The notes beneath the pieces are model-generated. The model ran no database searches. It was not told where the DNA came from and was given only the letters and a program-made list of their open reading frames with translations. Shown in pieces: positions 1 to 64,000 of a stretch of 64,000 nt of DNA. The DNA is from Chloroflexota bacterium. GTDB taxonomy: Bacteria; Chloroflexota; Dehalococcoidia; SZUA-161; SpSt-899. Numbering within the stretch: the first letter of the stretch is position 1; the number at the start of each line of letters is the position of its first letter. Position numbers and translations under genes: made by a program. The stretch covers positions 4,515 through 68,514 of the forward strand of contig JABMQN010000275.1 in assembly GCA_013203045.1 (NCBI GenBank), read 5' to 3'.

Positions 1-301
1 CAAGCTGGAACATATAATCATCGGGCAGATCAATCCCCGGTATCTTCATTTTCATGGGGAAGATGCCGAGAGCCTGCATCTGAAGTGGTGTAGCGCCAAT
101 TGGATACAGGCTGTCCCACCCTCCGTATGTGTCGAAAATCTCGAGAGCGGCATCCACCAGTATCGTATTATCGTTACAGACCTGGGCGCCCGTCAGGCCT
201 GCCAGTCCGGCCACAGGTTCCGGTAAAAGGGTAGGTATTACGGGAACACGGTCAGGCTTTTCAAGGCGAATAGCCGACCAAAGTCTTTCTTCGGATGTCA
301 T
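1..301 (-). CDS. MtaA/CmuA-family (uroporphyrinogen-decarboxylase-like) corrinoid methyltransferase, 5' part only (3' end beyond window start)
   Basis: Minus-strand ORF starting ATG at 301..299. Translation MTSEERLWSAIRLEKPDRVPVIPTLL... is typical of MtaA/MtbA URO-D-fold methyltransferases. It lies 16 nt downstream of the corrinoid protein gene. Confidence 0.6.
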   Translation of the reverse strand, partial: MTSEERLWSAIRLEKPDRVPVIPTLLPEPVAGLAGLTGAQVCNDNTILVDAALEIFDTYGGWDSLYPIGATPLQMQALGIFPMKMKIPGIDLPDDYMFQL

Positions 302-317
302 CGATTCGCCTGCCATG

Positions 318-1040
318 CTATTTGCCTCCCGCTATTTTCATGCAATACGCTACACCTTCGGTGGCATCAACCGTCTGGAAATCAGCCCCAATATAATCTT
401 TAACTTCCGGGGTGGTAACCCCACCTCCAACCATCAGCTTAAATCTGTTTCTGATGCCGGCTTCTTCAAACATAGTTACAGCTTCTTTCATACTATCAAA
501 AGCAACTGTTATAAGCGCTGAAAAACCGACAAACTCAGGTTCTATTTCCCGTGCTTTTTCAACGATTACCTCAGGAAGCACATCCACCCCAAGATCATGC
601 ACCTCAAACCCATGGGCTTTGAGCAACGTGGCCACAATGTTTTTGCCTAAATCGTGGATATCACCTTTGGGAGTTGCCAGCATCACCTTTCCCAAGGATT
701 GGGATGAACGTACACCAGCCAAATGCGGATCAAGAATAGCGACCGCCGATTTGAAGACTTCAGCAGAAAGCATCAATTCAGCCAGATAGTAGTCTCCCGC
801 CTGAAAGCGTTCGCCCACAATGGTCATACCTTTGCGGCACTCATTGAGAACTGAAATTGGGTCTTCCCCCTTTTCCAACTTACTCTTCACAGCTTCCACA
901 GCATCATCTCTTTTTAGCTCTACAACATATGTACTTATGTCGTCTGACATCTGAACTCCTTTCACACCATCGATGGTTGCCAAGAAATCGGTGTGCGCAC
1001 GATTAAAGTGAGTATGGCATTCATATGCGAAGGGTGTCAA
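318..1040 (-). CDS. cobalamin-binding corrinoid protein (MtaC/MtbC/MttC family)
   Basis: 240-aa ORF with a B12-binding DxHxxG motif (GDIHDLGKNIVATLL) and a Rossmann-like C-terminal half. It is tightly linked to the MtaA-like gene. Confidence 0.8.
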   Translation of the reverse strand: MTPFAYECHTHFNRAHTDFLATIDGVKGVQMSDDISTYVVELKRDDAVEAVKSKLEKGEDPISVLNECRKGMTIVGERFQAGDYYLAELMLSAEVFKSAVAILDPHLAGVRSSQSLGKVMLATPKGDIHDLGKNIVATLLKAHGFEVHDLGVDVLPEVIVEKAREIEPEFVGFSALITVAFDSMKEAVTMFEEAGIRNRFKLMVGGGVTTPEVKDYIGADFQTVDATEGVAYCMKIAGGK

Positions 1041-1119
1041 TTCGTAGCACTACTTAATTCTTCTGAATAAACGAGTTTGATCTCAAAGTAAAACAGAAAG
1101 AGGAAAAAGCGGTTAGGTT

Positions 1120-1779
1120 CTATAAAGATATAATTCCTTTTCGTAAAGCAAATCGAATAAGATCAGTTTTGTTACGCAGCCCGAGTTTGCTCATGGCATT
1201 GGACCTGTGTGCCTCTGCCGTTCGAGGACTAATACACAACTGATCAGCAATTTCAACACGATCATATCCGATTGCAGTGAGTTCGAATATTTCCTTTTCT
1301 CTTGAAGTAAGGATATCCCATGCATCAGATAACGGAATGTTTAGAGACAATCTATCATTACAATAATTTATTACATTTTTTCTATTTTTGAACTTTGTAA
1401 TATCCTGAGAGATCACCTGGATAGCAAACACTTTCCCGTTGTCGTCTATTAACGGTTGAGCCATAGACGAGAACCATCGAGTTCCCGATGATAATTCAAT
1501 CGCATCTTCGTACTGTTGGCCAATCCCGCGCTCGGTTAACATGCGATTCCTGATGCGTAGTTCGTCTGCCAAACTCGGAAGTAGATCATATAGTGATGTT
1601 CCCCAAAAACTACTGTTGGCATGCCTCAAATTACGGGTTGTAAATTCGTTCATAAATAGAAAACGGCCATCAGTGGCATAGTACACCATCGGCATGTTTG
1701 CATTTTCCAGTAATTTTCTGTGTTTTTCGCTGTTTTGCGGTTGTTTCTCTTCCGTGCTTGGTTGATTCTTGTTTGCCAT
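1120..1779 (-). CDS. PAS-domain LuxR-family (GerE HTH) transcriptional regulator
   Basis: The C-terminus LTSREKEIFELTAIGYDRVEIADQLCISPRTAEAHRSNAMSKLG is a LuxR HTH. A PAS-like region precedes it. Start chosen at MANKNQ (1779), which has an AAGGGAG RBS; the track ORF extends to 1941. Confidence 0.65.
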   Translation of the reverse strand: MANKNQPSTEEKQPQNSEKHRKLLENANMPMVYYATDGRFLFMNEFTTRNLRHANSSFWGTSLYDLLPSLADELRIRNRMLTERGIGQQYEDAIELSSGTRWFSSMAQPLIDDNGKVFAIQVISQDITKFKNRKNVINYCNDRLSLNIPLSDAWDILTSREKEIFELTAIGYDRVEIADQLCISPRTAEAHRSNAMSKLGLRNKTDLIRFALRKGIISL

Positions 1780-2041
1780 TTTAGACTCCCTTTCAGCCTG
1801 TGAAATAACCTTAAATGGATCGATTGCGAAGAGTATCGCATACGATGCAATGTCTGTCAATTTGCTGCTATGGCATACGCTCTCTATAGATATATCCCAG
1901 CAGTGATTAACTCTTAGATTCTGTAAGTATTTTCTAGCCAATACCTCGGTGTTGACAAAAGTAGTTATGCTTATTAGACTTTTCAGTAATTAATTATCCC
2001 AAGATTATGGCTGCTCAATGCGGATAAAGTAAGGAGGTCAA

Positions 2042-2287
2042 ATGCTGGTCACCTCACGTATGGCAGGGATCATCTTTGTGGCCATCATGTTACTGTCACT
2101 GCTGAGTGCCTGCGGCGGCAACGATGATAAGGAATCACCCCCGCCATCATCAAACCCCACTTCTCAGCCAACATCCCAACCAACTTCAGTCCCAACACCA
2201 GCAGAAGATGCAGTAATCACTATTGGCAACCTCACTGATAAGACAGGCCCAGGCGCAATCGCTTTCACTCTACAAGTGGCACATTGA
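2042..2287 (+). pseudogene. N-terminal remnant (signal peptide + TP-rich linker) of a PBP1-type solute-binding lipoprotein paralog
   Basis: Carries a lipobox LLSACGG, a P/T/S/Q-rich linker and VITIGNLTDKTG, matching the N-termini of the intact paralogs at 27029..28327 and 55432..56709. It stops after ~80 aa and the rest of the gene is absent. Confidence 0.5.
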
Positions 2288-2327
2288 CTGGCACTTCCTT
2301 ATACAAAAGTTGTAACTTGGTAAATAT

Positions 2328-2906
2328 TCACGATAAAACACGGACTCCAAATTCTTTTAAACTATCTGCTACTGCATTCAATGGCAACCCTACAACATTA
2401 GAATAATCGCCTTCTATCCGTTCCACAATCACGCCGCCCAATCCTTGGATAGCATATGCTCCTGCCTTGCCAATTGACTCTTTTGTAGCTATATATGCTT
2501 CGATATCCTCACGGGACATATCCCTCATGTGCACCGTGGTCTCCACGGAGTCAGTTACTACTTTGGTAGCATCTGTATCCAGAATAGTGAAACCAGTGAT
2601 CACCAAATGGTCTTTCCCATTCAATATTGTCAACATTTCCCTCGCTTCACTATCCGTTCCCGGCTTACCGAGAATTTTATCGCCCAGAACGATAAAAGTA
2701 TCAGCCGCAATGATGATTGCGTCTGTATGATTTTTGGCCACAACCTGTGCTTTTTCGAGGGAAAGTGATTTTGCCAATTCGTGCGGAGAGAGATCAGGAT
2801 TCACTTGTTCGTCATGATTGCTCGATTCTATAACAAACTGCAGCCCGATTTGCTCCAACAATTCTTTTCTTCTCGGCGATGCCGATGCCAACACAATCTT
2901 CTTCAT
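2328..2906 (-). CDS. maf: Maf-like nucleoside triphosphate pyrophosphatase
   Basis: 192 aa. The start MKKIVLASASPRRKELLEQIGL and the body are a full-length match to the Maf family. Confidence 0.9.
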   Translation of the reverse strand: MKKIVLASASPRRKELLEQIGLQFVIESSNHDEQVNPDLSPHELAKSLSLEKAQVVAKNHTDAIIIAADTFIVLGDKILGKPGTDSEAREMLTILNGKDHLVITGFTILDTDATKVVTDSVETTVHMRDMSREDIEAYIATKESIGKAGAYAIQGLGGVIVERIEGDYSNVVGLPLNAVADSLKEFGVRVLS

Positions 2907-4261
2907 AACTTGATGCTCTTTCTCACCCGCCCTGCTACTTCTCTGGCACTCTCTGCCGCTGCGGATGTCCCACCAGATCCTAACTCTTGTACACCATCGC
3001 CCACATTAAAAAGATTCTCAACAGGTGTCTCACGTGGTATACGTACACGCCCGGGTTGAGGCAAATCCTGAAACACCACCTCAAATTTAATTATCTTACC
3101 GGACTTATCGTATTCGGGGAACTGATCTTTTAAATCCAACGTCGTCTGCTCCAATTCTTCATCAAGATTCACCGTTTCAAGATATGACGGCGGTGATCCC
3201 ACGCAGTAAAGCAAATGCTTTCCTATTGGAGCAAGATCACGTGAAAAGTTGGTCAGAGGAAATGCGGATGTCAATCTGCGCAATCCAATGAGCAGAGCGC
3301 CTCCCAGTTCTCCATCCTCCAAACAGAGTGGCCTGTCACTGGCAACATGCACCAGAATCATGCCAACCGGATTGAGCTTACTCACAAGGTCCAGATAATC
3401 CTTATCGAGGCTCTCAGCACCAACCAGTTGGACCGTGTTCTTTGGACCCACATTGCTGATCACTACTCGGCTGGGTATTTTTATTTCTGCGCCATTTTTC
3501 TCAATTATAATCCCCTTTGCTACACCATTTTTCACAATGATCCGCTTAGCCGGGCAACCGACCCAAATATCACCTCCATTTTTCTCAATTATAATCCCCT
3601 TTGCTAGCGATTTCATATTTTCTTCATTACCCTGCGGAGAGATTCCTAGTGCAGCGTACGTACCCATTCCAGCAAAAAGAGCGAACATCTCAGACGCCGT
3701 GACTTCATAGGTATGATAGCTAGTCACGTTGCACACCATAGAATCGAAAGTCTTGTGTGCCATTTCGTTTTCCGTATATTTTGCTAGCCAATCCCGAAAT
3801 GTGATGTCGTCCGCTTTTTCTTCACCACGAACTCCACGCCCAAAAAAATTCATGACTTTCCCAACAGCCACCTCTTTGGCCATATGTCCCAGCAGTTTCG
3901 CTCGGTTCGTTTCCAAGCTATTGGCAATATCCAGCATCGCTGGTATCGCTCCTTTAGCTGGCATTTCATAATTTTCCCCTTCGATGCTTCCAATTCGATA
4001 AAACTGGTGAGGCATATCAACAAGGTCCAGTTTCGCACCAACCTCCCTGTAAATCTCTTCAAAAGCCCCGCCGCGGTGGAGAGCAACAGCCCCAGTCGAT
4101 AGCTTGAAGCCTTCTACTTCTTCAGTAGAGCATCGGCCACCCAGACGGTCCGTACTTTCGACAACCAGTGTTTTGTATCCCCAATGCGATAGCAACACCG
4201 CCGCGCATAATCCTCCCACTCCAGCACCAATTACTACAACATCATATTCCCTATCCATCAT
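2903..4261 (-). CDS. FAD-dependent oxidoreductase, phytoene-desaturase (CrtI)-like family
   Basis: N-terminal dinucleotide-binding motif YDVVVIGAGVGGLCAA..LVVES..LGGR. 452 aa. A 4-nt overlap with maf suggests an operon. Confidence 0.75.
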   Translation of the reverse strand: MMDREYDVVVIGAGVGGLCAAVLLSHWGYKTLVVESTDRLGGRCSTEEVEGFKLSTGAVALHRGGAFEEIYREVGAKLDLVDMPHQFYRIGSIEGENYEMPAKGAIPAMLDIANSLETNRAKLLGHMAKEVAVGKVMNFFGRGVRGEEKADDITFRDWLAKYTENEMAHKTFDSMVCNVTSYHTYEVTASEMFALFAGMGTYAALGISPQGNEENMKSLAKGIIIEKNGGDIWVGCPAKRIIVKNGVAKGIIIEKNGAEIKIPSRVVISNVGPKNTVQLVGAESLDKDYLDLVSKLNPVGMILVHVASDRPLCLEDGELGGALLIGLRRLTSAFPLTNFSRDLAPIGKHLLYCVGSPPSYLETVNLDEELEQTTLDLKDQFPEYDKSGKIIKFEVVFQDLPQPGRVRIPRETPVENLFNVGDGVQELGSGGTSAAAESAREVAGRVRKSIKL

Positions 4262-4440
4262 AATCTCTTTACCTGTTTCAACTATTACTGTACAACCAAG
4301 TTTTACAGTTTACCAGAAAATCATCGGATTTAAAACCATAAGATTCGATACTGGATTGTCATTACTCTGTCATCGGTTTTTGCTTGCTATTAGATTTGTA
4401 GCTATTGTACACTTCATTTATCAGAAAAAGGAGGTTAGTC

Positions 4441-5481
4441 ATGATAAACTTGAGTAACAAACTCTGGATCCATTTTCTCCTTATTATTGCCATGCTGTCG
4501 CTATTGATGATTGGATGTAATGATGTAATGAGGAAGACACAACTGAAGCCGTACCAACCCAACCAATCCCCACGGCAACAGTCAGATCAGGCGAAACAGC
4601 AGCCCCAACGCCAACTGTGACAGCAACAATACCTGACACTACAGATACACCCACGGTATCTCCGACACCGACATCAACTATTCCAAATGAGCCCCTCACT
4701 TCCACCATCGTTTCTGATTGATTTTGACTCTTTCACATCATCGAATGACGTTTCCTCGGTTATTCCAGACGGTATGGAGCAGCAATTCCAATTCGCTTCA
4801 TTCAGTCCATCAGATGATGTGACGTCACCTTTTACCACGGCTGTCTTTGGTGATAACTCCTACTGGAATCATGCGGCTTTCAATGTTGGTTTCTGGAGCA
4901 TTGTTGTAGTAGTAGGTTTGGCAGTACCAGTGGCAGCATTTGTGGCATCTTTCCATAATATTCCGTACCAACAAGATGATGGATCGTGGATATGGTCATA
5001 CGACGTCCCAGTTGCAGGTGTCAAACACACCGCTGAGCTTCACGGAATATACATCGATAATGGGGTCCGTTGGGAAATGTACGTTACCAAAGCAGGAGAT
5101 TATACGGATTTCCTCTGGTATTATGGGGAATCCGATCGACCCGGCACGGAAGGCTTTTGGATTCTGAAGGAGAGTCCTACAAAGAACCACGATCTGCTAC
5201 AGATTGACTGGCACCGTAATATAGCCGATGGCACTGGATACATCAAATACACCAACATAGTTCCCGGCGGCCCTGAGAATGGTGGCTATATTCAGGTTGA
5301 GACCACCACTCAAACACCTTACGACTCCTTCTGGGATATCTATAACAAGGGCCAGGATAATCATACATATATCGACTGGCGCAGTAAAAGTCAGGAAGGA
5401 CGTGTGAAGGATCAGAAACGTTTCGCCGCCGACAACTGGCATTGCTGGGACGGTGACCATCGGAATATAGTTTGCCCGTAA
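4441..5481 (+). pseudogene. lipoprotein gene apparently disrupted: signal peptide (frame 1), TP-rich linker (frame 3), globular C-terminal domain (frame 1, 4687..5481)
   Basis: 4441.. encodes MINLSNKLWIHFLLIIAMLSLLMIGCN, a lipobox. From ~4530 an alternative frame reads EEDTTEAVPTQPIPTATV...PTPTSTIP, a linker like those of the other lipoproteins here. From 4687 a 264-aa domain of unknown function is open. An in-frame TGA sits at 4618..4620. An intrinsic terminator follows at 5526..5557. Confidence 0.4.
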
Positions 5482-5525
5482 CAAAGTAAATCGTAGTTGA
5501 TTATCTACCAACGTTCACTTACCTC

Positions 5526-5557
5526 AAAAAGGCGCTCTTCACAAAGAGCGCCTTTTT
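5526..5557 (+). terminator. rho-independent terminator
   Basis: AAAAAGGCGCTCTTcacaAAGAGCGCCTTTTTT: a 10-bp GC-rich stem followed by a T6 run. Confidence 0.7.
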
Positions 5558-5764
5558 TCGTACTCCATGCCCCCACAAAATTTCGTGTAAGTCATAATAT
5601 GCCAGAGTCCGCTTGTACTATTGTCCAGAAGAGGCTAAAAAGGGTATAATAACTGTTTGGTGATCAAAGCGAACTAACGAGATGAAGAGGGGCTCAAGGT
5701 GAGCCCTTTCATTTTGAGTTCAGTAGAAAAGAACAACGTAAATCAAGAACACCAAGGGGGTTAA

Positions 5765-7216
5765 ATGACAGGAATTATTTCATACGGAGCATATGTCCCA
5801 TACCATCGAATAAACCGAAAAACCATTTTCGGCGCGATGGGTTGGCTGGACGCAGCCACTAATGTAAAGGGCGAAAAGGCCATCTGCAACTACGATGAAG
5901 ACACTGTCACCATGGCAGTAACGGCCGGTATCCACTGTCTCAAGAATGTGGATCGGGGCAAGGTCGATGGTGTGTACTTGGCCACTATCAGTTCTCCCGC
6001 CGTCGAAAGGCAGGCAGCCGGAACAGTTGCCTCAGCGCTGGACATGGAAGGCAATATACGTTCGGCCGATTTCTCTGGTTCCACCAAGGTGGGAACCGCC
6101 GCAATTGTCGCAGCCTGTGATGCCGTCAAGGCCGGATCACTCAGTAACGTTCTGGCCTGTGCCTCGGATTCCCGCACCGGAAAACCCGGAAGTGGTGATG
6201 AACAGAATTACGGAGATGCCAGTACCGCTTTTCTCATTGGAAACGACGGCGTGATCGCTGAGATAGCAGGTTCGCATTCGGTTTCCTACGACTTCATGGG
6301 TCACTGGGAAGGAGATACGGATGACTACGGTCACTTCTGGGAAGCCCGCTGGATAACAGACGAAGGCTACAATCCCCATCTGATTGAAGCGGCCAAAGGC
6401 GTCCTCAAGCAATGCAGCGTGGAAATCGACGGCATCTCAAAAGTCATTATTCCGTCCATTAATGCCAGAGCCGCCAAAATTGTTGCCAAGAAACTCAAAC
6501 TCGCTGATGAGCAGGTTCAGACTCCTGTGTTCGATATGGTTGGCGATTGCGGCAATGCCCAGTCACCGCTCATGCTTGCGGCGGCTTTGGACGAAGCCAA
6601 GCCGGGAGACAAAATCCTGGTCTTAAGTTACGGAAACGGCGCGGATGCGATTCTCATCGAGGCCACCGAGGCCATCACCGGTTTCACTCCGGCCAAGACA
6701 GTATCAAAAATGCTGGAAACCAAACGTGAAATCACCAACTACAACCAGTACCTCGTCTTCCGCGAAGTACTGCCTGTCGAGACCGGTATTCGTGGTGAAG
6801 AACTTGATGCCGCTCCCACGCAGGTTGCCCGATTGTGGAGAGAGCGAAAAGAGATCATGGCGCTCTGCGGTTCCAAGTGTAAGAAGTGCGGCACTCCGCA
6901 GTATCCTTTCCAGAAGGTATGCGTGAACCCGGATTGCGGCGCTATTGATGAGGGAGAGTGGTACCGCTTCTCCGATAAGAAAGGGAAACTCTTTACCTAC
7001 ACTGTCGATAGCCTTGCTTTCACTTTCAACCCGCCACAGGTATATGGCGTCATCGAGTGGGAAGGCGGTGGAAAATTCTGGTTTGATATCTCCGATTGTG
7101 ATCCGGATAATCTTGAAGTTGGTATGGAGATGGAAATGTCTTTCCGCCGCAAATATCACGATAAATGGCGAGGACTTTCCGCATATTTCTGGAAGGCAAT
7201 CCCTGTACTCGACTAA
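5765..7216 (+). CDS. HMG-CoA-synthase-like thiolase-fold protein fused to a C-terminal DUF35 zinc-ribbon/OB-fold domain
   Basis: The N-terminal 350 aa align to HMGCS/initiation-condensing enzymes (GVYLATIS..., VLACASDSRTG, GDASTAFLIG). The C-terminus has CxxC...CxxC (CGSKCKKCG..CVNPDCG) plus an OB fold typical of DUF35. The track ORF is 483 aa. Where HMGCS has NACYGGTAAL, this protein reads GSTKVGTAAI, so the Cys nucleophile appears replaced by Thr. Confidence 0.75.
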   Translation: MTGIISYGAYVPYHRINRKTIFGAMGWLDAATNVKGEKAICNYDEDTVTMAVTAGIHCLKNVDRGKVDGVYLATISSPAVERQAAGTVASALDMEGNIRSADFSGSTKVGTAAIVAACDAVKAGSLSNVLACASDSRTGKPGSGDEQNYGDASTAFLIGNDGVIAEIAGSHSVSYDFMGHWEGDTDDYGHFWEARWITDEGYNPHLIEAAKGVLKQCSVEIDGISKVIIPSINARAAKIVAKKLKLADEQVQTPVFDMVGDCGNAQSPLMLAAALDEAKPGDKILVLSYGNGADAILIEATEAITGFTPAKTVSKMLETKREITNYNQYLVFREVLPVETGIRGEELDAAPTQVARLWRERKEIMALCGSKCKKCGTPQYPFQKVCVNPDCGAIDEGEWYRFSDKKGKLFTYTVDSLAFTFNPPQVYGVIEWEGGGKFWFDISDCDPDNLEVGMEMEMSFRRKYHDKWRGLSAYFWKAIPVLD

Positions 7217-7233
7217 CAGGAGGACAAACGAAA

Positions 7234-8442
7234 ATGGCTGATGGAATTAGAGATAAAGTTGCAATTATCGGAATGGGCTGCACCAAATTCGGTGAGCACT
7301 GGGACAAAGCCGGCGAAGATTTGATGGTGGAAGCTTTTCAGGAATGCCTTGGTGATGCTGGCGTTGAAAAGAAGTCCATCGATGCTGCCTGGATGGGGCA
7401 TTACTTTGATGAAGTGAATGTTGGCAAAACTGCCCTCTTGATGTCCCAGGCACTGAAGCTCCCGTACATTCCGGTTACTCGCGTGGAAAATGCCTGTGCC
7501 AGCGGATCGGAATCACTGCGCGCAGCGTGCTATGCCGTTGCCTCCGGCGCCATTGATATTGGCCTGGCGATGGGTGTGGAAAAGCTCAAGGACTGTGGTT
7601 ATGGCGGTTTGCCTCAGGCAGCCATCATGTCTTTACTGGGAACCAAGAGCCGATTCGTCAATCCAAACAGAACGGCACCCGGCGGATTCGCCATGGTGGC
7701 TACCAAGTATTTTGCTCAGTATGGCCTCACTGCTGAAGAGGGTAAGCATATGATTGCTTACGTCTCATACAAGAGCCACAAGAATGCCGAGTTCAGTCCC
7801 AAGGCGCACCTTCGCAAAGGGGTATCTATTGAGCAAATCATGAAAGCCCCTATTATCGCGTGGCCGCTGGGATTGTTCGACTGTTGCGGCGTCAGTGATG
7901 GCGCGGCTTGTGCCATTGTTTGCCGAGCGGAAGATGCCAAGAATTTCCAGGCTGATCCCATATATGTGAAGGCGATGCAAATCGGCATCAGTTCCGGTGA
8001 AGAGATGATGTACAACAACTGGGATAACGCTCATATCGAAACCACTGTTCGTATAGCACAGAAGGCATATAAAGAAGCTGGAATCACCAATGCGCGCGAG
8101 GAGATCAGCGTGGCGGAAGTGCACGACTGCTTCTCGATTACCGAAGCGGTGACTATGGAAGACCTGCAATTTAGCCCGAGAGGCAAAGTGAGAGAGGATA
8201 TCGAGTCGGGCTTCTTCGATTTGGATGGCGGACTCCCGGTTCAGCCTGATGGCGGACTGAAATGCTTCGGGCATCCCATCGGCGCTTCGGGACTGCGCAT
8301 GATGTACGAAATCTATAAACAGCTTCAGGGCAAGGCGCAGACACAAGAGCGCCAGATCAAGGATCCAAAACTCGGCCTGACACACAACATGGGCGGCGTT
8401 CCCGCGGCCAATGTTTCCAGTGTGATGATTGTAGGGAGATAG
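7234..8442 (+). CDS. SCP-x-type thiolase (acetyl-CoA acetyltransferase family, DUF35-partner class)
   Basis: Catalytic Cys in VENACASGSESLRAA, His in GHPIGASGLRMMYE, and an HNMGG C-terminal motif. Start ATG at 7234 is preceded by AGGAGG; the track ORF extends to 7165. Confidence 0.85.
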   Translation: MADGIRDKVAIIGMGCTKFGEHWDKAGEDLMVEAFQECLGDAGVEKKSIDAAWMGHYFDEVNVGKTALLMSQALKLPYIPVTRVENACASGSESLRAACYAVASGAIDIGLAMGVEKLKDCGYGGLPQAAIMSLLGTKSRFVNPNRTAPGGFAMVATKYFAQYGLTAEEGKHMIAYVSYKSHKNAEFSPKAHLRKGVSIEQIMKAPIIAWPLGLFDCCGVSDGAACAIVCRAEDAKNFQADPIYVKAMQIGISSGEEMMYNNWDNAHIETTVRIAQKAYKEAGITNAREEISVAEVHDCFSITEAVTMEDLQFSPRGKVREDIESGFFDLDGGLPVQPDGGLKCFGHPIGASGLRMMYEIYKQLQGKAQTQERQIKDPKLGLTHNMGGVPAANVSSVMIVGR

Positions 8443-8655
8443 ATTGTTAAGTCCGTTCGTATTGAGTCCAGTCGAAGTACGAGCGGGTTAATGTTCACCC
8501 TTCGACAAGCTCAGGGCGAACGAATGAAAAGTGCAGGAATTTTCTTGCCGGGGGTTTGCGGGGGTGTCCCCCGCTCCTCTTCTTCCCCCAAGAGTGGGGG
8601 ACAGGGGGTTGGTCCGAACCGGGTAGAATATTGATAAAACAAAGGAGGCTTTAAA

Positions 8656-9414
8656 ATGGCAACATTAGGAAAACTTGTTGAAGGAAAAGTAGCTATCGTC
8701 ACCGGTTCCAGCCGGGGTATTGGGCGAGCCATCGCTCTTAAACTGGCTGAGTGCGGCGCTGATGTAGCTATCAATTACTCGAAGAGCGCAGACGCGGCTA
8801 AGGAAGTCGCTGCTCAGATCGAGGGAATGGGCCGCAAATGCCTGGTTGTTCAGGCGGATGTATCCAGCTTTGCTGATGCTCAAAAGATGGTTGATGAAGT
8901 AGTTGAAAAGTTGGGAACCCTAGATATTATGGTTTGCAACGCCGGCATCAATAAAGACGGTGTTATTTGGAAAATGACCGAGGAGCAGTGGGATCAGGTA
9001 ATTGATGTTAACCTGAAAGGTTATTTCAATTATTGCAGAGCCGCAATTCCTGTCTTCCGCGAAAAGCAATACGGCAAGATCGTGAATATTGCTTCCATCA
9101 ACGGACTGCGCGGCAAGTTCGGCCAATCCAACTACACTGCAGCCAAAGGTGGAATCATAGCTTTCACCAAGACCATGGCTCGTGATTTGGGCAATAAGAA
9201 TATTAATTGTAACGTGGTTGCTCCCGGCCTTATCGCCACCGAAATGGTTCAGGCGATGGACGAGGAAGCCAAGGACAAATCACGCAAAGAGATCATCCTG
9301 GGACGTATCGGAGAACCTGAAGAAGTGGCCAACGTGGTTGCCTTCCTTGCCTCTGATTTTGCCAGTCATATCACAGGGCAGACCCTCAATGTGGATGGCG
9401 GCCAACTGATGTAA
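8656..9414 (+). CDS. short-chain dehydrogenase/reductase (FabG-like 3-oxoacyl reductase)
   Basis: TGSSRGIGRAIA glycine motif, NAG, and a YxxxK (NYTAAK) catalytic tetrad. 252 aa. Confidence 0.9.
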   Translation: MATLGKLVEGKVAIVTGSSRGIGRAIALKLAECGADVAINYSKSADAAKEVAAQIEGMGRKCLVVQADVSSFADAQKMVDEVVEKLGTLDIMVCNAGINKDGVIWKMTEEQWDQVIDVNLKGYFNYCRAAIPVFREKQYGKIVNIASINGLRGKFGQSNYTAAKGGIIAFTKTMARDLGNKNINCNVVAPGLIATEMVQAMDEEAKDKSRKEIILGRIGEPEEVANVVAFLASDFASHITGQTLNVDGGQLM

Positions 9415-9524
9415 TAATTGCCACTAAGGCACGAAGACACGAAAAATATAGAAAGTCTTCTTAATTTTTAAAGCTTGGTGCCTTAGAGCCTTAGTGGCTG
9501 AATTTATAACTAAGGAGTTTGAAA

Positions 9525-10427
9525 ATGGGAGACAGACTGAAAGGCCGAGTGGCCGTGATTTCCGGTTCCAGCATGGGAATCGGCCGGGCGCTGGCCGTCG
9601 ATATGGCCAAAGAAGGCGCTGACATCATTGTCAATGCCCGTAACGTGGACAAATGCAAAGAGGTCGTTGCTGAAATCGAAGCGCTGGGACAGAAGGCTGT
9701 AGCAGTTGCTGCCGATATCTCCATCAAGGAACAGGCGGAAAACCTGATCAATGCCGCGGTAGAGAATTTCGGCAAGATCGATATTCTGGTCAACAATGCC
9801 GGTTTCTTAAAAGACCGTATGCTCTGGAAGATGTCCGATGAGGAATACGACGATATTATGAAGGTCTTCATTTACGGGTACTTCTACTGCCTGCGCCGTG
9901 CCGGTACCCTGATGAGAGATAATGGCTATGGCAGGATCATCAACATGTCCTCCCGCGTTGCTCTCGGGAACGTGGGACAGGTCAATTATGGTACCGCCAA
10001 AACCGGTATTCTGGGGATGACCCGCTGTGCCGCCCGTGACTTGGGAAGAAAGAGCATAACCGTCAATACCATTTTCCCCGGAGCTGCCAGCCGCTTAACA
10101 ACGACCACGGAGGTTATGGATAGCAAACAGAAGCGGACGGAAAAGGATATAACCACTACCGCCAAGATCGGTGACCAGCTGGAAGAACCCGAGTGCTTCA
10201 CACCGTTCATAACCTGGCTTTGCAGTGAAGAGGCCGCCAATGTTAATGGCCAGACTTTCTTCGTACGCGGACGCCAGATCAGCAAGTACTCCGCCGCACC
10301 AGTTATGGAGGGCACTATTTATGCTCCTAATGAAGGCTGGACAGTTGACGAGGTAGCAGAGTTGTTCCCGAAGACTTTGGGTGAAGGCATTGTCAATCCG
10401 GCACCACCCCAGCCACCGAAAGAATAG
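9525..10427 (+). CDS. short-chain dehydrogenase/reductase with ~50-aa C-terminal extension
   Basis: ISGSSMGIGRALA, NNAG, and YGTAK. The start is likely MGDRLKGRVAV at 9525. Confidence 0.85.
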   Translation: MGDRLKGRVAVISGSSMGIGRALAVDMAKEGADIIVNARNVDKCKEVVAEIEALGQKAVAVAADISIKEQAENLINAAVENFGKIDILVNNAGFLKDRMLWKMSDEEYDDIMKVFIYGYFYCLRRAGTLMRDNGYGRIINMSSRVALGNVGQVNYGTAKTGILGMTRCAARDLGRKSITVNTIFPGAASRLTTTTEVMDSKQKRTEKDITTTAKIGDQLEEPECFTPFITWLCSEEAANVNGQTFFVRGRQISKYSAAPVMEGTIYAPNEGWTVDEVAELFPKTLGEGIVNPAPPQPPKE

Positions 10428-10595
10428 ATACTGGAAGATCTTTCTGAAATTTATCAAACCTCCCTTCGGTAAACCGTGGGGAGTTTTTAAATTAGATGGT
10501 GTCATTCTGAAGGAGCAACGTGACTGAAGAATCTCCATTGCAGGAAAAGAGATTCTTCGCTACGCTCAGAATGACAATTCAACTCTGGTAACGAA

Positions 10596-11381
10596 ATGAC
10601 CGACCGACTCAAAAACAAAGTAGCCATTATAACCGGCTCCGGTTCCGAATACGGGATCGGGAGGGCGACTGCTCTGCTCTTTGCCAAAGAAGGGGCAAAA
10701 GTAGTGGTTGCCGATATCAACGAGGAAGCTTCCAGGGCGGTGGTCACGGAAATCAAAGATGCCAGGGGAACAGCCATTCAGATTCCTACAGACGTCACCG
10801 AAGTAAGTCAGGTAAAACGTATGGTCAAAGGTGCCATCCGATCATTCGGAACTATCGATATTCTGGTGAACACCGCGGCTAACTATCGTGATAAATCCAT
10901 CCTGAAGATGACCGAACAGGATTTCCACGAAATCATTGATGTTTGCCTCAATGGCGCCTTTTATTGTACCAAGTATGCCGTCGAATACATGATAGCTGCG
11001 GCCAGAAACGAGGCCAAAGAGGGTAATCCGGTTCCCTGCCGCAAGATTATTCACTTCACTTCGGGAGCCGGACTGCGGGGTAATCCGGGTCAGGCCAACT
11101 ACAGCGCAGCCAAAGCGGGAATCATTGGACTTGCCAAATCGAATGCCAAGGAATTCGCTCGATATAATATCACCGTCAATGCCATCTCTCCGTTCGCGTT
11201 GACCCCCCTAACAGACCTGATGCCGGATGATCTTAAAGAAACATTTGAGACCAAGGTCCCACTGGGACGCTGGGGTGACCCTGAAAAGGATATCACCCCT
11301 GTTGCTTTGTTCCTGGCTTCAGAGGATTCCAATTACATTACCGGACAGGTCATTATTGCCAGTGGTGGTTTGGATATTTAG
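10596..11381 (+). CDS. short-chain dehydrogenase/reductase
   Basis: ITGSGSEYGIGRATA, NTAA, and YSAAK motifs. 261 aa. Confidence 0.85.
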   Translation: MTDRLKNKVAIITGSGSEYGIGRATALLFAKEGAKVVVADINEEASRAVVTEIKDARGTAIQIPTDVTEVSQVKRMVKGAIRSFGTIDILVNTAANYRDKSILKMTEQDFHEIIDVCLNGAFYCTKYAVEYMIAAARNEAKEGNPVPCRKIIHFTSGAGLRGNPGQANYSAAKAGIIGLAKSNAKEFARYNITVNAISPFALTPLTDLMPDDLKETFETKVPLGRWGDPEKDITPVALFLASEDSNYITGQVIIASGGLDI

Positions 11382-11569
11382 GCGGTTGTGTTGGCCCTCC
11401 GCTTGCGTGTACTTCTTTTGTCCTGTATGCTTATATCAGTGGTTTAATAAAGGTTACCAGTTCCACAGGCACCCCCTGGACTTCCCCTTAAGGGCTTTTC
11501 AAGGCAAGGTTCTAAAAGATATTGGATGACCGGAATTGAGTTCACAATACTTGAAAAGGAGGTCATTCA

Positions 11570-11866
11570 ATGAGTTTCACTGATAGAGAACTGCAATGCG
11601 CCGATTGTGGAGCAACGTTCACCTTTAGTGCTAACGAGCAGGAGTTCTTTGCCGAGAAGGGTTTCACCAACGATCCCAAACGCTGTCCTGACTGTCGTTC
11701 AGCCAGAAAGATGGAACGTGGTGACAGGCGTGGTCCCAGGCAAATGTACCCGGCCGTATGCGCCGAATGTGGTATCGATACCGAAGTGCCGTTCCTGCCC
11801 AAACAAGACAGGCCGGTATATTGCAGCCAGTGCTATAATAGCGTTGGCTCTGCAAGCAGGCGATAG
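11570..11866 (+). CDS. zinc-ribbon domain protein (zf-trcl-like, two CxxC pairs x2)
   Basis: MSFTDRELQCADCGATFTFSANEQEFFAEKGFTNDPKRCPDCR ... CAECG...CSQCY is the characteristic probable-zinc-ribbon family. An AAGGAGG RBS sits upstream. Confidence 0.7.
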   Translation: MSFTDRELQCADCGATFTFSANEQEFFAEKGFTNDPKRCPDCRSARKMERGDRRGPRQMYPAVCAECGIDTEVPFLPKQDRPVYCSQCYNSVGSASRR

Positions 11867-11985
11867 CCTCAAACACAACAAAGTGATGAAAGAGAGGCCG
11901 GGGCCAGTTTCCGGTCTCTCTTTTATGATATCATTGATGCAGGAGTGAGAGCCTGTGGACAACAGATTCTTTTGAGGAGGTTATC

Positions 11986-12351
11986 ATCACCAATAAGATT
12001 TTTGTAGGAAATCTGAATTTCGAAACGATGCGAAGCGATATCGAAGGTCTTTTTGCTCAGTCTGGCGGTGTTATTGACGTATCAATCCCAACCGACCGGG
12101 ATACCGGTCGTCCAAGAGGATTCGCTTTTGTGGAATTTGTCGATGAACCATCTGCCATGAAAGCTATCGAAATGTTCGATGGGTATGATCTGCAGGGCAG
12201 GACGCTTCGAGTGAATCTGGCAGAAAAGCAACAGCAGCGCCCTCGTAGCTTTAGCGATTCCGGTCCATCTGGTGGGGGGTATCAAGGTTCGCGCGGTTCC
12301 AAACCAAAGGGCAGTCGCCGTAATATTCGTGCTCAAAAACGTGGGTATTGA
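11986..12351 (+). CDS. RNA-binding protein, RRM domain (RNP-2 IFVGNL, RNP-1 RGFAFVEF) with Gly/Arg-rich tail
   Basis: The first ATG (12028) lies downstream of the RNP-2 motif KIFVGNLNF, which is encoded in-frame at 11995..12021. A strong GAGGAGG at 11974..11980 points to a non-canonical start (ATC/ATT) near 11986; see findings. Confidence 0.7.
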   Translation: MTNKIFVGNLNFETMRSDIEGLFAQSGGVIDVSIPTDRDTGRPRGFAFVEFVDEPSAMKAIEMFDGYDLQGRTLRVNLAEKQQQRPRSFSDSGPSGGGYQGSRGSKPKGSRRNIRAQKRGY

Positions 12352-12391
12352 AGATTTGCTCAAATGAGATATCCCAGACGTCCCGATGTGA

Positions 12392-12425
12392 AAACAGGCT
12401 GACCGGAAGGTCGCCTGTTTTTTTG
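12392..12425 (+). terminator. rho-independent terminator after RRM gene
   Basis: ACAGGCtgaccggaaggtcGCCTGT followed by TTTTTTT. Confidence 0.75.
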
Positions 12426-12715
12426 TTAATCGGGTTTTTAAATTACTAGCGCTGTGCATCAAGTGACAGGCATACCGATTTACCATTACTCTGGCAATTA
12501 AATATTGTTAGAATAACGAGCTCTATCTTAATATTAATGACTCTCGCGAAGCCGCTAAGATCGCAAAGAAGTGAAAATACAAACTTTACGTTCATTGCGT
12601 CTTAGCGAGGAAATATGAACTCCAGCAGCAAAACGTGGAGGGGTGGGAGGACTGACAGCCGACAAATGATAGCTGACAGCACACTAGATGCCGGCACCGA
12701 TTTGCGAGTTACCGT

Positions 12716-12743
12716 TTTCGAACACCTTCCATCTTTGTTATAA
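12716..12743 (+). promoter_or_regulatory. sigma70-like promoter candidate for SDR gene at 12769
   Basis: TTCGAA - 16 nt - TATAAT. A GAAGGAGG RBS and the ATG at 12769 lie downstream. Confidence 0.45.
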
Positions 12744-12768
12744 TTTTCATGACTTGAAGGAGGTAATA

Positions 12769-13566
12769 ATGGGAACACTTGATGGGAAAGTAGCAGTGAT
12801 TACAGGTTCCGGCCGAGGTATCGGCAAAGAAACTGCCAGAATATTTGCCCGCGAGGGCGCCAGCGTGGTGATAAATGATGTGGATGAAGCTGTGGCTGCT
12901 GAAGCGGTTAAAGACCTTGAGGCCGAAGGCGGAACAGCGGCCTATTGCGTTGCCGATATACGCCAACTTGAAGAAGCCAAGAAACTGATGAAAACAGCCG
13001 TTGATGAGTTTGGCAAACTGGATATCCTGGTCAATAACGCCGGGATCGCCCGGGATACACTTGCCGGAAGGATGAGCGAGGAGCAATGGCAACTGGTCAT
13101 CGATATCAATCTGACAGGCACTTTCAACTGCATCCGGGCAGCATCCAAATATATGATGAAGAAAAGCCATGGCGGAAGAGTGATAAACATCTCTTCTGTA
13201 GTTGGTTTGGCAGGAAACATGGGACAGATCAATTATGCGGCCTCAAAAGCTGGCATTATCGGCATGACAAAAACTCTTGCCCGCGAATGGATGCGTTATG
13301 GCGTGACGGTCAACGCGGTCGCTTTCGGCGGTGTGGATACTCGATTCACCGCGGTAAAAGATGCTTCAGAAGAGGCTTTTGGCGAAAAGATCGGCATTCC
13401 GGAAAAGGCCCGTGAGGGGATGGTGGAACGGATGGAGACGCAGACCATTTTTGGCGGGATGACTACTCCAGAGCAGGCTGCTCAGTGTATCTACCTTTTA
13501 GCCCTTGATGAGGCTTCCTACATCACTGGTAACGTTTTGAATGCTACCGGTGGGTTGTACATGTAA
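12769..13566 (+). CDS. short-chain dehydrogenase/reductase
   Basis: MGTLDGKVAVITGSGRGIGKETA, NNAG, and YAASK motifs. A GGAGG RBS sits upstream; the track ORF started further upstream at 12688. Confidence 0.85.
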   Translation: MGTLDGKVAVITGSGRGIGKETARIFAREGASVVINDVDEAVAAEAVKDLEAEGGTAAYCVADIRQLEEAKKLMKTAVDEFGKLDILVNNAGIARDTLAGRMSEEQWQLVIDINLTGTFNCIRAASKYMMKKSHGGRVINISSVVGLAGNMGQINYAASKAGIIGMTKTLAREWMRYGVTVNAVAFGGVDTRFTAVKDASEEAFGEKIGIPEKAREGMVERMETQTIFGGMTTPEQAAQCIYLLALDEASYITGNVLNATGGLYM

Positions 13567-13567
13567 A

Positions 13568-13610
13568 ATAAAAGGGCGGGTTTTCAAACCCGCCCTTTAA
13601 CCTTCTTTTA
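13568..13610. terminator. bidirectional intrinsic terminator between convergent SDR (+) and GNAT (-) genes
   Basis: AAAGGGCGGGTTTtcaaAACCCGCCCTTT is a perfect 13-bp stem flanked by A/T runs on both sides. Confidence 0.7.
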
Positions 13611-14130
13611 GGGAAGCAACAGCTTCCATCTCAATAAACTCCTGCCCTTTCCTTACAATACGGCCACATGGAGTAAATCCACATCTTTCAAAGCATTCCT
13701 GCGCCCTGATATTCCATTCCAAAGTATGTAGAAATATCCTTTTCATCCCCATATCTTCAAAAATATGTTGCATCAGGGTCTTCACTGCGTCGGTGCCGTA
13801 TCCTTTTCCCCAGTATTCCCGATCGCCGATCAAAATGCCCATTTCTGCTTCTTTGCTCACCTTATCAAAGTTATAGCAAACACAATTGCCAATATGTTCA
13901 CCACTCAGCGTTTCAATGGCAAATTGCTTTTTGTCTAGATCACTTATTCCTTCATGATAGGCTACTAAGTATACAGAAAAAGGTATTTGGTAGGTTTCAG
14001 CAGCATCTAGACGTGTGAGCTCACGGTCAGTAGCCCAAGCATAATCGTTACTTGCATCCTCAAGTTGCTTTTCGCGCAGGATTACTTTCTGGCCATATAA
14101 CCGCTTGACTTGCCCTTCGTTCGTCATCAT
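13597..14130 (-). CDS. GNAT-family N-acetyltransferase (RimJ/RimL-like)
   Basis: 177 aa with an acetyl-CoA-binding region IGDREYWGKGYGTDAVKTL. Confidence 0.75.
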   Translation of the reverse strand: MMTNEGQVKRLYGQKVILREKQLEDASNDYAWATDRELTRLDAAETYQIPFSVYLVAYHEGISDLDKKQFAIETLSGEHIGNCVCYNFDKVSKEAEMGILIGDREYWGKGYGTDAVKTLMQHIFEDMGMKRIFLHTLEWNIRAQECFERCGFTPCGRIVRKGQEFIEMEAVASLKEG

Positions 14131-14412
14131 TGTTGCTATTCTATGGCCCGTTCCAGATGTGTGTCAAGAAAAGTGATGCATGATTCGTTTCCCTTAATAG
14201 AGAAAGTTTCCTAACAAACTGGGAAGTTTGTATCACCGGTTTGTACATATAGTCAAGCCGATATCTCCATCAAGAACTGACAACTACATCTTGATTCGAC
14301 TATAAGAGGTTTGAACTTAAACATTCAGATACTCGAGGTCTCACGTAATACCAGGACTGGCATTTCACTCTACAGCTAGAATGGATTCGTGAAAAACTGC
14401 TGAGATGCTAGT

Positions 14413-15051
14413 TCATAGGGACAATAGTTCATCCAGCTCAGCAATGGCGAGAGAGAGATCGTTTCCCACATGAACTGTTTGCATACCAAGCGAGCTTGCA
14501 GCTTCAATGTTGGCCGGGAAGTCATCGAGAAAAACGGTGCACTCTGGAGTCAATCCGCCCAAGCGTTCCAAAGTGATCCGGAATATCTTCGGATCAGGCT
14601 TTCGTATTCCCTCGTGGCTGGAATCTACCACCAAATCGAACAGGTCATCAACTGGCAAGAGTCCCCGCCAGCCATCAGAAAACTCCCTGATATTATTGGT
14701 AAGCAAGGCAGTAGGGTAACCTTTCTTCTTGAGGTCTGCCACCCGATCCACCAGTTCGTAGCGCAAGCCAGCATCGCGGGGCATCTTTTCGAAGAACTGA
14801 TAGATATCTACCTCCAGACCACAAATTTCATGACCTAGATGGAGGATTTCATCGCGCGCCTGCTCCAAAGTGATTTCACCACGCTCCAGGCAATGCCATG
14901 GATGGTCGCTGTCTTCCGCAGGGGGGCCAAACATAATTTCAACAATTTGTCCCGGTGCAGCGCCGAGTTCTGATCCTAGGTCTTCGCAAGAGGGCAACGG
15001 AGATGCGGTAAATACACCTCCGAAATCAAATATCACAGCATCGATTTTCAC
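14413..15051 (-). CDS. HAD-superfamily hydrolase (subfamily IA)
   Basis: Motif I KIDAVIFDFGGV and HAD motifs II-IV. I prefer a GTG start at 15051 (AAGGTG RBS, giving MKIDAVIFDFGGV) over the track start at 15117, because the latter would overlap the upstream gene by 53 nt. Confidence 0.7.
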   Translation of the reverse strand: MKIDAVIFDFGGVFTASPLPSCEDLGSELGAAPGQIVEIMFGPPAEDSDHPWHCLERGEITLEQARDEILHLGHEICGLEVDIYQFFEKMPRDAGLRYELVDRVADLKKKGYPTALLTNNIREFSDGWRGLLPVDDLFDLVVDSSHEGIRKPDPKIFRITLERLGGLTPECTVFLDDFPANIEAASSLGMQTVHVGNDLSLAIAELDELLSL

Positions 15052-15064
15052 ATTAGGCACCTTA

Positions 15065-16228
15065 TCAAATACGTCGTTTCGATTCCTCAAGGATCGGCAG
15101 GAAAACATTGCGTTCATTAGGCTTCATCTGAATCACATCATCCGGACAATGCAATGCACATAATCCACAGCCGCAGCACATTTCCGAGTTTATCACGGCA
15201 ATACCTTCCTCGCCAACTGCAATCGCGCTGACAGGACAGTACTCTTCGCATGTGCCGCATCCGGTGCAAGCATCCGGATCAACAATATTGGCAATATAAT
15301 ACGCTTTCAGCATAAATGGGATGATCCCTCGATTATAGTTACCAAAAGCTGCGCAGCAATCCCAGCAACAATTGCACAGGATATCAACATCATACTTGGC
15401 ATTGAAATCCTTGAGCGGCATGAGCCTGCCGACCTGGTGAATGCACCCTTTTTGCTGGTATTCCTTAATAAGCCGAATCGCCTCCTCTTTAGTAATACGG
15501 CGCGCAATGCCACGATTGATCAAGTGCTCTGCCGCAGGACCCAAAGCCATGCAGCTTTCATATGGGAGATGCTGCCTGCACGGGTCCCCATCCACCCTAC
15601 GATGTTCCCGGCAAAAGCAATGACTGAGAGTGATCACTTCGTCTTCGTCCAGCTTCTCAAAAATGTTAAGAATACTATGAGCCGGGTAGATCTCATTTAC
15701 GTCCGGGCGTACAGCCTCTTGAACAGGTATGATCTTGGAACCATCCGGATTCACCACGGCCAGGGAACGATGGGGGGCTACGTCCTGCATGACCTCGTTG
15801 ATGATCTCAGGGGGAATGGCCTTAGCCGCATTAAAGAAGGTAATGAGGCGTTTGCAAAATTCCTGTCTATCCGGCGTATTGGCTCCTCTCATTATATACA
15901 TTTCGAACCAGCCCGGGAAGATGGACATTAAATGGTAAATAGGCTCAGTATCACCCTCTGCCGGTGATGGCTGAGCGATATGGGTTTTATCCAGCAGGAT
16001 ATTGAATATACGATCGAACTCCTCTTTAGTAAGGCTAACTCGCTCTTCTATATCCGCACGTGTCCTGTTCCCGCCACCCATTTTGAGAAGGAAATCGACC
16101 TCCTCCGGTTCCAGCGCCGGATCGAAGACGTATAGCAGGTCATCCGTAACCATGGTAGGTGCTTCGGACTGTTCATTCATCAGGTTTGCCAGTTCCGCCA
16201 GCTTGTCCTTATTATTCTTGAATTCCAT
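15065..16228 (-). CDS. Cys-rich iron-sulfur protein with C-terminal 2x[4Fe-4S] ferredoxin domain (paralog of 21661..22632)
   Basis: CTGCGTCEEYCP and CCGCGLCALHCP are two CxxCxxCxxxCP motifs. An unusual cluster LCNCCWDCCAAFG is also present. The N-terminal ~250 aa are of unknown function. Confidence 0.6.
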   Translation of the reverse strand: MEFKNNKDKLAELANLMNEQSEAPTMVTDDLLYVFDPALEPEEVDFLLKMGGGNRTRADIEERVSLTKEEFDRIFNILLDKTHIAQPSPAEGDTEPIYHLMSIFPGWFEMYIMRGANTPDRQEFCKRLITFFNAAKAIPPEIINEVMQDVAPHRSLAVVNPDGSKIIPVQEAVRPDVNEIYPAHSILNIFEKLDEDEVITLSHCFCREHRRVDGDPCRQHLPYESCMALGPAAEHLINRGIARRITKEEAIRLIKEYQQKGCIHQVGRLMPLKDFNAKYDVDILCNCCWDCCAAFGNYNRGIIPFMLKAYYIANIVDPDACTGCGTCEEYCPVSAIAVGEEGIAVINSEMCCGCGLCALHCPDDVIQMKPNERNVFLPILEESKRRI

Positions 16229-16282
16229 TGCTCATTCCTCCGTTTTAGCCTTGTTTATTCCAGCGTGTAAACACGCCCTTTT

Positions 16283-16750
16283 CTACGTGATAGGTTCTAT
16301 GCTTACCCCACGCTCGACTGCTTTTTCCTGATATGAAGTGTACGTTTGAGTGACTTTTCCCCCCGTACTACCGGCAAGAAGATGGTTTGTTAAAATTGCC
16401 AGATCCCAGTATTCACGCCACACCGCAATCTTGCCATCACATATCACAAATGAATCCATCACTGGAACCATAACAGAACTGCCGTCTTTCAGGAAAGTCA
16501 GCTCTTCGCGTTCGAGTAATACAATGTCACCTTCCCCGACTATGTTGAGCAGCTTTCCTTCAAAATGATCGCACATATCTCGATAGGCATCAAGGATAGC
16601 ATAGATTTCATCTGGTCCCTGAACTGAAGGGCCTTTATCACATCGGTTCTCGTAAATTGCATCTTCTGTGAACCACTCCCGCGCCATGTCAGGAGTAAGG
16701 ATATACCACTCTAATGCGCAACGAGTGGTAAGGTCTTTGTTAGCCGACAT
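16283..16750 (-). CDS. NTF2-like / SnoaL-fold protein (limonene-epoxide-hydrolase-like size and fold)
   Basis: 155 aa with an alpha+beta cone-fold signature (EWYILTPDMAREWFTEDAIYEN...) and no other domains. Confidence 0.5.
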   Translation of the reverse strand: MSANKDLTTRCALEWYILTPDMAREWFTEDAIYENRCDKGPSVQGPDEIYAILDAYRDMCDHFEGKLLNIVGEGDIVLLEREELTFLKDGSSVMVPVMDSFVICDGKIAVWREYWDLAILTNHLLAGSTGGKVTQTYTSYQEKAVERGVSIEPIT

Positions 16751-16807
16751 GCTAATACCTCCTCAGTAACGCTGTTGCCCACGGTTTTTATCGCGAAACT
16801 CGGACTG

Positions 16808-18181
16808 TTATCCATCTAACTTTGCGATAACATCCTCGAGCAGATGGAGCACAGCGTGATCACCATCAATTTGAAGTTCGCCGCTCGTCCAGGCATGAAA
16901 CTGGTTCATCTCCCCTTTTCGAATCGCTGCCCAGATTTCAGCCGGCATGGTAACTGTAGTGGTGGGATTTGCAGCCATTCCCTCATGACGGCTCACGCTA
17001 CCGTTTTCACAAATCAGATACCAGTCAGTTGCCTCAGGTCCGGTAAGCCGATACTGAACCGTTGCCTCCAGATCCTCAATTCTGGTGATCTCTCTCCCCG
17101 CCGTGCCAGGAACCGGCAAGTTGAGTATTCTGGCGAGATACTGGGTGCAGAAATTATCTCTATCAGGATCATCGCCAGGCAGTGAAACACCTATCTGCTT
17201 CAGGTTCCGCTGAACCTTGACCACATGCAAACCCATAACACACGCTGCCCGGACCTCATTGTAGAAATAATGTTTTACTTTCCTGCCGGTTAACTCTTCG
17301 TATCGCTGAATGGTCTCTTCTTTGCTCGGGAAGCCATCTAGCCTCGGGACACCGATACCCTCACCTAATAGATAATCAGTAGTAATGAGAAACGCCAAAT
17401 CTGATTCGGGGTCTCCGATGTGAGAGATATCCCAGTCCAGCAATCCTAACAAGTCTCCTGCCGGGCTAAAGATCGAATTGGGAAACCGGGCATCGCCCCA
17501 GCACAACGAGACATGTTCAGGCTCATACCGATTCTCTTTGAGCCAGGCCAGCGCTGCTTCAAGGATTGGGTGTGTTTCGTCTGGAGTATCTTTAGTCCAA
17601 TCGAGGAATTTCTCCCAGCGGTCAAGGTCCTGATCTACCGGACCGGTGCCATGGGGGGGAATCGTAAGGAAAGAGAAGTCCATACTCTTCCAGTCCAACG
17701 TATGCAAACGGGCCATGCCTTCGATGAGTTGCCACCACATCTTTTCCCGTAATTCGGGACTGGCGTCATAGCAAATCCCAAAAGAGTGATAAGGCGGGAA
17801 TTCGGAGGGCACAGTGCCATCTAGTTTGTTCATTAGGTAAAACGGTGTGCCGAAAATGCTTGTATCGCTTTCAAACCAGTAAACCCTGGGCGCCGGAACA
17901 TTCGTATTTCCCAGCTGTTCCAGTATGCGGAATTGCATCTCGACCTTAGGTTCCGGATAGATGGGATAGACCGTGCCTTCACATCTTAGAATCATCCCAG
18001 CGGACTTGTGTTCCCCGCCTTCATCCCATGACAGGTCGAAGAGGAAACTTTCGTTGGTAAAGCCTGCCCCTGATCGTTCTAAATCCGAAATCGCGAAATT
18101 CGAGGCTTGGGGCATCTTCTTTCGAAGCCAGCCCAGAAGTTTCGATTGCATGTCCAGCAGGTCAACGTCACGGGACATCAT
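16808..18181 (-). CDS. APH-like phosphotransferase (ACAD10/11-kinase-like) fused to C-terminal SCP2 sterol/lipid-binding domain
   Basis: Brenner-like catalytic segment LCWGDARFPNSIF and the metal-binding motif LLDWDISHIGDPESD. The C-terminal ~100 aa (TGPEATDWYLICENG...MNQFHAWTSGELQIDGDHAVLHLLE) is SCP2-like. Confidence 0.7.
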   Translation of the reverse strand: MMSRDVDLLDMQSKLLGWLRKKMPQASNFAISDLERSGAGFTNESFLFDLSWDEGGEHKSAGMILRCEGTVYPIYPEPKVEMQFRILEQLGNTNVPAPRVYWFESDTSIFGTPFYLMNKLDGTVPSEFPPYHSFGICYDASPELREKMWWQLIEGMARLHTLDWKSMDFSFLTIPPHGTGPVDQDLDRWEKFLDWTKDTPDETHPILEAALAWLKENRYEPEHVSLCWGDARFPNSIFSPAGDLLGLLDWDISHIGDPESDLAFLITTDYLLGEGIGVPRLDGFPSKEETIQRYEELTGRKVKHYFYNEVRAACVMGLHVVKVQRNLKQIGVSLPGDDPDRDNFCTQYLARILNLPVPGTAGREITRIEDLEATVQYRLTGPEATDWYLICENGSVSRHEGMAANPTTTVTMPAEIWAAIRKGEMNQFHAWTSGELQIDGDHAVLHLLEDVIAKLDG

Positions 18182-18192
18182 GTCGCACCTCT

Positions 18193-18251
18193 TTTTCGTA
18201 GCGCGACCCTTCAGGATCGCTTTTTGGCGGGGCTAAAGCCTCGCGCTACAT
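18193..18251. repeat. palindromic extragenic repeat copy A (TIR TTCGTAGCGCGA ... TCGCGCTACAT)
   Basis: Its 11-bp terminal inverted repeats and the core CCTTCAGGATCGCTT match the longer copy at 32068..32189. Confidence 0.55.
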
Positions 18252-18259
18252 GTTAATGA

Positions 18260-20224
18260 TTATGCCAGGAGACTTCTTGTTTCTAGGTCATCAGCGATAT
18301 CACCAAGGTTAAGTCCTTCCATCTGTGCCTTCGTTTGCAGACCAGTGGCCACGTCCCATCGCCGCAGTTCGTAGTACTCATCTTTCATTTTCTCGAACTT
18401 CTCTCGATCGATAACCTCACCCTTTCGAGAGACCACTTCCCAATTCTTTCCGGGAACCTGGCAGTGAGGATTCGAAATATCATAATTCAACGGCACATTG
18501 TAACATTGATCAGAAAGGATATCGAAGTCTCTCCCTCGGTGACCTTCCCTGACAAGAATTGCCCTTTGCAGATTAAATATTCTCTCCCCAACTTTGTATA
18601 GCCCTACCTCATCTATCTCATTACCCGTGACTGCGGAAAGAAGCTTGCTTTCCAGCGTGGGATCGCCAACGTGGTCCTCAGTGTTGGGCAGATCAGTCAG
18701 AGGCCATATATAGTCGCATAGAATAAGCGATTCTTTCACATATTGCCGATCCTGGATCATTTTTGCTGCCAATGCTTTGCCTTCGTAAGTCGAGAAATCT
18801 GCGGCGATCTCACTTCCCCAGAACCTTTTGGCAATCGCACGGAGCACATCAGTGGTGACGTGGCCCAAACCCATTGTAGCTGAGACTGTCCAGAGAGGAA
18901 GAAGCAATCCTACTTCATGGATTTGCTGGATAGGAATCCGCGGTTCCATGGCATATGGGAACGCATTCGTTATGTAGAGTCGCGGTCCATATATGTCAGT
19001 GCCGGGCTCATCCAGATAGCCAGCCAGTTCGAGCTCTCTGATCGCATCAGGGCCAACTGCTTCTGCAGCTTTCTCGATCCCTTGAGCAAGTATATCCCCA
19101 AAGCCTTCTCTGAAGGCGATCTTGCGTATCAGAGTCTCGATGTACTCCTGACTTCCCAGCTTTGAGAGCGGGATGCCGGTGCTTGCATCGGTGAGGATAC
19201 CAGCTTTATAACAACGCTCAAGCCAGTTGATTAATAAATCAACAGCCACAGCATCGAGCCCGAGATCATCACAAAGCTTATTGGCAATAAACGGGACGTC
19301 ATTCCAGTCTTCGTAATACTCGTCGGTGTGCGGCTGATAGAAAAAGGCGGAGTGGCACACGAATTTCCCCTTCTTGCCATCCTGAGCCACGTACACTTTT
19401 CGAGGACACCTGCCAATACATCCGTAGCATGGCTCTTTTTTCATATCCTGGTTGGGGACAACCTTGAAATCCGCAATGATATCCCTTGACCATCTGCCCA
19501 GGTATTCGGTGAAACCCCTTTCCAGGGCTTTGTAATACTGAGTCAGTTCTTTCAGCCTTTCCGGACTGGCTACATTCGATCCCTTCTTGGTACCTTTCAC
19601 TACAACTGCTTTGAGATTCTTTGAACCCATTACAGCACCCAATCCACCAGTACAGACAGCATCATTATCCGCGGTCAGGATAGCCGCTACACACATGTTC
19701 TCGCCAGCGGGGCCAATCGCCACTACTCGTGCAGAGTCCCCCAGCTCATCTTTAAGAATTTGCCTGGTTTCGATGGCACCTTTTCCCAAAAGACTGGAAG
19801 CACCTTTCAGTTCTGCGGATTCTTCATCGAAGCGGATATAGACTGGCTTTTCGGACTTCCCATGGATCACTATGGCATCGTAGCCAGCAAACTTCATTTC
19901 GGCTCCGAACCGACCTCCCAGGTTGCCATAGGAGAACGATTCCGGAATTGGCTCGGGAGATTTTCCACAGATGGTCCACCGTGAACCACCGATCACTGGG
20001 ATTCCGCAAAGTGGCCCAGTGGCAAATATAAGTCTGTTTTCGGCATCAAAGGCGCCGATTTCCGGGGGAACCTCGTCCCAGTAGATTTTGGCTGCGATTC
20101 CCCTCCCCCCCAGGAATCTGTCTGCATAGTCTGCGGTGGAGGTCTCGGTTATTTTTCCCGAAGTTAGATCGATCCGAAGGATCTTTCCTGCATATCCGAA
20201 TGATGTCATTTCTCTGCCTTTCAT
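18260..20224 (-). CDS. aor: tungsten-containing aldehyde:ferredoxin oxidoreductase (AOR family)
   Basis: FGYAGKILRIDLTSGKI N-terminus plus the pterin- and [4Fe-4S]-binding regions typical of AOR. ~650 aa. The real start is probably MTSFGYAGK at 20209. Confidence 0.85.
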   Translation of the reverse strand: MKGREMTSFGYAGKILRIDLTSGKITETSTADYADRFLGGRGIAAKIYWDEVPPEIGAFDAENRLIFATGPLCGIPVIGGSRWTICGKSPEPIPESFSYGNLGGRFGAEMKFAGYDAIVIHGKSEKPVYIRFDEESAELKGASSLLGKGAIETRQILKDELGDSARVVAIGPAGENMCVAAILTADNDAVCTGGLGAVMGSKNLKAVVVKGTKKGSNVASPERLKELTQYYKALERGFTEYLGRWSRDIIADFKVVPNQDMKKEPCYGCIGRCPRKVYVAQDGKKGKFVCHSAFFYQPHTDEYYEDWNDVPFIANKLCDDLGLDAVAVDLLINWLERCYKAGILTDASTGIPLSKLGSQEYIETLIRKIAFREGFGDILAQGIEKAAEAVGPDAIRELELAGYLDEPGTDIYGPRLYITNAFPYAMEPRIPIQQIHEVGLLLPLWTVSATMGLGHVTTDVLRAIAKRFWGSEIAADFSTYEGKALAAKMIQDRQYVKESLILCDYIWPLTDLPNTEDHVGDPTLESKLLSAVTGNEIDEVGLYKVGERIFNLQRAILVREGHRGRDFDILSDQCYNVPLNYDISNPHCQVPGKNWEVVSRKGEVIDREKFEKMKDEYYELRRWDVATGLQTKAQMEGLNLGDIADDLETRSLLA

Positions 20225-20255
20225 ACAGCCTGTAAAAAACTGAAATTATATTTGA

Positions 20256-21626
20256 CTATGACTGGGTGAACTCTGCGATTACGTCTTCAAGGAGCGAGAG
20301 TAGTCCCAGATCACCTTCAGTCACCAGTCTACCCGTTGTCCATGCGTCTATCTGGTTCAGTTCCCCAGCACGAATTGCCTTCCAATCCTCGAGTGAGGCT
20401 TTGATGGTACAATTCGGATTCTCAATAATGCCCTCGTGTCGAGTTCCCTTGCCTTTGTCTGAAATCAAATACCAGTCACTTCCACCGGGTCCGGTGAAGC
20501 GAAACTGGACACTGACAGTCACTTCGTTGATGTCCGTAATAACTTCTTTCTTCTCACCCGGAGGCGGCAACTGCAAAAGGTCAGCCAGATGCTGGGTAGA
20601 GAAGTTATTGAAAAGCAAGTCGTCTTCGATTGGCATGCCTTGTGAGCGGAACCTCTTCAGAGCAGAAATCACGGTCAAACCATATCGAAAGGTGGCCATG
20701 ACTTCGTTGTAGAAGAGGTTCTTGACCTTCCACCCGGTGAGTTCCTCGTATCTGCGGACAATCTCCTCATCCTCCGGTGTTCCGGGCAAACGCGGTAGCC
20801 CGTAACCTTTGCTGTGTTGTTTATCCAGAGTGAAGAACCAGGCCAGGTCAAATTCCGGGTCCCCAATGAAGACCATCTCCCAGTCCATAATGGCCAGCAC
20901 GTCTCTCTCTGGAATACTATAGAGCGTATTTCCAATGCGGGCATCTCCCCAGCACAGACAGATGCGCTCCGGTACATAGCGGTTTTCCTTAAGCCATTCC
21001 AGAGTGGCTTCCATGGTCGGGTGCGATTCCTGAGGATCATCTTTCACCCAGTCGTTTAAGTAGCTGTCCCAGTAGATTAGCTGTTGATCGATAGGATCGG
21101 TGCCCCCACCTGGTATTTTGAGGAAGTCGATACCCATGTTTCTCCAGTCCAGTTTGTGGATCTCGGTTATCGCTTCAAGACATCCCCACCACATTTTGGC
21201 ACGTTTTTCAGGTGTGGCTTCAAAATACATCCCAGATCCGTGATACGAAGGATAATCCTGGGGAACATCCCCTTCCAGTTTCTCCATAAGGAAGAACGGA
21301 ACCCCAATAATAGCAGGGTCTTCTTCCAGCCAGAGCATTTTGGCCACCGGCACTTTCGTGGGATATAAAATCTTCATAGTTCGGAACTGGAGACCGAGAT
21401 CATATTCAGGGAAACTCCCCTGGCCCCATGGTGCGGCCCGGAGAACTACGCCCATTGATTTTTTCTCGCCGGATTCCTCCCATTCCATATCAAACAGATA
21501 GGTTTCGCTGGAGAGGCCCATGCCGGGTTTGTTTAAATCACTAATCGATATTTTGTCAGCCTGGGGCATCTTCTTTTGAACCCAGGCAGTGAGCTTAGCT
21601 TGAATTTCGGAAAGGTCCGGCTCCAT
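20256..21626 (-). CDS. APH-like phosphotransferase fused to C-terminal SCP2 domain (paralog of 16808..18181)
   Basis: Same architecture as 16808..18181: CLCWGDARIGNTLYS, IMDWEMVFIGDPEFD, and a C-terminal SCP2-like FRFTGPGGSDWYLISDKG...AWTTGRLVTEGD. Confidence 0.7.
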   Translation of the reverse strand: MEPDLSEIQAKLTAWVQKKMPQADKISISDLNKPGMGLSSETYLFDMEWEESGEKKSMGVVLRAAPWGQGSFPEYDLGLQFRTMKILYPTKVPVAKMLWLEEDPAIIGVPFFLMEKLEGDVPQDYPSYHGSGMYFEATPEKRAKMWWGCLEAITEIHKLDWRNMGIDFLKIPGGGTDPIDQQLIYWDSYLNDWVKDDPQESHPTMEATLEWLKENRYVPERICLCWGDARIGNTLYSIPERDVLAIMDWEMVFIGDPEFDLAWFFTLDKQHSKGYGLPRLPGTPEDEEIVRRYEELTGWKVKNLFYNEVMATFRYGLTVISALKRFRSQGMPIEDDLLFNNFSTQHLADLLQLPPPGEKKEVITDINEVTVSVQFRFTGPGGSDWYLISDKGKGTRHEGIIENPNCTIKASLEDWKAIRAGELNQIDAWTTGRLVTEGDLGLLSLLEDVIAEFTQS

Positions 21627-21660
21627 TGCAATCTCCTATCGATTCATTCAGAATCACAGT

Positions 21661-22632
21661 TTAGGCGGGTTTTAGCGCGCTCTTGATTTCATCTAAATCC
21701 AGCGGTTCGCCCTTGGAAGGATCAAGACGAAGACTGATTGCTCCATCAGGACATACGCCTTCACAACCACCGCATCCCATACATTTTTCAAGATCGATGA
21801 CAGGTTGCTGCTTTTCTTCATCCATTTTCATACAATCGAAGTTGCATGAATCCACACACGTACCACATCCTGTGCATACATCAGTATCTACTTCGGCAAC
21901 ATATCCAGATGGAACCAGGAAGCATAGATCCCCCATTGCCTTGGCCATCGGGATTCCGCCCATCAGATTCCACATCTTCACACCCATGCAGCAGCAACTG
22001 CAACAATTGCAGATAGCGAAAAACCGACTACCAATTTCCCTCTTGAAATAAGCACAATGGACTTCGCCGCGCTTATGAGACTCCTCCAATACCTGAACTG
22101 CCTCTTCCGGCGTAATCTTGCGGAACTTTGGATTCAGGTCCGCAATGAACTGGGCAGCCGGGTCCCCCACCATCAGGCACACTTCCATTGGGTAGGGCAA
22201 GCATGGATTATCCGAATTCAACCGGCATCCGCACGGGCCAATTGCAAGAGACTGTGGATTCTGCAGGATAACATCTCTGGCGATTTTCCAGGGAACCACT
22301 TGTTCCGGCAAGGGCATATTAAGATCTTCTTTCTGTGATACCAATTTGACCGCATCGAGGAATTTCACTACTTTCGTATGGTATATATCCGTTTCCGGAC
22401 CTCCTTGAGCCCCCTCTGCAATCTCCTTGACATAGGCCTCCAGCATCTCCGCGATTCCTTCTTCCAGTGGACCCAAATCCTCATGGACGATTTCTTTGTA
22501 AGGCAAATCAATATCCCTGCAGGCGATGGATGCGAATCGATTGATGTACTTCAGATACATGTACCCGCCAAAGAAATCATTCCGATTTTCCGGACCAAAC
22601 ATGTTGAAAAATTCTTCCGTCGAATTATGCAT
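21661..22632 (-). CDS. Cys-rich iron-sulfur protein with C-terminal 2x[4Fe-4S] ferredoxin domain (paralog of 15065..16228)
   Basis: CTGCGTCVDSC and CMGCGGCEGVCP are the ferredoxin motifs. A cluster ICNCCSCCCMGVK matches LCNCCWDCC in the paralog. Confidence 0.6.
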   Translation of the reverse strand: MHNSTEEFFNMFGPENRNDFFGGYMYLKYINRFASIACRDIDLPYKEIVHEDLGPLEEGIAEMLEAYVKEIAEGAQGGPETDIYHTKVVKFLDAVKLVSQKEDLNMPLPEQVVPWKIARDVILQNPQSLAIGPCGCRLNSDNPCLPYPMEVCLMVGDPAAQFIADLNPKFRKITPEEAVQVLEESHKRGEVHCAYFKREIGSRFFAICNCCSCCCMGVKMWNLMGGIPMAKAMGDLCFLVPSGYVAEVDTDVCTGCGTCVDSCNFDCMKMDEEKQQPVIDLEKCMGCGGCEGVCPDGAISLRLDPSKGEPLDLDEIKSALKPA

Positions 22633-22664
22633 ATTAATCCCCTTTATCTTAATTCATTTAAAAT

Positions 22665-23840
22665 TCAGTTTTCTGATTCCGTAGCTATTTGCTCCGTGAG
22701 TGTTCCGTATGTACCATATCCTTCATAACCGTACTTGAGGTATTTGCCCGGGATCATTAACTCCGTAGTCCCATATCCCACATCTCCGTCGCAGGTGAAT
22801 TTTGAACCATAGTCGCAGTATCCCCAGATCTCCTTCATTACCTCAGGATCGCTGACATTCAGTTTGTAACCATCCATCCACTGCGGCCCCATCCACAAAC
22901 CGTGAATGAATCCCTTGTAAAGCCCCCCGTATCCACCGGGCGACTGGTAGCAAATGGTTATCGGCTCAATGGTGACTTCTTTGGTTGTACCGTCGATGGC
23001 TGTCATCACCACTTTCCCACCGGAAAAGCGTCGCAGTTGCTCTGGTTTCTCATCGCTAAACTCAAAGTAATGCTCGACGTTTGCTAACTCCAGCGGTTCT
23101 TTATTACTCCCGTATGGATAGTAAAGTCCACCACTGAAATGCCATCTTCTGGGCATGTTTAAATTGTCATCCCAGATCTCCCGAATGTGAAAGGTGGCAC
23201 CCCAATCCTGAAATTGCATCAGTACAAAATTGAAAAGTTGTCCAGCGTGAATCTCCGGGAACTGCACACCGGTTTCTACGAAATCCGCTCCGGCCATTCT
23301 GACACCCCAAGATCGATCCCTTTCACCCACCCACTTCTCTTTATTAAGCTGAAAGGTCTCGTCGCCAGCCTTGATCCACCCGGTTGGTCTTCCGCTCTGG
23401 ACCATGCGCTTAATATTCTCTCTTTCCCTGCCACGGCTGATTTGCTGCTGGGCACCCTCTTCATACAGGGGACTTACCCCATCCAATTCTATGTCATAGC
23501 TCAATCCATACTCGTTCTCATCGAGCTTGAACCTGACTTTCTTTAATGGCTCAGTCACCTCGTAGGAAAACGGACCGACTTTGAAAACGCCGATGTCAGG
23601 TCTGAGTTCGCGCGAGGCACGCACAATGTACTCCGTTTCATCCCGAATTGTGAAGCACACATAGGCATCCATTACGTTCCGATTGGGGTAGTACCCGAAG
23701 CCGGTAGCAATGTGAGCTGTGCCATCGATATCGTGCACCTGGAGCCAGGATCTTTCCGTCCATTCTCTGGCACTCGTGCCGGGACGGTCGAATGTTGATA
23801 CCGCCTGATGGCAGAACAGCTCGTCATATTTGGTAATCAT
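22665..23840 (-). CDS. hypothetical protein (unrecognised fold; Gly/Tyr-rich C-terminus)
   Basis: 391-aa ORF running co-directionally within the gene array. I recognise no motif. Confidence 0.45.
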   Translation of the reverse strand: MITKYDELFCHQAVSTFDRPGTSAREWTERSWLQVHDIDGTAHIATGFGYYPNRNVMDAYVCFTIRDETEYIVRASRELRPDIGVFKVGPFSYEVTEPLKKVRFKLDENEYGLSYDIELDGVSPLYEEGAQQQISRGRERENIKRMVQSGRPTGWIKAGDETFQLNKEKWVGERDRSWGVRMAGADFVETGVQFPEIHAGQLFNFVLMQFQDWGATFHIREIWDDNLNMPRRWHFSGGLYYPYGSNKEPLELANVEHYFEFSDEKPEQLRRFSGGKVVMTAIDGTTKEVTIEPITICYQSPGGYGGLYKGFIHGLWMGPQWMDGYKLNVSDPEVMKEIWGYCDYGSKFTCDGDVGYGTTELMIPGKYLKYGYEGYGTYGTLTEQIATESEN

Positions 23841-23869
23841 AGTTGATCCTCCTTCTTACGTACTGGTTA

Positions 23870-24673
23870 CTATTCCAAACCCATGAGCCTCGTTATTCCA
23901 AAGCGATGGCCAACAGTGAATCCGCCATCGACCATCAGTGCATGCCCGGTTATGAATGAAGCTTCATCCGATGCCAGGAAAAGGACTGCGTTGGCGATCT
24001 CCTCTGGGCGTCCAATCCTTCCTAGTAGAATAGCTTCGATGATGTGGTCGCGGAAGTCCTTGAGGATTTCGTTATCCAGCACCGTTTCTGAAGCCAATGG
24101 CGTATCAACAAATCCGGGACAAATCGTATTCACCCGAATGCCTTTACGAGCATAGTCCATGGCCATGTTCCGGGTGAGCAGGATGACGCCACCCTTGGAG
24201 ACATTGTACGCACTCCCCCCCTCAGAACCTTCAATCCCCTCGATACTCGAGATATTTACAATGCTGCCGGAGCCCTGCTCGACCATCTGTCCGACTGCGT
24301 ATTTACACACGAGGAAAGTTCCCTTGAGATTGATGTCCATCACGCGATCCCATTCTTCCGTGGGAAGCATATGTACCGGTCCGCCACTTGCTATACCCGC
24401 GCAGTTCACAACGATATCAAGACGACCAAACCGTTTCACAGTTCCTTCTATAACACTTCGGATGCGTTCCTCATCTCGGACGTCGCCGATTTCAAAATAG
24501 GATTCCGGGGCAATTTCGACGGCCTTTTTCCAAGTGTCATTCGTAGTCTCGCCGATATCGAAGCCCACAACCCATGCCCCCTCCTGAACAAATCGCAATG
24601 CACATGCAGCTCCTATCCCTGAAGCAGCACCTGTTATGAATGCCACCTTGTCTTTCAATCGAGTCATGTTCAA
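23870..24673 (-). CDS. short-chain dehydrogenase/reductase
   Basis: ITGAASGIGAACA, NCAG, and YNVSK motifs. Confidence 0.85.
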   Translation of the reverse strand: MNMTRLKDKVAFITGAASGIGAACALRFVQEGAWVVGFDIGETTNDTWKKAVEIAPESYFEIGDVRDEERIRSVIEGTVKRFGRLDIVVNCAGIASGGPVHMLPTEEWDRVMDINLKGTFLVCKYAVGQMVEQGSGSIVNISSIEGIEGSEGGSAYNVSKGGVILLTRNMAMDYARKGIRVNTICPGFVDTPLASETVLDNEILKDFRDHIIEAILLGRIGRPEEIANAVLFLASDEASFITGHALMVDGGFTVGHRFGITRLMGLE

Positions 24674-24691
24674 TCTCCAAATGACTTGCTT

Positions 24692-25114
24692 TTATTCTGA
24701 ACGGACCAGTCGAGAGCCGAAAGCGACTGTCTCTGCATATGCCGTATCAGGGAATTCGAATACCTCAACAACCTTCTCATCCTTAAAACGGAAAAAGAAT
24801 ACATATAAATTATTGTAGTCATTTCCCGTTTTTGTCTTTGCTTCCCCTCGTGCCCGAACTACGACTGTATTTCCTTCAGCGATCAGTTCTTCCGGATGTA
24901 CCATTATATACTCAAGCTGTTCGAAGAAGCTGAGCCACATATTCATGATTTGTTCTTTGCCATGAAACGTACCAGATACCGGCATATCACCCGGTACTAC
25001 ATATTGAACATCATCGGCAAATATTTCAAGTAAATCCGGGTCCGAAGCATTAAGCTTTTCAAAGTACCGGATGATTGCTTCTTTGTACTGATTTTTCATT
25101 GCTTGGCTTTTCAA
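24692..25114 (-). CDS. NTF2-like / SnoaL-like (ketosteroid-isomerase-like) protein
   Basis: 140-aa cone fold, comparable in size and pattern to SnoaL/KSI-like proteins. Confidence 0.5.
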   Translation of the reverse strand: MKSQAMKNQYKEAIIRYFEKLNASDPDLLEIFADDVQYVVPGDMPVSGTFHGKEQIMNMWLSFFEQLEYIMVHPEELIAEGNTVVVRARGEAKTKTGNDYNNLYVFFFRFKDEKVVEVFEFPDTAYAETVAFGSRLVRSE

Positions 25115-25153
25115 TTACAGGCTGCTGTCTATAATCAGGATTTCATTTTGCTG

Positions 25154-25666
25154 CTATTGCCCAAGGGCTTCCAGCAATGCTCCTCTATTCTTGGCCCAAC
25201 CTTCATTATAGGGGCTAATGTAGTTCCATTTCGTCTTTATCGAATCGAATTTCCACCTGCCATCTTCCCTTACATACTCCTCGAAGTATGTTCCCATCAT
25301 CCATTGAGCTACACCCGTTGAAGTATCGGTGGTCGGAGCTTCATAATACCAGCGACCTGTCGCTCTATCACCATCCACTTCGATGATCGGATTATGTACC
25401 ATATGAATGCAGAAGGAAACCGCTCCCGGGACAACTTCCCCGAAGAATACTTTCAATCCTTCGGGGCCCTCAAAATGAGATCCCTCGCCAAGACCGAAGT
25501 CTACTTTGGCACCTTTAGTGAAGTGGGAAATCAGTTCATCTCGATTCTTGGGATCATCCAAGCCTGCATCGCACAAATAGCAATATGTAGCCTTGAGCTT
25601 CTTAATTTCTTCGATATCCTCCAGCACCTTGATCCGTGCTTCCAAATCTTCCAGGGTCATATACAA
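25154..25666 (-). CDS. NTF2-like protein (SnoaL_4 / DUF4440-like)
   Basis: 170 aa. The N-terminus MTLEDLEARIKVLEDIEEIKKLKATYCY is typical of SnoaL_4. Confidence 0.5.
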   Translation of the reverse strand: MYMTLEDLEARIKVLEDIEEIKKLKATYCYLCDAGLDDPKNRDELISHFTKGAKVDFGLGEGSHFEGPEGLKVFFGEVVPGAVSFCIHMVHNPIIEVDGDRATGRWYYEAPTTDTSTGVAQWMMGTYFEEYVREDGRWKFDSIKTKWNYISPYNEGWAKNRGALLEALGQ

Positions 25667-25804
25667 TCCTCCTTTGGGTTCTTCGGGAGTCTATCTCTAC
25701 ATCACTCAAAAACGGAAAAAGGAACCCTGATGCAAGTTTGCCACAAACAGCGAAAAAAACAACGCTGCTTTAGTGAGTATAAAACGCGTAGAACATACTA
25801 CGCA

Positions 25805-26752
25805 TTATTCGATGGAAAGCAGGTAGGTTCTGAGGTTGACCTTCTTGTTCGATATGCCAAGTTTCGTTCTGATGTTATATCGGTGAGTATCAACAGTCCT
25901 TGAAGATATGCCCAACTGGCTGGCAATTTCCTTCGCAGATTTACCCTGCTTAATAAGATTTGCTACCGTAATTTCCGTGGGAGTAAGCTTCAAGAACTTC
26001 ATGGAAGCACCATGTGGAAATGATAACGCAATTTCATGTAAGTTGGTCTCTAATTCGTCCAGGTAGGCGTGCTGAACTTGGTTCAAACTGGCCTTTTTCA
26101 ACTTCTCTAGATAAGGCAAAACGAATTCTTTCATGTTAGAAAGCACCTTATCTTCCAACTCCGTTTTCACCTCTTCCGACTTTTCCAGCATAACTCGCAG
26201 GGCAATATTCGCGTCTTCAAGGCTGGAAGTGCTCTCGCTTACCAATCTTTCCAGATCATCTTTATGCCTGCGCAGTAATTCCTGTTCCCGTTTGCGAGCA
26301 GTAATATCTCGAGTAATCGCGAGAATACCTTTGATTTCACCATTGCCACTAACCAACCGAGGGTTTACCTCAATAAAGACTTTAGTCCCGTTTTTATGCT
26401 TCGCCTGCAATTCCAATACCTGAGTCTCAGCGGTCTTTCCTTCAAGCAGTTCTTTGCTCAACTCAATGCAACGTTGCCAGTCCTCTGCACTCAAGGCGCC
26501 AAATTCGAAGAATTTCTTTCCTACAACCTCTTCTCGTTTATAGCCAAAGAGATCCTCCACCTTATCATTGACATCGATGACTGTTCCATCGGTACTGATA
26601 TAAACAATGTGGTCATTAGCATTTTCGAAGATTGTCTTGAATTTCTCCTCACTGTCTCGAAGTTGTCGGTTAGCCTCGATAAGCAGTGCATTCTGTTCCC
26701 GCGAACGTATCAACTGCTTTCTTGTTTCGTCATTGGTTAGCATGGTTCTCAC
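25805..26752 (-). CDS. PAS-domain LuxR-family transcriptional regulator
   Basis: PAS core EEKFKTIFENANDHIVYISTDGTVIDVN...ITARK. LuxR HTH LTPTEITVANLIKQGKSAKEIASQLGISSRTVDTHRYNIRTKLG. Confidence 0.75.
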   Translation of the reverse strand: MRTMLTNDETRKQLIRSREQNALLIEANRQLRDSEEKFKTIFENANDHIVYISTDGTVIDVNDKVEDLFGYKREEVVGKKFFEFGALSAEDWQRCIELSKELLEGKTAETQVLELQAKHKNGTKVFIEVNPRLVSGNGEIKGILAITRDITARKREQELLRRHKDDLERLVSESTSSLEDANIALRVMLEKSEEVKTELEDKVLSNMKEFVLPYLEKLKKASLNQVQHAYLDELETNLHEIALSFPHGASMKFLKLTPTEITVANLIKQGKSAKEIASQLGISSRTVDTHRYNIRTKLGISNKKVNLRTYLLSIE

Positions 26753-27028
26753 CTACGAAATCCGGTTAGCAATAAGTATTTGACCTAGTGTAGTATCCCC
26801 AACGGTTCTGAACATCCCAGCACCCCCCGTTTCAATCCGGCATTGGCGCTTCCACCGCCCACCCTTCAGGTTATTTTGGGGACACCCCTCCGCCATTGCA
26901 TTCTGGCGGGCACGCCCAAACCCCGCCATAGGGGCTCTTCGCCCCTATGGACTCCCCGTTATTCATGTGTCAAGGATTCTAAGGGCCAATACGCTAGTTC
27001 GATTCTCTGCGAACCGACGTAATCTCTG

Positions 27029-28327
27029 TTATGGTGCCTCGAGAATAGCAACCCACTCATTGTTATACCTGAAAACATCTTCTTCTGCTGCCCGAATCTG
27101 GTACATACCAAGATGATCAACAGCCGTTCGTCGTGACTCATTGAAACCAAATTCAAAACCATCGATAGTCATATTAAACGACTTTGCAGCCTGATAAAGG
27201 GCCTCAGAATCGAATTTCTCCGGGCCTACAGCCTCAACTGCATCAGCTATGACCTCCAGCATGATGTATATGGGCATTACAGAAATGTATCCGTTACCCA
27301 TTCGAATAGTCTCTTCAGCATCGATTTCAGAATGATTCTCATAAAGCAATGTCCTGGCCAGATTGATCAAGGTACTATCTTCGGTCCACCACCACGGAGA
27401 CTGTATTATCAGCATCTCATCGACTTCAGTCCAAAGGTCCGCGTCATCTATCAACCCCAGAAATGCGCCATGTGCATCAGTACCAATGAGTTTTGCCTTA
27501 TGGCCTGCGTCTCGGAACTCCTTTACAAAATTGTTCATTGGAACAGGTGGCAACACATAATCACAGTCTTTCAATGCCGCTATTTCAGGCCCCCAAGTAA
27601 AAGTGAACCCAGTTAAATGTCCGCCATCCCACTCATACAGCTCCGGATGTTCTTTCGCGTATTTCTCAGATCCACCTAGAATTTCTTCTCCGTAAGCTTC
27701 GGCCCAATAAGCTCCACCGATTACAGCCGGCCTGTCTTTAGGAAAACGAGGATCGTTTTCAGCGATCCATTTGAGAAGGGTATAGCTAATATCCCTGGGG
27801 AAAGTGTTTGCGGGACAAAATGCATGTCCCGGAGGCAACAGTCCCTCTTTACTTGGAGCCAGAGCAAACAACACCATCCCATCGTCCTCGATACGAGGCC
27901 TGAGCGTTTCAGTCGTCGATGGCAAGGGGGCAAAAATCAGATCTGCATCTCTCCTTTTGAGCCACTCATATCCAGGGATATCTTTTGCAGGATCAAATTG
28001 CCCATCGTACAAAACTACCTTTAATTCGACTCCCGGGATAAGGTTTTCATCATTATAGTATTCAATCATATCTTCCAATGCCATGTTTACGATACTCATC
28101 GCATTTGAGGCAACGCCCGTAATATCCGTTAAATTCCCGATTGTTATTACCTTGTCTTCCACAGTAGGTGAAAACGTAGGTATCGACGTTGGTTCAATTG
28201 TAACTGATACAGTGGGAACCGATGTGTTCTCACTCTCGTTATTATCCCCACATGCAATCGTTAAAAGTAGCATCAAACACAACGATACACAAACAGTTAT
28301 TCTAATCTCTCTGGAAGCCCTTCCCAT
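27029..28327 (-). CDS. PBP1-type (Liv-like) solute-binding lipoprotein, orphan (no cognate permease adjacent)
   Basis: Lipobox LLLTIACG, a TP-rich linker, and a type-I periplasmic-binding-fold body. It is paralogous to 55432..56709. Confidence 0.65.
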   Translation of the reverse strand: MGRASREIRITVCVSLCLMLLLTIACGDNNESENTSVPTVSVTIEPTSIPTFSPTVEDKVITIGNLTDITGVASNAMSIVNMALEDMIEYYNDENLIPGVELKVVLYDGQFDPAKDIPGYEWLKRRDADLIFAPLPSTTETLRPRIEDDGMVLFALAPSKEGLLPPGHAFCPANTFPRDISYTLLKWIAENDPRFPKDRPAVIGGAYWAEAYGEEILGGSEKYAKEHPELYEWDGGHLTGFTFTWGPEIAALKDCDYVLPPVPMNNFVKEFRDAGHKAKLIGTDAHGAFLGLIDDADLWTEVDEMLIIQSPWWWTEDSTLINLARTLLYENHSEIDAEETIRMGNGYISVMPIYIMLEVIADAVEAVGPEKFDSEALYQAAKSFNMTIDGFEFGFNESRRTAVDHLGMYQIRAAEEDVFRYNNEWVAILEAP

Positions 28328-28549
28328 GTCTCCTCCTCATTAATCGGCTACGTGTCCAACCGACTCTCAAGTTTATCCTCCCCTTATTATCCTTCATAAT
28401 AATAACAACGACTGGATGTTGCAATACTCCAAAAAAACAGCGAAACTAAACCTAACACTTATTAAAGATCGAATGAATTGCATAATAGCAACATGATACA
28501 ATAGGTAGCAAATTAAAATCGCATTGGATCAATAAGGTAGGGATGCATA

Positions 28550-29005
28550 TTGAAAATCGGTGTCATCTCAGATACACATGCCAGTACATTAAGCGATATT
28601 CCAGTATCTGTGTTAAGAGCCCTGGAAAATGTAGATCTGATTGTTCACGCCGGGGATTTCACAGACAAAGCGGTACTTGACGAATTACGGAATCTGGGAG
28701 ATGTGAAAGCAGTCTGCGGAAATATGGACTCCGGTGAACTCAAAAGAATGCTCTCTCCCAAAGAGACTTTCACAGCCAATGGAAAACGTATTGGACTTAC
28801 ACATGGATCTGGAAGTCGCCTGGGAATAGCCTCAAGAATACGAGATATGTTCGATGATGCGGATATATTTATATATGGTCACTCGCATGAACCCGATTCT
28901 CAGACGATACGGGGGATTCTCATGTTCAATCCCGGGCCTGTAAGGAGGTCGTTCGGGATGATTACTATTGATAAAGATATCAAAACGGAAATAGTCACTA
29001 TCTAA
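28550..29005 (+). CDS. YfcE/MJ0936-family metallophosphoesterase
   Basis: MKIGVISDTHAS, GDF.D, and GHSHE motifs. TTG start. Confidence 0.75.
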   Translation: MKIGVISDTHASTLSDIPVSVLRALENVDLIVHAGDFTDKAVLDELRNLGDVKAVCGNMDSGELKRMLSPKETFTANGKRIGLTHGSGSRLGIASRIRDMFDDADIFIYGHSHEPDSQTIRGILMFNPGPVRRSFGMITIDKDIKTEIVTI

Positions 29006-29038
29006 AATACGTTGCAATATCCATTTTGACATGGAGAA

Positions 29039-29935
29039 TTGATAATGGGACTTAGAATATACCGGGAACCCGATATTACCAAACCGGACTTGATTGCCGC
29101 CTGGCCAGGTATCGGTAATATTGGGCTGATCGCTGTCGACACCTTGAGAAGAGCCGTTGGGGCTGAACCTTTCGCAGAGATAGAGCCCTGGCATTTCTTC
29201 TATCCGAACGGGATAACCGTTCAGAATGGCGAACTCATCGATATGGGTTTTCCTCGGAGCCGATTCTTTTACAAGAAACTTGGCACAAAGGACTTGATAT
29301 TTTTTGTAGGAGAAGAACAACCCTCCGGCGGGAGAAAAGGTTACGAAATGGTTGACCTCGTACTTAATTTAGCATCGATGTTCAGGTGTCAAAGGGTGTA
29401 CACCGCCGCTGCCGCAGTTAATACCATTCATCACTCGGTAAAACCCAAAGTCTGGGCAGTCCCCAATAACAAAACCCTCATACAAGAAGTAAAACAATAC
29501 CCTAACACTGTTTTAATGAGCGATGTGGCGGGTAGAATAGGTGAGGGTAATATATCAGGACTTAACGGTCTTCTGTTGGGCGCAGCTAGCAAAAGAGACC
29601 TGCCGGGCATCTGCCTCCTCGGGGAAATCCCGGTGTACGTCTCTCAGTTCATGACACCTTATCCCAAGGCCTCGCGATCCATAATAGAGATCTTAAACCA
29701 CAACTTAGGAATTGATCCTGACCTGAGCCGATTGGACGAAATGGACCGGGAAGTCGACGAAAATATCGAGAGATTATACACTATGATTCCTCAGGAAATG
29801 AGAGATCATATCGATCATCTGAAATATGTAGAGCAGCCTGAAGCAGAATCTACTGGCAAGATAACAGAAGAGGACAAGAAAGATATCATGCAACATATCG
29901 AAGAATTCTTTAAGAAAGGCGGACAAGAGGATTGA
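29039..29935 (+). CDS. PAC2-family protein (proteasome-assembly-chaperone-2-like)
   Basis: ~300-aa PAC2-like body (PDLIAAWPGIGNIGLIAV...). Confidence 0.6.
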   Translation: MIMGLRIYREPDITKPDLIAAWPGIGNIGLIAVDTLRRAVGAEPFAEIEPWHFFYPNGITVQNGELIDMGFPRSRFFYKKLGTKDLIFFVGEEQPSGGRKGYEMVDLVLNLASMFRCQRVYTAAAAVNTIHHSVKPKVWAVPNNKTLIQEVKQYPNTVLMSDVAGRIGEGNISGLNGLLLGAASKRDLPGICLLGEIPVYVSQFMTPYPKASRSIIEILNHNLGIDPDLSRLDEMDREVDENIERLYTMIPQEMRDHIDHLKYVEQPEAESTGKITEEDKKDIMQHIEEFFKKGGQED

Positions 29936-30738
29936 CTGATGGTGATCTTCAGAAGCCTTCGCTTATAGTGATCTGGACTCACGAGGTGGGTGGTTTATCG
30001 AAGGGACTTGTTACCCATCTTGAAGAGAAACTGGGATGGGTATGCATCGAGGAGATTGAGCCAGCCGGTTTCTTCTCTCTCTCCGGTGTTGAAGTGAAAA
30101 ATGACCTCATCCAGTTCCCTGCTAGCAGATTCTATTCCTGCCTGAAAGAGAATGTCTTCTTTTTTGTAAGCCATGCTCCCAGTCGAGAACCGTACCAATT
30201 TCTTACAAAAGTTATAGATTTGGCAATTGACAGTTGTGGAATCAAGGAACTCTATACTATTGGTGGAGTGGTTACATCAGTCACTCACACCAGTCCCAGA
30301 CGTGTGTTTGGCATTGTTAATCACGCAGAGCTCAACGATACATTGACACAATGCGGGGTGGAAACGGGCATGGATTATCAGACTCCCCCCGGTGGCGGCA
30401 CAAGTCTCAGTAATTATTTGTTATGGGTCTCCAAGACAAGGAACCTCGCAGGCTGTACATTATGGGTTGAGGTGCCGTTCTATCTCGCTAACGTCCGCGA
30501 TCCTATGGCTTGCAAAAAGATGCTTGAAATCCTGAATCTCAGGTTTTCCATGGAATTGGATCTGCACCCGATTGATATTGCCATAGAAAGACTTAATACG
30601 GACATACAAAGTCTTAGGGCTGAAAACACGGATATCAGCCGATATATTGAACTTCTGGAAAGAGGTATCGCGCTCAGTGAAGATGAGGGTGAAACTTTAT
30701 CACGAGAAGTAATCAAACTCCTCTATAACTATGATTAA
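29932..30738 (+). CDS. PAC2-family protein (tandem paralog)
   Basis: Second PAC2-like ORF. Its start overlaps the upstream stop (ATGA). Confidence 0.55.
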   Translation: MTDGDLQKPSLIVIWTHEVGGLSKGLVTHLEEKLGWVCIEEIEPAGFFSLSGVEVKNDLIQFPASRFYSCLKENVFFFVSHAPSREPYQFLTKVIDLAIDSCGIKELYTIGGVVTSVTHTSPRRVFGIVNHAELNDTLTQCGVETGMDYQTPPGGGTSLSNYLLWVSKTRNLAGCTLWVEVPFYLANVRDPMACKKMLEILNLRFSMELDLHPIDIAIERLNTDIQSLRAENTDISRYIELLERGIALSEDEGETLSREVIKLLYNYD

Positions 30739-30909
30739 TTTCTGTTCTACCCTTTTGTTCACTCTTGAGCAATTGCATTTTAACTTCAGAGGGATACTGT
30801 AAATTTAAGTTAGACTTACCTGACAAAAGCAATTTTCTGCATCACCCAAAAAAATAAACATCGATTAAGATTTGCCATCTTCACCTGTCCGGTGAAGGAT
30901 ACAGTGTTA

Positions 30910-31206
30910 TGTCATTCCGGCCTTCGCAGACTGTGTCACAATGGCTTCACGTGCCCTTCCCACATGAGAAGGGTTCCAGTATCGGAAGGATGGCGTGGCA
31001 AATCCCCCTTCTATTTCCCCTTTATCAAAGGGGGTTAGGGGGATTTCAATCTCCTCTGGAGGACAAGAAAATTGAGAAACAAAAGGCTGAGATCGAAAAG
31101 AAGATTGGGAAACTTAGTGGGTAGTCTTTGCTATGTCATTCCCATGCAAATGGGAATCCAGAGGGGCGGCGGTGAAGTGGATTCCGGATCGGCGTCCGGA
31201 ATGACA
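30910..31206. repeat. non-coding hairpin-rich element bounded by 11-bp inverted repeats TGTCATTCCGG (MITE-like)
   Basis: The left end is TGTCATTCCGG and the right end is CCGGAATGACA. An internal third copy TGTCATTCC and several nested perfect hairpins (AAATCCCCCT..AGGGGGATTT; ATTCCCATgcaaATGGGAAT) are present. Confidence 0.45.
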
Positions 31207-31488
31207 CGAACGGCTCAGAATTTCATACTTGTACGAAAGTCGTAGATGCGCCTTGGAGTGTCAAAATCCAGAGGAGTGAGACAGTTTCAAATCTCCGAAA
31301 GATTAAATTCCCTCCTTTTTTGTCGAGCAACTTCCCATCCCAATCCCTCAAAAACCTTTACCACCTGAAGGCCACTAAGGACAGCGGGCAGGTTGGATCA
31401 TCGGCACCATTCAAACTGAGAATGGTGGGTTTCACTGCATTTCACCCACCGTACGTTAACTAAGATAGCTCGGTTGCATGAGGTCACC

Positions 31489-31908
31489 TTAATCCACAGT
31501 CTGGTTCTGCCCCGCTGCAAATGCAGCCCGAATATCTCCCGTCAAAGGAATCGGTTTGTTCGTTTTCGCATCTATCATTACAAAGGTAACATCCGCATCA
31601 GCAACCGGGGTCTCTTTTCCTTTCAGTACTAATTCCTGCCGAATGGTAGCACTCGCATTACCAAGTTTAGATACCCAGGTTCGAATCTCTATTACCTCTC
31701 CCATAAAGGCAGGCCGACGATAGTTGATATTGATGTTGACCACAGAAAAGGCGATTCCCCTTCGCTGCCACTCATCGATATCAAGACTCTCCTCCGCAAA
31801 AGACCAGCGTGCCTCTTCAAGGAATTCCAGATAGCGGGCATTATTGACATGCCCATATAGATCAAGGTGATATCCACGCACTTTAATCTCTGTGATGCTC
31901 GGTATCAT
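31489..31908 (-). CDS. acyl-CoA thioesterase, 4HBT (YbgC/FadM) family
   Basis: HLDLYGHVNNARYLEFLEEAR is the hot-dog-fold signature. 139 aa. Confidence 0.85.
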   Translation of the reverse strand: MIPSITEIKVRGYHLDLYGHVNNARYLEFLEEARWSFAEESLDIDEWQRRGIAFSVVNININYRRPAFMGEVIEIRTWVSKLGNASATIRQELVLKGKETPVADADVTFVMIDAKTNKPIPLTGDIRAAFAAGQNQTVD

Positions 31909-32067
31909 GAATTAAGAAGCTCCTTCCAATACTCGATGAAAATGGATGGTTTCACATCCATATCTGCAAAATACTCCATTCACTGAGGAAATGCAATGCA
32001 CCTAAATATAAGGCATTTCTTTGCTCCAAATCCCAATAAATCTGGCACATACGTTTTACCTCACTGG

Positions 32068-32189
32068 TTTCGTAGCGCGATTCTTCAGGGTCGCTTCAGT
32101 CGAGGCCGTGCCCGCCGAAGCCAACCTTCATCTAACCCCCGCTGGCGCAGCTACAAGGGCAAAGGCGAGGATGAAGCCTCGCGCTACAT
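32068..32189. repeat. palindromic extragenic repeat copy B (long variant)
   Basis: The termini TTTCGTAGCGCGA ... TCGCGCTACAT and an adjacent CTTCAGG core match copy A at 18193..18251. An extra ~60-bp internal palindromic segment is present. Confidence 0.55.
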
Positions 32190-32416
32190 TCCAAATGGCC
32201 TCATCAAAGCTTCCCCTTGAAACACTACATCATAAATGGGGGATAGCCCTAATAGAAAACTCAGATAAGCACTGATTCATTTCTCGATCGATAGTGGCAA
32301 ACTTGTTTAATAGTGGGATGGTTTATTTGGACCAAATCCAGAAGGAGACGTATGCCTAGACAAGTTTACTTGGCCTGTTTTGATACAAGACAAAACGGCT
32401 CATTTGTCATGCTTAG

Positions 32417-33271
32417 TTGCAATCACGTAACCACCGGGACATTTTCATGAAAAGAACTGACATAGAGAACCTCGAAACAAAATTGCTGCTGGATGCCATT
32501 TACAAACGGTATGGGTATGATTTTAGTCATTATGCCACCGCCTCACTCAAGCGGCGGATTGAACACTTTTTGAACGAAAGTAATCATGATAAGATCACAG
32601 AAACGATTCCCCGGTTACTTTATGATGAGGTATTCTTCGAAGAATTGATCCAGACCCTTTCCATCACCGTGACCGAGATGTTCAGAGATCCTTTTGTCTA
32701 CCGTGCGATCAGAGGGAAAATCATCCCCACCTTAAAAGACCTTCCCTTTCTGAAGATATGGCACGCAGGGTGTGCCACAGGAGAAGAGGTATATTCTATG
32801 GCCATTCTGCTCAAAGAGGCCGGTATCTTTAAAAATTTCCACATTTATGCTACCGATTTCAACAACCATGCTTTAGAGAGAGCAAGAGAGGGGATTTATC
32901 CTTTGAAGAACGCTCGTATAAGCACAGTCAACTATCAGAAATCGGATGGGGAAACGTCCTTTTCGGATTACTACCAATCAAAATATGACTCCGTGATCAT
33001 GAACCGTGATCTGAAGAAGAACATTACTTTTGCCAATCACAACCTCGTTACCGACTCTGTCTTCGGTGAAATGAACTTCATAATCTGCCGTAATGTGATG
33101 ATATATTTCGATAAAATACTGCAAGAACGAGTATTTCATCTGTTCAACGATAGCCTGAGCATAGGTGGATTCCTGTGCATTGGCAGTAAGGAATCCCTAC
33201 AATTCTCCGAAGTGTACGATAACTTCGAAGAGGTTGCACGCAAAGAGAGGATATACCGAAAAATCAGGTAG
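32417..33271 (+). CDS. cheR: CheR-type protein-glutamate O-methyltransferase
   Basis: SAM-binding region LKIWHAGCATGEEVYSMAILL plus the CheR N-terminal helical domain. Confidence 0.85.
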   Translation: MQSRNHRDIFMKRTDIENLETKLLLDAIYKRYGYDFSHYATASLKRRIEHFLNESNHDKITETIPRLLYDEVFFEELIQTLSITVTEMFRDPFVYRAIRGKIIPTLKDLPFLKIWHAGCATGEEVYSMAILLKEAGIFKNFHIYATDFNNHALERAREGIYPLKNARISTVNYQKSDGETSFSDYYQSKYDSVIMNRDLKKNITFANHNLVTDSVFGEMNFIICRNVMIYFDKILQERVFHLFNDSLSIGGFLCIGSKESLQFSEVYDNFEEVARKERIYRKIR

Positions 33272-33930
33272 TGACAGCAGAAAGGTCGATAGGAGATGGC
33301 TGGAAAGCTATGAGCAAGAAAAACGGTTACAAAGCAGTGGTTGTGGGGGTATCCGCCGGTGGTATGGATGCCCTTCCTCGAATTTTGAAACCTTTGCCGA
33401 AAAATTTCCCGTTGCCGATCATCATTGTTCAGCACACCCATCCAAGTGGCGATGACGGCTTTTTCGTTCGTTATCTTAACCAGAGATGCAAACTCGAAGT
33501 CATTGAGGCAACCGAGAATCAACCAATCGAAGACGGAAAAGTGTACCTCGCACCTGCCGATCGTCATCTTCTCATTGAACAAGACAGATTACTTGCACTA
33601 TCCACCGCAAGCAAGGTCAATCACTCCAGACCCTCCATCGATGTGCTATTCGAAAGTGCGGCAGATGCTTATGATTCAGGACTCATTGGTATTATCCTTA
33701 CTGGTGCCACTTCAGACGGGGCAAAGGGAATGAAAAAAATCGACGATTGTGGCGGTATAACAATAGCTCAAAACCCGGAAACTGCAAAAGCACCCGCCAT
33801 GCCCAAAGCGGCCATTGAAGCCTGTGAGATCGATTATGTACTTCCTCTGGAGAATATTCCAGAGGAGTTATTGAAGTTAACCAGAAAAGTAATCTTTACA
33901 TCTTCTCTGAATCAAGGAGATATATCATGA
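33271..33930 (+). CDS. cheB: CheB-type protein-glutamate methylesterase, catalytic domain only (no receiver domain)
   Basis: AVVVGVSAGGMDAL, IVQHTH, and the GD/GTS motifs of CheB_methylest. The real start may be ATG 33310 (MSKKNG). Confidence 0.8.
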   Translation: MTAERSIGDGWKAMSKKNGYKAVVVGVSAGGMDALPRILKPLPKNFPLPIIIVQHTHPSGDDGFFVRYLNQRCKLEVIEATENQPIEDGKVYLAPADRHLLIEQDRLLALSTASKVNHSRPSIDVLFESAADAYDSGLIGIILTGATSDGAKGMKKIDDCGGITIAQNPETAKAPAMPKAAIEACEIDYVLPLENIPEELLKLTRKVIFTSSLNQGDIS

Positions 33931-36900
33931 AAAAACCCACCATTCCACAAAACCCCCAAAGTAAGTTCTTGAGCCTGCGAGGTAAATTGACCTTACTAAT
34001 ACTACTCATCGGCATACTGCCCATAATTATTATTGGTTTCATCTCGTATAGCAGTTATGGTCAGTCCGTTACAAGCGCAAAAAAGGGAATCAGTACTTCC
34101 GAACAGAAACTATCGGATGGTTTTGTCGGCCTGAATTTGCAGAACATAGCTCATGACACAGCTAAAGAAGTTGATGAATTCTTTGAATCAACCATGGCTG
34201 ATGTTATAGCTAGTGCCAAATACTCTTTAATTGTAGATGCGACCCAGGAGTCCCTTGGTGTAGCTGAAGAGTATGGATTTTCAAATGTGCCAAAGGAAGA
34301 TATCCAAAGAGTGATGGTATCTGCTCACAACAAAGCACCGAATGCATCCGCAGACAACTACCTCGCTCTGTTAGATATGGATCACCCAGCTACTGAACAC
34401 ATCCTGCAAATGAAGAGTAGCTCAAGATATTTTATCGATTTATTCTTCACTGATGTACTTGGATACAATGCATCGGTAACCGGTCCAACCGAGCGCTTTG
34501 TCCAATCAGATGAAAAGTGGTGGAAAGACGCATGGAATGAAGGAATCAGCATTGGCGATATCGAAGATATCGATGAAGACGAGTCCACCGAAATCTGGGC
34601 ACTCAGTATAGCCGTTCGCATCGACAATGAAGCCGGTGATCCTGTAGGTGTGATGAGAGCCGTGCTGGATATAGCCGCAATTCAAGATATAGCAACAACA
34701 AATGCAGGCAAGGTTGAAAGCGGACAAGTATTGATAGTCACCGAAAACGGGAGTCCGCTGGCAGAAACCGCCTCTGAACACGATCCCAAACGGATCATGA
34801 ATAAAGGAACATGGCAAAGTGACAATGAGGTAAGGAAAAAAGTCGATTCTGTCTTCAATGCCAGCACCCGCAATGGTTCTGAACTAATTGAGGACTCTAT
34901 GATAGGATTCGCCCGTTCTGCTTCAGCAGACTACTACAGCGAAATCGAAGGTTTCAACGGATTCAGTTGGGCTGTGATCGTTGAGCAACCCCAAGAAGTG
35001 GCCTTCGCGCTTCTAGCCAGTCTAAATGAATTGGAAAATGATCTTAGTAATTCTCAGAGAGCCACGGGGATGACTATCCTTGTGGTAGCCATAGGGATGG
35101 TTCTGATTGGAATACTTATTGCTTTCAGCGTCAGCCGCAGTATTACCAGACCAATGAACCGTCTCCGTAGTGCAACTGAACAGTTCCGCATGGGTAATGA
35201 AGATATCGTAATTGATATTGATTCCAAGGATGAGGTTGGTGATTTGGCCAAAGCTTTCAATCGGATGTTATCTGAACGAAAACTGGCAAACGAGGCACTG
35301 CGCACAGAACGTGATTATTCCACGGGAATTGTTGAACGCACACCGGCCGTCATTGTAGGTATTGCACCTGATGGCTCAGTAACATTCATTAATCCCGCTG
35401 GTGAAGAGATCACAGGATACAATTCGGAAGAACTTATTGACAAGAACTGGTGGCAAACCTTCCATCCGGGCGATGAATACAAGCAAGTCAAAGAGTTATT
35501 CCAGGTTTTACACGAGGGCGGTGATACACACAACTATGAGATGACCCTGACAGCGAAAGATGGAGAGAAGCATACCTGCGAATGGAATATTATCGAACGA
35601 TTTGATGAGAGTGGCGAAATTGTAGAGATCATTGCTTTCGGAAATAATATCACGGAACGCAAACAGTCGGAAGAAGACCTTAGAAAAGCGAACGAGGAAA
35701 TCAATCTGATTCTGGAAAACGTTACTTCAGTCAGTCAAGCTATTGTGGATGGGGACTTCAGTAAAGAAATCGAACTGACCACTGAAAAACCTGAACTGGG
35801 TTCTGCCTTGCAGGAAATGATCAGGATTCTCAAGGGAGTGGTAGATCAGGCAAATACTATCGCCGCCGGTAATTATGAAATGGATATCATCCCAAGATCA
35901 GAAATGGATGAACTTGGGATTGCTCTACAAAACATGACCCAGGCCTTGCGGGAAATGAAACAGGTAAACTATAAGCAATTGTGGTTCGCCGAACGCCAGG
36001 CACGATTGAACGACGTAATGCGCGGTGAACAAGATATCCCCGATCTTGCCAGAAATCTCACCGGTTATCTGGCCAAAACACTGAATGCTCAGATGGCTAC
36101 TCTATATGTATTAAATCCGGAAGATAACAAACTTCTCTTAGTAGGAAGTTATGCCTTCACTCACCGTAAGGGTAATCCCGGCATGTTTGAATTAGGCGAA
36201 GGACTGGTAGGACAAGCAGCACTTGAAAAGGAACTCATCGTTTTTTCCAACATTCCGGAAGATTATATCAAGATTGGCTCGTCTCTGGGTGATACCATCC
36301 CTCGCAATATCATGGTGATCCCATTCCTATACGATGGTAACACTACAGGTGTTATAGAGTTGGCGTCAGTTGAAGAATTTTCTGATGATACGATCGCTTT
36401 CCTCAATAGTGTTATGGAATCCATCGCTATCGCTGTTAACTCGGCTGAGGCTCGCGTGAAAATGCAGGAATTGCTTCATTACTCACAAGAACAGGCAGAA
36501 CAACTTCAATTCCAGGAGCAGGAACTGCGAACAGCCAATGAAGAACTGACTCTTAAAACCGAAAAACTGGAAGCATCCGAAAAGGGTCTTAAGAGCCAGC
36601 GAGAAGAGTTGCAGGCAACTAACGAAGAGCTGGAAGAGAAAACACAAAAACTGCAAACCTCACAGACCCAACTCACGGCCCAACAGGAACAATTGCAGGC
36701 TGCTAACGAGGAGTTGGAGGAGAAGACCTTTTCTCTGGAAAAACAGAGGGAAGAGGTTTTCAAGAAGAACGAGCAGCTTGAAATTGCGAGTCAGGAATTG
36801 GAACTACGAGCAGAAGACCTTAGATTGGCCAGTAAGTATAAGAGCGAGTTCCTGGCGAACATGTCACACGAACTCCGCACTCCCTTGAACAGTTTACTAG

Positions 36901-38906
36901 TACTGGCACAAGATCTAGCTTCCAACAAAACAGGGAATCTTGACGAAGATCAAATGGAATCGGCAGATATTATACATAAAAGCGGGCAGGATCTACTTAC
37001 ACTTATTAATGAGATTCTCGACCTTTCGAAGATTGAAGCTGGTAAGATGCCTGTAAATATTTGCCCTGTCCTCCTCCCTGATATAGCCAACAGTATCAAC
37101 ACCAACTTCAAGCATGTCATGGCAGGGAGAGGCGTAGAGCTAATAATAAATGTGGATGAGTCCATTCCCGAAACAATCGAGACAGATCAGCAAAGGTTGT
37201 TACAGATAATCAAGAACCTTATGTCCAATGCTATCAAGTTTACCGATACTGGCAGCATTACAGTCGATTTCTTCAAGCCTGCCGCTAACGCTAATCTCTC
37301 CAGAAGTGGGCTCGATCAACAGCAAACTATCGGTATTAGTGTTACCGATACCGGTGTTGGTATTCCAAAGGAGAAGCAAAAACCAATTTTCGAGGCTTTC
37401 CAACAGGCTGACGGGAGTACTTCACGACAATATGGCGGAACCGGATTGGGGCTGTCAATTTCCAGAGAGCTTGCCAGACTTCTCGGTGGAGAGATTCAAC
37501 TGGAAAGTGAAGAGAATAAAGGTTCTAAATTCACTATTTTTATCCCAGCAGAAATGATCGAACCGGACGAAGCTGATGAACCTTCCGATACGGTATCAGC
37601 TAAATCCACAGAACAACCGCAAACCACAGAATCAAATATGGCATCTGTAAAGATTGCTGAACCGGTAACCGAGAATGACGAGAGAAAATCCGCTCCCTCA
37701 ATTAAAGACGACCGTGATGTAATCGAGGGAAACAACCGGGTGATTCTGGTCATTGAAGATGACCTCAACTGGGCCAAAACTCTTTACAAGTTCTGTCATC
37801 AAAGGAATTTCAAATGCTTGCATGCAGGAGACGGAGAGACCGGATTACAGCTTGCTGAGCAATATCAACCCACTGCCATAGTTCTGGATATCAGGTTGCC
37901 CGGGCTGGATGGATGGGGTGTCCTTGAGTTGCTGAAAGATAATTCCAACACGCGCCATATTCCGGTGCACATGATGTCAGCATCTGAAGAATCCATTGAT
38001 GCTTATAAGAAAGGCGTTATCGGATTCCTGACAAAACCGATAGACAGCAACCAGCTTGATGACGCATTCACGAAGATCGAAGACGTCATTTCACGAGACG
38101 TGAAAGAGCTTTTGATAATTGAAAAAGATGCAAAACTCCGCAAGAACATCGCGAAGCTCATTGGTGACGATGATGTAAATACAACGGCTGTTGGTTCTGG
38201 TAAACAAGCGTTAGATGAATTACGATCAAAGACTTATGACTGTATGATTCTTGATCTGGCCCTCTCCGATATATCCGGTTTCGATGTACTCAAACAAATG
38301 AACGATTCCGAGGACATTTCGGCGCCACCAGTTGTGGTATACGCAGGAAGAGAACTCACACCGGATGAAGAACTTAAGTTACAGATGTACGCCGGGTCCA
38401 TAATGGTCAAAGGTGTCAAATCTGAAGATCGATTGCTGGACGAGACAGCCCTCTTCCTCCATAGGGTCATAGATGATTTACCCGCACCCAAGAAAGAAAT
38501 AATTACTCGCCTTCACGATAAAGACAGCATCTTCGAAGGCAAGAAAATCCTGCTGGTTGACGACGACATGCGCAACGTTTTTGCCCTCTCAAAGGTGATG
38601 GAAGGTGTAGGAATGGAGATAATAAAGGCTTCCAATGGGAAGAAGGCTCTGGAGGCTCTGGAAAAAGATGCGGATGTTGATTTGGTATTGATGGACATAA
38701 TGATGCCCGTCATGGATGGCTATGAAGCTATGCATCATATCAGGGACCAGGAGCGCTTTGCCGACTTGCCCATATTAGCATTAACTGCAAAAGCGATGGT
38801 CGATGACCGCGAGAAATGCATTGCTGCGGGTGCTAATGACTATATGCCAAAACCGGTAGATGTCGAAAGATTACTCTCACTTATTCGGGTGTGGTTATAC
38901 AAATAA
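33927..38906 (+). CDS. multisensor hybrid histidine kinase: TM-periplasmic sensor-TM-HAMP-PAS-HAMP-GAF-coiled coil-HisKA-HATPase-REC-REC-REC
   Basis: 1659 aa. Two TM segments flank a ~340-aa extracytoplasmic domain. It carries an H-box SHELRTPLN, an HATPase G-box [10 protein letters not shown], and three receiver domains. Its ATG overlaps the cheB stop. Confidence 0.85.
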   Translation: MKKPTIPQNPQSKFLSLRGKLTLLILLIGILPIIIIGFISYSSYGQSVTSAKKGISTSEQKLSDGFVGLNLQNIAHDTAKEVDEFFESTMADVIASAKYSLIVDATQESLGVAEEYGFSNVPKEDIQRVMVSAHNKAPNASADNYLALLDMDHPATEHILQMKSSSRYFIDLFFTDVLGYNASVTGPTERFVQSDEKWWKDAWNEGISIGDIEDIDEDESTEIWALSIAVRIDNEAGDPVGVMRAVLDIAAIQDIATTNAGKVESGQVLIVTENGSPLAETASEHDPKRIMNKGTWQSDNEVRKKVDSVFNASTRNGSELIEDSMIGFARSASADYYSEIEGFNGFSWAVIVEQPQEVAFALLASLNELENDLSNSQRATGMTILVVAIGMVLIGILIAFSVSRSITRPMNRLRSATEQFRMGNEDIVIDIDSKDEVGDLAKAFNRMLSERKLANEALRTERDYSTGIVERTPAVIVGIAPDGSVTFINPAGEEITGYNSEELIDKNWWQTFHPGDEYKQVKELFQVLHEGGDTHNYEMTLTAKDGEKHTCEWNIIERFDESGEIVEIIAFGNNITERKQSEEDLRKANEEINLILENVTSVSQAIVDGDFSKEIELTTEKPELGSALQEMIRILKGVVDQANTIAAGNYEMDIIPRSEMDELGIALQNMTQALREMKQVNYKQLWFAERQARLNDVMRGEQDIPDLARNLTGYLAKTLNAQMATLYVLNPEDNKLLLVGSYAFTHRKGNPGMFELGEGLVGQAALEKELIVFSNIPEDYIKIGSSLGDTIPRNIMVIPFLYDGNTTGVIELASVEEFSDDTIAFLNSVMESIAIAVNSAEARVKMQELLHYSQEQAEQLQFQEQELRTANEELTLKTEKLEASEKGLKSQREELQATNEELEEKTQKLQTSQTQLTAQQEQLQAANEELEEKTFSLEKQREEVFKKNEQLEIASQELELRAEDLRLASKYKSEFLANMSHELRTPLNSLLVLAQDLASNKTGNLDEDQMESADIIHKSGQDLLTLINEILDLSKIEAGKMPVNICPVLLPDIANSINTNFKHVMAGRGVELIINVDESIPETIETDQQRLLQIIKNLMSNAIKFTDTGSITVDFFKPAANANLSRSGLDQQQTIGISVTDTGVGIPKEKQKPIFEAFQQADGSTSRQYGGTGLGLSISRELARLLGGEIQLESEENKGSKFTIFIPAEMIEPDEADEPSDTVSAKSTEQPQTTESNMASVKIAEPVTENDERKSAPSIKDDRDVIEGNNRVILVIEDDLNWAKTLYKFCHQRNFKCLHAGDGETGLQLAEQYQPTAIVLDIRLPGLDGWGVLELLKDNSNTRHIPVHMMSASEESIDAYKKGVIGFLTKPIDSNQLDDAFTKIEDVISRDVKELLIIEKDAKLRKNIAKLIGDDDVNTTAVGSGKQALDELRSKTYDCMILDLALSDISGFDVLKQMNDSEDISAPPVVVYAGRELTPDEELKLQMYAGSIMVKGVKSEDRLLDETALFLHRVIDDLPAPKKEIITRLHDKDSIFEGKKILLVDDDMRNVFALSKVMEGVGMEIIKASNGKKALEALEKDADVDLVLMDIMMPVMDGYEAMHHIRDQERFADLPILALTAKAMVDDREKCIAAGANDYMPKPVDVERLLSLIRVWLYK

Positions 38907-38918
38907 AGGAGTGATGCC

Positions 38919-40172
38919 ATGAAGGTTAAACCAAAAATCCTCATTGTTGATGACAAGGGCGAAAACCTGGTCGCGCTTGAGAAAACCCTGGCCGATCTGA
39001 ATGTGGATTTCGTACGGGCCACGTCTGGCAACGATGCACTTGCAGTAACCCTCGAGCAGGAATTTGCCCTTGCCCTGGTTGATGTGCAAATGCCTGGCAT
39101 GGATGGTTTTGAAACAGTAGAGCTAATGCGCCAGGACAAAAAAACCAGGCATATACCTATCATCTTTATATCTGCTATTTATACTGAGGAATATCATAAG
39201 ATCAAAGGGATAGAAACCGGGGCAATCGATTTTATTACCAAACCTATTAATCCCAAGATTGTACTAGGTAAAGTTCGCATATTCCTTGAACTCCATGAAT
39301 ACAAAAGGTCCTTAGAGGAACAAAACAAGATCATCACCGCTTCCCACAAAGAACTTCAGATTGCCTTGGATGAACTGGGACTAATGCATGAAGAGTTGGT
39401 GAAAAGCCAGGAACAGCTCGTTCAATCCCAGAAATTGGCAGCCATCGGTCAGCTTGTCTCCGGTATTGCACACGAAATAAACAATCCATTGATGGCGATT
39501 TCCGGTAATGCACAACTGCTTTTAGAGGACGCTGAGGATGAGGATACACTTGAAAGCCTGGAAGTGATTCGTTGTGAAACCCAGCGTGCTACTGATATAG
39601 TGCAAAACCTGCTGGCTTTTGCACGATCACACAAATCTGATAGGGATCTCGTTTCCATTAATGAGGTTGTAGAGAACGCCGTCAAGTTATGTTCGAACAA
39701 ATCGAAAATCGACAACATTCAGATAGTATACGATTTCACCAGCGACATGCCAAATATAAATATTGATTCACTACAAATACAGCAAGTCTTTCTGAATTTG
39801 ATTAACAATGCGATTCAGGCAATGACAAAAACCAAAGATAGTGGCAAGCTCATAATCCGCACACAACAACCCTCAGAAGAAACGGTTCAAATATCTTTTG
39901 AGGATGATGGGCCTGGGATTCCCGCCGAAAACATTGATAGGGTATTTGAACCTTTCTTTACAACCAAGGACATCGGTGAGGGAACCGGGTTAGGGCTTAG
40001 TATTTGTTATGGTATCATCCAAAGTCACAATGGAAAAATCTATGCTGAAAGTACAGAATCCAACGGAGCAACCTTTAATATTGAACTTCCCATTATCGAT
40101 GATACTTCAAATAACCAGTCAGATATAGCAGTCTTGGAACCGGCAGGAGCAACTCAAGATACACAAGGATAG
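38919..40172 (+). CDS. receiver-domain histidine kinase (REC-HisKA-HATPase)
   Basis: N-terminal REC ([20 protein letters not shown]), H-box AHEINNPL, and HATPase GTGLGLS. Confidence 0.8.
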
Positions 40173-40187
40173 ATAGAGGAGTAAGAA

Positions 40188-41798
40188 ATGGATGCCAAAC
40201 CCAAGATGCTAATTGTTGATGATAGAGTCGAAAACCTGGTCGCTTTGGAAAAGACTTTGGGTGACCTCGATGTTGATTTCGTGCGCGCCCTTTCGGGCAA
40301 CGAAGCGTTAGCCCACACCTTGGAGCACGACTTCGCCATTGTGCTTTGTGACGTTCAAATGCCGGAAATGGATGGCTTTGAAACCGTCGAATTTATGCGT
40401 CAGGATAAGAAGACAAAACACCTGCCTGTAATTTTTGTTTCTGCAATATACACAGAAGATTTTCACATGGTAAAAGGGATAGAGACGGGTGCTGTCGACT
40501 TTATCACCAAACCTATCATTCCTGAAATTCTTCGTGGTAAAGTACAGGTATTTCTTGATCTTCACGCTAATAGGTTGTCACTTGAGGAAGAGATCAAACT
40601 CCGAACTGAAGCAGAACAGACGATTCAAGAGCAATATGACGATATCCAAATACACACACACGAACTGGAGGCAGCTAACCAGGAACTGCGTGAAACCCAG
40701 ACAAAACTTCTGGAACTCAATCAGGAAGTCCAGGAAAGCGAAGAGAGATACCGTGACCTGTTTGAAAACGCCAATGACCTGATTCAGAGCGTTGATGCAG
40801 AGGGTAACTTCGTATATGTGAATTCCGCCTGGCTCGAAGTTCTGGGATACGAAATGAAAGAGGTAGAGAATCTGAATTTCACTGATGTCGTGCCGGAAGA
40901 AGAATGGGCTCATTGCCAGGAACAATTCCAACAAATTCTGCAAGGCGAACGCTTGACGAATATGCAGACTATTTTCTTGACCAAGGATGGAAGACATATC
41001 TACGTTGAAGGTAATGCTGGGGCGAGATTCAAGAATGGGGAATTCGTAGCTAACAGAGGAATATTCAGAGATATCACTGAGCGTAAGATCGCAGAAGAGA
41101 AACAGCTTGAACTCGACCGTATGAAACAGGAGTTCATCTCCAATGTTTCCCATGAATTACGTACGCCCCTGCACTCCCTCAAAGGGTTTGTCAAACTATT
41201 GCTTGGCGGTAAAGTGACAGATTCGGAAACACAAAGCGAGTTCCTTAGCATTATCGAGAAAGAAAGCGACCGTCTTAGCGGTTTAATAGATGACTTGCTT
41301 GATATATCACGCCTCGAATCTGGGCGTTTTAAAGTTTACAAAGAACTGGTATCATTGGAGAATATAATTCGCGACGCTATCCAAAGGGTAGGAAGTCTGG
41401 CAAACGAACGGGGAATCACCATCACTGACGAAATCCAACCAGAATTGCCAGAGATAGAAGTAGACCAAAAACGCATAAGACAGGTTGTGACCAACCTGCT
41501 AAGCAATGCCATCAAGTATAATAATGAAAATGGTAGTATTACTGTACGGAGTGAGGTCACCGATAATGAGTTGCTCGTACAGGTTGCTGATGGTGGAATT
41601 GGGATAGCTGATGAGGATATCCCGAAGCTGTTCGAAAGGTTTTATCGGGTGGAAGCTTCTGATAGAATCGAGGGAACAGGTCTGGGGCTCCATATCAGCC
41701 AGCAAATCGTCGAAGCCCATTCCGGCAAAATATGGATAGAGAGCGAGTTGGGAGAAGGCAGTACTTTTAGTTTTGCTTTACCTTTGAATGAAAACTGA
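40188..41798 (+). CDS. receiver-domain PAS histidine kinase (REC-coiled coil-PAS-HisKA-HATPase), paralog of 38919
   Basis: The REC domain is ~70% identical to that of 38919. H-box SHELRTPLHSL. HATPase GTGLGLHIS. Confidence 0.8.
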   Translation: MDAKPKMLIVDDRVENLVALEKTLGDLDVDFVRALSGNEALAHTLEHDFAIVLCDVQMPEMDGFETVEFMRQDKKTKHLPVIFVSAIYTEDFHMVKGIETGAVDFITKPIIPEILRGKVQVFLDLHANRLSLEEEIKLRTEAEQTIQEQYDDIQIHTHELEAANQELRETQTKLLELNQEVQESEERYRDLFENANDLIQSVDAEGNFVYVNSAWLEVLGYEMKEVENLNFTDVVPEEEWAHCQEQFQQILQGERLTNMQTIFLTKDGRHIYVEGNAGARFKNGEFVANRGIFRDITERKIAEEKQLELDRMKQEFISNVSHELRTPLHSLKGFVKLLLGGKVTDSETQSEFLSIIEKESDRLSGLIDDLLDISRLESGRFKVYKELVSLENIIRDAIQRVGSLANERGITITDEIQPELPEIEVDQKRIRQVVTNLLSNAIKYNNENGSITVRSEVTDNELLVQVADGGIGIADEDIPKLFERFYRVEASDRIEGTGLGLHISQQIVEAHSGKIWIESELGEGSTFSFALPLNEN

Positions 41799-41822
41799 AT
41801 AAAATATCCTGGGGGGAGTTAT

Positions 41823-42206
41823 ATGAACGGTAAAATTCTAATTGTTGAAGACGATGCAAGTGCACTGAGATTGATAGAGTTTGCTTTGCAGCAAGAACGC
41901 TATGAAGTTATCGTTGCAACCAATGGATTGACCGGGCTCAAGAAAGCTCAAACCGAAAACCCGGACCTCGTCATTCTTGATCTAATGCTTCCAGGTTTGG
42001 ATGGTTTCGAGATCTGTAGTCGATTGAGAAAGGATCCTGAAACTGAGAAAGTACCAATCCTGATACTGTCTGCCAAGACTCACGAATCAGATGTAGCGAC
42101 AGCACGCGCAGTAGGAGCAGATGCCTATCTCACCAAGTCAGGAGACCCCTCAGAGATAGTAGCCCAGGTACAGACTCTGATATCACAAAAACCCCTCATA
42201 ATATAG
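41823..42206 (+). CDS. single-domain response regulator (CheY-like)
   Basis: 127-aa REC domain only (ILIVEDD..LDLMLPGLDG..K). Confidence 0.8.
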   Translation: MNGKILIVEDDASALRLIEFALQQERYEVIVATNGLTGLKKAQTENPDLVILDLMLPGLDGFEICSRLRKDPETEKVPILILSAKTHESDVATARAVGADAYLTKSGDPSEIVAQVQTLISQKPLII

Positions 42207-42212
42207 AATCTC

Positions 42213-42260
42213 ATCCAGATCGGTGACGCGATGATCCCAACATCATCACCGATCTGGTAT
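42213..42260. terminator. long hairpin between convergent genes (candidate bidirectional terminator)
   Basis: CCAGATCGGTGAcgcGATGATcccaacATCATCACCGATCTGG gives a ~18-bp stem. Confidence 0.4.
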
Positions 42261-42348
42261 CTACAAATGAAGTTAGGCAGTCACTTCTTCAACCCCATGT
42301 TTTCCCAGTACATACTTTTCGAGCAACCATAGTCACTGCCCTCGCCAT

Positions 42349-42795
42349 TCACCTGCCAGTCGAGCCATGCCCACCAGTATCCCGCTCTGTTTTCGAAAGT
42401 TCTGCAACTTCCTCAATCGTTAGGTCTGCAAGTTTGGTGACCACCAATTGAGCAATTCGATCACCGTGCTTGACTTCAAATGCTGAGTCTTCCCCAAATA
42501 GATACATGGTTACCATCACTTCGCCCCGATAATCACTATCGATAGTGCCGAACGTAATACCAACCCCTTTCGATGAAAGCCCAGACCTCGGCCGCACCTG
42601 GACATCATATCCTGATGGTATTTCAATAGCAATCCCGGTGCTAACCAGTGTTGGTTTCCTTTCGATCACTACCTGATCTTCCCCATCGATACAGGCATAT
42701 ACATCGAAACCACTGGCACCCTCGGAACTTCGCTGAGGCAACTTAGCAGCAGATTTGAGTTTTTTGATTTTGAGAACCGATGGTGTTTGTGTCAC
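42349..42795 (-). CDS. dut: dUTP diphosphatase
   Basis: Motif III GTIDSDYRGEV and the overall trimeric dUTPase pattern. 148 aa. Confidence 0.85.
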   Translation of the reverse strand: MTQTPSVLKIKKLKSAAKLPQRSSEGASGFDVYACIDGEDQVVIERKPTLVSTGIAIEIPSGYDVQVRPRSGLSSKGVGITFGTIDSDYRGEVMVTMYLFGEDSAFEVKHGDRIAQLVVTKLADLTIEEVAELSKTERDTGGHGSTGR

Positions 42796-43268
42796 CAGAA
42801 AACCTCCATTCCATACTCCATCCAGATTCTAGTAGGCTGTCACTCCTTAATTTTCAGGTGGGCGTTTTCCTCACAGGAATCCCGGGTAGCCGGGAGCATC
42901 CGCTATCGGTAGGTTGGAGCGGATGCTCCAACCTACCCAAACCAGGATGAGTATTCGGGTAGAATTGACCGATGTCGGTCAATTCTACCCGGTTCCAAAT
43001 GGCAGGACCACCAAGATTAATGTTGACAGTGTACTAGTATTACCGCCCCATCAGATTATTTTATCACACTGACCTTGAACCAGCGCATTAGTGAACAGTC
43101 TGTCGTGGTCATCCATACCGAGATATAAATCGTATGCTGAAAAACGATTTATATGCTATACTAATGGGCAAATCAAGCTAATAAACGAAATTCGGAAAAT
43201 ATATTTCGTCGCGTTTTACCTATAGATTTCGCTATGCATTACTCATCAGGTTTAATAGCATCTCTTTG

Positions 43269-45001
43269 ATGAAAATGTTCGATATCCCATTGGGGGTAAT
43301 TATCTGATAGAGATCAAACCCTGGCTGAAACACTACGATGAGGGAGTACCACACACTCTCGAACCATACCCAAAACATACGCTACTGGACGTTGTAAGTG
43401 AAACAGCACGCCAAAAACCAGACCACCCGGCTCTACTGTTCAAGGGCACGAGTCTCTCATACGCAGAACTTGAAAAGTTAAGTAATGCTTTCGCTGCTGC
43501 GCTGGCGGCCAAAGGGGTTAAGAAAGGCGACCGCGTTGCTTTGTTATTGGTAAACAGTCCGCAATCCCTCATTGCACAACTTGGTGCATGGAAGGCAGGG
43601 GCCATTGTCGCTCCAGTGAATCCACTTTACACTGAACCAGAGTTAGAGCACGCTTTGCAAGAGTGCGGTGCCGAAACCATTATAGTACTGACTCCGTTTT
43701 ATGAGAAAATTAAAACCATACAACCCCGTACCAACGTACGCCTCATCATCGCTACAAATATCAAAGAGTATTTGCCACCGTTTATGCGCATCCTGTTCAC
43801 ATTGTTCAAGGAAAAGAAAGAAGGTCACCGCATTACACTCCAGTCTGATGATTTATGGATGAAAGACATGATCCGCCAGTACAGCAATGCACATCGTCCG
43901 GAAGTGGTTGTAAGTCAAGATGATCCAGCATTACTCTTGTTTTCCGGGGGAACTACCGGAACTCCCAAAGCGGCTCTGGGTAGTCACCGGGCACTGCTGA
44001 TAAGTGGTATGCAAATCCATTCATGGCTGACCGGTACTCTTGAAAACTGGAAGGACACAATCATGTTGAACATGCCACTCTTTCATGTATATGGCAACGT
44101 CGGCGTATTATGTCCTTGTCTGGTCGGTCATAATACTATGACCCTGGTGCCTAATCCACGAGACCTCGATGATCTCATTAAGACCATCCGAAAAACTCGC
44201 CCTTCTCTTCTACCGGGAGTCCCAACGCTTTTTGCAGCCTTACTCAATCACCCCGAAGTTCAAGCTGGCAAGGTTGACTTCAAATCCATAAAAATATGCA
44301 TCTCAGGAGCTGCTTCGTTGCATACTGAAACCAAGAATCGCTTTGAAAGTCTTACCGGCGGACGCCTGGTAAGGGGGTACGCACTTACTGAATCCATGAT
44401 GGCGGCAGTCATCTCACCAGTTCGAGAGTCAAGCAAAGCTGACGCTGTAGGCTTACCCTTACCGGATGTCGAGATTCGCATAGCAGATTCAGATACCGGT
44501 GAAGGTAGTCTCCCACCTGGCGAAATTGGAGAGATACTGATTGCTGCTCCGCAGTTAATGATGGGATATTGGGAACGCCTCACTGAAACAGAAGAGATTC
44601 TTCGTGACGGATGGCTCTATACTGGAGATATTGGATATCTCGATGAGGATGGCTATCTCTTCATCGTTGATCGCAAGAAAGAAGTCATTAAACCAAGTGG
44701 TTTTCAGGTATGGCCCGTGGAAGTGGAAGAGGTCATCGCTTCACATCCCGCTGTAGCCGAAGTTGGGGTTGCTGGCGTACCCGATATGTATCAGGGAGAA
44801 GCGGTCAAGGCATGGGTAGTATTGTGTCAAGGGCACGAAGTCACAGTCGATGAGCTTCGAGACCACTGCCGTGCGAGACTGGTTGGATACAAGGTGCCCA
44901 AACACATGGAATTCCGGGATAGTCTGCCTAAGACTCTGGTTGGTAAGGTACTGCGGCGAGAACTAGCAGCAGAAGATGCAACTGAACAATGCAAAGAATA
45001 A
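43269..45001 (+). CDS. AMP-dependent acyl-CoA synthetase (long-chain-fatty-acid--CoA ligase family); N-terminus apparently frameshifted
   Basis: AMP-binding motifs (FSGGTTGTPK, GYALTE, YTGDIG, KPSGFQVW). The conserved N-terminus IEIKPWLKHYDEGVP is in frame 2 with no start codon. ATG 43269 (MKMFDIPLGV..) is in frame 3 and is joined across a G5 run at 43292..43296. Confidence 0.7.
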
Positions 45002-45201
45002 TTACTGGTCCTTACTGTATAACAGTAACACGTTTACACTGACATTTTGTTACCAGTTTTAGGGGAACCCTCAAACCGTTACACATGGAAAACGAATATG
45101 GTGAAGTCTAAATGGATAGTCTGAGATTGCCAAGAGGAAAAAGATGGTGATGAAGCTGGGGATGTTACTTGCATGCGAAGAAAATTCGGGCTCGGTATCA
45201 C

Positions 45202-45738
45202 CTAATCCTGGTCATAACCAACAACAAGCCCTTTTCTGTATTTCTCGATAACGTCTTCATACATCTGTGGCGTAACATCGTTTATCGTCTTTTCTTCATC
45301 TGAAAGTTCGCGAATCAGTTTGGCAGGGATTCCGGTTATCAGTGAATTCGGTGGAAATTTCTTATTATATGGAATAAAACTGTTTGCTCCCACAACACTG
45401 TATTCCCCGATTTCTACACCGGACATAATTGTGGCACTCATTCCCACCATTACATGGGTTGCAATCTTACATCCTCGAATGACAGCAGAATGACCAACTG
45501 TGACATTATCTGCAATTTCTACGGGAATCGTCCCGTCGCTGTGTATTACGGCGTTATCCTGAATGTTTGTATTCTTACCAATAACGATCTTTCCTTCGTC
45601 TCCCCTGATGACTGCGTTGAACCAAACGCTTGCCCCCTCGTGAATATCCACATCCCCATATATTCGAGCACCTTTTGCGATGAAAACAGAATCGTGAACG
45701 CGAGGCCTGAGAACAATATCATTTCTCTCGTTTTGCAT
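45202..45738 (-). CDS. gamma-carbonic-anhydrase-like hexapeptide-repeat protein (YrdA/PaaY family)
   Basis: Left-handed beta-helix hexapeptide repeats with His ligands (NIQDNAVIHSDG..GHSAVIRG). Confidence 0.75.
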   Translation of the reverse strand: MQNERNDIVLRPRVHDSVFIAKGARIYGDVDIHEGASVWFNAVIRGDEGKIVIGKNTNIQDNAVIHSDGTIPVEIADNVTVGHSAVIRGCKIATHVMVGMSATIMSGVEIGEYSVVGANSFIPYNKKFPPNSLITGIPAKLIRELSDEEKTINDVTPQMYEDVIEKYRKGLVVGYDQD

Positions 45739-45807
45739 AGTATTTCCTCCGCATGACAATCTGGGCAGTTGGAATGATTGACTCTTGTGTTTCGGGTTTA
45801 GTCTTAA

Positions 45808-46206
45808 TTATGTACTCTCGTCAGATGCATCGTTGGCTGAATGTTCTTCCTGATTCAGCAATGCTTCGAGACCAGCGAATGGTTTATAGGTGGAAACAGG
45901 CTTATTCTCTCCGCCTGGTTGGGGTCCGTACGATTCCGCATCCAAATATCGCAAGTGCTCATTCTCGTGGCAATAGAGGCATAATAATTCCCAGTTGCTG
46001 CCGTCACGGGGATTATTTTCATGGTCATGATCTATGTGATGGACTGTGAGTTCACGGAGCCTCTCACCTGTGAATTCGCGCCCGCACCGCGCACAGATCC
46101 GAGGGTACATCTTGAGCGCTCGCTCCCGATACGTTTTCTCTCTGCGCCGGACCTCGGCAAGAGCTTGGTCCAGGTTATCGGTTTCTCTGCGCTTCTTCGG
46201 TGACAT
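45808..46206 (-). CDS. yajD: YajD-like HNH nuclease family protein
   Basis: LKMYPRICARCGREFTGERLRELTVHHIDHDHENNPRDGSNWELLCLYCHENEH is near-colinear with E. coli YajD. Confidence 0.8.
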   Translation of the reverse strand: MSPKKRRETDNLDQALAEVRRREKTYRERALKMYPRICARCGREFTGERLRELTVHHIDHDHENNPRDGSNWELLCLYCHENEHLRYLDAESYGPQPGGENKPVSTYKPFAGLEALLNQEEHSANDASDEST

Positions 46207-46222
46207 CGGTGTACATCCAGCT

Positions 46223-46999
46223 TTACTTTCGTATTTTATTCATAATGTTAGTGAATCTTGTGTTACTTATGGGATGCTCTGCAATAATCTTTCCATCGTA
46301 CACAATACAGAAAACGCCAAACGCACAGGGACTGTTTTGGGCTTCCTTGTGATTCTTGAGACTGATTACATTGGGCTGTATTCCAAATTCGTTTTGAGCA
46401 GTTTTACTTATTTCATTGACGTTCTTTACGGTGTAAGGACATTGATCGGCTCGAATTATCGTCAGGCCTTTACTGTATTTGCTGAGACTCTTTTCCCAAT
46501 TTGATTTGAATTTGGGTGTAGGAGAACTTTCCTTGAACTTTTTTACCAGCAACTCAAAATCAGATGGCGCTGAATCGACAACTTCAAAACCGTGTTTAAT
46601 AAAGATGCCTTTATCTGCCATGAAAGAACTTTTACGTGTCACTACAGCGACTCCGTATGTCTGTTCTTTTTTAGCATCTTCCAGGCATTCATGGAGTAAC
46701 AGCGAACCGTAACCTTTGTTTTTGTAAACCCGTTTAAAACCGGAAAAAATGCAGTGGATGAACGTATATCCAGTTGCTTCCACCGGTCGCCAGCAGTATT
46801 TCCCAGGAATATACTCAATCATGCCCTGAGTTCCATCCGCTTCAGAATACAGGGTTTTGATTTTCAAGCCTTCAGAGAATCTGTTTCTTAGCCATTCAAC
46901 TTTTTCTGGAAATCCGGCGCGCTTGATGTTTTTATATCCACAAACACCGTATTCCAGGATATTATCCGCATTCATGTCAATTATCTTTATTTCAGGCAT
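46223..46999 (-). CDS. GNAT-family acetyltransferase with C-terminal YoaP-like domain
   Basis: GNAT core (RVYKNKGYGSLLL) and a C-terminal ~60 aa with a CPYT motif. Confidence 0.55.
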   Translation of the reverse strand: MPEIKIIDMNADNILEYGVCGYKNIKRAGFPEKVEWLRNRFSEGLKIKTLYSEADGTQGMIEYIPGKYCWRPVEATGYTFIHCIFSGFKRVYKNKGYGSLLLHECLEDAKKEQTYGVAVVTRKSSFMADKGIFIKHGFEVVDSAPSDFELLVKKFKESSPTPKFKSNWEKSLSKYSKGLTIIRADQCPYTVKNVNEISKTAQNEFGIQPNVISLKNHKEAQNSPCAFGVFCIVYDGKIIAEHPISNTRFTNIMNKIRK

Positions 47000-47042
47000 T
47001 ACTGCTTCCCACTATGTATTCATGGCCGCTTGTTTTAAGATG

Positions 47043-47585
47043 CTAACTGTTTTGATCTTGTTTGGCGGCACCCTTTTTTATTCGACTTAGTTTTGCAGGC
47101 GTGACACGTTCGCCGGATTCGTAATACGCTTTCATACTAAGTGCCACATCCCTGATCTTACCTTTGATTATTCTGTTGAGCAAAATACAATCCAGCATTT
47201 GTCCAAAGAGCCCCCAACGTACCGTATAGATCAGCGAAGTGTTCAATCGAGTATCAATACCATCATCGGAAATCGAATAACGAAACCAGGCCTGTTTGAA
47301 CGGAAAGGGTGGTCCAGCATTGTTGCGGTGAAGGCGAAGCAGAAATCCATATCCTTCATTCCATTCCTCGATTGTTTCGTCAATTGCTTTTGTTTCTGTT
47401 TGGAACACCTTGCGACTCGCATCGATCCCGTACTTGCGTTTAGTTGTGATTTCAGTTTTGATAACGCCGGGCACGTAGTTGTGTGCGATCGAAAAGTCTT
47501 GCAGTAGCTCCCAGGCTTTATCTCGTGATATTCCTATGGTGATTTCTGCAGAAGCCTCACGATTTCGTGTAATGCTGGCCTTCAT
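47043..47585 (-). CDS. SRPBCC (START/Bet v1/polyketide-cyclase-like) family protein
   Basis: Ligand-binding cone-fold pattern. Start chosen at MKASITRN. Confidence 0.45.
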   Translation of the reverse strand: MKASITRNREASAEITIGISRDKAWELLQDFSIAHNYVPGVIKTEITTKRKYGIDASRKVFQTETKAIDETIEEWNEGYGFLLRLHRNNAGPPFPFKQAWFRYSISDDGIDTRLNTSLIYTVRWGLFGQMLDCILLNRIIKGKIRDVALSMKAYYESGERVTPAKLSRIKKGAAKQDQNS

Positions 47586-47873
47586 AATATATTTCCTCAA
47601 GCATGTTAGCATTTGCCATACAACTACTTGGCGGAATGATACTACACTGCGCACAATTTAGCAACAGGGTGGGAGGAGTTCAAAATGGCGAGCAGCTTCT
47701 ACTAGTCAGGTTTCCATTATTGGAGAAGCTATGTATAATGTGCACATTAGTTTATGACTGAATAAGCAGTGGCAATTCTATTCTTTGGACTTTGGAAAAC
47801 TTAATTTATTACATGTACAACATTGTTTTGTGTTGTGATCGAATTGAAATTGGTGTAGGAAAGGTAAATCCAT

Positions 47874-49358
47874 ATGAGATACAAGATTCAAATTTTGTGT
47901 ATAGGTCTACTTTTGATCTGGACTGTTACGCAAGCGGCTTGTGATAACGATAGGGCAAGCCCGAGTAGTGACACAAGTGATCCAACACATGACAGTGAAA
48001 CTGCTGAACCGTCTCTTCCCCTCAAAGTACACCCGGACAATCCCCGATATTTTTCGGATTCATCTGGCGATATTGTATATTTGACCGGTTCGCATACATG
48101 GGCCAATCTGGTTGACATCGCACCCGATGATCCGCCTACTGTATTTGACTTCATTGAATATCTCGATTTTCTCAAAGATCGAAACCACAATTTCATACGT
48201 CTTTGGACTTGGGAGTTAACTAAGTTTAGCTATAATGACAAAATACGATATTCGGCTCCACATCCGTGGCTTCGTACTGGGCCAGGCAATGCTCTTGATG
48301 AACTCCCTAAATTCGATCTATCACAATTTGACACTGAATACTTCTCCAGGTTGCGCGAGAGGGTTGAAGCTGCCGATGAGAGAGGTATCTACGTTTCGAT
48401 AATGTTGTTTGAGGGGCATGCGGTGAAACATTCTGATTATCCTTGGAAATGGCAAGGCCACCCGTTCAATACTGAAAATAATATGAATGGTATCGACGGA
48501 AATCCGGATAATAGCTACACAGGGGATGAAATCTATACCATTTCGGATTCGGTATACGATGTCACCAGATTGCAGGAATCGTATGTCCGAAAAATCATCG
48601 ATACGGTCAATGATTTTGATAACGTTCTTTTTGAAATCGGTAATGAGGTGGTACCTGCGTCAACCCAATGGCAATACCATATGATCGAATATGTCAAGAA
48701 TTACGAGGCAAGTAAGCCGTTCCAGCATCCTGTGGGCATGACCTTCCAAATCCAGGGTGGCAATAATGCTACGCTATTTGATAGTCCTGCTGATTGGATA
48801 TCGCCCAACAGCATTGCAGATATGGTTGACTACTTTGGAAATCCACCGGCAGCAGATGGAAGCAAGGTCATCATCATTGATACCGATCATTTATGTGGTA
48901 TCGGGTGTGGACCAAATGCATATAGATGGGTTTGGAAGAGTTTTTTACGAGGCTACAATCCTATCTATATGGATCCATGGGGTGATATGGATCATTTCGA
49001 ACTGCATGATGCTGGTGATGAAGCCATCCGGGATAACATGGGGTATACCCTTACTTATGCCAATAAAATGAATCTTGTTGATATGATACCCCGTCCTGAA
49101 TTGTCAACAACAGGATATTGCTTGGCAAACCCGGGATCCGAATATCTTTTCTATCAGCCTGTGTCCGGAGCGTTTACCGTTACTCTTGATTCAGGAGATT
49201 ATTATTACGAATGGTTCAACCCAGATACTGGCAAGATAGTTGAAAGCGGAGACTATGCCGCACCTACAGGGGACAACTCGTTTCTTCCACCGTTTGGTGG
49301 TCATGCAGTTCTTTACCTGAAATCTTTGGAGGGTTTCAAGCCTGTTGTTGCGATGTGA
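47874..49358 (+). CDS. lipoprotein, putative TIM-barrel glycoside hydrolase (GH5-like / DUF4038-like)
   Basis: Lipobox TVTQAAC and a FEIGNE acid/base-like motif. 494 aa. Confidence 0.45.
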   Translation: MRYKIQILCIGLLLIWTVTQAACDNDRASPSSDTSDPTHDSETAEPSLPLKVHPDNPRYFSDSSGDIVYLTGSHTWANLVDIAPDDPPTVFDFIEYLDFLKDRNHNFIRLWTWELTKFSYNDKIRYSAPHPWLRTGPGNALDELPKFDLSQFDTEYFSRLRERVEAADERGIYVSIMLFEGHAVKHSDYPWKWQGHPFNTENNMNGIDGNPDNSYTGDEIYTISDSVYDVTRLQESYVRKIIDTVNDFDNVLFEIGNEVVPASTQWQYHMIEYVKNYEASKPFQHPVGMTFQIQGGNNATLFDSPADWISPNSIADMVDYFGNPPAADGSKVIIIDTDHLCGIGCGPNAYRWVWKSFLRGYNPIYMDPWGDMDHFELHDAGDEAIRDNMGYTLTYANKMNLVDMIPRPELSTTGYCLANPGSEYLFYQPVSGAFTVTLDSGDYYYEWFNPDTGKIVESGDYAAPTGDNSFLPPFGGHAVLYLKSLEGFKPVVAM

Positions 49359-49722
49359 TCGATTGTGGAGTCTTTGAGTTAGGAAGAATCGTCGCCAATC
49401 CCAATATTCCTCCCAGTATAATAAGGTAAACACCGGCACCTACTGAAGCTTCGGCAGAGAGATTCGATGCTTCAACCTCAGCACTAATGTTAGCTACTAG
49501 AATAGCCCCGAATGCTATTGCCAGAAACGAGAAAACCAAAGCAGCATAAGCTCGATTGCCAGGCCGGTTAAAACGTATAAATGCACCAATGATGATTAGC
49601 AGACCCAGTGCCATTGAGATTCCCCCGGCCCCATCCATACCATTATAAGCATAGGATCGACCTGCGTCGTTTGCCGTAGCCCATGGAAGCAGTGAACTTG
49701 TTACTACAAGGATACCCCCCAC
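49336..49722 (-). CDS. small integral membrane protein (3-4 TM), hypothetical
   Basis: Hydrophobic segments (GLLIIIGAFIRF; ALVFSFLAIAFGAILVANI; VYLIILGGILGLATIL). It converges on the GH gene with a 23-nt overlap. Confidence 0.4.
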   Translation of the reverse strand: MGGILVVTSSLLPWATANDAGRSYAYNGMDGAGGISMALGLLIIIGAFIRFNRPGNRAYAALVFSFLAIAFGAILVANISAEVEASNLSAEASVGAGVYLIILGGILGLATILPNSKTPQSITSQQQA

Positions 49723-50307
49723 GATAGCGGCTACGCGGCCCGCGGTCCCGTAGTCAAAGAGCCACTAGTTGCACTGACAGCCCCTATCCGAATTCCGCAT
49801 GATTGGCAGAATGTACTCCCCTCGGGAACCGATTCTCCACATTGATTGCAATACATAAAACTCCTTTCATGTGTATCACTTAAAAATGACAAGATGCCAA
49901 TGGTGATTCACGTCAGCTGCATCCGATATTTCTGGAAATATTCCTTATTCTATTATCGAAAGATAGACCGTTCAATGAAATTTAGATTGTTTTCTGCTAT
50001 CGAATCACTATCAAATAAATTGAGTAACTCAATCGTCTATCTCAATACACATGTATTTTGATGGCTTGTTCATGAAATGCAAGTCCCCGAAAAATCTAAG
50101 GGTATTAAAAATTCTCCGCAATGTTTCCTGAATATTTTCGCAAATTAACCAATTTTTTACCTTTACTTAACCGTTACTTAACGGGATTGTTACGTTTATT
50201 GACCATGGTTTTTACTTATGGCTGGTATCCTTTACTCAGGCTGGAATAGATTTGTTTTCGAGGTTATTCTCCCGTTCGACAAGACGGATGTAACCGAAAG
50301 TACATAT

Positions 50308-50326
50308 ATTGGTATCTGATACCAAT
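50308..50326. promoter_or_regulatory. perfect palindrome ATTGGTATCtgATACCAAT upstream of pilin operon (candidate operator)
   Basis: 9-bp arms lying 43 bp upstream of the pilin ATG in an AT-rich leader. Confidence 0.35.
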
Positions 50327-50368
50327 GAAACGCAGTAACTGGCGAATCAAAAAGAGGCCCTGAGAGCT

Positions 50369-50740
50369 ATGAGGAAAATCATACTAGGTGGACAAGGTTT
50401 TACTCTCGTGGAGCTGCTCACGGTGATAGGTATCATGGCTATACTCGCTGCAGTGGTATTGCCTGTCGTTGTTGGATTTGTTGGCAGTGGTGAGACTGAA
50501 GCTGAAGATACAGAATATGATGCCATGAAGTTTGCCGTGAGAGCTATGCTAGTGGATGCCGGTGCAACGAACCTATCAGGGTTTGATAATGATGTTGATG
50601 AATTGGCAGAGGTAAAAAACATAACAGCTACTAGTGCGGATGGTATTGAATACTCGTTAGACAAGTATCTCACTTTTGGAAGTTTTCCGCTGTCTCAATC
50701 ATACGATATTAGTGAAGATGGCGCAGTGACTGTGTATTAA
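50369..50740 (+). CDS. type IV pilin-like protein (prepilin-type N-terminal cleavage/methylation domain)
   Basis: QG/FTLVELLTVIGIMAILAAVV is a class III signal peptide. 123 aa. Confidence 0.8.
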   Translation: MRKIILGGQGFTLVELLTVIGIMAILAAVVLPVVVGFVGSGETEAEDTEYDAMKFAVRAMLVDAGATNLSGFDNDVDELAEVKNITATSADGIEYSLDKYLTFGSFPLSQSYDISEDGAVTVY

Positions 50741-50864
50741 TCGGAGCGTGTTCAATTAGAAAAACAACGAATCTGAACCAATCAAGGAAAAGACAGAAGG
50801 TGCATGTTGAAGTGTGCCATGCCCTTATTGTCTAAACTTGGAGGTTCAGAAAGGTAGGTAGTAT

Positions 50865-51599
50865 ATGCTAGCAAATCCGGTTCTCAGAACAAGTTTAAGT
50901 TTGCCCAGGATGATCTTGTTGCCTTTTGAGCCGATTACGTCATTCATAATTAGCATTGGGCTCCTGGTTCCAATTCTGCACCCTTTGTACAAGTTGATAA
51001 TGAACATAATATGGTTTCCATTTTATTGCTATATGAAGTCTACAGGCTGCATATATCGAGAGATATGGATGTTCCGTCCAATAATGGCCATTATCACAAT
51101 ACCTGTGTTGATCGTGCTGGATGTTTTTATACTCATAATGCCGGGCACCAGCAAGCGTGACAAGTTTGAAAAAGCCTCGATGATAGATTCATGGCCATGC
51201 AAATCTGAGAGTAAAATATGGGATTCATCTAATGGACAATGTATACCTATCAACAGGAAAGCTCATTCTTATTCTGTTGATGTGTCTTCTGGTGGAAGGT
51301 CTAGTGTGAATCACTGTACTTTGTGTGGTGATATGGTGAGAGATGACTGGACTCGATGTCCCAGTTGTCATGAGCCATTGGATGCAGTTTTACCGTTGCC
51401 CTCCACTCGGTATAAGAAAGTCGTACTGAACAAAAACGAAGTCTCTCAACGGTGGGTGGATGAGCATTATAACAAAAATATGCCGTGGATAAGAGAATGC
51501 ACTTTATGTGGCGACATTGTGAGGGCAGACTGGACAAAGTGTCCCCGGTGTGGGGAGGTATTGATTCAAGCAGGTCGCCCATCTGTAATGGCTTACTAA
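50865..51599 (+). CDS. membrane protein with tandem C-terminal zinc ribbons
   Basis: Three or four TM helices, followed by CTLCGDMVRDDWTRCPSCHEPL and CTLCGDIVRADWTKCPRCGEVL. Confidence 0.5.
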   Translation: MLANPVLRTSLSLPRMILLPFEPITSFIISIGLLVPILHPLYKLIMNIIWFPFYCYMKSTGCIYREIWMFRPIMAIITIPVLIVLDVFILIMPGTSKRDKFEKASMIDSWPCKSESKIWDSSNGQCIPINRKAHSYSVDVSSGGRSSVNHCTLCGDMVRDDWTRCPSCHEPLDAVLPLPSTRYKKVVLNKNEVSQRWVDEHYNKNMPWIRECTLCGDIVRADWTKCPRCGEVLIQAGRPSVMAY

Positions 51600-51638
51600 A
51601 ACGAGTAAATGATAGAAATAACTAATATGAGGAATGAA

Positions 51639-52040
51639 ATGAAAAAAAGGCCGAGAAATCAGGAAGGGTTTGCTTTTATCGAGGCATTATTGGCTTTGGT
51701 GATTCTGGGTACATTCGGTACTGTTCTTTTAGGAGGGCTGGCTGTTGCCGCCAAGGCTACTCCACTTGCCGATGAAACCAGCACTGCACAGAATCTAGCC
51801 GAAACTCAAATGGAGTATGTGCTGAACCAGGATTATGATTATATCAACGATACGCCACAATACCTTGTTATTTCTGACACCGACGTGCCTGAAGGATACA
51901 GTATTTCCAGTGTTGCTGAGCGTTTGGATGCCGATGATGACGATGACGATGACGATGATGGCATTCAGAAAATTGAGGTTTCAGTCCAACACTGGGATGA
52001 AACAGTCACCATTCTAGAAGGTTACAGGATAAGACAATGA
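51639..52040 (+). CDS. pseudopilin / minor pilin with prepilin-type N-terminus and poly-Asp tract
   Basis: EG/FAFIEALLALVILG, then a DADDDDDDDDDG run encoded by (GAT/GAC)n at 51931..51960. The track ORF starts at 51609. Confidence 0.7.
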   Translation: MKKRPRNQEGFAFIEALLALVILGTFGTVLLGGLAVAAKATPLADETSTAQNLAETQMEYVLNQDYDYINDTPQYLVISDTDVPEGYSISSVAERLDADDDDDDDDDGIQKIEVSVQHWDETVTILEGYRIRQ

Positions 52041-52594
52041 AATTGAGTAGGTTAATTTCGATGATAAAAGCCCAGGGCGGAGTAACTCTCGTTGAGCTAA
52101 TGGTAGGCATTGCTATAACCGGTGCAATTGGCGGCGTTATAGTAATGACGATTATACAATTGGATACCGTGGGAAGCTCCAATACAAATCGAATTGTCAG
52201 TGTTAATTATGTGCAAAATGCGGGGTACTGGATTCAAGTTGATACCAAGGTGGCTCAGACTATAGAACTGGATGCAGGGGATTCAGGTTTGCCCCTGATA
52301 TTAAACTGGGTTGATTGGGACAATACAGAGCATCAGGTCAGCTATTCTTTGGATGGTGATAAACTGCAACGTATTCAATCGATTAATAGCGGATCACCGA
52401 ATGTGCTTGTTGTTGCACAGTCCGTTGATGCTGAACCTGATTTGACCAATTGTGAATTTGTTGATGGGATGCTCAATTTCACGTTGACTACCACGGAGGG
52501 CTCTGGTACGCGGGGAAACACTGAGACCCGCGTGTTCAGTTTTAAACCGAGGGCGGAACTTGTGGTGTTGAAAGGTAATGGGGAGGAAGTCTAG
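52037..52594 (+). CDS. pseudopilin / minor pilin (prepilin-type N-terminus)
   Basis: GG/VTLVELMVGIAITGAIGGVIV. Confidence 0.7.
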   Translation: MKLSRLISMIKAQGGVTLVELMVGIAITGAIGGVIVMTIIQLDTVGSSNTNRIVSVNYVQNAGYWIQVDTKVAQTIELDAGDSGLPLILNWVDWDNTEHQVSYSLDGDKLQRIQSINSGSPNVLVVAQSVDAEPDLTNCEFVDGMLNFTLTTTEGSGTRGNTETRVFSFKPRAELVVLKGNGEEV

Positions 52595-55137
52595 TGAAAG
52601 CGGCAATATTGAACAGGGTAAAAAGAGAGTTCGGTGGGGCAATGATTTGGGTCCTGCTACTCATAAGTGTAGGAAGTCTTACGCTGCCTCCTCTTCTGTC
52701 TTTAGCAACTAGCAGTCTTGGCGCTTCCCAAATGTATGAGAAGAAGACTAATCAGGCTTACGCGGCAGATGCTGGTGTGGGGGATGGTTTGTGGGAAATA
52801 AAATATGGTGATTTGGGAACTGTGTTCCCAACCTATGACCCGTACGATTATGACTTGATTTGGACCTATAATCTAACTGATCAGAAACATGGAAATTCAA
52901 TTAATGGTTACGATACAGAAGTCTCAATAGGAAATATCTGGATTCCAAAAGATATAGCAACTCCGGGTACAGCCCAGGCACGGAGCATTATTGAGGATGG
53001 AAAACTGATAGTAACGGGATGTACCTCAGGGGATTCAACGTACCAAATTAAAATCACCTATAATCCTGAGGAAGGTGATTTGATTGTAGAATCACTCGGA
53101 GTGTGGTTACCTGCCGGTTTCACGTATGACGATGAAGTTCACAACAATAGCATGAAAGATGAGTGTGACGGAGATGACCCCCCAGTATACTGTGATGACT
53201 TGAGCCTTGCGATAGGACCTCATAAAGGTGGAACTTCCATAGTCTGGGATTTCAGTGGCACATGTGTTGCTGTTACTGATCTCCCCAATGTAGACCCGTT
53301 GGAGTTCCCGATAGAAGCGGAAATAACCTTTGAATATGATTCAGAGCAGGAAGCGATCAATCCTGCAGCGGTTGCCTGGATTGAGACAAGTGGAGTTGAT
53401 GGCATCGAGTTATCATGGGACGCTGATACCAAGATTTATGAGATCACCGCGATAGCCGGTGATGCTAGAGTTGAAGCCCATGCCGCCAAAAGTGAGGCGC
53501 GTGAACTTGGGGGGCCCATAGGCGGAGACTACTTCATCATTGGAAACTCGCTGCTTGATTACACCGATGACGAGCGTTACCGAAACAGACTTCACCAGGA
53601 AACCAGCGCCACTGTCGCCGAGGATGACATCCCATCCAGCGCCACTATAGATCGCGCTTATCTTTACTGGACAGGCTGGATGGACTGGCAACCTTATGCG
53701 GATTCCTATGAACCACCTTATCTATTCTTTGATGATGGTGACAACATGAGCGCCTGGACTTGCTCTGGCAACTTTTGGAGACCTGATAATTCGACAGGGA
53801 GCATTGAAGGACATCATGTGGGCGGTGGCACAGCCAAGTATCTCCATATGACGAAACCAGTGGATTTACATGAATACACAGATGGAGAAATTACTGTATC
53901 CTGGGATCAAAGTGTAGGACCTGGGGACCAGTTGGAAAGTACTGATAAGCTCTACTTTATCTATGATGGTGACGGTGATTTTGATAACGATAACGGTTAT
54001 GTACAGGAACTTGCTTTCAGTAATGACATTTCGCCTTCTTCTCGCGAGGTCACCATCCCTAAAGATCACCGGACTGCCGATTTCAAAATAGGTTTCTATT
54101 ATGATGGCTTTGATACTTCAGGAGAATACTGCTACATTGATAACATCAAGATCATCCACACAGCATCCGGTGAAGAGGAAACGGGTGGTGCCGGTGAGAG
54201 TGCAATGAAATACCCGGATGATCCAACCTACGAGAACCTCAGAATTCTGGTTGAGGAAACTGCCAGGGTGAATACGGTTATATTTAGCGGTACTCAAGTA
54301 ACGGCCGATGAATGGCGTATAGCTGAATCGACTGACTTACCAGGCGAGACTATTTATGAGGATCGCTGGTCTTATGCATGCCGCTATGATGCTACCGACC
54401 TTATAAATAAGTGGATTGAAGATGACGAAGATTTTGTAGATATTGCCAGCAATGGCGCTGGTGAGTATACGCTTGGTCACGTGATGACACAAAATGAGGG
54501 AAACCCAGAGTATTCCATTGACCTCTGGCCAGCGGGCACTACCGGGTATCCCCTCGCGTCCCCGGCCGAATGGCCCGACCCACCACAAAGGCATGACTTT
54601 TGTTATGGTGGTTGGTCACTGATCCTTATCTATTCCAGTGCAGAAACGGAAGGCCATCAGTTATACCTCTTTGATGACACATTGGCTGAAATCTGGCACT
54701 ATAATCCTGATGTCGATGGTGACGGTGAAGCCGGCATTACAGTTGATGGGTTCTTGGTACCGGATGGTATCACCACTGATGACGAAGTAGCAAGGGTCAC
54801 CGTATTCGCAGGTGAAGGAGATCGAGGAATTACTGGAGATAAATTCTTCTTCAACAAAGGAATTGCCTTATCAAGTGATACCAGTTCTTTTAACAATATA
54901 TGGGACTCTCAATTACCTGGAGGTTTGGTACCGGGTATAGATATTGACACTTTCACCATCAATCACCCAACTTTGGAAGCAGGAGCCACCGAAGCTCATA
55001 TTGACTATTTGGGTATTAATGAGAATCCTGACCAATACTATTCGGCCAGTGACGAATTTACCCCAGTCTATGTTATTCTCTCTTTCCGTAGCGAAGTCAC
55101 CACTGGTGGAACCCTCGATTACTTACTGGAATTCTAA
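52594..55137 (+). CDS. large pilus-associated protein (PilX-like N-terminal hydrophobic segment; possible tip adhesin)
   Basis: 847 aa. N-terminus EFGGAMIWVLLLISVGSLTL is PilX-like (no Glu5). The body is rich in D/G/T/Y. Its start overlaps the upstream stop. Confidence 0.55.
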   Translation: MKAAILNRVKREFGGAMIWVLLLISVGSLTLPPLLSLATSSLGASQMYEKKTNQAYAADAGVGDGLWEIKYGDLGTVFPTYDPYDYDLIWTYNLTDQKHGNSINGYDTEVSIGNIWIPKDIATPGTAQARSIIEDGKLIVTGCTSGDSTYQIKITYNPEEGDLIVESLGVWLPAGFTYDDEVHNNSMKDECDGDDPPVYCDDLSLAIGPHKGGTSIVWDFSGTCVAVTDLPNVDPLEFPIEAEITFEYDSEQEAINPAAVAWIETSGVDGIELSWDADTKIYEITAIAGDARVEAHAAKSEARELGGPIGGDYFIIGNSLLDYTDDERYRNRLHQETSATVAEDDIPSSATIDRAYLYWTGWMDWQPYADSYEPPYLFFDDGDNMSAWTCSGNFWRPDNSTGSIEGHHVGGGTAKYLHMTKPVDLHEYTDGEITVSWDQSVGPGDQLESTDKLYFIYDGDGDFDNDNGYVQELAFSNDISPSSREVTIPKDHRTADFKIGFYYDGFDTSGEYCYIDNIKIIHTASGEEETGGAGESAMKYPDDPTYENLRILVEETARVNTVIFSGTQVTADEWRIAESTDLPGETIYEDRWSYACRYDATDLINKWIEDDEDFVDIASNGAGEYTLGHVMTQNEGNPEYSIDLWPAGTTGYPLASPAEWPDPPQRHDFCYGGWSLILIYSSAETEGHQLYLFDDTLAEIWHYNPDVDGDGEAGITVDGFLVPDGITTDDEVARVTVFAGEGDRGITGDKFFFNKGIALSSDTSSFNNIWDSQLPGGLVPGIDIDTFTINHPTLEAGATEAHIDYLGINENPDQYYSASDEFTPVYVILSFRSEVTTGGTLDYLLEF

Positions 55138-55431
55138 TAGCCTAAAAAGTGTTCGCCGGCACCCAAACGCCGGCGAACACATCATACTCCCTTTTTTCCG
55201 TTCAACTGAAAATATTCGACCTTTTTTGAGTTCGAATAGTCTTACGTATTTCCTCAAACACATCTGCATTCCCTCATGTCCCTCTGTTGCGTATTTCTTA
55301 AACTGTTTATCAATTCCTGGGAGCATGTTTGATTTATTATTCTCAGTTCTGGTACTATCTCTTTTATAATCGTCCTATAATAGATAGTGAGTGGTTATGG
55401 ATTTAAGATACGACAACTCTGTGGGGAGAGA

Positions 55432-56709
55432 ATGATGAGAAATTGGATTAAGATTGGAGCAATCTTGTTAGCGGGCACATTGTTGTCAGTAATGTTGCTT
55501 GCCGCATGCGGAAATAGCAATGGTGAGAATGGCAATGGAACTTCGCCCACTCAGCCTTCACCCACTGGGGAACAAGTATTGATTACGATAGGAAATCACA
55601 CTGATATGACAGGCGTGGCGTCAACCGCGATGATTGTTATAACCAAAGCACTAGAAGATATGGCAGCGTATTATACTGATGAGCAACTCATACCTGGAGT
55701 CAAATTCGAAGTAATTACTTTTGATGGTAGTTATAACCCCGATTATGACATACCCGGATATGAAGAATTGAAAAGGCAGGGAGCTGATCTATTTTTTGGT
55801 AACGTGGCTCCCACTCCTGTAAATCTAAAACATCTTCTTGAACGTGACAAAATGGTATTTTTCACTGCAGCTCCTGCCTTGGAAGCATTTGATCCGCCAG
55901 GATGGGTCTTTGCTTGTGGGCAGACGCTGATTCAGTATGAAGCTGCCACTCTTCTTAAATGGATAGCGGAGAATGACCCCGATTTTCCTAAGAAAACGCA
56001 GAACAGGCCAGCCAAAGTTGGTGGGGCTTTCTGGAAAGAAAACTATGGTGAAGATTGTTTGGAAGGGGCAGAGGAATATGCAAATGCCCATCCGGACCAG
56101 TATGAATGGGTTGGTGGATTTCTCAGTGACTGGAGCTTTCTATGGGACGAGGAAGTTGAAGCATTGAAAGATTGCGATTATGTATTTCCGGCAATTCCCC
56201 CCAATCAGTTTGTGAAACAGTATCGGGCAGGTGGAGGCAAAGCAACGTTCATAGGTAGTGACGCACATATCGCATTCCTAACAGATATTGAGAGGGATAA
56301 TCTTTGGAACGAATTCGATGGAATGTGGCTTGTCAAGCCTTCCCAATGGTGGAATGATGAGGGTGACATAATCGACTTGACTTATGAAATATTGCATAAA
56401 TATAACACTCCTGACGAAGTGGACGAAATCATGGAGACCGGGATTGGGTACATGGCAACCCAGCAAATATACGTCATGTTTGAACTAATAAAGGCAGCAT
56501 CTGCATCTGTAGGCCCTGATAATCTAAACTCGCAGGCTATTTTTGATGAGGCAAAGTCATTTTCTATTATCGTCGATGATTGTCACCATAGCTATAACGA
56601 GGACAAACGGACTTCCAGCGATGAATTAGCGATCTATGAGATTCGAGCTTCACAGAAGGATATCTTTCGGGCTGATCCCAGGTGGCTTCCCGTGATTGGT
56701 GATGACTAG
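55432..56709 (+). CDS. PBP1-type solute-binding lipoprotein, orphan
   Basis: MMRNWIKIGAILLAGTLLSVMLLAACG lipobox, a linker, and a body paralogous to 27029..28327. The track ORF starts at 55387. Confidence 0.65.
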   Translation: MMRNWIKIGAILLAGTLLSVMLLAACGNSNGENGNGTSPTQPSPTGEQVLITIGNHTDMTGVASTAMIVITKALEDMAAYYTDEQLIPGVKFEVITFDGSYNPDYDIPGYEELKRQGADLFFGNVAPTPVNLKHLLERDKMVFFTAAPALEAFDPPGWVFACGQTLIQYEAATLLKWIAENDPDFPKKTQNRPAKVGGAFWKENYGEDCLEGAEEYANAHPDQYEWVGGFLSDWSFLWDEEVEALKDCDYVFPAIPPNQFVKQYRAGGGKATFIGSDAHIAFLTDIERDNLWNEFDGMWLVKPSQWWNDEGDIIDLTYEILHKYNTPDEVDEIMETGIGYMATQQIYVMFELIKAASASVGPDNLNSQAIFDEAKSFSIIVDDCHHSYNEDKRTSSDELAIYEIRASQKDIFRADPRWLPVIGDD

Positions 56710-56733
56710 TTTCTGCCACTTATAAAAGGGGCA

Positions 56734-57390
56734 TCAGGATAATCCTCCTGCAGTCCTGGCAAAGTCCCACGCATATTCATAGAGATGGAGCCCTTTGCTC
56801 AAACATATCATCTCACCATCTTCCACTCCGATCTCTTTGGCCATATACTCTTTGAGCAGTTGCAATCCCCCGAGGTTTGTCGGAAACCCGGCCCATAGGT
56901 CCCAGCTGCGGAAGTAGATGATGAAATGCATCTTTCCATATCGTATTCGAGTATCTACTAACCTGAGACACTGTGAATGTTCCAGATCGATCGAATCCCG
57001 ACTGCCCACTGACATACAAAGCTGGTTGCATTCCGGCCCATCTGCCTTGTAGCGCTCAATAACAGTATCGACTTGAGGGGCAATATCTTCACCATAAGTG
57101 TATAGTTCGTGGGGCTGTTTACTGTCTGTCATCAGATAGGCCATATATTCTTCAATATATTCTTGATTGGTAGGAGGCGGAACGCCTTGAGGGACGTCAG
57201 GTGTAATGGGCCTCATGCCGGGATGATGTATGTGAATTGTCACGAAATCGAGTTCCTTGCGTTTCGTGCCCTCAAAACTGCCTTTATCGATGGTGTACTC
57301 ATAACCCTCAGTAATTACGTACCTACAACACTTGAAGAATGCTTCTGAAAGGTCTCTTGCATCTATGTTTGTGATATTCACTCCAGCCAT
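56734..57390 (-). CDS. thyA: thymidylate synthase, archaeal (methanogen) type ThyA
   Basis: The C-terminal half MHFIIYFRSWDLWAGFPTNLGGLQLLKEYMAKEIGVEDGEMICLSKGLHLYE is colinear with M. jannaschii-type TS (..MIVYMRSNDIWLGFPYDIFFFSLLQEML..GSLHLYE). Confidence 0.7.
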   Translation of the reverse strand: MAGVNITNIDARDLSEAFFKCCRYVITEGYEYTIDKGSFEGTKRKELDFVTIHIHHPGMRPITPDVPQGVPPPTNQEYIEEYMAYLMTDSKQPHELYTYGEDIAPQVDTVIERYKADGPECNQLCMSVGSRDSIDLEHSQCLRLVDTRIRYGKMHFIIYFRSWDLWAGFPTNLGGLQLLKEYMAKEIGVEDGEMICLSKGLHLYEYAWDFARTAGGLS

Positions 57391-57547
57391 CCTCTTTTCG
57401 CTTTTCTATATCTTCTCTCATGTAGCCATCCAATGCAAGAGCATGTTCATTTCCAATAAACTTGGCCAAATGTTCTTTGAGAGCGTATAATGCGAACTAA
57501 CTGAAAGAGCGGGTTCTTTTACGATAGATGGTCAAGGAGGGTAGTCA

Positions 57548-58260
57548 ATGAGAAAGGTGACGATTGTATTACTGTCTCTCTTGATATTGGTTGGTATACC
57601 TGTAATGGCAGCTTGTGGGGGCGGGGGTGACTCAACCCCAACACTGGGCCAAACTCCCGATATCACCACTACATCCTCTCCTACACCTTCGCCGGTGTTG
57701 ACATCGACTCCTTCTCCTACGATAACGCCGACACCTTCACCAACATCGGATTCAGTTCGTCAAGCAATATCGAAATGCGGGTTATACGGCGAAGTTCGTT
57801 GGTACTGATTGGCACATCGCTTCCCTCGACTCGGTAGATGATGCAGGTCTTTGGCCTGAAATCGATGGAATGCTACTGCTGCAATCTATTCAATGGTGGG
57901 AATGATGAGGGTGAGGTATTGGACATGACCAAGTCGATTTTGAATGAATATCGACCTGATGAAGCTGAAGCGATAATTCGCTCAGGTGGGGGATATCTGA
58001 AGATGCAGCAACTGTACATCATGTTTGAACTCATTTCAGATACGGTCGAAGAAATAGGTCCGAAAAATTTCAGTTCCCAGGCAGTCTATGACACTGCAAA
58101 GACGTTTTCGATAGACGTTGATGGTTGTCCCCATAGTTATACCGATACTAAACGGGTTTCCAACGATGCACTCGCTTCATTTGAGGTACGTGCTGATGAG
58201 AAGGACATATTTAGGAGAGAGTCAGGACCCAAGTGGTATCCGGTCCTCAATGAACCATAA
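57548..58260 (+). pseudogene. decayed PBP1-type solute-binding lipoprotein paralog (internal deletion + frameshift)
   Basis: 57548.. has a signal peptide/lipobox MAACGGGG and a TP linker. 57790..57905 reads AKFVGTDWHIASLDSVDDAGLWPEIDGMLLLQSIQWWE in a second frame, matching ATFIGSDAHIAFL...PSQWWN of 55432. 57838..58260 is the C-terminal 140 aa in a third frame. ~250 codons of the middle are missing. Confidence 0.6.
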
Positions 58261-58546
58261 ATACTGCTGGGTCTCGTATCTATGATAAAGGAAAATGTTC
58301 CTCCCAGGGAACCTTAATGGCTCAAAGTTCGTCTTAATGGCAAAGGAAAGATATGAGGAGGTTCGAAATGACACTTCTCAAATGGTACGGAGTATGGCAA
58401 GTGGATTTGTGAAGCCCTGTCTTAGGGACAGGGCGCTTAGACTGACAACCATGCCCGTTTTCAACAACAAGACCAGTCCTAACTAAGGATAGTCTACTCC
58501 GGGTGCAAACCCGGGAAAGGGCCAAGATTGTCGAGAGGCAGATAGC

Positions 58547-58580
58547 GAGGGCCGCTGAGAAAGTGGCCCTCGTTTTTTTG
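58547..58580 (+). terminator. rho-independent terminator
   Basis: GAGGGCCgctgagaaagtGGCCCTC followed by GTTTTTTT. Confidence 0.7.
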
Positions 58581-58806
58581 GGATTTCGTTTTTGCTTACT
58601 AAGAAAGAGTGTGATTAAGGACCAATCTTTCCGTCCATATTCCTGGTAGCTGCCAAGGTGGTTTGGGGTTTATTGAGGGAGCGGGGGACCTGTGTGATGA
58701 AGAGGATTTACGTTCACTCGTAGCCAGAAAAAGAGGCTAAACCTCTACTAGGAGGTTTAGCCTCCATCACAAATTCCTGATTATACTGGTCTATGTGATG
58801 CTTGTT

Positions 58807-58947
58807 TTAGCTCTTGCCAATTCTGAAGACTTTCGTGCCGCATTTCGGGCAGACGCCCTGCGTTGCTGGCCTACCATTCTTCATGGTGATCTTCTTCGGG
58901 TTCTTGATATCCTTCTTGGCGCGGCATTTCATGCAGTATGCTTGCAT
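58807..58947 (-). CDS. 46-aa zinc-ribbon small protein (unannotated, below ORF-track threshold)
   Basis: The reverse complement encodes MQAYCMKCRAKKDIKNPKKITMKNGRPATQGVCPKCGTKVFRIGKS. It has two CxxC pairs and is Lys-rich. Intergenic DNA flanks it. Confidence 0.5.
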   Translation of the reverse strand: MQAYCMKCRAKKDIKNPKKITMKNGRPATQGVCPKCGTKVFRIGKS

Positions 58948-59086
58948 AGCTACACCTCCTTTGCCGTGAATCATAAACCAATTCTACGTGAAATGTCAAT
59001 ACGTACTCGAATTCTCAATTTGAACGAATACGAAAACAAAAACCGTTTTTTAATTTGACTGGCGTTGTATTTTTGCTAATAGACAC

Positions 59087-59116
59087 TTGCCTGGTTTACT
59101 CTCAGGGACGTATAAT
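59087..59116 (+). promoter_or_regulatory. sigma70-like promoter candidate for LRR lipoprotein gene
   Basis: TTGCCT - 18 nt - TATAAT, 55 bp upstream of ATG 59171. Confidence 0.4.
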
Positions 59117-59170
59117 GCTATTAAAGTGTCGAGAGAATTGAATGTGAAAACCGTTGAAAGGAACGACTAA

Positions 59171-59971
59171 ATGAAGAAACCGGAATGTCTGTTGGGATTA
59201 TTGGTATTATTACTCGTTACGATAGTATCGGCTTGTGGTAGTGGAGATGGGACCTCTTCGCCAGTAGTGACACCATGCAATAACCAAGTGAGTTTCCCCG
59301 ATAGCAATCTTGAGACCGCAATTCGTGAGGCAATCGAAAAACCGTTCGGGGATATATGCCAATCTGATCTTGAGAAGCTCACTGCTTTTAACGCGAATTA
59401 TGCCAATATTACTGATATCACTGGATTGGAGCACTGCATTAATCTTGAGAATCTCTCGCTTCTGGGAAACCAGATAAGCGATACCTTCCCACTTGCCAAT
59501 CTAACGAATCTGACTCTGCTCATGATTGGAGAAAATCAGATAAAAGATTTATCTTCCATTTCTGAACTCACCAACTTGATAAGTCTTGCCATGCCATCGA
59601 ATGAGATTAGTGACATATCTCAATTATCACAACTCACCAATCTGGAAGTACTATGGATCATGAATAACCAAATAAGCGATATCACTCCACTTGCCAATTT
59701 CACCAATCTCAATACACTGTTTTTGGGAGATAATCAGATCAGTGACCTGTCGCCTCTCTCAGGTCTCCCCAATTTAACTGCCATCGAAATCAAAAACAAC
59801 GAAATCGCTGATATCGCTCCGCTGGTAGAGAATGGTGATTTAGCTGAAGAGGATATTGTGGATTTGCAGGGCAATCCCCTGAGCGAAACATCGGAGAATG
59901 TGTATGTTCCTCAACTTGAAGAACGGGGAGTAATGGTCTTCTGGGGACCACTTCCTGAATCGAATAGTTAG
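59171..59971 (+). CDS. leucine-rich-repeat (internalin-like, 22-residue LRR) lipoprotein
   Basis: Lipobox TIVSACG, then ~8 repeats LxxLTNLxxLxLxxNQISDIxP. Confidence 0.75.
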   Translation: MKKPECLLGLLVLLLVTIVSACGSGDGTSSPVVTPCNNQVSFPDSNLETAIREAIEKPFGDICQSDLEKLTAFNANYANITDITGLEHCINLENLSLLGNQISDTFPLANLTNLTLLMIGENQIKDLSSISELTNLISLAMPSNEISDISQLSQLTNLEVLWIMNNQISDITPLANFTNLNTLFLGDNQISDLSPLSGLPNLTAIEIKNNEIADIAPLVENGDLAEEDIVDLQGNPLSETSENVYVPQLEERGVMVFWGPLPESNS

Positions 59972-60138
59972 TTTTCTGTATCACTCCAACTAATGCGTAC
60001 TTGAATACATGAGAAGATTGGAGGATTAATCTCCGAATACAGAAATACAATATCCAATAGAGAAATCTCAAAGTGGTGGTAATGAAACCTTAAAGGCTGT
60101 CCTCCAATTAATTCGGGGTTGATGTGGTGCTTCGGAGG

Positions 60139-61737
60139 TTATCCACTAGTGATCGGTAAGCGATCAACATGTCCATTGTGGGTCCAGAACCAGCTAATAT
60201 GACCGTTGGAAGACTCGAATTTCAAGTATCCCGCGTCAACAAGTGATTGTGTGGTTCTATGCACGAAGTCATTCTCTGTCTCAGTGAGTGATGCAATTTT
60301 ATAAGCGAGTTCGCTTGTGGGATTATCTCCGTTTTTGGGGAAAGTGCCTGTGTCTGCAATGATGTCTTCTGAGAGTAACTTGAAGATGAGTCTCATACGC
60401 CGATCGCCCTCGACTCTGAGAGATTCGTATGGGGTGCATCGGTTCTCGCTATGGCGTCTTTGAATATCTTCCCAATCTTTTTGCTGTATTTTATCGAAGG
60501 CATTAGCAAAGTCGTCCATCTCGGAGGAACTGAGCGCTGAAGTTCGAACAACTGCACGGTTGGCATCGTAGCAATCCCAATCATCGGTGATGATCTCGAG
60601 ATCATATTGGTCTATCTCTTCCACCACAGTTGTCCCCGGGAAGGGAGCTAGCATATGGTACCCGTAGTAGATTTCGAGTTCATCTGCAAATTTACTGCTA
60701 TCGCTGAGAGTCTGATGGTTCTCACCGGGCAATCCTATCATAAAGGACGCGTGGGTTCCCATACCGATTTCTTTGCAATACCGCACTGCTGCGCGGGCCT
60801 GATCCAGTGTGATACCTTTCTTTACCCGTTTTAGCATTTCGGGATTCCCCGATTCTATACCAAAGCTTATGCTATCGCATCCGGCATCTTGCATTATTTT
60901 CAGAGTTTCTCTATCGACGGTGTTGACCCTCGAGAAAGCACTCCATCCAAAATTTATACCGCGTCTGATGATTTCACCGCAGAGTTCCTTCACACGTTGC
61001 TTATTGGCGGTGAAAATGTCATCGGCGATATTGATCCTGTCAACACCATAGTAAGTGATAAGATGCTCTATCTCGTCTACTACCTTCGAAGGTGAACGGT
61101 GGCGCACTTTATATCCAACCATGCGCCGTCCCAGACAGAAGATACATCGATTTGGACAGCCGCGACTGGTGATGACACTAACTGGAAAACCAAGTGCTCC
61201 ATATCTTGACATTGGAAGTAGATGTCGTGCCGGTAGAGGTAATGTATCCAGATCCTCAATTAGCGGACGTGGAGGGGTCGTGACTATTTCCTCACCACTG
61301 CGGAAGGCAATGCCGTTGATTTTGGGCCATGATTCCCTATCAGTTATGAGGGGCAGGAGTTCCATTAGTGTCTGCTCGCCCTCGCCTTTGATGATCAGAT
61401 CGATCTCCGGATATTGGCCAAGTGTGGCTTCAATATCAAAAGATACATGTGGCCCACCCATCATGGTGATAAGTGATGGTTTATATTGTTTGGCTTCCCT
61501 GATAATACCAGCGGCGGCACGAAAGTTCATGGTTACCGCAGTAGTTCCCACAATATCAGGGTTGAACGAATCAATATCTTGTCTGAGTTTTTCCGGAGTA
61601 TAGCGGCTGACAATGTAATCGAATATTGCTACTTTGGCACCGGCTGCTTCACATATTGCGGCAACATAAGAAAGACCCAAAGGAGGAGAAGGTGCCTCTT
61701 CGAGAGGATACGGAGGAGCAATTAGAGCTATTTTCAT
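60139..61737 (-). CDS. B12-binding-domain radical SAM protein (class B rSAM family)
   Basis: N-terminal cobalamin-binding Rossmann domain (KIALIAPPYP...). Radical SAM CxxxCxxC in SRGCPNRCIFCLG. A ~150-aa C-terminal extension follows. Confidence 0.75.
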   Translation of the reverse strand: MKIALIAPPYPLEEAPSPPLGLSYVAAICEAAGAKVAIFDYIVSRYTPEKLRQDIDSFNPDIVGTTAVTMNFRAAAGIIREAKQYKPSLITMMGGPHVSFDIEATLGQYPEIDLIIKGEGEQTLMELLPLITDRESWPKINGIAFRSGEEIVTTPPRPLIEDLDTLPLPARHLLPMSRYGALGFPVSVITSRGCPNRCIFCLGRRMVGYKVRHRSPSKVVDEIEHLITYYGVDRINIADDIFTANKQRVKELCGEIIRRGINFGWSAFSRVNTVDRETLKIMQDAGCDSISFGIESGNPEMLKRVKKGITLDQARAAVRYCKEIGMGTHASFMIGLPGENHQTLSDSSKFADELEIYYGYHMLAPFPGTTVVEEIDQYDLEIITDDWDCYDANRAVVRTSALSSSEMDDFANAFDKIQQKDWEDIQRRHSENRCTPYESLRVEGDRRMRLIFKLLSEDIIADTGTFPKNGDNPTSELAYKIASLTETENDFVHRTTQSLVDAGYLKFESSNGHISWFWTHNGHVDRLPITSG

Positions 61738-61890
61738 ACCATTCTGGTTATCTTGATCTCTTCTTTTGGAAATCAACCAAAAGATACCTTATAAGCAAAG
61801 GTTGATCGATTGTCTGTTCTCTAGTGTACCACACTCAAACCCAAACAGGGAGGATTCTCTGAGGACAGGAGAATAGAGGCGAATACGACC

Positions 61891-62277
61891 CTAACGCAGG
61901 GAGGTTTCTTGCTGTTGGGAGCGCATCACTGCTGCCACACGTGCAAGGAGTTCATCGATAGCAAAAGGTTTGGTAAGATAGTCATCAGCTCCAAGGTTGA
62001 GTAATTCAATCTTGTCCGTCAAATCATTCTTTGCACTAAGCATTATTATTGGTACTTCAGATGATTTGCGAATCTGTTGGCATACTTCCAGGCCGTCGGT
62101 CCCAGGTAACATGATATCCAGGATCACCAGATCTAGCTTTCTTTCCGTGAAAAACTTGAGTGCAGATTCGCCATCCTCGGCTGCAATAACATCAAAATCA
62201 CGCGCTCTCAGGTTAGCGCTGACGAATTTTAAAATCAAGGGATCGTCATCAACGACGAGGATTGTTGGATTAGTCAT
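61891..62277 (-). CDS. stand-alone receiver domain protein (OmpR-like REC without DNA-binding domain)
   Basis: ILVVDDD..LDIMLPGTDG..K followed by an OmpR-type linker, then a stop. There is a 4-nt overlap with the upstream kinase gene. Confidence 0.7.
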   Translation of the reverse strand: MTNPTILVVDDDPLILKFVSANLRARDFDVIAAEDGESALKFFTERKLDLVILDIMLPGTDGLEVCQQIRKSSEVPIIMLSAKNDLTDKIELLNLGADDYLTKPFAIDELLARVAAVMRSQQQETSLR

Positions 62278-64000
62278 TTCTGGGTACCCCCATCATGAGA
62301 ATAAGTTGGAACAGTTTTTCTATTTTGGGAACGAGTGGGAGCATCCTGTAGAATCGGTATACTAAAACTGAATTTGGATCCTTCACCAAGCTTGCTCTCT
62401 ACCCAGATTTTGCCATCGTGTCCTTCCACGATTCCTTTACAGATAGCTAATCCCAGGCCAGTTCCGCCTCTCCTGCGAGCTATACCGCTCTCTAACCGAT
62501 AGAAACGGTCGAAAACCATACCAATGTGCTGGTTAGCAATGCCGATGCCCTGGTCGGAAACGGATACCACAATACTACCGTTTTGGCTTTTAGCCTTTAA
62601 AGTGATACGTGTGCCTTCTTCGGAATAAGACGCGGCATTCGATACCAGATTGGTAATAACCTGTCCGATCCGTATTTGGTCGGCATAGATCTGTGGCATG
62701 CCCTGAGAAATGTTCATCTCAAATTCGTGTTTTCTCACCAATCCTTTTAGGTGGTCGCTGAGTTGGCTTACGACTGCAGAGATGCTGCTAGGTAACTTGT
62801 GCATAGTCATGATACCTGATTCCATTTGAGACATTTGCATCAAGTCTTCTACGATGTGTGTGAGAATATCTGATTCTCGGTCGATGATTTTAAGGAAGTC
62901 CTTCTGTGTTTCGCTATCCCACTCTACGTCTTCTTGGGTGAGCGTGCTGGCAAGTCCTTTAATGGATGTTAAGGGAGTCCGCAGTTCATGAGATACACTG
63001 GCCAGGAGTTCGGTTCTCAGGAGATCAAGTTCCTCCAACGCTTCGGCTCGCGAAGCTTCTTCGAGTAGCAGGGCATTTTCGATAGCCGTACCAATTTGAT
63101 GACCAATGGTGACCAAGAGTTCCCTTTCTTCCGGATTAAATACGCGATCTTCCCGTGTTAAAGAGCACATCACGCCCAACAATTCCCCCCTCGCTTTGAG
63201 CGGTACGGCCATAGCCGATTTCAACTGTTGTTCGGTCGCTATGCTTATGGCTTTGTGTGGTAATGATTGAAGCAAATCGGGGATCGATTCAAGGAATACA
63301 GGCTCCCATGATTCGCTCATTAGCTTGAAAATATCACTGTCTTCAAGCTTTATCGGTGAAATGTCCTTGATTTGTTCATCAGTAGCACCACGAGTTACTG
63401 TAAGAACTAAGCTCTTCTCTTCTTTATCCAGTAGAGCGATGATACCATTTTCAATGTTAAGTATCTGCAGGGTTTTATCCAGGGTATTGTTGAGGATTCT
63501 ATCAAGGTCAAAGGATTGACTGATCGTTTGGGCGATGTCATTAAGGGCAGTGAGCTCTTTGTTATGCTGCAGAATTAACTCTTCATCACGTTTTCGCGCA
63601 GTGATATCCCTCAGGATAATCAAGATACCCTCTAAATTTTCGTCTTGATTCACAAGCCTAGAACTTGCTTCAACGAATACCGTGCTCCCATCCCGGTGTT
63701 TAGCTTGAACTGTGATATGGCTTTCAGTCCGATTTTTGAAGGCATTAGTGAAGAGATTTGTCAGATTTCTATAGGCATCCGGTTCGATCTGCATATATTC
63801 TGTGAAAACACTACCTATTACCTCTTCCCGCTTCCATCCAAAAATATCTTCAACCCGATCATTTACGTCAATAACAACTCCTTTCATATTCAGGTAGATG
63901 ATCTCATCGTTAACGTTTTCAAAGATAGTTCTGAATTTCTCTTCGCTTTCCCGCAAGGCATCTTCAGCTTTTTTACGCTCAGTAGCGTCTCTCAAGTTAA
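62274..64000 (-). CDS. PAS-GAF sensor histidine kinase, 5' end beyond window
   Basis: PAS (EEKFRTIFENVNDEIIYLNMKGVVIDVN...ITARK), GAF, H-box SHELRTPLTSI, and HATPase GGTGLGLAICKG. The frame is open to the window edge. Confidence 0.8.
   Translation of the reverse strand, partial: NLRDATERKKAEDALRESEEKFRTIFENVNDEIIYLNMKGVVIDVNDRVEDIFGWKREEVIGSVFTEYMQIEPDAYRNLTNLFTNAFKNRTESHITVQAKHRDGSTVFVEASSRLVNQDENLEGILIILRDITARKRDEELILQHNKELTALNDIAQTISQSFDLDRILNNTLDKTLQILNIENGIIALLDKEEKSLVLTVTRGATDEQIKDISPIKLEDSDIFKLMSESWEPVFLESIPDLLQSLPHKAISIATEQQLKSAMAVPLKARGELLGVMCSLTREDRVFNPEERELLVTIGHQIGTAIENALLLEEASRAEALEELDLLRTELLASVSHELRTPLTSIKGLASTLTQEDVEWDSETQKDFLKIIDRESDILTHIVEDLMQMSQMESGIMTMHKLPSSISAVVSQLSDHLKGLVRKHEFEMNISQGMPQIYADQIRIGQVITNLVSNAASYSEEGTRITLKAKSQNGSIVVSVSDQGIGIANQHIGMVFDRFYRLESGIARRRGGTGLGLAICKGIVEGHDGKIWVESKLGEGSKFSFSIPILQDAPTRSQNRKTVPTYSHDGGTQK

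What the first reader, a model, noticed from the sequence alone, without database searches (positions are those of the whole stretch)
5765..13566. HMGCS-like/DUF35 fusion apparently lacking the Cys nucleophile, next to a canonical SCP-x thiolase and a run of four SDRs
The 483-aa protein aligns to HMG-CoA synthases through the ASD..R and GDAS regions. Where HMGCS has NACYGGTAAL, it reads GSTKVGTAAI, so the acyl-enzyme Cys appears replaced by Thr. A DUF35 Zn-ribbon/OB domain is fused at the C-terminus. The adjacent thiolase keeps its Cys (NACASGS). This resembles thiolase/HMGCS/DUF35 channeling complexes and the Ltp2-DUF35 aldolases of steroid side-chain cleavage. The HMGCS-like subunit may be a non-catalytic scaffold or may have a changed chemistry. 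Four SDR genes, a zinc-ribbon gene and an RRM gene follow in the same orientation.
Basis: partly seen in the sequence, partly recalled or inferred. Interest (0 to 1): 0.6.

Follow-up and report, generated by a model that had tools for sequence, protein, structure and literature searches.

The report
Dead HMG-CoA-synthase scaffold beside active thiolase
The gene really does encode an HMG-CoA-synthase look-alike that has lost its catalytic residues and is fused to a zinc-ribbon/OB domain, but this is a widespread and recently described type of inactive partner for the neighbouring thiolase, most likely working in fatty-acid-style breakdown, so it is a new member of a known kind.

Summary
ORF 5765-7216 encodes a 483-aa HMGCS-like domain fused to a DUF35 zinc-ribbon/OB domain. 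The HMGCS nucleophile Cys is Thr107 here. The other three residues of the E-C-H-N tetrad are also lost (Ile75, Pro230, Asp261).

The loss is a family trait, not a local accident. None of the 120 closest homologues or the 150 representatives of 50%-identity clusters has Cys, Glu or His at those positions.

The next gene, 7234-8442, is an SCP2-type thiolase with Cys88, HDCF and GHP. These residues are invariant in 77 of 77 partner thiolases. This thiolase follows the fusion directly in 66 of 70 related loci that have room for it.

Related loci are rich in beta-oxidation genes. A recurrent order is fusion, thiolase, MaoC, MaoC, SDR, SDR, ACAD, ACAD. Some relatives carry SDR and SCP2 domains fused onto the same protein.

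The architecture is already published. PhlA lacks the Cys and Glu (2018). Liao et al. (Nat Commun 2026) characterised a fused, tetrad-less HMGS-DUF35/ACAT complex from Pseudomonas fluorescens that only carries out thiolysis, and they mined about 1,000 such loci.

The modest added value is the beta-oxidation context.

The parts
5621..5650 (+). Promoter-like site (TTGTCC-18-TATAAT, 10 of 12) about 115 bp upstream of the fusion gene. Weak evidence only.
   Evidence: The number of promoter-like sites in the region is no higher than in shuffled sequence.
5765..7216 (+). Gene for the 483-aa fusion protein: a catalytically dead HMGCS-like domain, a linker, and a DUF35 zinc-ribbon/OB-fold domain.
5765..6772 (+). 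HMGCS-like thiolase-fold domain (aa 1-336). The E-C-H-N tetrad is replaced by I75 (5987-5989), T107 (6083-6085), P230 (6452-6454) and D261 (6545-6547).
   Evidence: Fold match to 6et9_I has TM 0.92.
6773..6868 (+). Flexible linker (aa 337-368). Low pLDDT, and the least conserved part of the protein.
   Evidence: pLDDT below 50 for 339-356 and 361-368. (26% mean identity, against 36% and 40% for the two domains).
6869..7213 (+). DUF35 module: a zinc ribbon with Cys372, Cys375, Cys386 and Cys391, then an OB fold ending in the conserved Y474-x-W476-K477 motif.
   Evidence: Best solved relative is 6esq_E (1.8e-18).
7234..8442 (+). SCP2-type thiolase, 402 aa, the inferred sole catalytic subunit. 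It has Cys88 (7495-7497), H297-D-C-F (8122-8133) and G346-H-P (8269-8277).
   Evidence: NCBIfam PRK06157, 613 bits against a 403 cut-off; 6esq_A, 7e-63. It is adjacent to the fusion in 66 of 70 related loci.
8656..9414 (+). SDR1, FabG-like, 252 aa, catalytic motifs intact. Inferred 3-hydroxyacyl-CoA dehydrogenase or 3-oxoacyl-CoA reductase.
   Evidence: (TIGR01830 298.8 bits against a 297.75 cut-off).
9525..10427 (+). SDR2, about 300 aa with a C-terminal extension (PRK07792/PRK07791-like), catalytic motifs intact.
10596..11381 (+). SDR3, 261 aa, with an insertion in the Gly motif. About 42% identical to the SDR cluster that accompanies fusion-thiolase operons elsewhere.
11570..11866 (+). Treble-clef zinc-finger protein (zf_Tbcl plus zf_Tbcl_2). 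It is conserved next to the locus only in the closest relative and is probably not part of the enzyme system.
11983..12351 (+). RRM RNA-binding protein. The true N-terminus (IFVGNL) lies upstream of ATG 12028. Probably unrelated to the enzyme system.
12769..13566 (+). SDR4, 265 aa from Met28 of the listed ORF, catalytic motifs intact. It is the window's closest match to the family-associated SDR cluster (42-43% identity).
13571..13598 (.). 12-bp GC-rich hairpin between SDR4 and the convergent GNAT gene. Likely a bidirectional terminator marking the end of the + strand run.

Best explanation
The locus encodes a two-gene thiolase complex descended from the archaeal thiolase/HMG-CoA-synthase/DUF35 complex. 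The SCP2-type thiolase (7234-8442; Cys88, HDCF, GHP) is the only catalytic subunit. The 483-aa protein is a pseudo-enzyme. Its HMGCS-like domain keeps the fold but has lost the entire Glu-Cys-His-Asn tetrad, and its C-terminus is the zinc-ribbon/OB DUF35 module that bridges thiolase and HMGCS dimers in the solved complexes.

By analogy, the fusion protein holds the thiolase in a soluble, active hetero-oligomer and probably contributes to the shared CoA-binding chamber. The reaction is thiolytic cleavage of 3-oxoacyl-CoA, the last step of a beta-oxidation-type breakdown. The flanking SDRs most likely supply the preceding 3-hydroxyacyl-CoA dehydrogenase step. The substrate is unknown.

Shown here: domain architecture, loss of the tetrad across the whole family, intact thiolase motifs, gene adjacency, and the beta-oxidation neighbourhoods of relatives.

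Inferred: complex formation, the direction of the reaction, and the role of the SDRs.
For: 1. Tetrad loss in this protein, in all 120 closest homologues and in all 150 representatives of 50%-identity clusters. The nucleophile column reads L, Q, T, P, R, M, A or V, which means no replacement catalytic residue has been selected.

2. Despite this, the dead domain is conserved. It shows 36% mean identity to the query over 148 representatives, against 40% for DUF35 and 26% for the linker. The fold is intact.

3. The thiolase starts less than 200 bp downstream on the same strand in 66 of 70 loci with room for it. Its C88, H297-D-C-F and G-H-P are invariant in 77 of 77 partners. It is also more conserved than the fusion (55-83% against 42-78% identity).

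4. All three modules find their best solved relatives in 6ESQ.

5. 57 of 78 related loci have at least one beta-oxidation-type gene within 6 kb: ACAD in 30, SDR in 27, AMP-ligase in 19, a MaoC pair in 18, ECH in 14, CoA-transferase III in 11, plus ETF. The order fusion-thiolase-MaoC-MaoC-SDR-(SDR)-ACAD-ACAD recurs.

6. The same pairing occurs in cultured degraders: SDR-MaoC-fusion-thiolase in Sphingomonas, and AMP-ligase ... fusion-thiolase-ECH-ACAD in Rhodococcus.

7. Natural longer fusions exist: dead-HMGS-DUF35-SDR-SCP2 (P0125), the same with SDR only (P0191), and the same with two SCP2 domains (P0126). P0125 sits between an MFE-2-like gene and a thiolase.

8. Published biochemistry supports the model. 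The P. fluorescens fused HMGS-DUF35/ACAT complex makes neither HMG-CoA nor acetoacetyl-CoA but does thiolyse acetoacetyl-CoA. A tetrad-mutant archaeal complex is dead for HMG-CoA. MucB alone is insoluble or inactive (PMC12960953). PhlA and PhlB are structural (PMC6392133).
Against: - There is no direct evidence here that the two window proteins form a complex or what they cleave.
- The window itself has no acyl-CoA dehydrogenase, hydratase or CoA-ligase next to the pair, and no ACAD, MaoC, ECH or HBD anywhere in its 64 kb. A complete beta-oxidation cycle is therefore not encoded locally.
- Gaps of 100-420 bp and hairpins separate the SDR genes from the pair, so co-transcription is unproven.
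- The exact SDR run is conserved only in close relatives.
- SDR1 just passes the FabG model cut-off, which is compatible with a reductive role.
- Sequence relatedness to the characterised P. fluorescens protein itself was not tested.
Confidence: 0.75

Rival explanations
1. The system runs in the biosynthetic direction. The thiolase/DUF35 scaffold and the adjacent SDRs would form an ACP-independent chain-elongation (reverse beta-oxidation or archaeal-FAS-like) assembly. The SDRs would act as 3-oxoacyl-CoA reductases that pull the unfavourable Claisen condensation forward.
For: [quoted passage not shown]
- SDR1 scores just above the FabG equivalog cut-off.
- The window has SDRs but no ACAD next to the pair.
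- SDR domains are fused to the scaffold in some relatives.
Against: - Related loci are dominated by ACAD (often in pairs), ETF and AMP-ligase or CoA-transferase genes, which are typical of degradation.
- The characterised P. fluorescens complex gave thiolysis but no acetoacetyl-CoA from acetyl-CoA.
- No enoyl-CoA reductase is present in the locus.
Confidence: 0.12
2. The HMGCS-like domain has acquired a new chemistry, for example Thr107 or another residue acting as nucleophile or base, or a non-covalent aldol or decarboxylase activity.
For: The domain is conserved and full length across hundreds of lineages. Several residues shared with true HMGCS are kept, including D44-E45-D46, D102, E146 and R195.
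Against: All four tetrad positions vary freely within the family. The nucleophile column is mostly Leu in the wider family and is never Cys. The conserved residues are ones also conserved in true HMGCS for structure or CoA contacts. Tetrad mutation abolishes activity in the archaeal enzyme.
Confidence: 0.03
3. It is a Friedel-Crafts-type C-acyltransferase like PhlACB or MucABC, acting on a small-molecule acceptor.
For: It has the same three-module architecture and the same dead HMGS-like subunit. PhlA and MucA are the second and third best structural matches.
Against: Those acyltransferases have lost the HDxF motif of the thiolase. Here HDCF is present, and it is invariant in 77 of 77 partners. 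No PKS or NRPS is nearby. PhlC is a much weaker match to the thiolase than archaeal ACAT (7e-22 against 7e-63).
Confidence: 0.03
4. It is a genuine HMG-CoA synthase of a mevalonate pathway, as several source databases annotate its relatives.
For: The source annotation 'hydroxymethylglutaryl-CoA synthase' appears on many homologues. The best NCBIfam hit is PRK04262.
Against: The score is below every HMGCS model cut-off (207 against 244; 153 against 353). Glu, Cys, His and Asn are all absent. No mevalonate-pathway genes lie in the neighbourhood.
Confidence: 0.01

Closest known systems
PfACAT/HMGS-DUF35 complex of Pseudomonas fluorescens, and the roughly 1,000 bacterial HMGS+ACAT+DUF35 loci mined by Liao et al., Nat Commun 2026 (PMC12960953)
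   Same: HMGS-like domain fused to DUF35. E-C-H-N tetrad lost. Adjacent ACAT keeps the Cys, HDxF and GHx motifs. No PKS or NRPS nearby. Their complex performs thiolysis only.
   Different: Direct sequence relatedness to the Pseudomonas protein was not tested here. The host is an uncultured Dehalococcoidia/Chloroflexi MAG. The local partners are four SDRs. That paper calls the class an 'evolutionary intermediate' not yet recruited to a pathway, whereas the neighbourhoods analysed here point to beta-oxidation modules.
[quoted passage not shown]
   Same: It is the best solved relative of all three modules: HMGCS 8e-32 with TM 0.92, DUF35 1.8e-18, thiolase 7e-63. The thiolase has the same Cys, HDCF and GHx motifs.
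   Different: The HMGCS tetrad (E82, C114, H238, N270) is replaced by I, T, P and D. DUF35 is fused rather than separate. There is no mevalonate context. The product cannot be HMG-CoA.
PhlACB (Pseudomonas protegens) and MucABC (Streptococcus macacae) Friedel-Crafts acyltransferases (PDB 5M3K, 5MG5, 9VBO)
   Same: The HMGS-like subunit (PhlA or MucA) lacks the catalytic residues and is structural. Only the thiolase-like subunit is catalytic. DUF35 bridges the dimers.
   Different: Their thiolase subunit has lost HDxF and been remodelled for small-molecule acceptors. DUF35 is a separate protein. They sit in PKS or NRPS clusters.
BbsAB benzoylsuccinyl-CoA thiolase with the BbsCD SDR dehydrogenase (anaerobic toluene pathway, PDB 7PXP)
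   Same: A DUF35 zinc-finger subunit plus an SCP2-type thiolase with HDxF, followed by SDR genes, within a modified beta-oxidation. BbsB matches the window thiolase at 3e-41.
   Different: It has no HMGS-like module. The window thiolase scores 151 bits against a 750-bit cut-off for the BbsB model. There are no bbsEFGH-type genes here.
Sulfolobus acidocaldarius ketothiolase/DUF35 + SDR + MaoC fatty-acid synthase complex (bioRxiv 10.1101/2024.07.05.601840)
   Same: A DUF35-mediated assembly of an SCP2-type thiolase with an SDR and a MaoC enzyme. The same gene families neighbour the fusion family.
   Different: It has no HMGS-like domain and runs biosynthetically with an enoyl-CoA reductase. Its DUF35 clade is reported to be restricted to archaea.
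Ltp2-ChsH2(DUF35) and Sal-Shy steroid side-chain aldolases (PDB 6OK1)
   Same: A thiolase-fold protein docked to a DUF35 domain that is fused to another (MaoC) domain, acting on bulky acyl-CoA substrates.
   Different: Ltp2 and Sal are retro-aldolases in which the thiolase catalytic residues have been repurposed. Here the thiolase motifs are complete. The DUF35 match is weak (4e-3 against 1.8e-18 for 6esq_E).

Membership tests
Bacterial ACAT/HMGS-DUF35 thiolase complexes (Liao et al. 2026 class) | HMGS-like domain and DUF35 domain in one polypeptide | tested here: met
   The HMGS-like part spans 1-336 and the DUF35 part spans 354-482.
Bacterial ACAT/HMGS-DUF35 thiolase complexes (Liao et al. 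2026 class) | HMGS E-C-H-N tetrad absent | tested here: met
   The positions are I75, T107, P230 and D261. The tetrad is absent across the family.
Bacterial ACAT/HMGS-DUF35 thiolase complexes (Liao et al. 2026 class) | Adjacent ACAT retains the catalytic Cys (CxS), HDxF and GHx | tested here: met
   C88-A-S, H297-D-C-F and G-H347-P. Invariant in 77 of 77 partner thiolases.
Bacterial ACAT/HMGS-DUF35 thiolase complexes (Liao et al. 2026 class) | No adjacent PKS/NRPS machinery | tested here: met
   Pfam scans of neighbours from 318 to 33271.
Bacterial ACAT/HMGS-DUF35 thiolase complexes (Liao et al. 2026 class) | Forms a hetero-oligomer that thiolyses 3-oxoacyl-CoA and makes no HMG-CoA | not testable with these tools
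   Needs protein biochemistry. This is inferred from PMC12960953.
Bacterial ACAT/HMGS-DUF35 thiolase complexes (Liao et al. 2026 class) | Sequence homology to the characterised P. fluorescens HMGS-DUF35 | not tested
Relatives in Gammaproteobacteria and Pseudomonadota at 48-50% identity make homology likely.
HMG-CoA synthase (archaeal type, NCBIfam PRK04262 / TIGR00748) | Score at or above the curated cut-off | tested here: not met
   207.3 against 244, and 153.5 against 353.
HMG-CoA synthase (archaeal type, NCBIfam PRK04262 / TIGR00748) | Catalytic Glu, Cys and His | tested here: not met
PhlACB/MucABC Friedel-Crafts acyltransferases | Thiolase subunit lacks HDxF and has a remodelled acceptor pocket | tested here: not met
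   HDCF is present.
PhlACB/MucABC Friedel-Crafts acyltransferases | HMGS-like subunit lacks the catalytic residues | tested here: met
SCP2-type (SCP-x) thiolase, NCBIfam PRK06157 | Score at or above the curated cut-off, with CxS, HDCF and GHP fingerprints | tested here: met
   613.3 against 403. Motifs.
BbsAB benzoylsuccinyl-CoA thiolase | BbsB equivalog score of at least 750 | tested here: not met
   150.9 bits.
Ltp2/Sal steroid side-chain retro-aldolases | Thiolase-fold subunit without thiolase chemistry; DUF35 fused to a MaoC hydratase | tested here: not met
   The thiolase motifs are complete. DUF35 is fused to an HMGS-like domain.

The most novel reading that the evidence does not exclude
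The dead HMGS-DUF35 protein may be more than a vestigial solubility partner. It could be the organising hub of a bacterial beta-oxidation metabolon that mirrors the peroxisomal MFE-2/SCPx system. In this reading it docks the SCP2-type thiolase together with SDR-type hydroxyacyl-CoA dehydrogenases (in the window, SDR1-4), and in relatives also with MaoC hydratases and SCP2 lipid-binding domains, and it channels bulky or branched acyl-CoA intermediates through the former HMGCS/CoA chamber.

The support is indirect. There are natural fusions that add SDR and SCP2 domains to the scaffold. The operon fusion-thiolase-MaoC-MaoC-SDR-SDR-ACAD-ACAD recurs. The archaeal DUF35-mediated FAS complex is a precedent.
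Probability: 0.25. Interest if true: 0.55.

Novelty: new member of a known kind. Interest (0 to 1): 0.3.

Why it matters
Public annotation of this large family is split between 'hydroxymethylglutaryl-CoA synthase', 'OB-fold domain-containing protein' and '3-oxoacyl-ACP synthase III C-terminal domain'. The first name is wrong for these proteins and could lead to false predictions of a mevalonate pathway in Dehalococcoidia, sulfate reducers and alkane-oxidising archaea.

Recognising the pair as a pseudo-enzyme-scaffolded thiolase embedded in beta-oxidation modules gives a testable role for a class that its only biochemical study left as an 'evolutionary intermediate'. It also marks a likely route for degrading fatty, branched or hydrocarbon-derived acyl-CoAs in abundant subsurface bacteria.

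It does not open a new category of biology.

Tried and rejected
- Cys132 of 'LACASD' as an alternative nucleophile. It aligns to a core beta-strand (Ile of MAIGAD), and it is not conserved outside the close clade.
- A compensating Cys near the site. About 25 of the 150 representatives have a Cys two residues downstream (S-L-R-C-G-T). The query clade has K-V/A-G-T, so this is not a family feature.
- The search for related loci with the diverse alignment A2 failed because no stretch was conserved enough. The closer alignment A1 was used instead.
- The Vogeli et al. 2018 paper (PMC5879682) is not held, so conservation of its CoA-contact residues could not be checked one by one.
- No supplementary files are held for PMC12960953, so the P. 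fluorescens sequence could not be compared.
- A literature search for Dehalococcoidia together with HMGCS and thiolase found nothing.
- Promoter and terminator scans were no better than shuffled sequence, so operon boundaries remain uncertain.
- A search of the window for ACAD, MaoC, ECH, HBD, CoA-transferase and ETF homologues of the family's usual neighbours found none.
- The first MAFFT run timed out and was repeated with faster settings.

Full report
**What is there.** The + strand between 5765 and 13566 carries the following genes:

| Coordinates | Product |
|---|---|
| 5765-7216 | 483-aa protein: HMGCS/KAS-III-like domain (aa 1-336) followed by a DUF35 module (zf-ChsH2 at 369-393, OB_ChsH2_C at 400-461) |
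| 7234-8442 | Thiolase, 402 aa. The listed ORF starts at 7165, but the 402-aa form matches relatives |
| 8656-9414, 9525-10427, 10596-11381 | Three SDR genes |
| 11570-11866 | Treble-clef zinc-finger gene |
| ends at 12351 | RRM gene |
| 12769-13566 | Fourth SDR gene |

A strong hairpin at 13571-13598 lies just before a convergent GNAT gene. An identical 483-aa protein is already in NCBI from a Chloroflexi MAG, and the closest relatives are from Dehalococcoidia.

**The missing nucleophile is real, and the loss goes further.** The best solved relative of the N-terminal domain is the HMG-CoA synthase of the Methanothermococcus thermolithotrophicus thiolase/HMGCS/DUF35 complex (6esq_I, E = 8e-32). 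In that alignment LEFACKAGTAG lies opposite FSGSTKVGTAA. Explicit alignments map the catalytic tetrad E82, C114, H238, N270 to I75, T107, P230, D261. It aligns to a core strand residue and not to the nucleophile. An AlphaFold model built on 57 homologues (pLDDT 81.7, pTM 0.87) superposes best on the archaeal complex HMGCS (TM 0.92, rmsd 1.7 A). PhlA and MucA come next, and classical MvaS and FabH follow. NCBIfam's HMGCS models all score below their cut-offs (207 against 244).

**It is a family trait.**
- A word-indexed search found 1,726 homologues. The best 120 are all fusions of about 480 aa, and none has Cys at position 107, Glu at 75 or His at 230.
- An exhaustive HMMER search of 1.84 billion cluster representatives returned 3,162 hits, 551 of them at E <= 1e-30. 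The best 150 are 31-46% identical to the query, and nearly all are full-length fusions. Again none has the Cys, Glu or His. The nucleophile column is mostly Leu, with Q, T, P, R, M, A and V also present.
- That spread argues against a newly selected catalytic residue.
- The dead domain is nevertheless conserved about as well as the DUF35 domain (36% against 40% mean identity to the query; the linker is at 26%). It is therefore maintained by selection.
- In one-genome-per-species GTDB contigs, at least 591 stretches encode a relative. They come from Dehalococcoidia, many Desulfobacterota (including Desulfosarcina alkanivorans PL12), Bacillota, Actinomycetota, Planctomycetota and Ca. Methanoliparum.
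- Cultured aerobic degraders carry it on megaplasmids: Sphingomonas, Sphingobium, Novosphingobium, Rhodococcus, Variovorax and Azoarcus. These copies have the same tetrad loss.

**The partner thiolase.** The downstream gene passes NCBIfam PRK06157 (613 bits against a 403 cut-off). Its best solved relative is the archaeal complex thiolase 6esq_A (7e-63). BbsB (3e-41) and PhlC (7e-22) lie further off. It has the SCP2-thiolase fingerprints Cys88 (NACASGS), H297-D-C-F and G-H347-P.

In the 84 related loci fetched, a homologous thiolase (55-83% identical) starts within 200 bp downstream on the same strand in 66 of the 70 loci that have room for it. Most of the remainder have one a few kb away. C88, HDCF and GHP are invariant in 77 of 77 of these partners. 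The DUF35 part is also closest to the archaeal complex subunit 6esq_E (1.8e-18). The ChsH2 DUF35 and PhlB both score about 4e-3. Its four zinc-binding Cys are nearly invariant.

**Context in relatives.** I clustered all ORFs of the related loci and annotated the recurrent clusters with Pfam. 57 of 78 loci have at least one beta-oxidation-type gene within 6 kb of the fusion:

| Neighbour | Loci |
|---|---|
| Acyl-CoA dehydrogenase (often two in tandem) | 30 |
| SDR | 27 |
| AMP-ligase | 19 |
| Pair of small MaoC hot-dog proteins | 18 |
| Crotonase (ECH) | 14 |
| Family III CoA-transferase | 11 |
| MFE-2-type hydratase | 7 |

ETF and HBD also occur. A recurrent order is fusion-thiolase-MaoC-MaoC-SDR-(SDR)-ACAD-ACAD. 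Sphingomonas paeninsulae has SDR-MaoC-fusion-thiolase. Rhodococcus qingshengii has AMP-ligase, a ring-hydroxylating dioxygenase, fusion-thiolase, ECH and ACAD.

Some family members carry extra domains on the same polypeptide. P0125 (911 aa) adds SDR and SCP2, P0191 (800 aa) adds SDR, and P0126 (722 aa) adds two SCP2 domains. P0125 sits between an MFE-2-like hydratase-SDR-SCP2 gene and a thiolase, downstream of an ACOX-like dehydrogenase.

**Context in the window.** The window's own arrangement (pair, three SDRs, zinc finger, RRM, SDR, convergent GNAT) is kept intact in a 78%-identical relative but not in more distant ones. The window has no ACAD, MaoC, ECH or HBD anywhere in its 64 kb. The four SDRs are old paralogues, 35-40% identical to each other, and all have intact YxxxK and glycine motifs. 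SDR3 and SDR4 are the closest to the SDR cluster that travels with the family (42-43% identity).

**What is known.** Three published systems bear directly on this locus.
- Pavkov-Keller et al. (PMC6392133) showed that PhlA of the PhlACB acyltransferase lacks the HMGCS Cys (Gly115) and Glu (Cys83). Only PhlC Cys88 is catalytic, and PhlA and PhlB are needed for assembly.
- Liao et al. (PMC12960953) solved MucABC and showed that a tetrad-mutant archaeal complex no longer makes HMG-CoA. They mined 1,030 bacterial HMGS+ACAT+DUF35 loci, 1,001 of them without secondary-metabolism genes. They then characterised a P. fluorescens complex with a fused HMGS-DUF35 lacking E-C-H-N and an ACAT retaining Cys, HDxF and GHx. 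That complex makes no HMG-CoA or acetoacetyl-CoA but thiolyses acetoacetyl-CoA. They describe it as an evolutionary intermediate not yet recruited to a pathway.
- The S. acidocaldarius work (bioRxiv 10.1101/2024.07.05.601840) shows that a thiolase/DUF35 pair can recruit an SDR and a MaoC enzyme into one complex.

**Most likely mechanism.** The thiolase is the sole catalyst. The fusion protein is a pseudo-enzyme scaffold inherited from the archaeal-type complex. Its DUF35 module bridges the thiolase and HMGS-like dimers, and its HMGS-like domain probably still forms one wall of the shared CoA chamber. The reaction is thiolysis of a 3-oxoacyl-CoA within a beta-oxidation-type pathway. The SDRs probably supply the dehydrogenase step.

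Shown here: the architecture, the loss of catalytic residues, conservation, adjacency and context. Inferred: assembly, direction of the reaction, SDR involvement and substrate. I put 0.75 on this explanation. The main rival is a reductive, chain-elongating role analogous to the archaeal FAS complex (0.12). New chemistry in the dead domain, a Friedel-Crafts acylase, and a true HMGCS are each at 0.03 or lower.

**Verdict.** The feature belongs to a class that is already structurally and biochemically documented, so it is a new member of a known kind and of modest interest (0.3). Three things go beyond the literature: the size and breadth of the fused family, its consistent embedding in beta-oxidation operons, and the natural fusions to SDR and SCP2 domains. 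Together these suggest the scaffold organises a larger degradative assembly. That reading is not excluded, and I give it a probability of 0.25.

Noticed in passing
window 11974-12351 (+); L001 6240-6686: The RRM gene's RNP2 strand (NKIFVGNLNFET) lies upstream of the first ATG (12028). The open frame before it has no in-frame ATG, GTG or TTG. An AGGAGG sits just before ATC-ATC at 11983-11988. The 78%-identical relative has Thr where this window has the Met, so the gene probably starts at a non-canonical codon (ATC, ATT or CTG).
   Followed up: partly
P0125 (911 aa), P0191 (800 aa), P0126 (722 aa); locus L085 3836-10192: Some family members extend the dead-HMGS-DUF35 protein with SDR and/or SCP2 domains. 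In L085 this protein sits between an MFE-2-like hydratase-SDR-SCP2 gene and the thiolase, after an ACOX-like ACAD and a TetR gene. The layout resembles the peroxisomal MFE-2/SCPx system.
   Followed up: partly
window 16808-18181 (-) and 20256-21626 (-); L001 9974-11347: Two paralogous genes encode an APH-type phosphotransferase fused to a C-terminal SCP2 lipid-binding domain. They flank a tungsten-type aldehyde:ferredoxin oxidoreductase (18260-20224) and 4Fe-4S proteins (15065-16228, 21661-22632). An APH-SCP2 gene also lies near the locus in the 78% relative.
   Followed up: no
window 16283-16750 (-), 22665-23840 (-), 23870-24673 (-): The same minus-strand block holds a SnoaL/limonene-epoxide-hydrolase-like protein, a 391-aa protein with no Pfam match, and a fifth SDR.
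   Followed up: no
window 2903-4261 (-); L008, L010, L011, L014 (between fusion and SDR): A phytoene-desaturase/amine-oxidase-like FAD protein lies divergently upstream of the fusion gene. A different FAD protein of the same superfamily sits between the fusion gene and an SDR in five related loci. No significant similarity was found between the two at E = 1e-5.
   Followed up: partly
L002/L003 10001-15356; L012; L053: Some Dehalococcoidia genomes carry two fusion-thiolase pairs in tandem. Several Desulfobacterota loci (L028, L038, L046, L048, L058) place a second thiolase with a stand-alone DUF35 directly upstream of the fusion-thiolase pair.
   Followed up: no
window 1120-1941 (-) and 25805-26752 (-): Two PAS-LuxR (GerE) regulators flank the wider region and could be local regulators.
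   Followed up: no
window 29039-30738 (+): Two adjacent PAC2-family genes (proteasome-assembly-chaperone-like).
   Followed up: no
window 32417-38906 (+): A CheR methyltransferase gene, a 219-aa ORF and a 1,659-aa ORF sit in one + strand run. The latter two were not annotated.
   Followed up: no
window 4687-5481 (+): A 264-aa ORF immediately upstream of the fusion gene has no Pfam match.
   Followed up: no

What the first reader, a model, noticed from the sequence alone, without database searches (positions are those of the whole stretch)
13597..26752. 13-kb co-directional cluster: W-AOR + two kinase-SCP2 fusions + Fe-S, NTF2, SDR, HAD proteins under a PAS-LuxR regulator - candidate novel anaerobic hydrophobic-alcohol catabolic pathway
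Thirteen genes on the minus strand, headed by a PAS-LuxR regulator, combine the following:
- an aldehyde:ferredoxin oxidoreductase (aldehyde to acid);
- two APH-like kinases, each fused to an SCP2 lipid-binding domain;
- two paralogous Cys-rich ferredoxin-domain proteins;
- three NTF2/SnoaL/KSI-fold proteins;
- an SDR;
- a HAD hydrolase;
- a GNAT;
- a 391-aa unknown protein.
The neighbouring plus-strand block at 5765-13566 adds a thiolase, an HMGCS/DUF35 protein and four more SDRs. This mix looks like phosphorylate-eliminate-oxidise chemistry on a hydrophobic substrate. It is reminiscent of ATP-dependent activation of tertiary or primary alcohols in anaerobic sterol side-chain degradation, and of the HAD-APH kinase logic of ACAD10/11 acting on hydroxyacyl-CoA. 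No described operon has this composition as far as I can recall.
Basis: partly seen in the sequence, partly recalled or inferred. Interest (0 to 1): 0.8.

Follow-up and report, generated by a model that had tools for sequence, protein, structure and literature searches.

The report
ATP-driven alcohol dehydration operon with tungsten enzyme
An uncultured sediment bacterium (Dehalococcoidia) has an operon that most likely uses ATP to remove an unreactive hydroxyl group from a greasy, steroid- or isoprenoid-like molecule, and couples this to an uncharacterised tungsten/molybdenum enzyme that is probably not the aldehyde oxidase it resembles.

Summary
The gene inventory is real: 13 minus-strand genes with the stated domains.

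- **Kinase and lyase.** The 391-aa "unknown" is a homologue of 25-phosphosteroid lyase (25-PSL). The sequence match to the solved structure has E 3e-34, and the predicted model matches it with TM-score 0.78-0.85. Both kinase-SCP2 fusions are closest to the 25-hydroxysteroid kinase (25-HSK) of Sterolibacterium.
- **The "AOR".** The aldehyde-to-acid reading is not supported. The enzyme has an invariant Cys290 that aligns with the metal-ligand Cys336 of E. coli YdhV. It has Ser where AORs have the catalytic Glu313. In 10 orthologues Cys290 is an in-frame TGA followed by a conserved hairpin, which indicates selenocysteine.
- **Conserved cassette.** One SnoaL protein resembles the bile-acid 7α-dehydratase BaiE and keeps its catalytic residues. 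This protein, the W/Mo enzyme, the lyase and the kinase-SCP2 form a four-gene cassette found in many Chloroflexota MAGs. In other loci, BaiCD-like flavoenzymes or EBDH/S25DH-type Mo enzymes sit beside the lyase and kinase instead.
- **Open questions.** The substrate and the reaction of the W/Mo enzyme remain inferred.
- **Verdict.** This is a new variant of a known system that includes an uncharacterised metalloenzyme clade. Interest is high.

The parts
25805..26752 (-). PAS-LuxR (GerE) regulator. It lies upstream of the operon, separated by a 138-nt gap.
   Evidence: Pfam PAS_9/PAS_4 plus GerE; NCBIfam sensory_box. Conserved at 91% identity in the same position in L005.
25154..25666 (-). SnoaL_4 NTF2-fold protein resembling the bile-acid 7α-dehydratase BaiE. 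First gene of the operon and a member of the conserved four-gene cassette.
   Evidence: Pfam SnoaL_4, E 5e-29. Best solved structures are BaiE 4l8o/4l8p/4leh, E 3e-12. BaiE Tyr30, Asp35, His83 and Tyr126 are conserved; Asp106 is not. Found near the lyase in 16 of 50 informative loci.
24692..25114 (-). SnoaL_2 NTF2-fold protein, a candidate isomerase or hydratase.
   Evidence: Pfam SnoaL_2, E 3e-19. Conserved only in the closest loci: L005, L010, L011/L109 and L106.
23870..24673 (-). Classical short-chain dehydrogenase (SDR).
   Evidence: Pfam adh_short_C2, E 1e-72. Only generic NCBIfam hits, none decisive for function. 70-90% orthologues occupy the same position in L005, L010 and L011.
22665..23840 (-). 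Phosphoester C-O lyase: Rv3169 family, homologue of 25-phosphosteroid lyase.
   Evidence: NCBIfam Rv3169_fam, 298 bits against a cutoff of 150. PDB 9fzn/9g2i/9g4c (25-PSL), E 3e-34 over residues 3-365. AlphaFold model has pLDDT 79 and pTM 0.82. Foldseek against 25-PSL gives TM 0.78-0.85 at 27% identity.
21661..22632 (-). Cys-rich Fe-S protein (323 aa) with a C-terminal 2x[4Fe-4S] ferredoxin domain. Probable electron carrier for the W/Mo enzyme.
   Evidence: Pfam Fer4 families at residues 246-300. Extra motifs CxC...C...C and CxCCxCCC are visible in the sequence. 76-92% orthologues follow the lyase in L005 and L010.
20256..21626 (-). Kinase-SCP2 fusion B, an extra paralogue.
   Evidence: Pfam APH plus SCP2. 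PDB 9fsg, E 2e-40. Absent from the collinear L005; its closest relatives lie in other lyase-paralogue loci.
18260..20224 (-). W/Mo-bis-pyranopterin enzyme of the AOR/WOR family, in the Cys/Sec-ligated (YdhV/BamB-like) branch. The Cys290 codon is at 19355-19357.
   Evidence: Pfam AFOR_N and AFOR_C. Equidistant from PfAOR and BamB. The profile aligns over the full length with E. coli YdhV (E 2e-55), with Cys290 on YdhV Cys336. The Glu313 position is Ser292. Cys290 is present in 106 of 116 homologues and is TGA in the other 10.
16808..18181 (-). Kinase-SCP2 fusion A, the cassette's cognate kinase.
   Evidence: Pfam APH plus SCP2. PDB 9fsg, E 3e-35, then Rv3168 (3ats), E 4e-29. The catalytic loop WGDARxxN and the DW(E/D) motif are invariant, including in the 25-HSK clade. 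At least 373 homologues were found; all 120 listed carry APH plus SCP2.
16283..16750 (-). NTF2-fold protein resembling limonene-epoxide hydrolase and SnoaL_2.
   Evidence: Pfam SnoaL_2 and LEH, E about 1e-9. Conserved only in L005.
15065..16228 (-). Cys-rich Fe-S protein (387 aa) with a C-terminal 2x[4Fe-4S] domain and an N-terminal part of unknown fold.
   Evidence: Pfam Fer4 at residues 315-368. PDB hits cover only the ferredoxin domain. Related copies occur in 14 of 79 lyase loci, often two to four per locus.
14413..15117 (-). HAD-family phosphatase-like protein of the sEH-N-terminal/ACAD10-type subfamily. The true start is probably GTG 15060 or 15051.
   Evidence: NCBIfam TIGR02247, 135.7 bits against a cutoff of 125.4. 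Motif I reads FDFGG, so Asp+2 is Gly. Present in L005; an unaligned HAD gene lies divergently beside the cassette in L002.
13597..14130 (-). GNAT acetyltransferase, probably a separate transcription unit.
   Evidence: Pfam Acetyltransf_3. Preceded by a 282-nt gap and its own 11/12 promoter-like site at 14167-14138. A terminator lies at 13571-13598.
27029..28327 (-). Peripla_BP_6 solute-binding lipoprotein, possibly the uptake component.
   Evidence: Pfam Peripla_BP_6. A lipobox LTIAC is visible in the sequence. An 88% orthologue occupies the same position in L005. Paralogues lie beside lyase modules in L006, L010, L037, L043 and L047.

Best explanation
This is an operon of an uncultured Dehalococcoidia bacterium built around a conserved four-gene cassette. 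The four members are a BaiE-like NTF2 enzyme, a Cys/Sec-ligated W/Mo-pterin enzyme, a phosphoester lyase, and a kinase fused to an SCP2 lipid-binding domain.

**Proposed mechanism**
1. The SCP2 domain holds a hydrophobic alcohol, most likely steroid-, bile-acid- or isoprenoid-like.
2. The APH-fold kinase transfers the ATP γ-phosphate to an unactivated hydroxyl, probably a tertiary one.
3. The 25-PSL-type lyase eliminates phosphate to leave a C=C bond. Together, steps 2 and 3 are an ATP-dependent dehydration.
4. The SDR and the BaiE-like and other NTF2 proteins carry out ketone-assisted oxidation, dehydration or double-bond shifts on the same skeleton.
5. The W/Mo enzyme, wired through the two Cys-rich Fe-S proteins, performs a redox step on the carbon skeleton. 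This could be C=C reduction or desaturation, as BaiCD/BaiH and BamB do, or water-dependent C-H hydroxylation, as S25DH/S26DH do. It is not aldehyde oxidation.
6. The HAD protein may hydrolyse dead-end phosphoesters.

**Shown here:** the homologies, the conservation of active-site residues, and the conserved gene linkage.

**Inferred:** the substrate class, the order of steps, the direction and reaction of the W/Mo enzyme, and the HAD role.
For: **Lyase**
- NCBIfam Rv3169 family, above its cutoff.
- 25-PSL structures match with E 3e-34.
- The predicted model superposes on 25-PSL complexed with phosphate and desmost-1,4-diene-3-one, TM 0.78-0.85.
- The next-nearest fold is kievitone hydratase, which interconverts a prenyl alkene and a tertiary alcohol.

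**Kinases**
- The best solved relative is 9fsg (E 1e-35 to 1e-40). It is consistent with 25-HSK.
- Mtb Rv3168 comes next; its gene neighbours Rv3169 by locus number.
- The catalytic D230/N235/D249 motifs are invariant.

**Linkage**
- Kinase-SCP2 lies within 2.5 kb and on the same strand as the lyase in 36 of 50 informative genome loci.
- The core SnoaL_4, W/Mo enzyme, lyase and kinase recurs with variable flanks.

**W/Mo enzyme**
- It aligns over its full length with YdhV, placing Cys290 on the ligand Cys336.
- The AOR Glu313 position is Ser.
- The 2025 review states that a Cys ligand occurs only in the BamB and YdhV clades, which lack the AOR second-shell residues.
- Ten orthologues have TGA at Cys290 and share a conserved downstream hairpin.

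**BaiE-like protein**
- The catalytic Tyr30, Asp35 and His83 are conserved.

**Context in other loci**
- BaiCD-like flavoenzymes (NF041087, 578-590 bits) and CoA-transferase III genes lie beside SnoaL_4, lyase and kinase genes in L164 and L009.
- An EBDH/S25DH-type Mo enzyme lies beside the lyase in L165.

**Operon structure**
- Gene spacing is tight.

**HAD role**
- The 25-HSK paper notes that dead-end phosphoesters form.
Against: - There are no biochemical data for any member of these clades.
- Identity to 25-HSK and 25-PSL is only about 25-27%, so substrate specificity cannot be transferred.
- The window has no S25DH/S26DH-type hydroxylase and no CoA ligase or transferase inside the operon.
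- The neighbouring solute-binding lipoprotein belongs to a type I know mainly from amino-acid and organic-acid transporters (own knowledge, not tested here). This fits a neutral sterol less well.
- The BaiE similarity is moderate (E 3e-12), and the substrate-binding Asp106 is not conserved.
- The HAD protein lacks the Asp+2 general acid/base, so its phosphatase role is uncertain.
- The Cys290-as-ligand assignment rests on alignment plus the Cys/Sec exchange, not on a structure.
- Only part of the W/Mo-enzyme clade is linked to the kinase and lyase. Paralogues at 57-62% identity occur without them.
Confidence: 0.6

Rival explanations
1. First-reader version, a Sterolibacterium-like oxidative route. 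Kinase and lyase make an alkene, this is hydroxylated to an allylic alcohol, the SDR oxidises it to an aldehyde, and the AOR oxidises the aldehyde to the acid for β-oxidation by the neighbouring thiolase block.
For: - The protein has AFOR_N and AFOR_C domains.
- The Sterolibacterium pathway ends with C26 aldehyde oxidation.
- An SDR and a thiolase lie nearby.
Against: - The catalytic Glu313 position is Ser.
- An invariant Cys/Sec occupies the ligand position of YdhV and BamB. The 2025 review reports this ligand only in the BamB and YdhV clades, which lack the AOR second-shell residues; BamB is a reductase and YdhV has no assigned activity.
- The window encodes no enzyme that could make the allylic alcohol.
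- The thiolase/HMGCS-DUF35 block is linked to the cluster only in two close relatives, and it matches acetyl-CoA acetyltransferase and HMG-CoA synthase models.
Confidence: 0.13
2. An ACAD10/11- or LvaABC-type pathway. The kinase phosphorylates a 4-hydroxyacyl-CoA or a similar hydroxy-acid thioester, and phosphate is eliminated to give an enoyl-CoA.
For: - The HAD belongs to the same TIGR02247 subfamily as the sEH/ACAD10 N-terminal domain.
- ACAD11 kinase domains are detectable relatives, E 1e-13 to 1e-17.
- CoA-transferase III, ADP-forming acyl-CoA synthetase and thiolase genes occur in some lyase loci.
Against: - There is no acyl-CoA dehydrogenase domain, which performs the elimination in ACAD10/11 and LvaC.
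- The eliminating enzyme here has the 25-PSL fold.
- The kinases are much closer to 25-HSK and Rv3168.
- The fused SCP2 domain points to bulky lipids.
Confidence: 0.1
3. The genes are a chance neighbourhood, or a resistance and detoxification island of APH antibiotic kinases plus a GNAT acetyltransferase, with no common pathway.
For: - Both kinases hit the Pfam APH family, and KinA gives weak hits to aminoglycoside and macrolide phosphotransferase models (E 2e-4).
- The GNAT gives weak AAC(6') hits.
Against: - The resistance-model scores are far below their cutoffs: 21 bits against 205, and 26-33 bits against 250-400.
- Gene order is conserved across dozens of MAGs.
- The GNAT has its own promoter-like site.
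- The SCP2 fusion and the lyase partner are unrelated to antibiotic resistance.
Confidence: 0.03

Closest known systems
25-hydroxysteroid kinase (25-HSK) and 25-phosphosteroid lyase (25-PSL) of Sterolibacterium denitrificans (ATP-dependent dehydration of 25-OH-steroids; PMC8449060, PMC7411048; PDB 9fsg, 9fzn, 9g2i, 9g4c)
   Same: - Both systems pair an APH-fold kinase with a lyase of the same fold.
- The kinase catalytic motifs are conserved.
- The expected chemistry is the same: alcohol to phosphoester to alkene.
   Different: - Sequence identity is only 25-27%.
- Here the kinase is fused to SCP2, which none of the 120 listed 25-HSK-clade proteins has.
- Here kinase and lyase are adjacent, whereas the 2021 paper found no lyase candidate near the 25-HSK gene in Sterolibacterium.
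- The partner metalloenzyme is an AOR-family Cys/Sec enzyme, not the type II DMSO-reductase hydroxylases S25DH and S26DH.
- The host is a strictly anaerobic Chloroflexota lineage, not a denitrifier.
BamB (class II benzoyl-CoA reductase) and E. coli YdhV: the Cys-ligated branch of the AOR/WOR family
   Same: - The domain architecture is the same, including the [4Fe-4S] motif CxxCxxxC.
- A Cys sits at the metal-ligand position (YdhV Cys336, BamB Cys322).
- The AOR second-shell Glu is lost.
   Different: - The score against the YdhV model is only 319 bits against a cutoff of 868.
- None of the BamC-I or YdhYWXUT partner subunits is present.
- The partners are new Cys-rich Fe-S proteins, a kinase and a lyase.
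- Some members carry selenocysteine at the ligand position; I found no report of Sec in this family in the papers searched.
Bile-acid 7α-dehydroxylation (Bai) pathway: BaiA (SDR), BaiCD/BaiH (Fe-S flavoenzymes), BaiE (SnoaL_4 dehydratase), BaiF (CoA transferase)
   Same: - The SnoaL_4 protein keeps the catalytic residues of BaiE.
- An SDR is present in the operon.
- In sister loci, BaiCD-like flavoenzymes and family III CoA transferases lie beside the lyase and kinase.
   Different: - The window has no BaiB, BaiF or BaiCD.
- The redox enzyme is a W/Mo-pterin protein.
- ATP-dependent elimination of phosphate is not part of the Bai pathway.
M. tuberculosis Rv3168 (APH-like, PDB 3ats) and Rv3169
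   Same: It is the same pair of families (kinase E 4e-29 to 2e-36; lyase in NCBIfam Rv3169_fam), and the two genes are neighbours by locus number.
   Different: - It has no SCP2 fusion.
- It has no W/Mo enzyme.
- Its function is also unknown.
ACAD10/ACAD11 and LvaA/LvaC (4-hydroxyacyl-CoA kinase followed by elimination)
   Same: - The logic is the same: phosphorylate a hydroxyl, then eliminate phosphate.
- ACAD10 also has a HAD domain of this subfamily.
   Different: - In those systems the elimination is done by an ACAD domain acting on a thioester-activated substrate.
- No ACAD is present here.
- The kinase similarity is weaker.

Membership tests
25-HSK/25-PSL ATP-dependent alcohol dehydration system | APH-fold kinase with an intact catalytic loop and Mg-binding Asp | tested here: met
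   W228-G229-D230-x-R232-x-x-N235 and D249-W250 are invariant across both window kinases, Chloroflexota homologues and the 25-HSK clade. 9fsg matches with E 1e-35 to 1e-40.
25-HSK/25-PSL ATP-dependent alcohol dehydration system | Lyase of the 25-PSL fold | tested here: met
   phmmer E 3e-34 over residues 3-365. Foldseek TM 0.78-0.85 against 9g4c, 9fzn and 9g2i.
25-HSK/25-PSL ATP-dependent alcohol dehydration system | Kinase and lyase act as a pair | tested here: met
   They are adjacent and co-directional in 36 of 50 informative loci. This is genetic linkage only.
25-HSK/25-PSL ATP-dependent alcohol dehydration system | Phosphorylation and elimination at a tertiary C25 steroid alcohol | not testable with these tools
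   This needs enzyme assays.
25-HSK/25-PSL ATP-dependent alcohol dehydration system | Works between Mo-dependent S25DH and S26DH hydroxylases | tested here: not met
   The window has no DMSO-reductase-family gene. An EBDH/S25DH-type gene lies beside a lyase homologue only in L165.
Aldehyde:ferredoxin oxidoreductase (AOR sensu stricto) | AFOR_N and AFOR_C domains and the CxxCxxxC [4Fe-4S] motif | tested here: met
   Pfam E 7e-65 and 2e-50. C266, C269 and C273 are invariant.
Aldehyde:ferredoxin oxidoreductase (AOR sensu stricto) | Second-shell catalytic Glu313 (with Thr243, Tyr427 and His448) | tested here: not met
   In the profile alignment to AOR 9mqx, the E-Y-E motif aligns with C290-H291-S292, so Glu313 corresponds to Ser. 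Across the clade this position is S, A or G. The other three residues could not be aligned.
Aldehyde:ferredoxin oxidoreductase (AOR sensu stricto) | No protein ligand to the metal | tested here: not met
   An invariant Cys/Sec lies at the YdhV Cys336 position. This is inferred from alignment.
Cys-ligated AOR/WOR branch (BamB, YdhV) | Cys at the metal-ligand position | tested here: met
   hhalign places Cys290 on YdhV Cys336. It lies within one to three residues of BamB Cys322 in the phmmer alignment. Ten orthologues have TGA there.
Cys-ligated AOR/WOR branch (BamB, YdhV) | Family-model score, and the partner subunits BamCDEFGHI or YdhYWXUT | tested here: not met
   NCBIfam PRK09849 scores 319 bits against a cutoff of 868. 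No such partner genes occur in the window.
BaiE bile-acid 7α-dehydratase | Catalytic Tyr30, Asp35 and His83, assisted by Tyr126 | tested here: met
   All four align with identical residues. The residue roles come from PMC11110704.
BaiE bile-acid 7α-dehydratase | Substrate-binding Asp106 and Arg146, and a bai operon context | tested here: not met
   Asp106 aligns with Ala, and Arg146 lies outside the aligned region. The window has no baiB, baiCD or baiF; BaiCD-like and BaiF-like genes occur only in sister loci.
Selenoprotein (Sec at the ligand position) | In-frame TGA followed by a SECIS-like hairpin | tested here: not met
   The window gene has TGC. Ten orthologues have TGA followed by the conserved hairpin UAUCAACC-GUG-GGUUGAUA. 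The Sec machinery of those MAGs was not examined.
ACAD10/11 and LvaAC 4-hydroxyacyl-CoA kinase/eliminase | An acyl-CoA dehydrogenase domain that eliminates phosphate | tested here: not met
   None of the operon's products gave an Acyl-CoA_dh Pfam hit.

The most novel reading that the evidence does not exclude
The four-gene cassette is a previously unknown, oxygen-independent route by which sediment Dehalococcoidia deoxygenate or open up sterol-, hopanoid- or isoprenoid-type alcohols. ATP-dependent dehydration gives an alkene. A new Cys/Sec-tungsten enzyme then reduces the alkene, using it as an electron sink, or hydroxylates it with water. This would be a biological route to the sterenes and steranes seen in young sediments (own knowledge, not checked here). 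It would also be the first defined reaction for a Cys-ligated AOR-family enzyme other than benzoyl-CoA reductase.
Probability: 0.2. Interest if true: 0.9.

Novelty: new variant of a known kind. Interest (0 to 1): 0.75.

Why it matters
- **Wider reach of a rare reaction.** ATP-dependent dehydration of unactivated alcohols has so far been shown only in one denitrifying bacterium. Here the same two enzyme families appear in hundreds of metagenomic proteins from strictly anaerobic Chloroflexota and other sediment lineages. This suggests a widespread way of attacking chemically inert lipid alcohols without oxygen.
- **A testable function for an orphan enzyme branch.** The tight genetic coupling gives a concrete hypothesis for the Cys-ligated AOR/WOR branch. 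A 2026 classification says only five of its 92 clades have a known physiological role and that only benzoyl-CoA reductase is non-aldehyde. The substrates to try are the product of the kinase and lyase, or its precursor.
- **A possible new selenoprotein.** The Cys/Sec exchange adds a likely new selenoprotein family.

Tried and rejected
- **Pfam on the 391-aa protein.** No hit. It was resolved through NCBIfam and PDB.
- **N-terminal parts of the two Fe-S proteins.** Sequence search of the 387-aa protein against solved structures found only ferredoxin-domain hits; the 323-aa protein was scanned only against Pfam and NCBIfam. The fold remains unknown. Structure prediction was not possible because homologues from fetched loci may not be submitted.
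- **Plus-strand block as part of the pathway.** Rejected as unproven. The HMGCS-DUF35 gene occurs in 3 of 79 lyase loci and the thiolase in 7 of 79. The thiolase passes the acetyl-CoA acetyltransferase model, and the HMGCS part is archaeal-type.
- **Antibiotic-resistance reading of APH plus GNAT.** Rejected because the scores are far below the cutoffs.
- **Literature searches.** Searches covered 25-PSL, Rv3168/Rv3169, Dehalococcoidia with AOR and selenocysteine, and YdhV with selenocysteine. None found a description of this cassette. No paper for the 25-PSL structures (released January 2026) is in the library, so its catalytic residues could not be compared.
- **Residue-level superposition of the W/Mo enzyme on BamB.** Not possible, because no coordinates are returned. 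Alignment to YdhV was used instead.
- **Other second-shell residues.** Thr243, Tyr427 and His448 could not be aligned reliably.
- **Other copies in the window.** Apart from the second kinase-SCP2 (KinB) and the second Fe-S protein already in the cluster, a search found no further copy of the lyase, kinase or W/Mo enzyme.

Full report
**1. Observation**

The 13 minus-strand ORFs exist at the reported coordinates. They carry the reported domains:
- a GNAT;
- a HAD protein that passes the TIGR02247 cutoff for the sEH-N-terminal-like phosphatase subfamily;
- two Cys-rich proteins that end in a 2x[4Fe-4S] domain, 29% identical to each other;
- three NTF2/SnoaL proteins;
- two APH+SCP2 fusions, 48% identical;
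- an AFOR_N/AFOR_C protein of 654 aa;
- an SDR;
- a 391-aa protein with no Pfam hit;
- a PAS-GerE regulator.

From the SnoaL_4 gene (25666) to the HAD gene (14413) the intergenic gaps are at most 78 nt. The GNAT gene follows a 282-nt gap and has its own 11/12 promoter-like site. A 12-bp bidirectional terminator closes the region at 13571-13598. The closest genome found, L005, is an uncultured Dehalococcoidia MAG (SRP077602_co2_112). It is collinear at about 85-97% protein identity but lacks the second kinase.

**2. The kinase and lyase module**

*Lyase.*
- The "unknown" 391-aa protein belongs to NCBIfam Rv3169_fam (298 bits, cutoff 150).
- It matches the solved 25-phosphosteroid lyase (9fzn, 9g2i, 9g4c) with E 3e-34 over residues 3-365.
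- An AlphaFold model built from 13 homologues has pLDDT 79 and pTM 0.82. It superposes on 25-PSL, including the complex with phosphate and desmost-1,4-diene-3-one, at TM 0.78-0.85.
- The next-nearest folds are kievitone hydratase and fungal Diels-Alderases.

*Kinases.*
- The best solved relative of both kinases is 9fsg, with E 3e-35 and 2e-40.
- The 9fsg sequence is 57% identical to the Denitratisoma sp. DHT3 protein and 79% identical to a Sterolibacterium sp. MAG protein. The 25-HSK paper reports 55% identity to the DHT3 protein, so 9fsg is consistent with 25-HSK.
- The next hit is M. tuberculosis Rv3168, whose gene neighbours Rv3169 by locus number.
- The catalytic loop (W228-G-D230-x-R-x-x-N235) and D249-W250 are invariant from the window kinases to the 25-HSK clade.
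- None of the 120 listed 25-HSK-clade proteins has an SCP2 domain. All 120 listed relatives of the window kinase have one.

**3. Gene linkage**

I scanned one genome per GTDB species with an alignment of lyase homologues. This gave 79 loci, and I compared all window proteins against them by tblastn.
- In the 50 loci with at least 2.5 kb on both sides of the lyase, a kinase-SCP2 gene lies within 2.5 kb in 36. In every case it is on the same strand.
- A four-gene core of SnoaL_4, the AOR-family enzyme, the lyase and the kinase-SCP2 recurs with unrelated flanks. Examples are L012, L013, L016, L020, L022, L024, L025 and L058. L045 and L050 have it in another order.
- A metagenome scan with the AOR alignment gave 80 loci. 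Of these, 23 also carry the kinase, 22 the lyase and 21 the SnoaL_4 gene, although many contigs are short.
- Fe-S proteins of the window's type occur in 14 of the 79 genome loci, and SDRs in 14-18 of them.

**4. The "AOR" is not a classical AOR**

- Its N-terminal domain is typical of the family, but its catalytic domains are equally distant from PfAOR and BamB.
- A profile of 16 orthologues aligns over the full length with E. coli YdhV (32% identity, E 2e-55). This places Cys290, in the motif GKFVCHSAFF, exactly on YdhV Cys336.
- In the alignment to an AOR (9mqx), the E-Y-E motif that contains the catalytic Glu313 is replaced by C-H-S.
- The 2025 review of W enzymes states that a Cys ligand (BamB Cys322, YdhV Cys336) occurs only in those two clades. 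It adds that these clades lack the second-shell residues Thr243, Glu313, Tyr427 and His448 of aldehyde-oxidising members.
- Cys290 is present in 106 of 116 homologues of 31-88% identity (111 of them at 54% or more). In the other 10, from three genomes and seven metagenome contigs, the codon is TGA in the identical context GKFI*HSAFFYQ.
- All ten share a hairpin, UAUCAACC-GUG-GGUUGAUA, starting 17 nt after the TGA. Cys-encoding orthologues with the same amino acids lack this stable hairpin. I read this as a Cys/selenocysteine exchange at a metal ligand, as in formate dehydrogenases (own knowledge).
- The Sec forms sit inside the same cassette (L016, L018, L098, L110, L114).
- A 2026 classification of 92 WOR clades mentions neither Chloroflexota nor kinases. 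It calls benzoyl-CoA reductase the only member with a non-aldehyde activity.

**5. Bai-like and S25DH-like context**

- The best solved relatives of the SnoaL_4 protein are the bile-acid 7α-dehydratases BaiE (E 3e-12). BaiE's Tyr30, Asp35, His83 and Tyr126 are conserved; Asp106 is not.
- In L164 and L009, SnoaL_4, lyase and kinase genes sit beside flavoenzymes of about 650 aa. Their best NCBIfam model is BaiCD, at 590 and 578 bits over the full length against a cutoff of 825. Family III CoA transferases, the family of BaiF, are also there.
- L106 has the same type of flavoenzyme upstream of the whole cassette.
- In L165, a 62%-identical lyase lies beside a 957-aa type II DMSO-reductase enzyme (TIGR03479, 956 bits; EbdA, 717 bits). 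The Sterolibacterium papers place the steroid C25 hydroxylases in this type II DMSO-reductase family.
- Mo-bisPGD enzymes of 700-750 aa occur in 7 of the 79 loci.
- The kinase and lyase pair is therefore combined with at least three kinds of redox enzyme that act on carbon skeletons. Two of those kinds have characterised relatives that work on steroids.

**6. Mechanism, confidence and alternatives**

My best explanation (confidence about 0.6) has four parts.
- The operon dehydrates an unactivated, probably tertiary, hydroxyl of a hydrophobic steroid-, bile-acid- or isoprenoid-like substrate through a phosphoester.
- SDR and NTF2 enzymes handle ketone-assisted steps on the same skeleton.
- The Cys-ligated W/Mo enzyme, served by the Fe-S proteins, performs C=C reduction or desaturation, or a water-dependent hydroxylation.
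- The HAD protein may clear dead-end phosphoesters. The 25-HSK paper describes this problem. The HAD motif I reads FDFGG and so lacks Asp+2, which leaves this role uncertain.

Only homology, residue conservation and gene linkage are shown here. The substrate, the order of steps and the W/Mo reaction are inferred.

The rivals are:
- an ACAD10/Lva-type hydroxyacyl-CoA pathway (0.10);
- a chance or resistance cluster (0.03).

**7. Plus-strand block**

The thiolase passes the acetyl-CoA acetyltransferase model PRK06157 (613 bits, cutoff 403). The HMGCS-like part resembles archaeal HMG-CoA synthase and is fused to DUF35. The block is syntenic with the cluster only in L001 and L005, and it is rare in other lyase loci. 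I do not count it as part of the system.

**8. Novelty**

The two central enzyme families are known from one organism, and the lyase structures were released only in January 2026. The following are not described in the literature I could search:
- the SCP2 fusion;
- the tight cassette with a BaiE-like protein and a Cys/Sec AOR-family enzyme;
- its spread in Dehalococcoidia, Binatia, Desulfobacterales-type and Spirochaetota MAGs.

Verdict: a new variant of a known kind that contains an enzyme clade of unknown reaction. Interest 0.75.

Noticed in passing
L001 922-6150 (same contig as L006; Dehalococcoidia BLK2-2.bin.24): Four genes are inserted between a lyase homologue and the W/Mo enzyme: an APS kinase, a sulfotransferase, a 694-aa Mo-bisPGD enzyme and a 373-aa unknown protein. 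Sulfation might be a second way of turning a hydroxyl into a leaving group.
   Followed up: partly
window 20256-21626 versus L005: The second kinase-SCP2 (KinB) is missing from the otherwise collinear, roughly 90%-identical L005. Its closest relatives (61-75% identity) lie in other lyase-paralogue loci, so it looks like a recent acquisition from a sister module.
   Followed up: partly
window 14413-15117: The HAD ORF overlaps the upstream gene by 53 nt, and its true start is probably GTG 15060 or 15051. Motif I reads FDFGG, so it lacks the Asp+2 general acid/base of HAD phosphatases.
   Followed up: partly
L084-L163 (for example L127 935-1498, L131, L140, L160-L162): Paralogues of the W/Mo enzyme at 57-62% identity occur two or three per locus without the kinase or lyase. 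They often sit with DUF6125 proteins (14 loci, 27 copies). Some loci instead carry 2-hydroxyacyl-CoA-dehydratase-like HGD-D pairs (L084, L093).
   Followed up: partly
L037 (same MAG as L005): This module holds a lyase, three Peripla_BP_6 genes, four Fe-S protein genes, a W/Mo enzyme and a kinase. The MAG has at least four lyase loci (L005, L037, L047, L049), so the system is strongly expanded in this organism.
   Followed up: partly
window 318-1941: A second PAS-LuxR regulator (1120-1941) lies next to a B12-binding-domain protein (318-1040) at the window edge.
   Followed up: no
window 55387-58260: A 46%-identical paralogue of the solute-binding lipoprotein lies at 55387-56709. Fragments matching the same protein lie at 57753-58257 and may be a decayed copy.
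   Followed up: no
window 52594-55137: An 847-aa ORF has no Pfam hit at E 1e-5.
   Followed up: no
window 32417-41798 and 60139-63995: This stretch holds a signalling block: CheR, CheB, a 1659-aa hybrid histidine kinase with dCache/HAMP/PAS/GAF domains, and two more hybrid kinases. Further along are a B12-binding radical SAM enzyme (60139-61776) and a PAS/GAF histidine kinase whose PAS domain is 47% identical to that of the operon's regulator.
   Followed up: no
window 11570-12351: Small conserved ORFs lie inside the plus-strand SDR block: a zf_Tbcl-like protein of 98 aa and an RRM_1 RNA-binding protein of 107 aa. They are 80-96% identical in L001 and L005. This suggests the block is a housekeeping neighbourhood rather than a catabolic one.
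   Followed up: partly

What the first reader, a model, noticed from the sequence alone, without database searches (positions are those of the whole stretch)
15065..22632. Two paralogous Cys-rich proteins with a CxCCxxCC cluster plus 2x[4Fe-4S] ferredoxin domain
The products of 15065..16228 and 21661..22632 share an unusual motif, LCNCCWDCC versus ICNCCSCCC. Both go on to two canonical CxxCxxCxxxCP ferredoxin motifs, and both have large N-terminal domains I cannot place. The AOR here has no adjacent small ferredoxin subunit, so these may be its electron-transfer partners or novel Fe-S enzymes.
Basis: seen in the sequence. Interest (0 to 1): 0.55.

Follow-up and report, generated by a model that had tools for sequence, protein, structure and literature searches.

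The report
Uncharacterised nine-cysteine iron-sulfur ferredoxin-fusion family
Two genes in a Chloroflexota catabolic operon encode members of a large, unnamed family of anaerobe proteins that join a previously undescribed nine-cysteine metal-cluster domain to an ordinary two-cluster ferredoxin domain, and they most likely shuttle electrons for the tungsten/molybdenum aldehyde oxidoreductase and similar enzymes.

Summary
Both ORFs are real, on the minus strand, and homologous (29% identity over 188 aa, E=1e-16). They share CxCR-x(6-9)-C-x(6-8)-C ... H ... CNCCxxCC (nine conserved Cys), followed by a 2x[4Fe-4S] ferredoxin domain.

AOR linkage is real but partial. After de-replication, 5 of 16 close groups have a same-strand AOR within 4 kb, against 2 of 42 distant groups. 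None of seven ProtA-type loci has one. Other recurrent neighbours are a family III CoA-transferase, an NAD epimerase-like reductase, FAD oxidoreductases and BcrAD-type ATPases.

My best reading is a modular multi-cluster electron-transfer partner, serving AOR in this operon (confidence about 0.45). The main rival is a catalytic Fe-S enzyme acting on a hydrophobic substrate.

The operon also encodes homologues of 25-hydroxysteroid kinase (two copies, each fused to SCP2) and of 25-phosphosteroid lyase.

The parts
21661..22632 (-). ProtB: 323-aa Fe-S protein (helical N-terminal region + nine/ten-Cys domain + 2x[4Fe-4S] ferredoxin domain). Identical to NCBI NQT74815.1, '4Fe-4S binding protein', Chloroflexota MAG.
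21895..22335 (-). ProtB Cys-rich core domain (residues ~100-246). Invariant C134, C136, R137, C144, C152 and C208, N209, C210, C211, C213, C214, C215. AF2 pLDDT is above 90.
21988..22011 (-). ProtB CNCCSCCC motif (C208-C215)
22177..22233 (-). ProtB CGCR-x6-C-x7-C block (C134-C152)
21724..21894 (-). ProtB 2x[4Fe-4S] ferredoxin domain (residues ~247-303; C253/256/259/263 and C284/287/290/294)
15065..16228 (-). ProtA: 387-aa paralogue (acidic winged-helix-like N-terminus + nine-Cys domain + 2x[4Fe-4S] ferredoxin domain). Identical to NCBI NQT74810.1.
15764..16228 (-). [not shown]
15290..15673 (-). ProtA Cys-rich core domain (residues ~186-313). Invariant C204, C206, R207, C217, C226, H264, C285, C287, C288, C291, C292. 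The CNCCWDCC motif lies at 15353-15376.
15119..15289 (-). ProtA 2x[4Fe-4S] ferredoxin domain (residues ~314-370)
18260..20224 (-). AOR-family tungsten/molybdenum pterin oxidoreductase (654 aa), the proposed redox partner
   Evidence: AFOR_N 7.5e-65, AFOR_C 1.6e-50; 1AOR 1.2e-57, BamB 4Z3W 1.7e-57
22665..23840 (-). Rv3169-family protein, homologue of 25-phosphosteroid lyase. It lies directly upstream of ProtB here and in the closest homologous loci (L001, L088, L089).
20256..21626 (-). APH-family kinase fused to SCP2 (25-hydroxysteroid-kinase-like / Rv3168-like), between ProtB and AOR
16808..18181 (-). Second APH-family kinase fused to SCP2, downstream of AOR
16283..16750 (-). SnoaL/limonene-epoxide-hydrolase-like protein, directly upstream of ProtA
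23870..25666 (-). SDR (23870-24673), SnoaL_2 (24692-25114) and SnoaL_4 (25154-25666): the head of the co-directional cluster. The same order is seen in L001.

Best explanation
ProtA and ProtB belong to a large, uncharacterised family of anaerobe Fe-S proteins. A C-terminal clostridial-type 2x[4Fe-4S] ferredoxin domain is fused to a roughly 130-residue alpha/beta domain with nine invariant cysteines: CxCR..C..C plus CNCCxxCC. I infer that this domain binds further iron-sulfur cluster(s), probably two, extending the electron path to about four clusters. I propose that the protein is a modular one-electron carrier or adaptor that docks onto ferredoxin-dependent catabolic oxidoreductases. In this operon ProtB would take the electrons that AOR's own [4Fe-4S] cluster releases during aldehyde oxidation, or supply them for acid reduction, and pass them to the cell's low-potential pool. 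The operon appears to degrade a hydrophobic, isoprenoid- or steroid-like alcohol through a kinase/phospho-lyase dehydration. ProtA is a paralogue with an acidic winged-helix docking domain. It is usually a stand-alone gene, and here it probably serves the same operon or another partner. Shown: homology, motif conservation, the ferredoxin domain, the absence of any known family or fold for the core, and the gene neighbourhoods. Inferred: cluster binding by the nine Cys, the number of clusters, and the partner and direction of electron flow.
Against: No biochemical data exist. AOR is absent from most family loci and from all seven other ProtA-type loci. Many members are stand-alone genes with unrelated neighbours. 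A plain carrier does not obviously need about 250-310 extra residues, invariant Arg/His/Asn/Glu/Tyr in the core, or an SCP2 lipid-binding fusion; these features suit an enzyme. In L069 the nearby AOR has its own polyferredoxin. I could not read model coordinates, so the cluster geometry of the nine Cys is untested.
Confidence: 0.45

Rival explanations
1. The nine-Cys domain is a catalytic Fe-S site and the protein is a self-contained oxidoreductase acting on a hydrophobic substrate, with the ferredoxin domain as electron entry. Candidate reactions in this operon include reducing or rearranging an alkene, allyl phosphate or CoA-ester intermediate produced by the kinase/phospho-lyase and CoA-transferase enzymes.
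For: Several family members carry C-terminal SCP2 lipid-binding domains (P0213, P0214, P0217, P0223, P0226, P0233, P0273). Polar residues in the core are invariant or nearly so: R after CxC at 97%, H at 81%, N in CNCC at 91%, plus E and Y within the A/B alignment. The N-terminal regions are large and highly conserved (mean column identity 60-71%). Many loci are stand-alone, as expected for a self-sufficient enzyme. Neighbours handle hydrophobic or CoA-bound substrates: SCP2-kinases, SnoaL-like proteins, CoA-transferase, ChsH2-OB and SCPx thiolase.
Against: No similarity to any known catalytic Fe-S fold. No recurrent substrate-defining neighbour across the family. The SCP2 fusion is confined to some lineages. 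The variety of adjacent redox enzymes fits a carrier better.
Confidence: 0.3
2. The Cys-rich domain is a thiol/disulfide-active Fe-S site working like HdrB or ferredoxin:thioredoxin reductase. Adjacent Cys next to cluster ligands would reduce a disulfide or polysulfide using ferredoxin-level electrons.
For: Tandem and vicinal Cys (CxCC, CC, and CCC in ProtB) exceed what cubane ligation needs. One family member (P0366, 887 aa) is fused to a CCG domain. The distribution is in anaerobes, many of them sulfur-metabolising.
Confidence: 0.1
3. ProtA is an Fe-S redox-sensing transcription factor that uses its winged-helix domain to bind DNA.
Confidence: 0.07

Closest known systems
Fe-S (polyferredoxin-type) subunits of multi-subunit AOR-family enzymes: AorA of Aromatoleum aromaticum AorABC, the WOR5 small subunit (PDB 6X6U_B) and BamC of class II benzoyl-CoA reductase. 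The enzymology is from my own knowledge.
   Same: They are encoded with an AOR-family gene, carry Fer4-type [4Fe-4S] clusters, and are presumed to relay electrons from the pterin subunit's cluster.
   Different: Those subunits are about 150-200 aa and built only of Fer4 motifs. ProtA and ProtB have one dicluster Fer4 domain plus an unrelated nine-Cys alpha/beta domain and a 100-185-aa N-terminal region. Sequence similarity is limited to the Fer4 part (6X6U_B E=8e-4). ProtB is separated from AOR by a kinase gene, and most family members have no AOR nearby.
Clostridial-type 2x[4Fe-4S] ferredoxin domains as found in RnfB, PorD/KorD, HdrA and FwdF/MvhB polyferredoxins
   Same: These are the best sequence and fold matches of the C-terminal 55-60 residues.
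   Different: All NCBIfam hits are far below their family cut-offs (for example RnfB 46 bits against 68.7, PorD 41 against 60). None covers the N-terminal 245-312 residues.
HdrB / CCG-domain proteins (non-cubane [4Fe-4S] clusters bound by CC-containing motifs)
   Same: Vicinal cysteines sit in a cluster-binding alpha/beta domain coupled to ferredoxin-type clusters. One family member is fused to a CCG domain (P0366).
Ferredoxin of class I benzoyl-CoA reductase clusters (Thauera Fdx; my own knowledge)
   Same: In L076 two family genes lie in a BcrAD-ATPase / HGD-D / CoA-ligase cluster, and in L007 two family genes precede two BcrAD ATPases. That is the position a dedicated electron-donor ferredoxin would occupy.
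   Different: Thauera Fdx is a small 2x[4Fe-4S] protein without extra domains. The association is seen in only about 4 of 169 loci.

Membership tests
2x[4Fe-4S] bacterial-type ferredoxin domain (Pfam Fer4 / Fer4_21 / Fer4_7) | Two CxxCxxCxxxC(P) motifs about 30 residues apart | tested here: met
   ProtA has CTGCGTCEEYCP and CCGCGLCALHCP. ProtB has CTGCGTCVDSCN and CMGCGGCEGVCP. All eight Cys are invariant or at least 90% conserved.
2x[4Fe-4S] bacterial-type ferredoxin domain (Pfam Fer4 / Fer4_21 / Fer4_7) | HMM score above Pfam gathering threshold | tested here: met
   Fer4 scores 41.7 and 44.7 bits (cut-off 21.1); Fer4_21 scores 35.3 and 37.2 (cut-off 35); Fer4_7 scores 30.4 and 36.5 (cut-off 27).
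2x[4Fe-4S] bacterial-type ferredoxin domain (Pfam Fer4 / Fer4_21 / Fer4_7) | Ferredoxin fold | tested here: met
   [not shown]
AOR-associated polyferredoxin subunit (AorA / WOR5-small / YdhX-Y type) | Small protein composed only of about four Fer4 cluster motifs | tested here: not met
   There are only two Fer4 motifs. The remaining 245-312 residues match no Fer4 model.
AOR-associated polyferredoxin subunit (AorA / WOR5-small / YdhX-Y type) | Gene consistently adjacent to an AOR-family gene | tested here: inconclusive
   The genes share an operon here, and in 5/16 close groups AOR lies within 4 kb, but only in 2/42 distant groups and 0/7 ProtA-type loci.
AOR-associated polyferredoxin subunit (AorA / WOR5-small / YdhX-Y type) | Physical complex and electron transfer with the AOR subunit | not testable with these tools
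   This needs co-purification, activity assays or a multimer prediction.
HdrB/HdrD CCG-domain proteins (PF02754) | CCG-domain HMM match or CXnCCGXmCXXC motif | tested here: not met
   No Pfam hit at E<=10 on the N-terminal parts. The motif is absent from the sequences.
HdrB/HdrD CCG-domain proteins (PF02754) | HdrB-like fold | tested here: not met
   [not shown]
QueG epoxyqueuosine reductase | Cobalamin-binding QueG/DUF1730 domain with a Fer4_16-type dicluster | tested here: not met
   No QueG, DUF1730 or Fer4_16 family hit for ProtA or ProtB in Pfam or NCBIfam.
HdrC-like ferredoxin | Match to HdrC / Fer4_8 / Fer4_17-type models as the whole protein | tested here: not met
   No Fer4_8 or Fer4_17 hit in Pfam and no HdrC model among the 25 NCBIfam hits shown for each protein. 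The only Hdr hits are sub-threshold matches of the Fer4 domain to HdrA/HdrA2 models.
Winged-helix Fe-S transcription regulators (Rrf2 / MarR / ArsR-like) | Winged-helix fold | tested here: met
   [not shown]
Winged-helix Fe-S transcription regulators (Rrf2 / MarR / ArsR-like) | Sequence membership in an HTH family and a basic DNA-binding surface | tested here: not met
   No HTH Pfam or NCBIfam hit. Net charge of residues 1-100 is -12, range -17 to -5 across 30 homologues.
Ferredoxin:thioredoxin reductase catalytic subunit | CPC-x16-CPC-x8-CHC motif | tested here: not met
   The motif is absent from both sequences, and there is no PDB sequence or fold match.

The most novel reading that the evidence does not exclude
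The nine-Cys CxCR..C..C / CNCCxxCC domain is a new iron-sulfur fold. It would hold an unusual cluster arrangement (paired, non-cubane or otherwise Cys-rich-ligated) that forms a catalytic site, making these proteins a new class of ferredoxin-fed Fe-S oxidoreductases for hydrophobic substrates. In this operon it would supply a redox step linked to the kinase/phospho-lyase dehydration of an isoprenoid- or steroid-like alcohol in strictly anaerobic Chloroflexota.
Probability: 0.25. Interest if true: 0.8.

Novelty: new variant of a known kind. Interest (0 to 1): 0.55.

Why it matters
Ferredoxin-domain fusion proteins are common, but this family is large: about 1,900 clusters at 50% identity across many anaerobic bacterial and archaeal phyla, including Asgard archaea and cultured sulfate reducers. 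Despite that, its defining domain has no Pfam or NCBIfam model and no solved or recognisably similar structure. Public records call its members only '4Fe-4S binding protein', 'ferredoxin', 'PreA subunit' or even 'ATP-binding protein'.

Defining the family would improve annotation of a recurrent component of catabolic operons in uncultured subsurface Chloroflexota. If it is AOR's partner, that would identify the physiological electron acceptor of these AORs, which have no ferredoxin gene nearby. If it is catalytic, it would add a new Fe-S cofactor environment.

The operon context also suggests that the ATP-dependent kinase/phospho-lyase dehydration known from anaerobic sterol side-chain degradation exists in anaerobic Chloroflexota, here combined with a tungsten/molybdenum AOR. 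This context comprises 25-HSK-like kinases fused to SCP2, a 25-PSL-like lyase, AOR, an SDR and SnoaL-like proteins.

Tried and rejected
- Pfam at E<=10 on the N-terminal 245 and 312 residues found nothing (one SHOCT hit at E=0.06, 13 bits, which I ignored).
- NCBIfam gave only sub-threshold Fer4-containing families.
- PDB sequence searches returned only Fer4 matches or spurious designed-PPR repeat hits. These searches used the full proteins, the core-domain profile and two Cys-rich peptides.
- The afdb50 fold library was not available.
- The idea of a dedicated AOR subunit was rejected as a family-wide statement.
- The idea of an obligate A+B heteromer was rejected: only 7 of 168 loci carry two family genes.
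- I tested whether the adjacent FAD oxidoreductases are CtmAB/delta-24-desaturase-type enzymes whose unknown acceptor this family might be. The covalent-FMN consensus from PMC11061730 was not found; one partial match occurred among 18 neighbours.
- The transcription-factor reading of ProtA is disfavoured by its acidic winged helix.
- The promoter/terminator scan gave fewer sites than shuffled controls and is uninformative apart from one strong terminator outside the cluster.
- Five literature searches aimed at this family or its AOR operon context found no description of it ([syntax error], 30, 62, 89).
- An apparent conserved 'neighbour' cluster proved to be antisense ORF artefacts in high-GC loci.


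Full report
**1. Observation**

Both ORFs exist on the minus strand. I call 15065..16228 (387 aa) ProtA and 21661..22632 (323 aa) ProtB.
- ProtA contains ..DILCNCCWDCCAAF.. and ProtB contains ..FAICNCCSCCCMGV...
- A six-frame scan of the 64-kb window finds CxCCxxCC only at these two sites. It finds CxxCxxCxxxC motifs only in these two ORFs.
- BLASTP of the two proteins gives 29% identity over 188 residues, E=1e-16. The alignment starts about 120 residues upstream of the ferredoxin domain. They are therefore true paralogues, not a chance motif match.
- Pfam places a dicluster ferredoxin domain at ProtA 315-370 and ProtB 246-300, above gathering thresholds, and nothing else.
- One minor correction: ProtB's first ferredoxin motif ends CN, not CP.

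**2. The conserved core**

I aligned 39 ProtB homologues and 29 ProtA homologues and made a joint alignment of the core (A3). These show a shared block: CxCR-x(6-9)-C-x(6-8)-C ... G ... H ... CNCCxxCC.
- Nine Cys are universal. ProtB's subfamily has a tenth (CNCCxCCC).
- In 107 full-length domain representatives at 50% identity, the Cys are 88-100% conserved, the Arg 97%, the Asn 91% and the His 81%.
- The AlphaFold2 model of ProtB is confident (pLDDT 92.9, pTM 0.91). It shows an alpha/beta domain in which the Cys sit at strand ends and helix starts.
- ProtA is modelled at pLDDT 79, with a disordered linker at residues 161-183.

**3. Not a known family**

None of the following found a match for the core.
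- No Pfam hit at E<=10 for the N-terminal 245 and 312 residues.
- NCBIfam hits only the ferredoxin part, far below cut-offs.
- PDB sequence searches with the proteins, the core profile and two Cys-rich peptides return only ferredoxin domains or spurious repeat hits.

ProtA's winged-helix region is strongly acidic in all 30 aligned homologues (median net charge -12). This argues against DNA binding and for protein docking.

**4. Size and spread of the family**
- A profile of the core, searched against 1.84 billion representatives, finds 1,894 clusters at E<=1e-3 and 674 at E<=1e-10.
- In every architecture examined the core directly precedes the dicluster ferredoxin domain. Variants add a C-terminal SCP2 domain, and one adds an N-terminal CCG-containing region.
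- Species-representative genomes with the family include Dehalococcoidia, Anaerolineae, Desulfobacterota, Syntrophales, Actinomycetota, Spirochaetota, Thermotogae, Acetothermia, Geoglobus and Methanomassiliicoccaceae. The Desulfobacterota include Desulfofustis glycolicus DSM 9705 and Nitratidesulfovibrio liaohensis.
- ProtA-type proteins of about 530 aa occur in Heimdall/Asgard MAGs.
- The exact window proteins are NCBI NQT74815.1 and NQT74810.1, '4Fe-4S binding protein', from a Chloroflexota MAG contig of 93.6 kb. A relative more than 90% identical is even labelled 'ATP-binding protein'.

**5. Context in the window**

From about 25666 down to 14413 all genes are on the minus strand. Gaps in the stretch from the PSL-like gene to ProtA are 31-78 bp, and there is no convincing internal terminator. 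The gene order is:
- SnoaL_4
- SnoaL_2
- SDR
- Rv3169-family protein
- ProtB
- APH+SCP2 kinase
- AOR
- APH+SCP2 kinase
- SnoaL/LEH-like protein
- ProtA
- HAD hydrolase

A PAS-LuxR regulator and a periplasmic binding protein lie just upstream.

The Rv3169-family protein matches the solved '25-phosphosteroid lyase' over its full length (9FZN, E=3e-34). The kinase matches 9FSG 'aminoglycoside phosphotransferase-like protein' (2e-40), 3ATS/3ATT (2e-36) and the ACAD11 kinase domain. In Sterolibacterium denitrificans, a phosphotransferase-family 25-hydroxysteroid kinase plus a phosphate-eliminating lyase dehydrate a tertiary alcohol during anaerobic sterol side-chain oxidation (PMC8449060, PMC11061730). 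The operon thus looks like a catabolic route for a hydrophobic alcohol in which AOR would oxidise an aldehyde. This pathway assignment is inference.

**6. Is the family AOR's partner?**

I examined 169 related loci from genomes, metagenomes and exact-protein look-ups.
- Across the whole family no neighbour is conserved.
- Within ProtB's clade (at least 50% identity) recurrent same-strand neighbours appear: CoA-transferase III in 19 loci, an NAD epimerase/3-beta-HSD-like reductase in 18, FAD amine-oxidase-like oxidoreductases in 17, AOR in 14, PAS-LuxR in 9 and SDR in 8.
- Two operon types place the family gene with AOR. The first is AOR-(ThiF-small ORF)-epimerase-like-FAMILY-CoA-transferase-(ChsH2-OB-SCPx thiolase), in L002, L104, L106, L108-L111 and L115. 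The second is AOR-PSL-like-FAMILY, in L088, L089 and the window.
- After de-replication at 85% identity, AOR lies within 4 kb in 5 of 16 close groups against 2 of 42 distant groups (p=0.014).
- In these operons the family protein is the only Fe-S protein besides AOR.
- Against a dedicated partnership: ProtA-type genes in seven other loci have no AOR. In L069 the nearby AOR has its own polyferredoxin.
- The family also sits beside FAD oxidoreductases, beside BcrAD ATPases with HGD-D and a CoA ligase (L076; L007 has two family genes plus two BcrAD ATPases), and beside NuoE/F-like and Hyp genes.

**7. Interpretation**

The steady coupling of the core to a ferredoxin domain, the acidic surfaces, and the promiscuous pairing with ferredoxin-dependent enzymes best fit a modular multi-cluster electron carrier or adaptor. 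In this window it would serve AOR. I give this a confidence of about 0.45.

The large conserved extra domains, the invariant polar residues and the SCP2 fusions keep a catalytic role alive (about 0.3). A disulfide-reductase-like chemistry (about 0.1) and a regulator role for ProtA (about 0.07) are less likely.

What is shown: homology, motif conservation, absence from curated families and from PDB folds, and the neighbourhood statistics. What is inferred: cluster binding by the nine Cys, the cluster count, and the partner and direction of electron flow.

**8. Novelty**

The sequences are public but only generically annotated. I found no paper describing the family. I rate it a new variant of a known kind (ferredoxin-domain fusion Fe-S proteins) with an undescribed cluster-binding domain. 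It is moderately interesting, and more so if the domain proves catalytic or holds an unusual cluster.

Noticed in passing
window 22665-23840 (-), 20256-21626 (-), 16808-18181 (-): The 'hypothetical' Rv3169-family protein is a full-length homologue of the solved 25-phosphosteroid lyase (9FZN/9G2I/9G4C, E=3e-34). The two flanking APH-family kinases match 9FSG (2e-40) and 3ATS/3ATT (2e-36; Rv3168 of M. tuberculosis, from my own knowledge). This kinase + phospho-lyase pair resembles the ATP-dependent dehydration step of anaerobic sterol side-chain degradation, here in a Chloroflexota MAG and combined with an AOR (PMC8449060, PMC11061730).
   Followed up: partly
window 16808-18181 and 20256-21626 (-): Both kinases carry a C-terminal SCP2 sterol/lipid-carrier domain. 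SCP2 is also fused to some members of the Fe-S family in Asgard archaea and other lineages. Both observations point to a hydrophobic substrate.
   Followed up: partly
L007 644-4377; L076 4365-13744: Two independent loci carry two tandem family genes next to two BcrAD/BadFG-type ATPases. L076 also has an HGD-D component, DUF1329 and a CoA ligase. This may be an ATP-driven benzoyl-CoA-reductase or dehydratase-like system that uses the family as donor or as a component.
   Followed up: partly
window 2903-4261 (-), 5765-7216 (+), 7165-8442 (+): An FAD amine-oxidase-like oxidoreductase, a ChsH2-type OB-fold (DUF35-like) protein and an SCPx-type thiolase lie in the window. The same gene types recur next to ProtB homologues elsewhere, and the last two are typical of steroid or branched-chain side-chain cleavage.
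   Followed up: no
L001 (GCA_046484125.1) 11034-16674: Downstream of the ProtB homologue lie an APS kinase, a sulfotransferase and two molybdopterin oxidoreductases. A second DUF7064/PSL-like paralogue sits next to an AOR upstream. Sulfation may replace phosphorylation there.
   Followed up: no
window 15065-15117: The HAD-hydrolase ORF as listed (14413..15117) overlaps the 3' end of ProtA by 53 nt. This could be a real overlap or a mis-set start.
   Followed up: no
window 13571-13598: A strong bidirectional terminator-like hairpin (12 bp stem, 7 GC pairs) lies between the convergent SDR (12688-13566, +) and GNAT (13597-14130, -) genes. It probably marks the 3' end of the minus-strand cluster.
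   Followed up: no
P0366 (887 aa, metagenomic): A single family member is fused to an N-terminal region with a CCG (HdrB/D-type) domain. It could be a genuine fusion hinting at thiol/disulfide chemistry, or a gene-calling artefact.
   Followed up: no
window 60139-61776 (-): A B12-binding radical SAM protein (545 aa) is followed by a PAS-GAF histidine kinase at 62274-63995. They appear unrelated to the finding.
   Followed up: no
P0388 (MFC2027274.1): A protein more than 90% identical to ProtB is annotated 'ATP-binding protein' in NCBI. This looks like a mis-annotation of the family.
   Followed up: no
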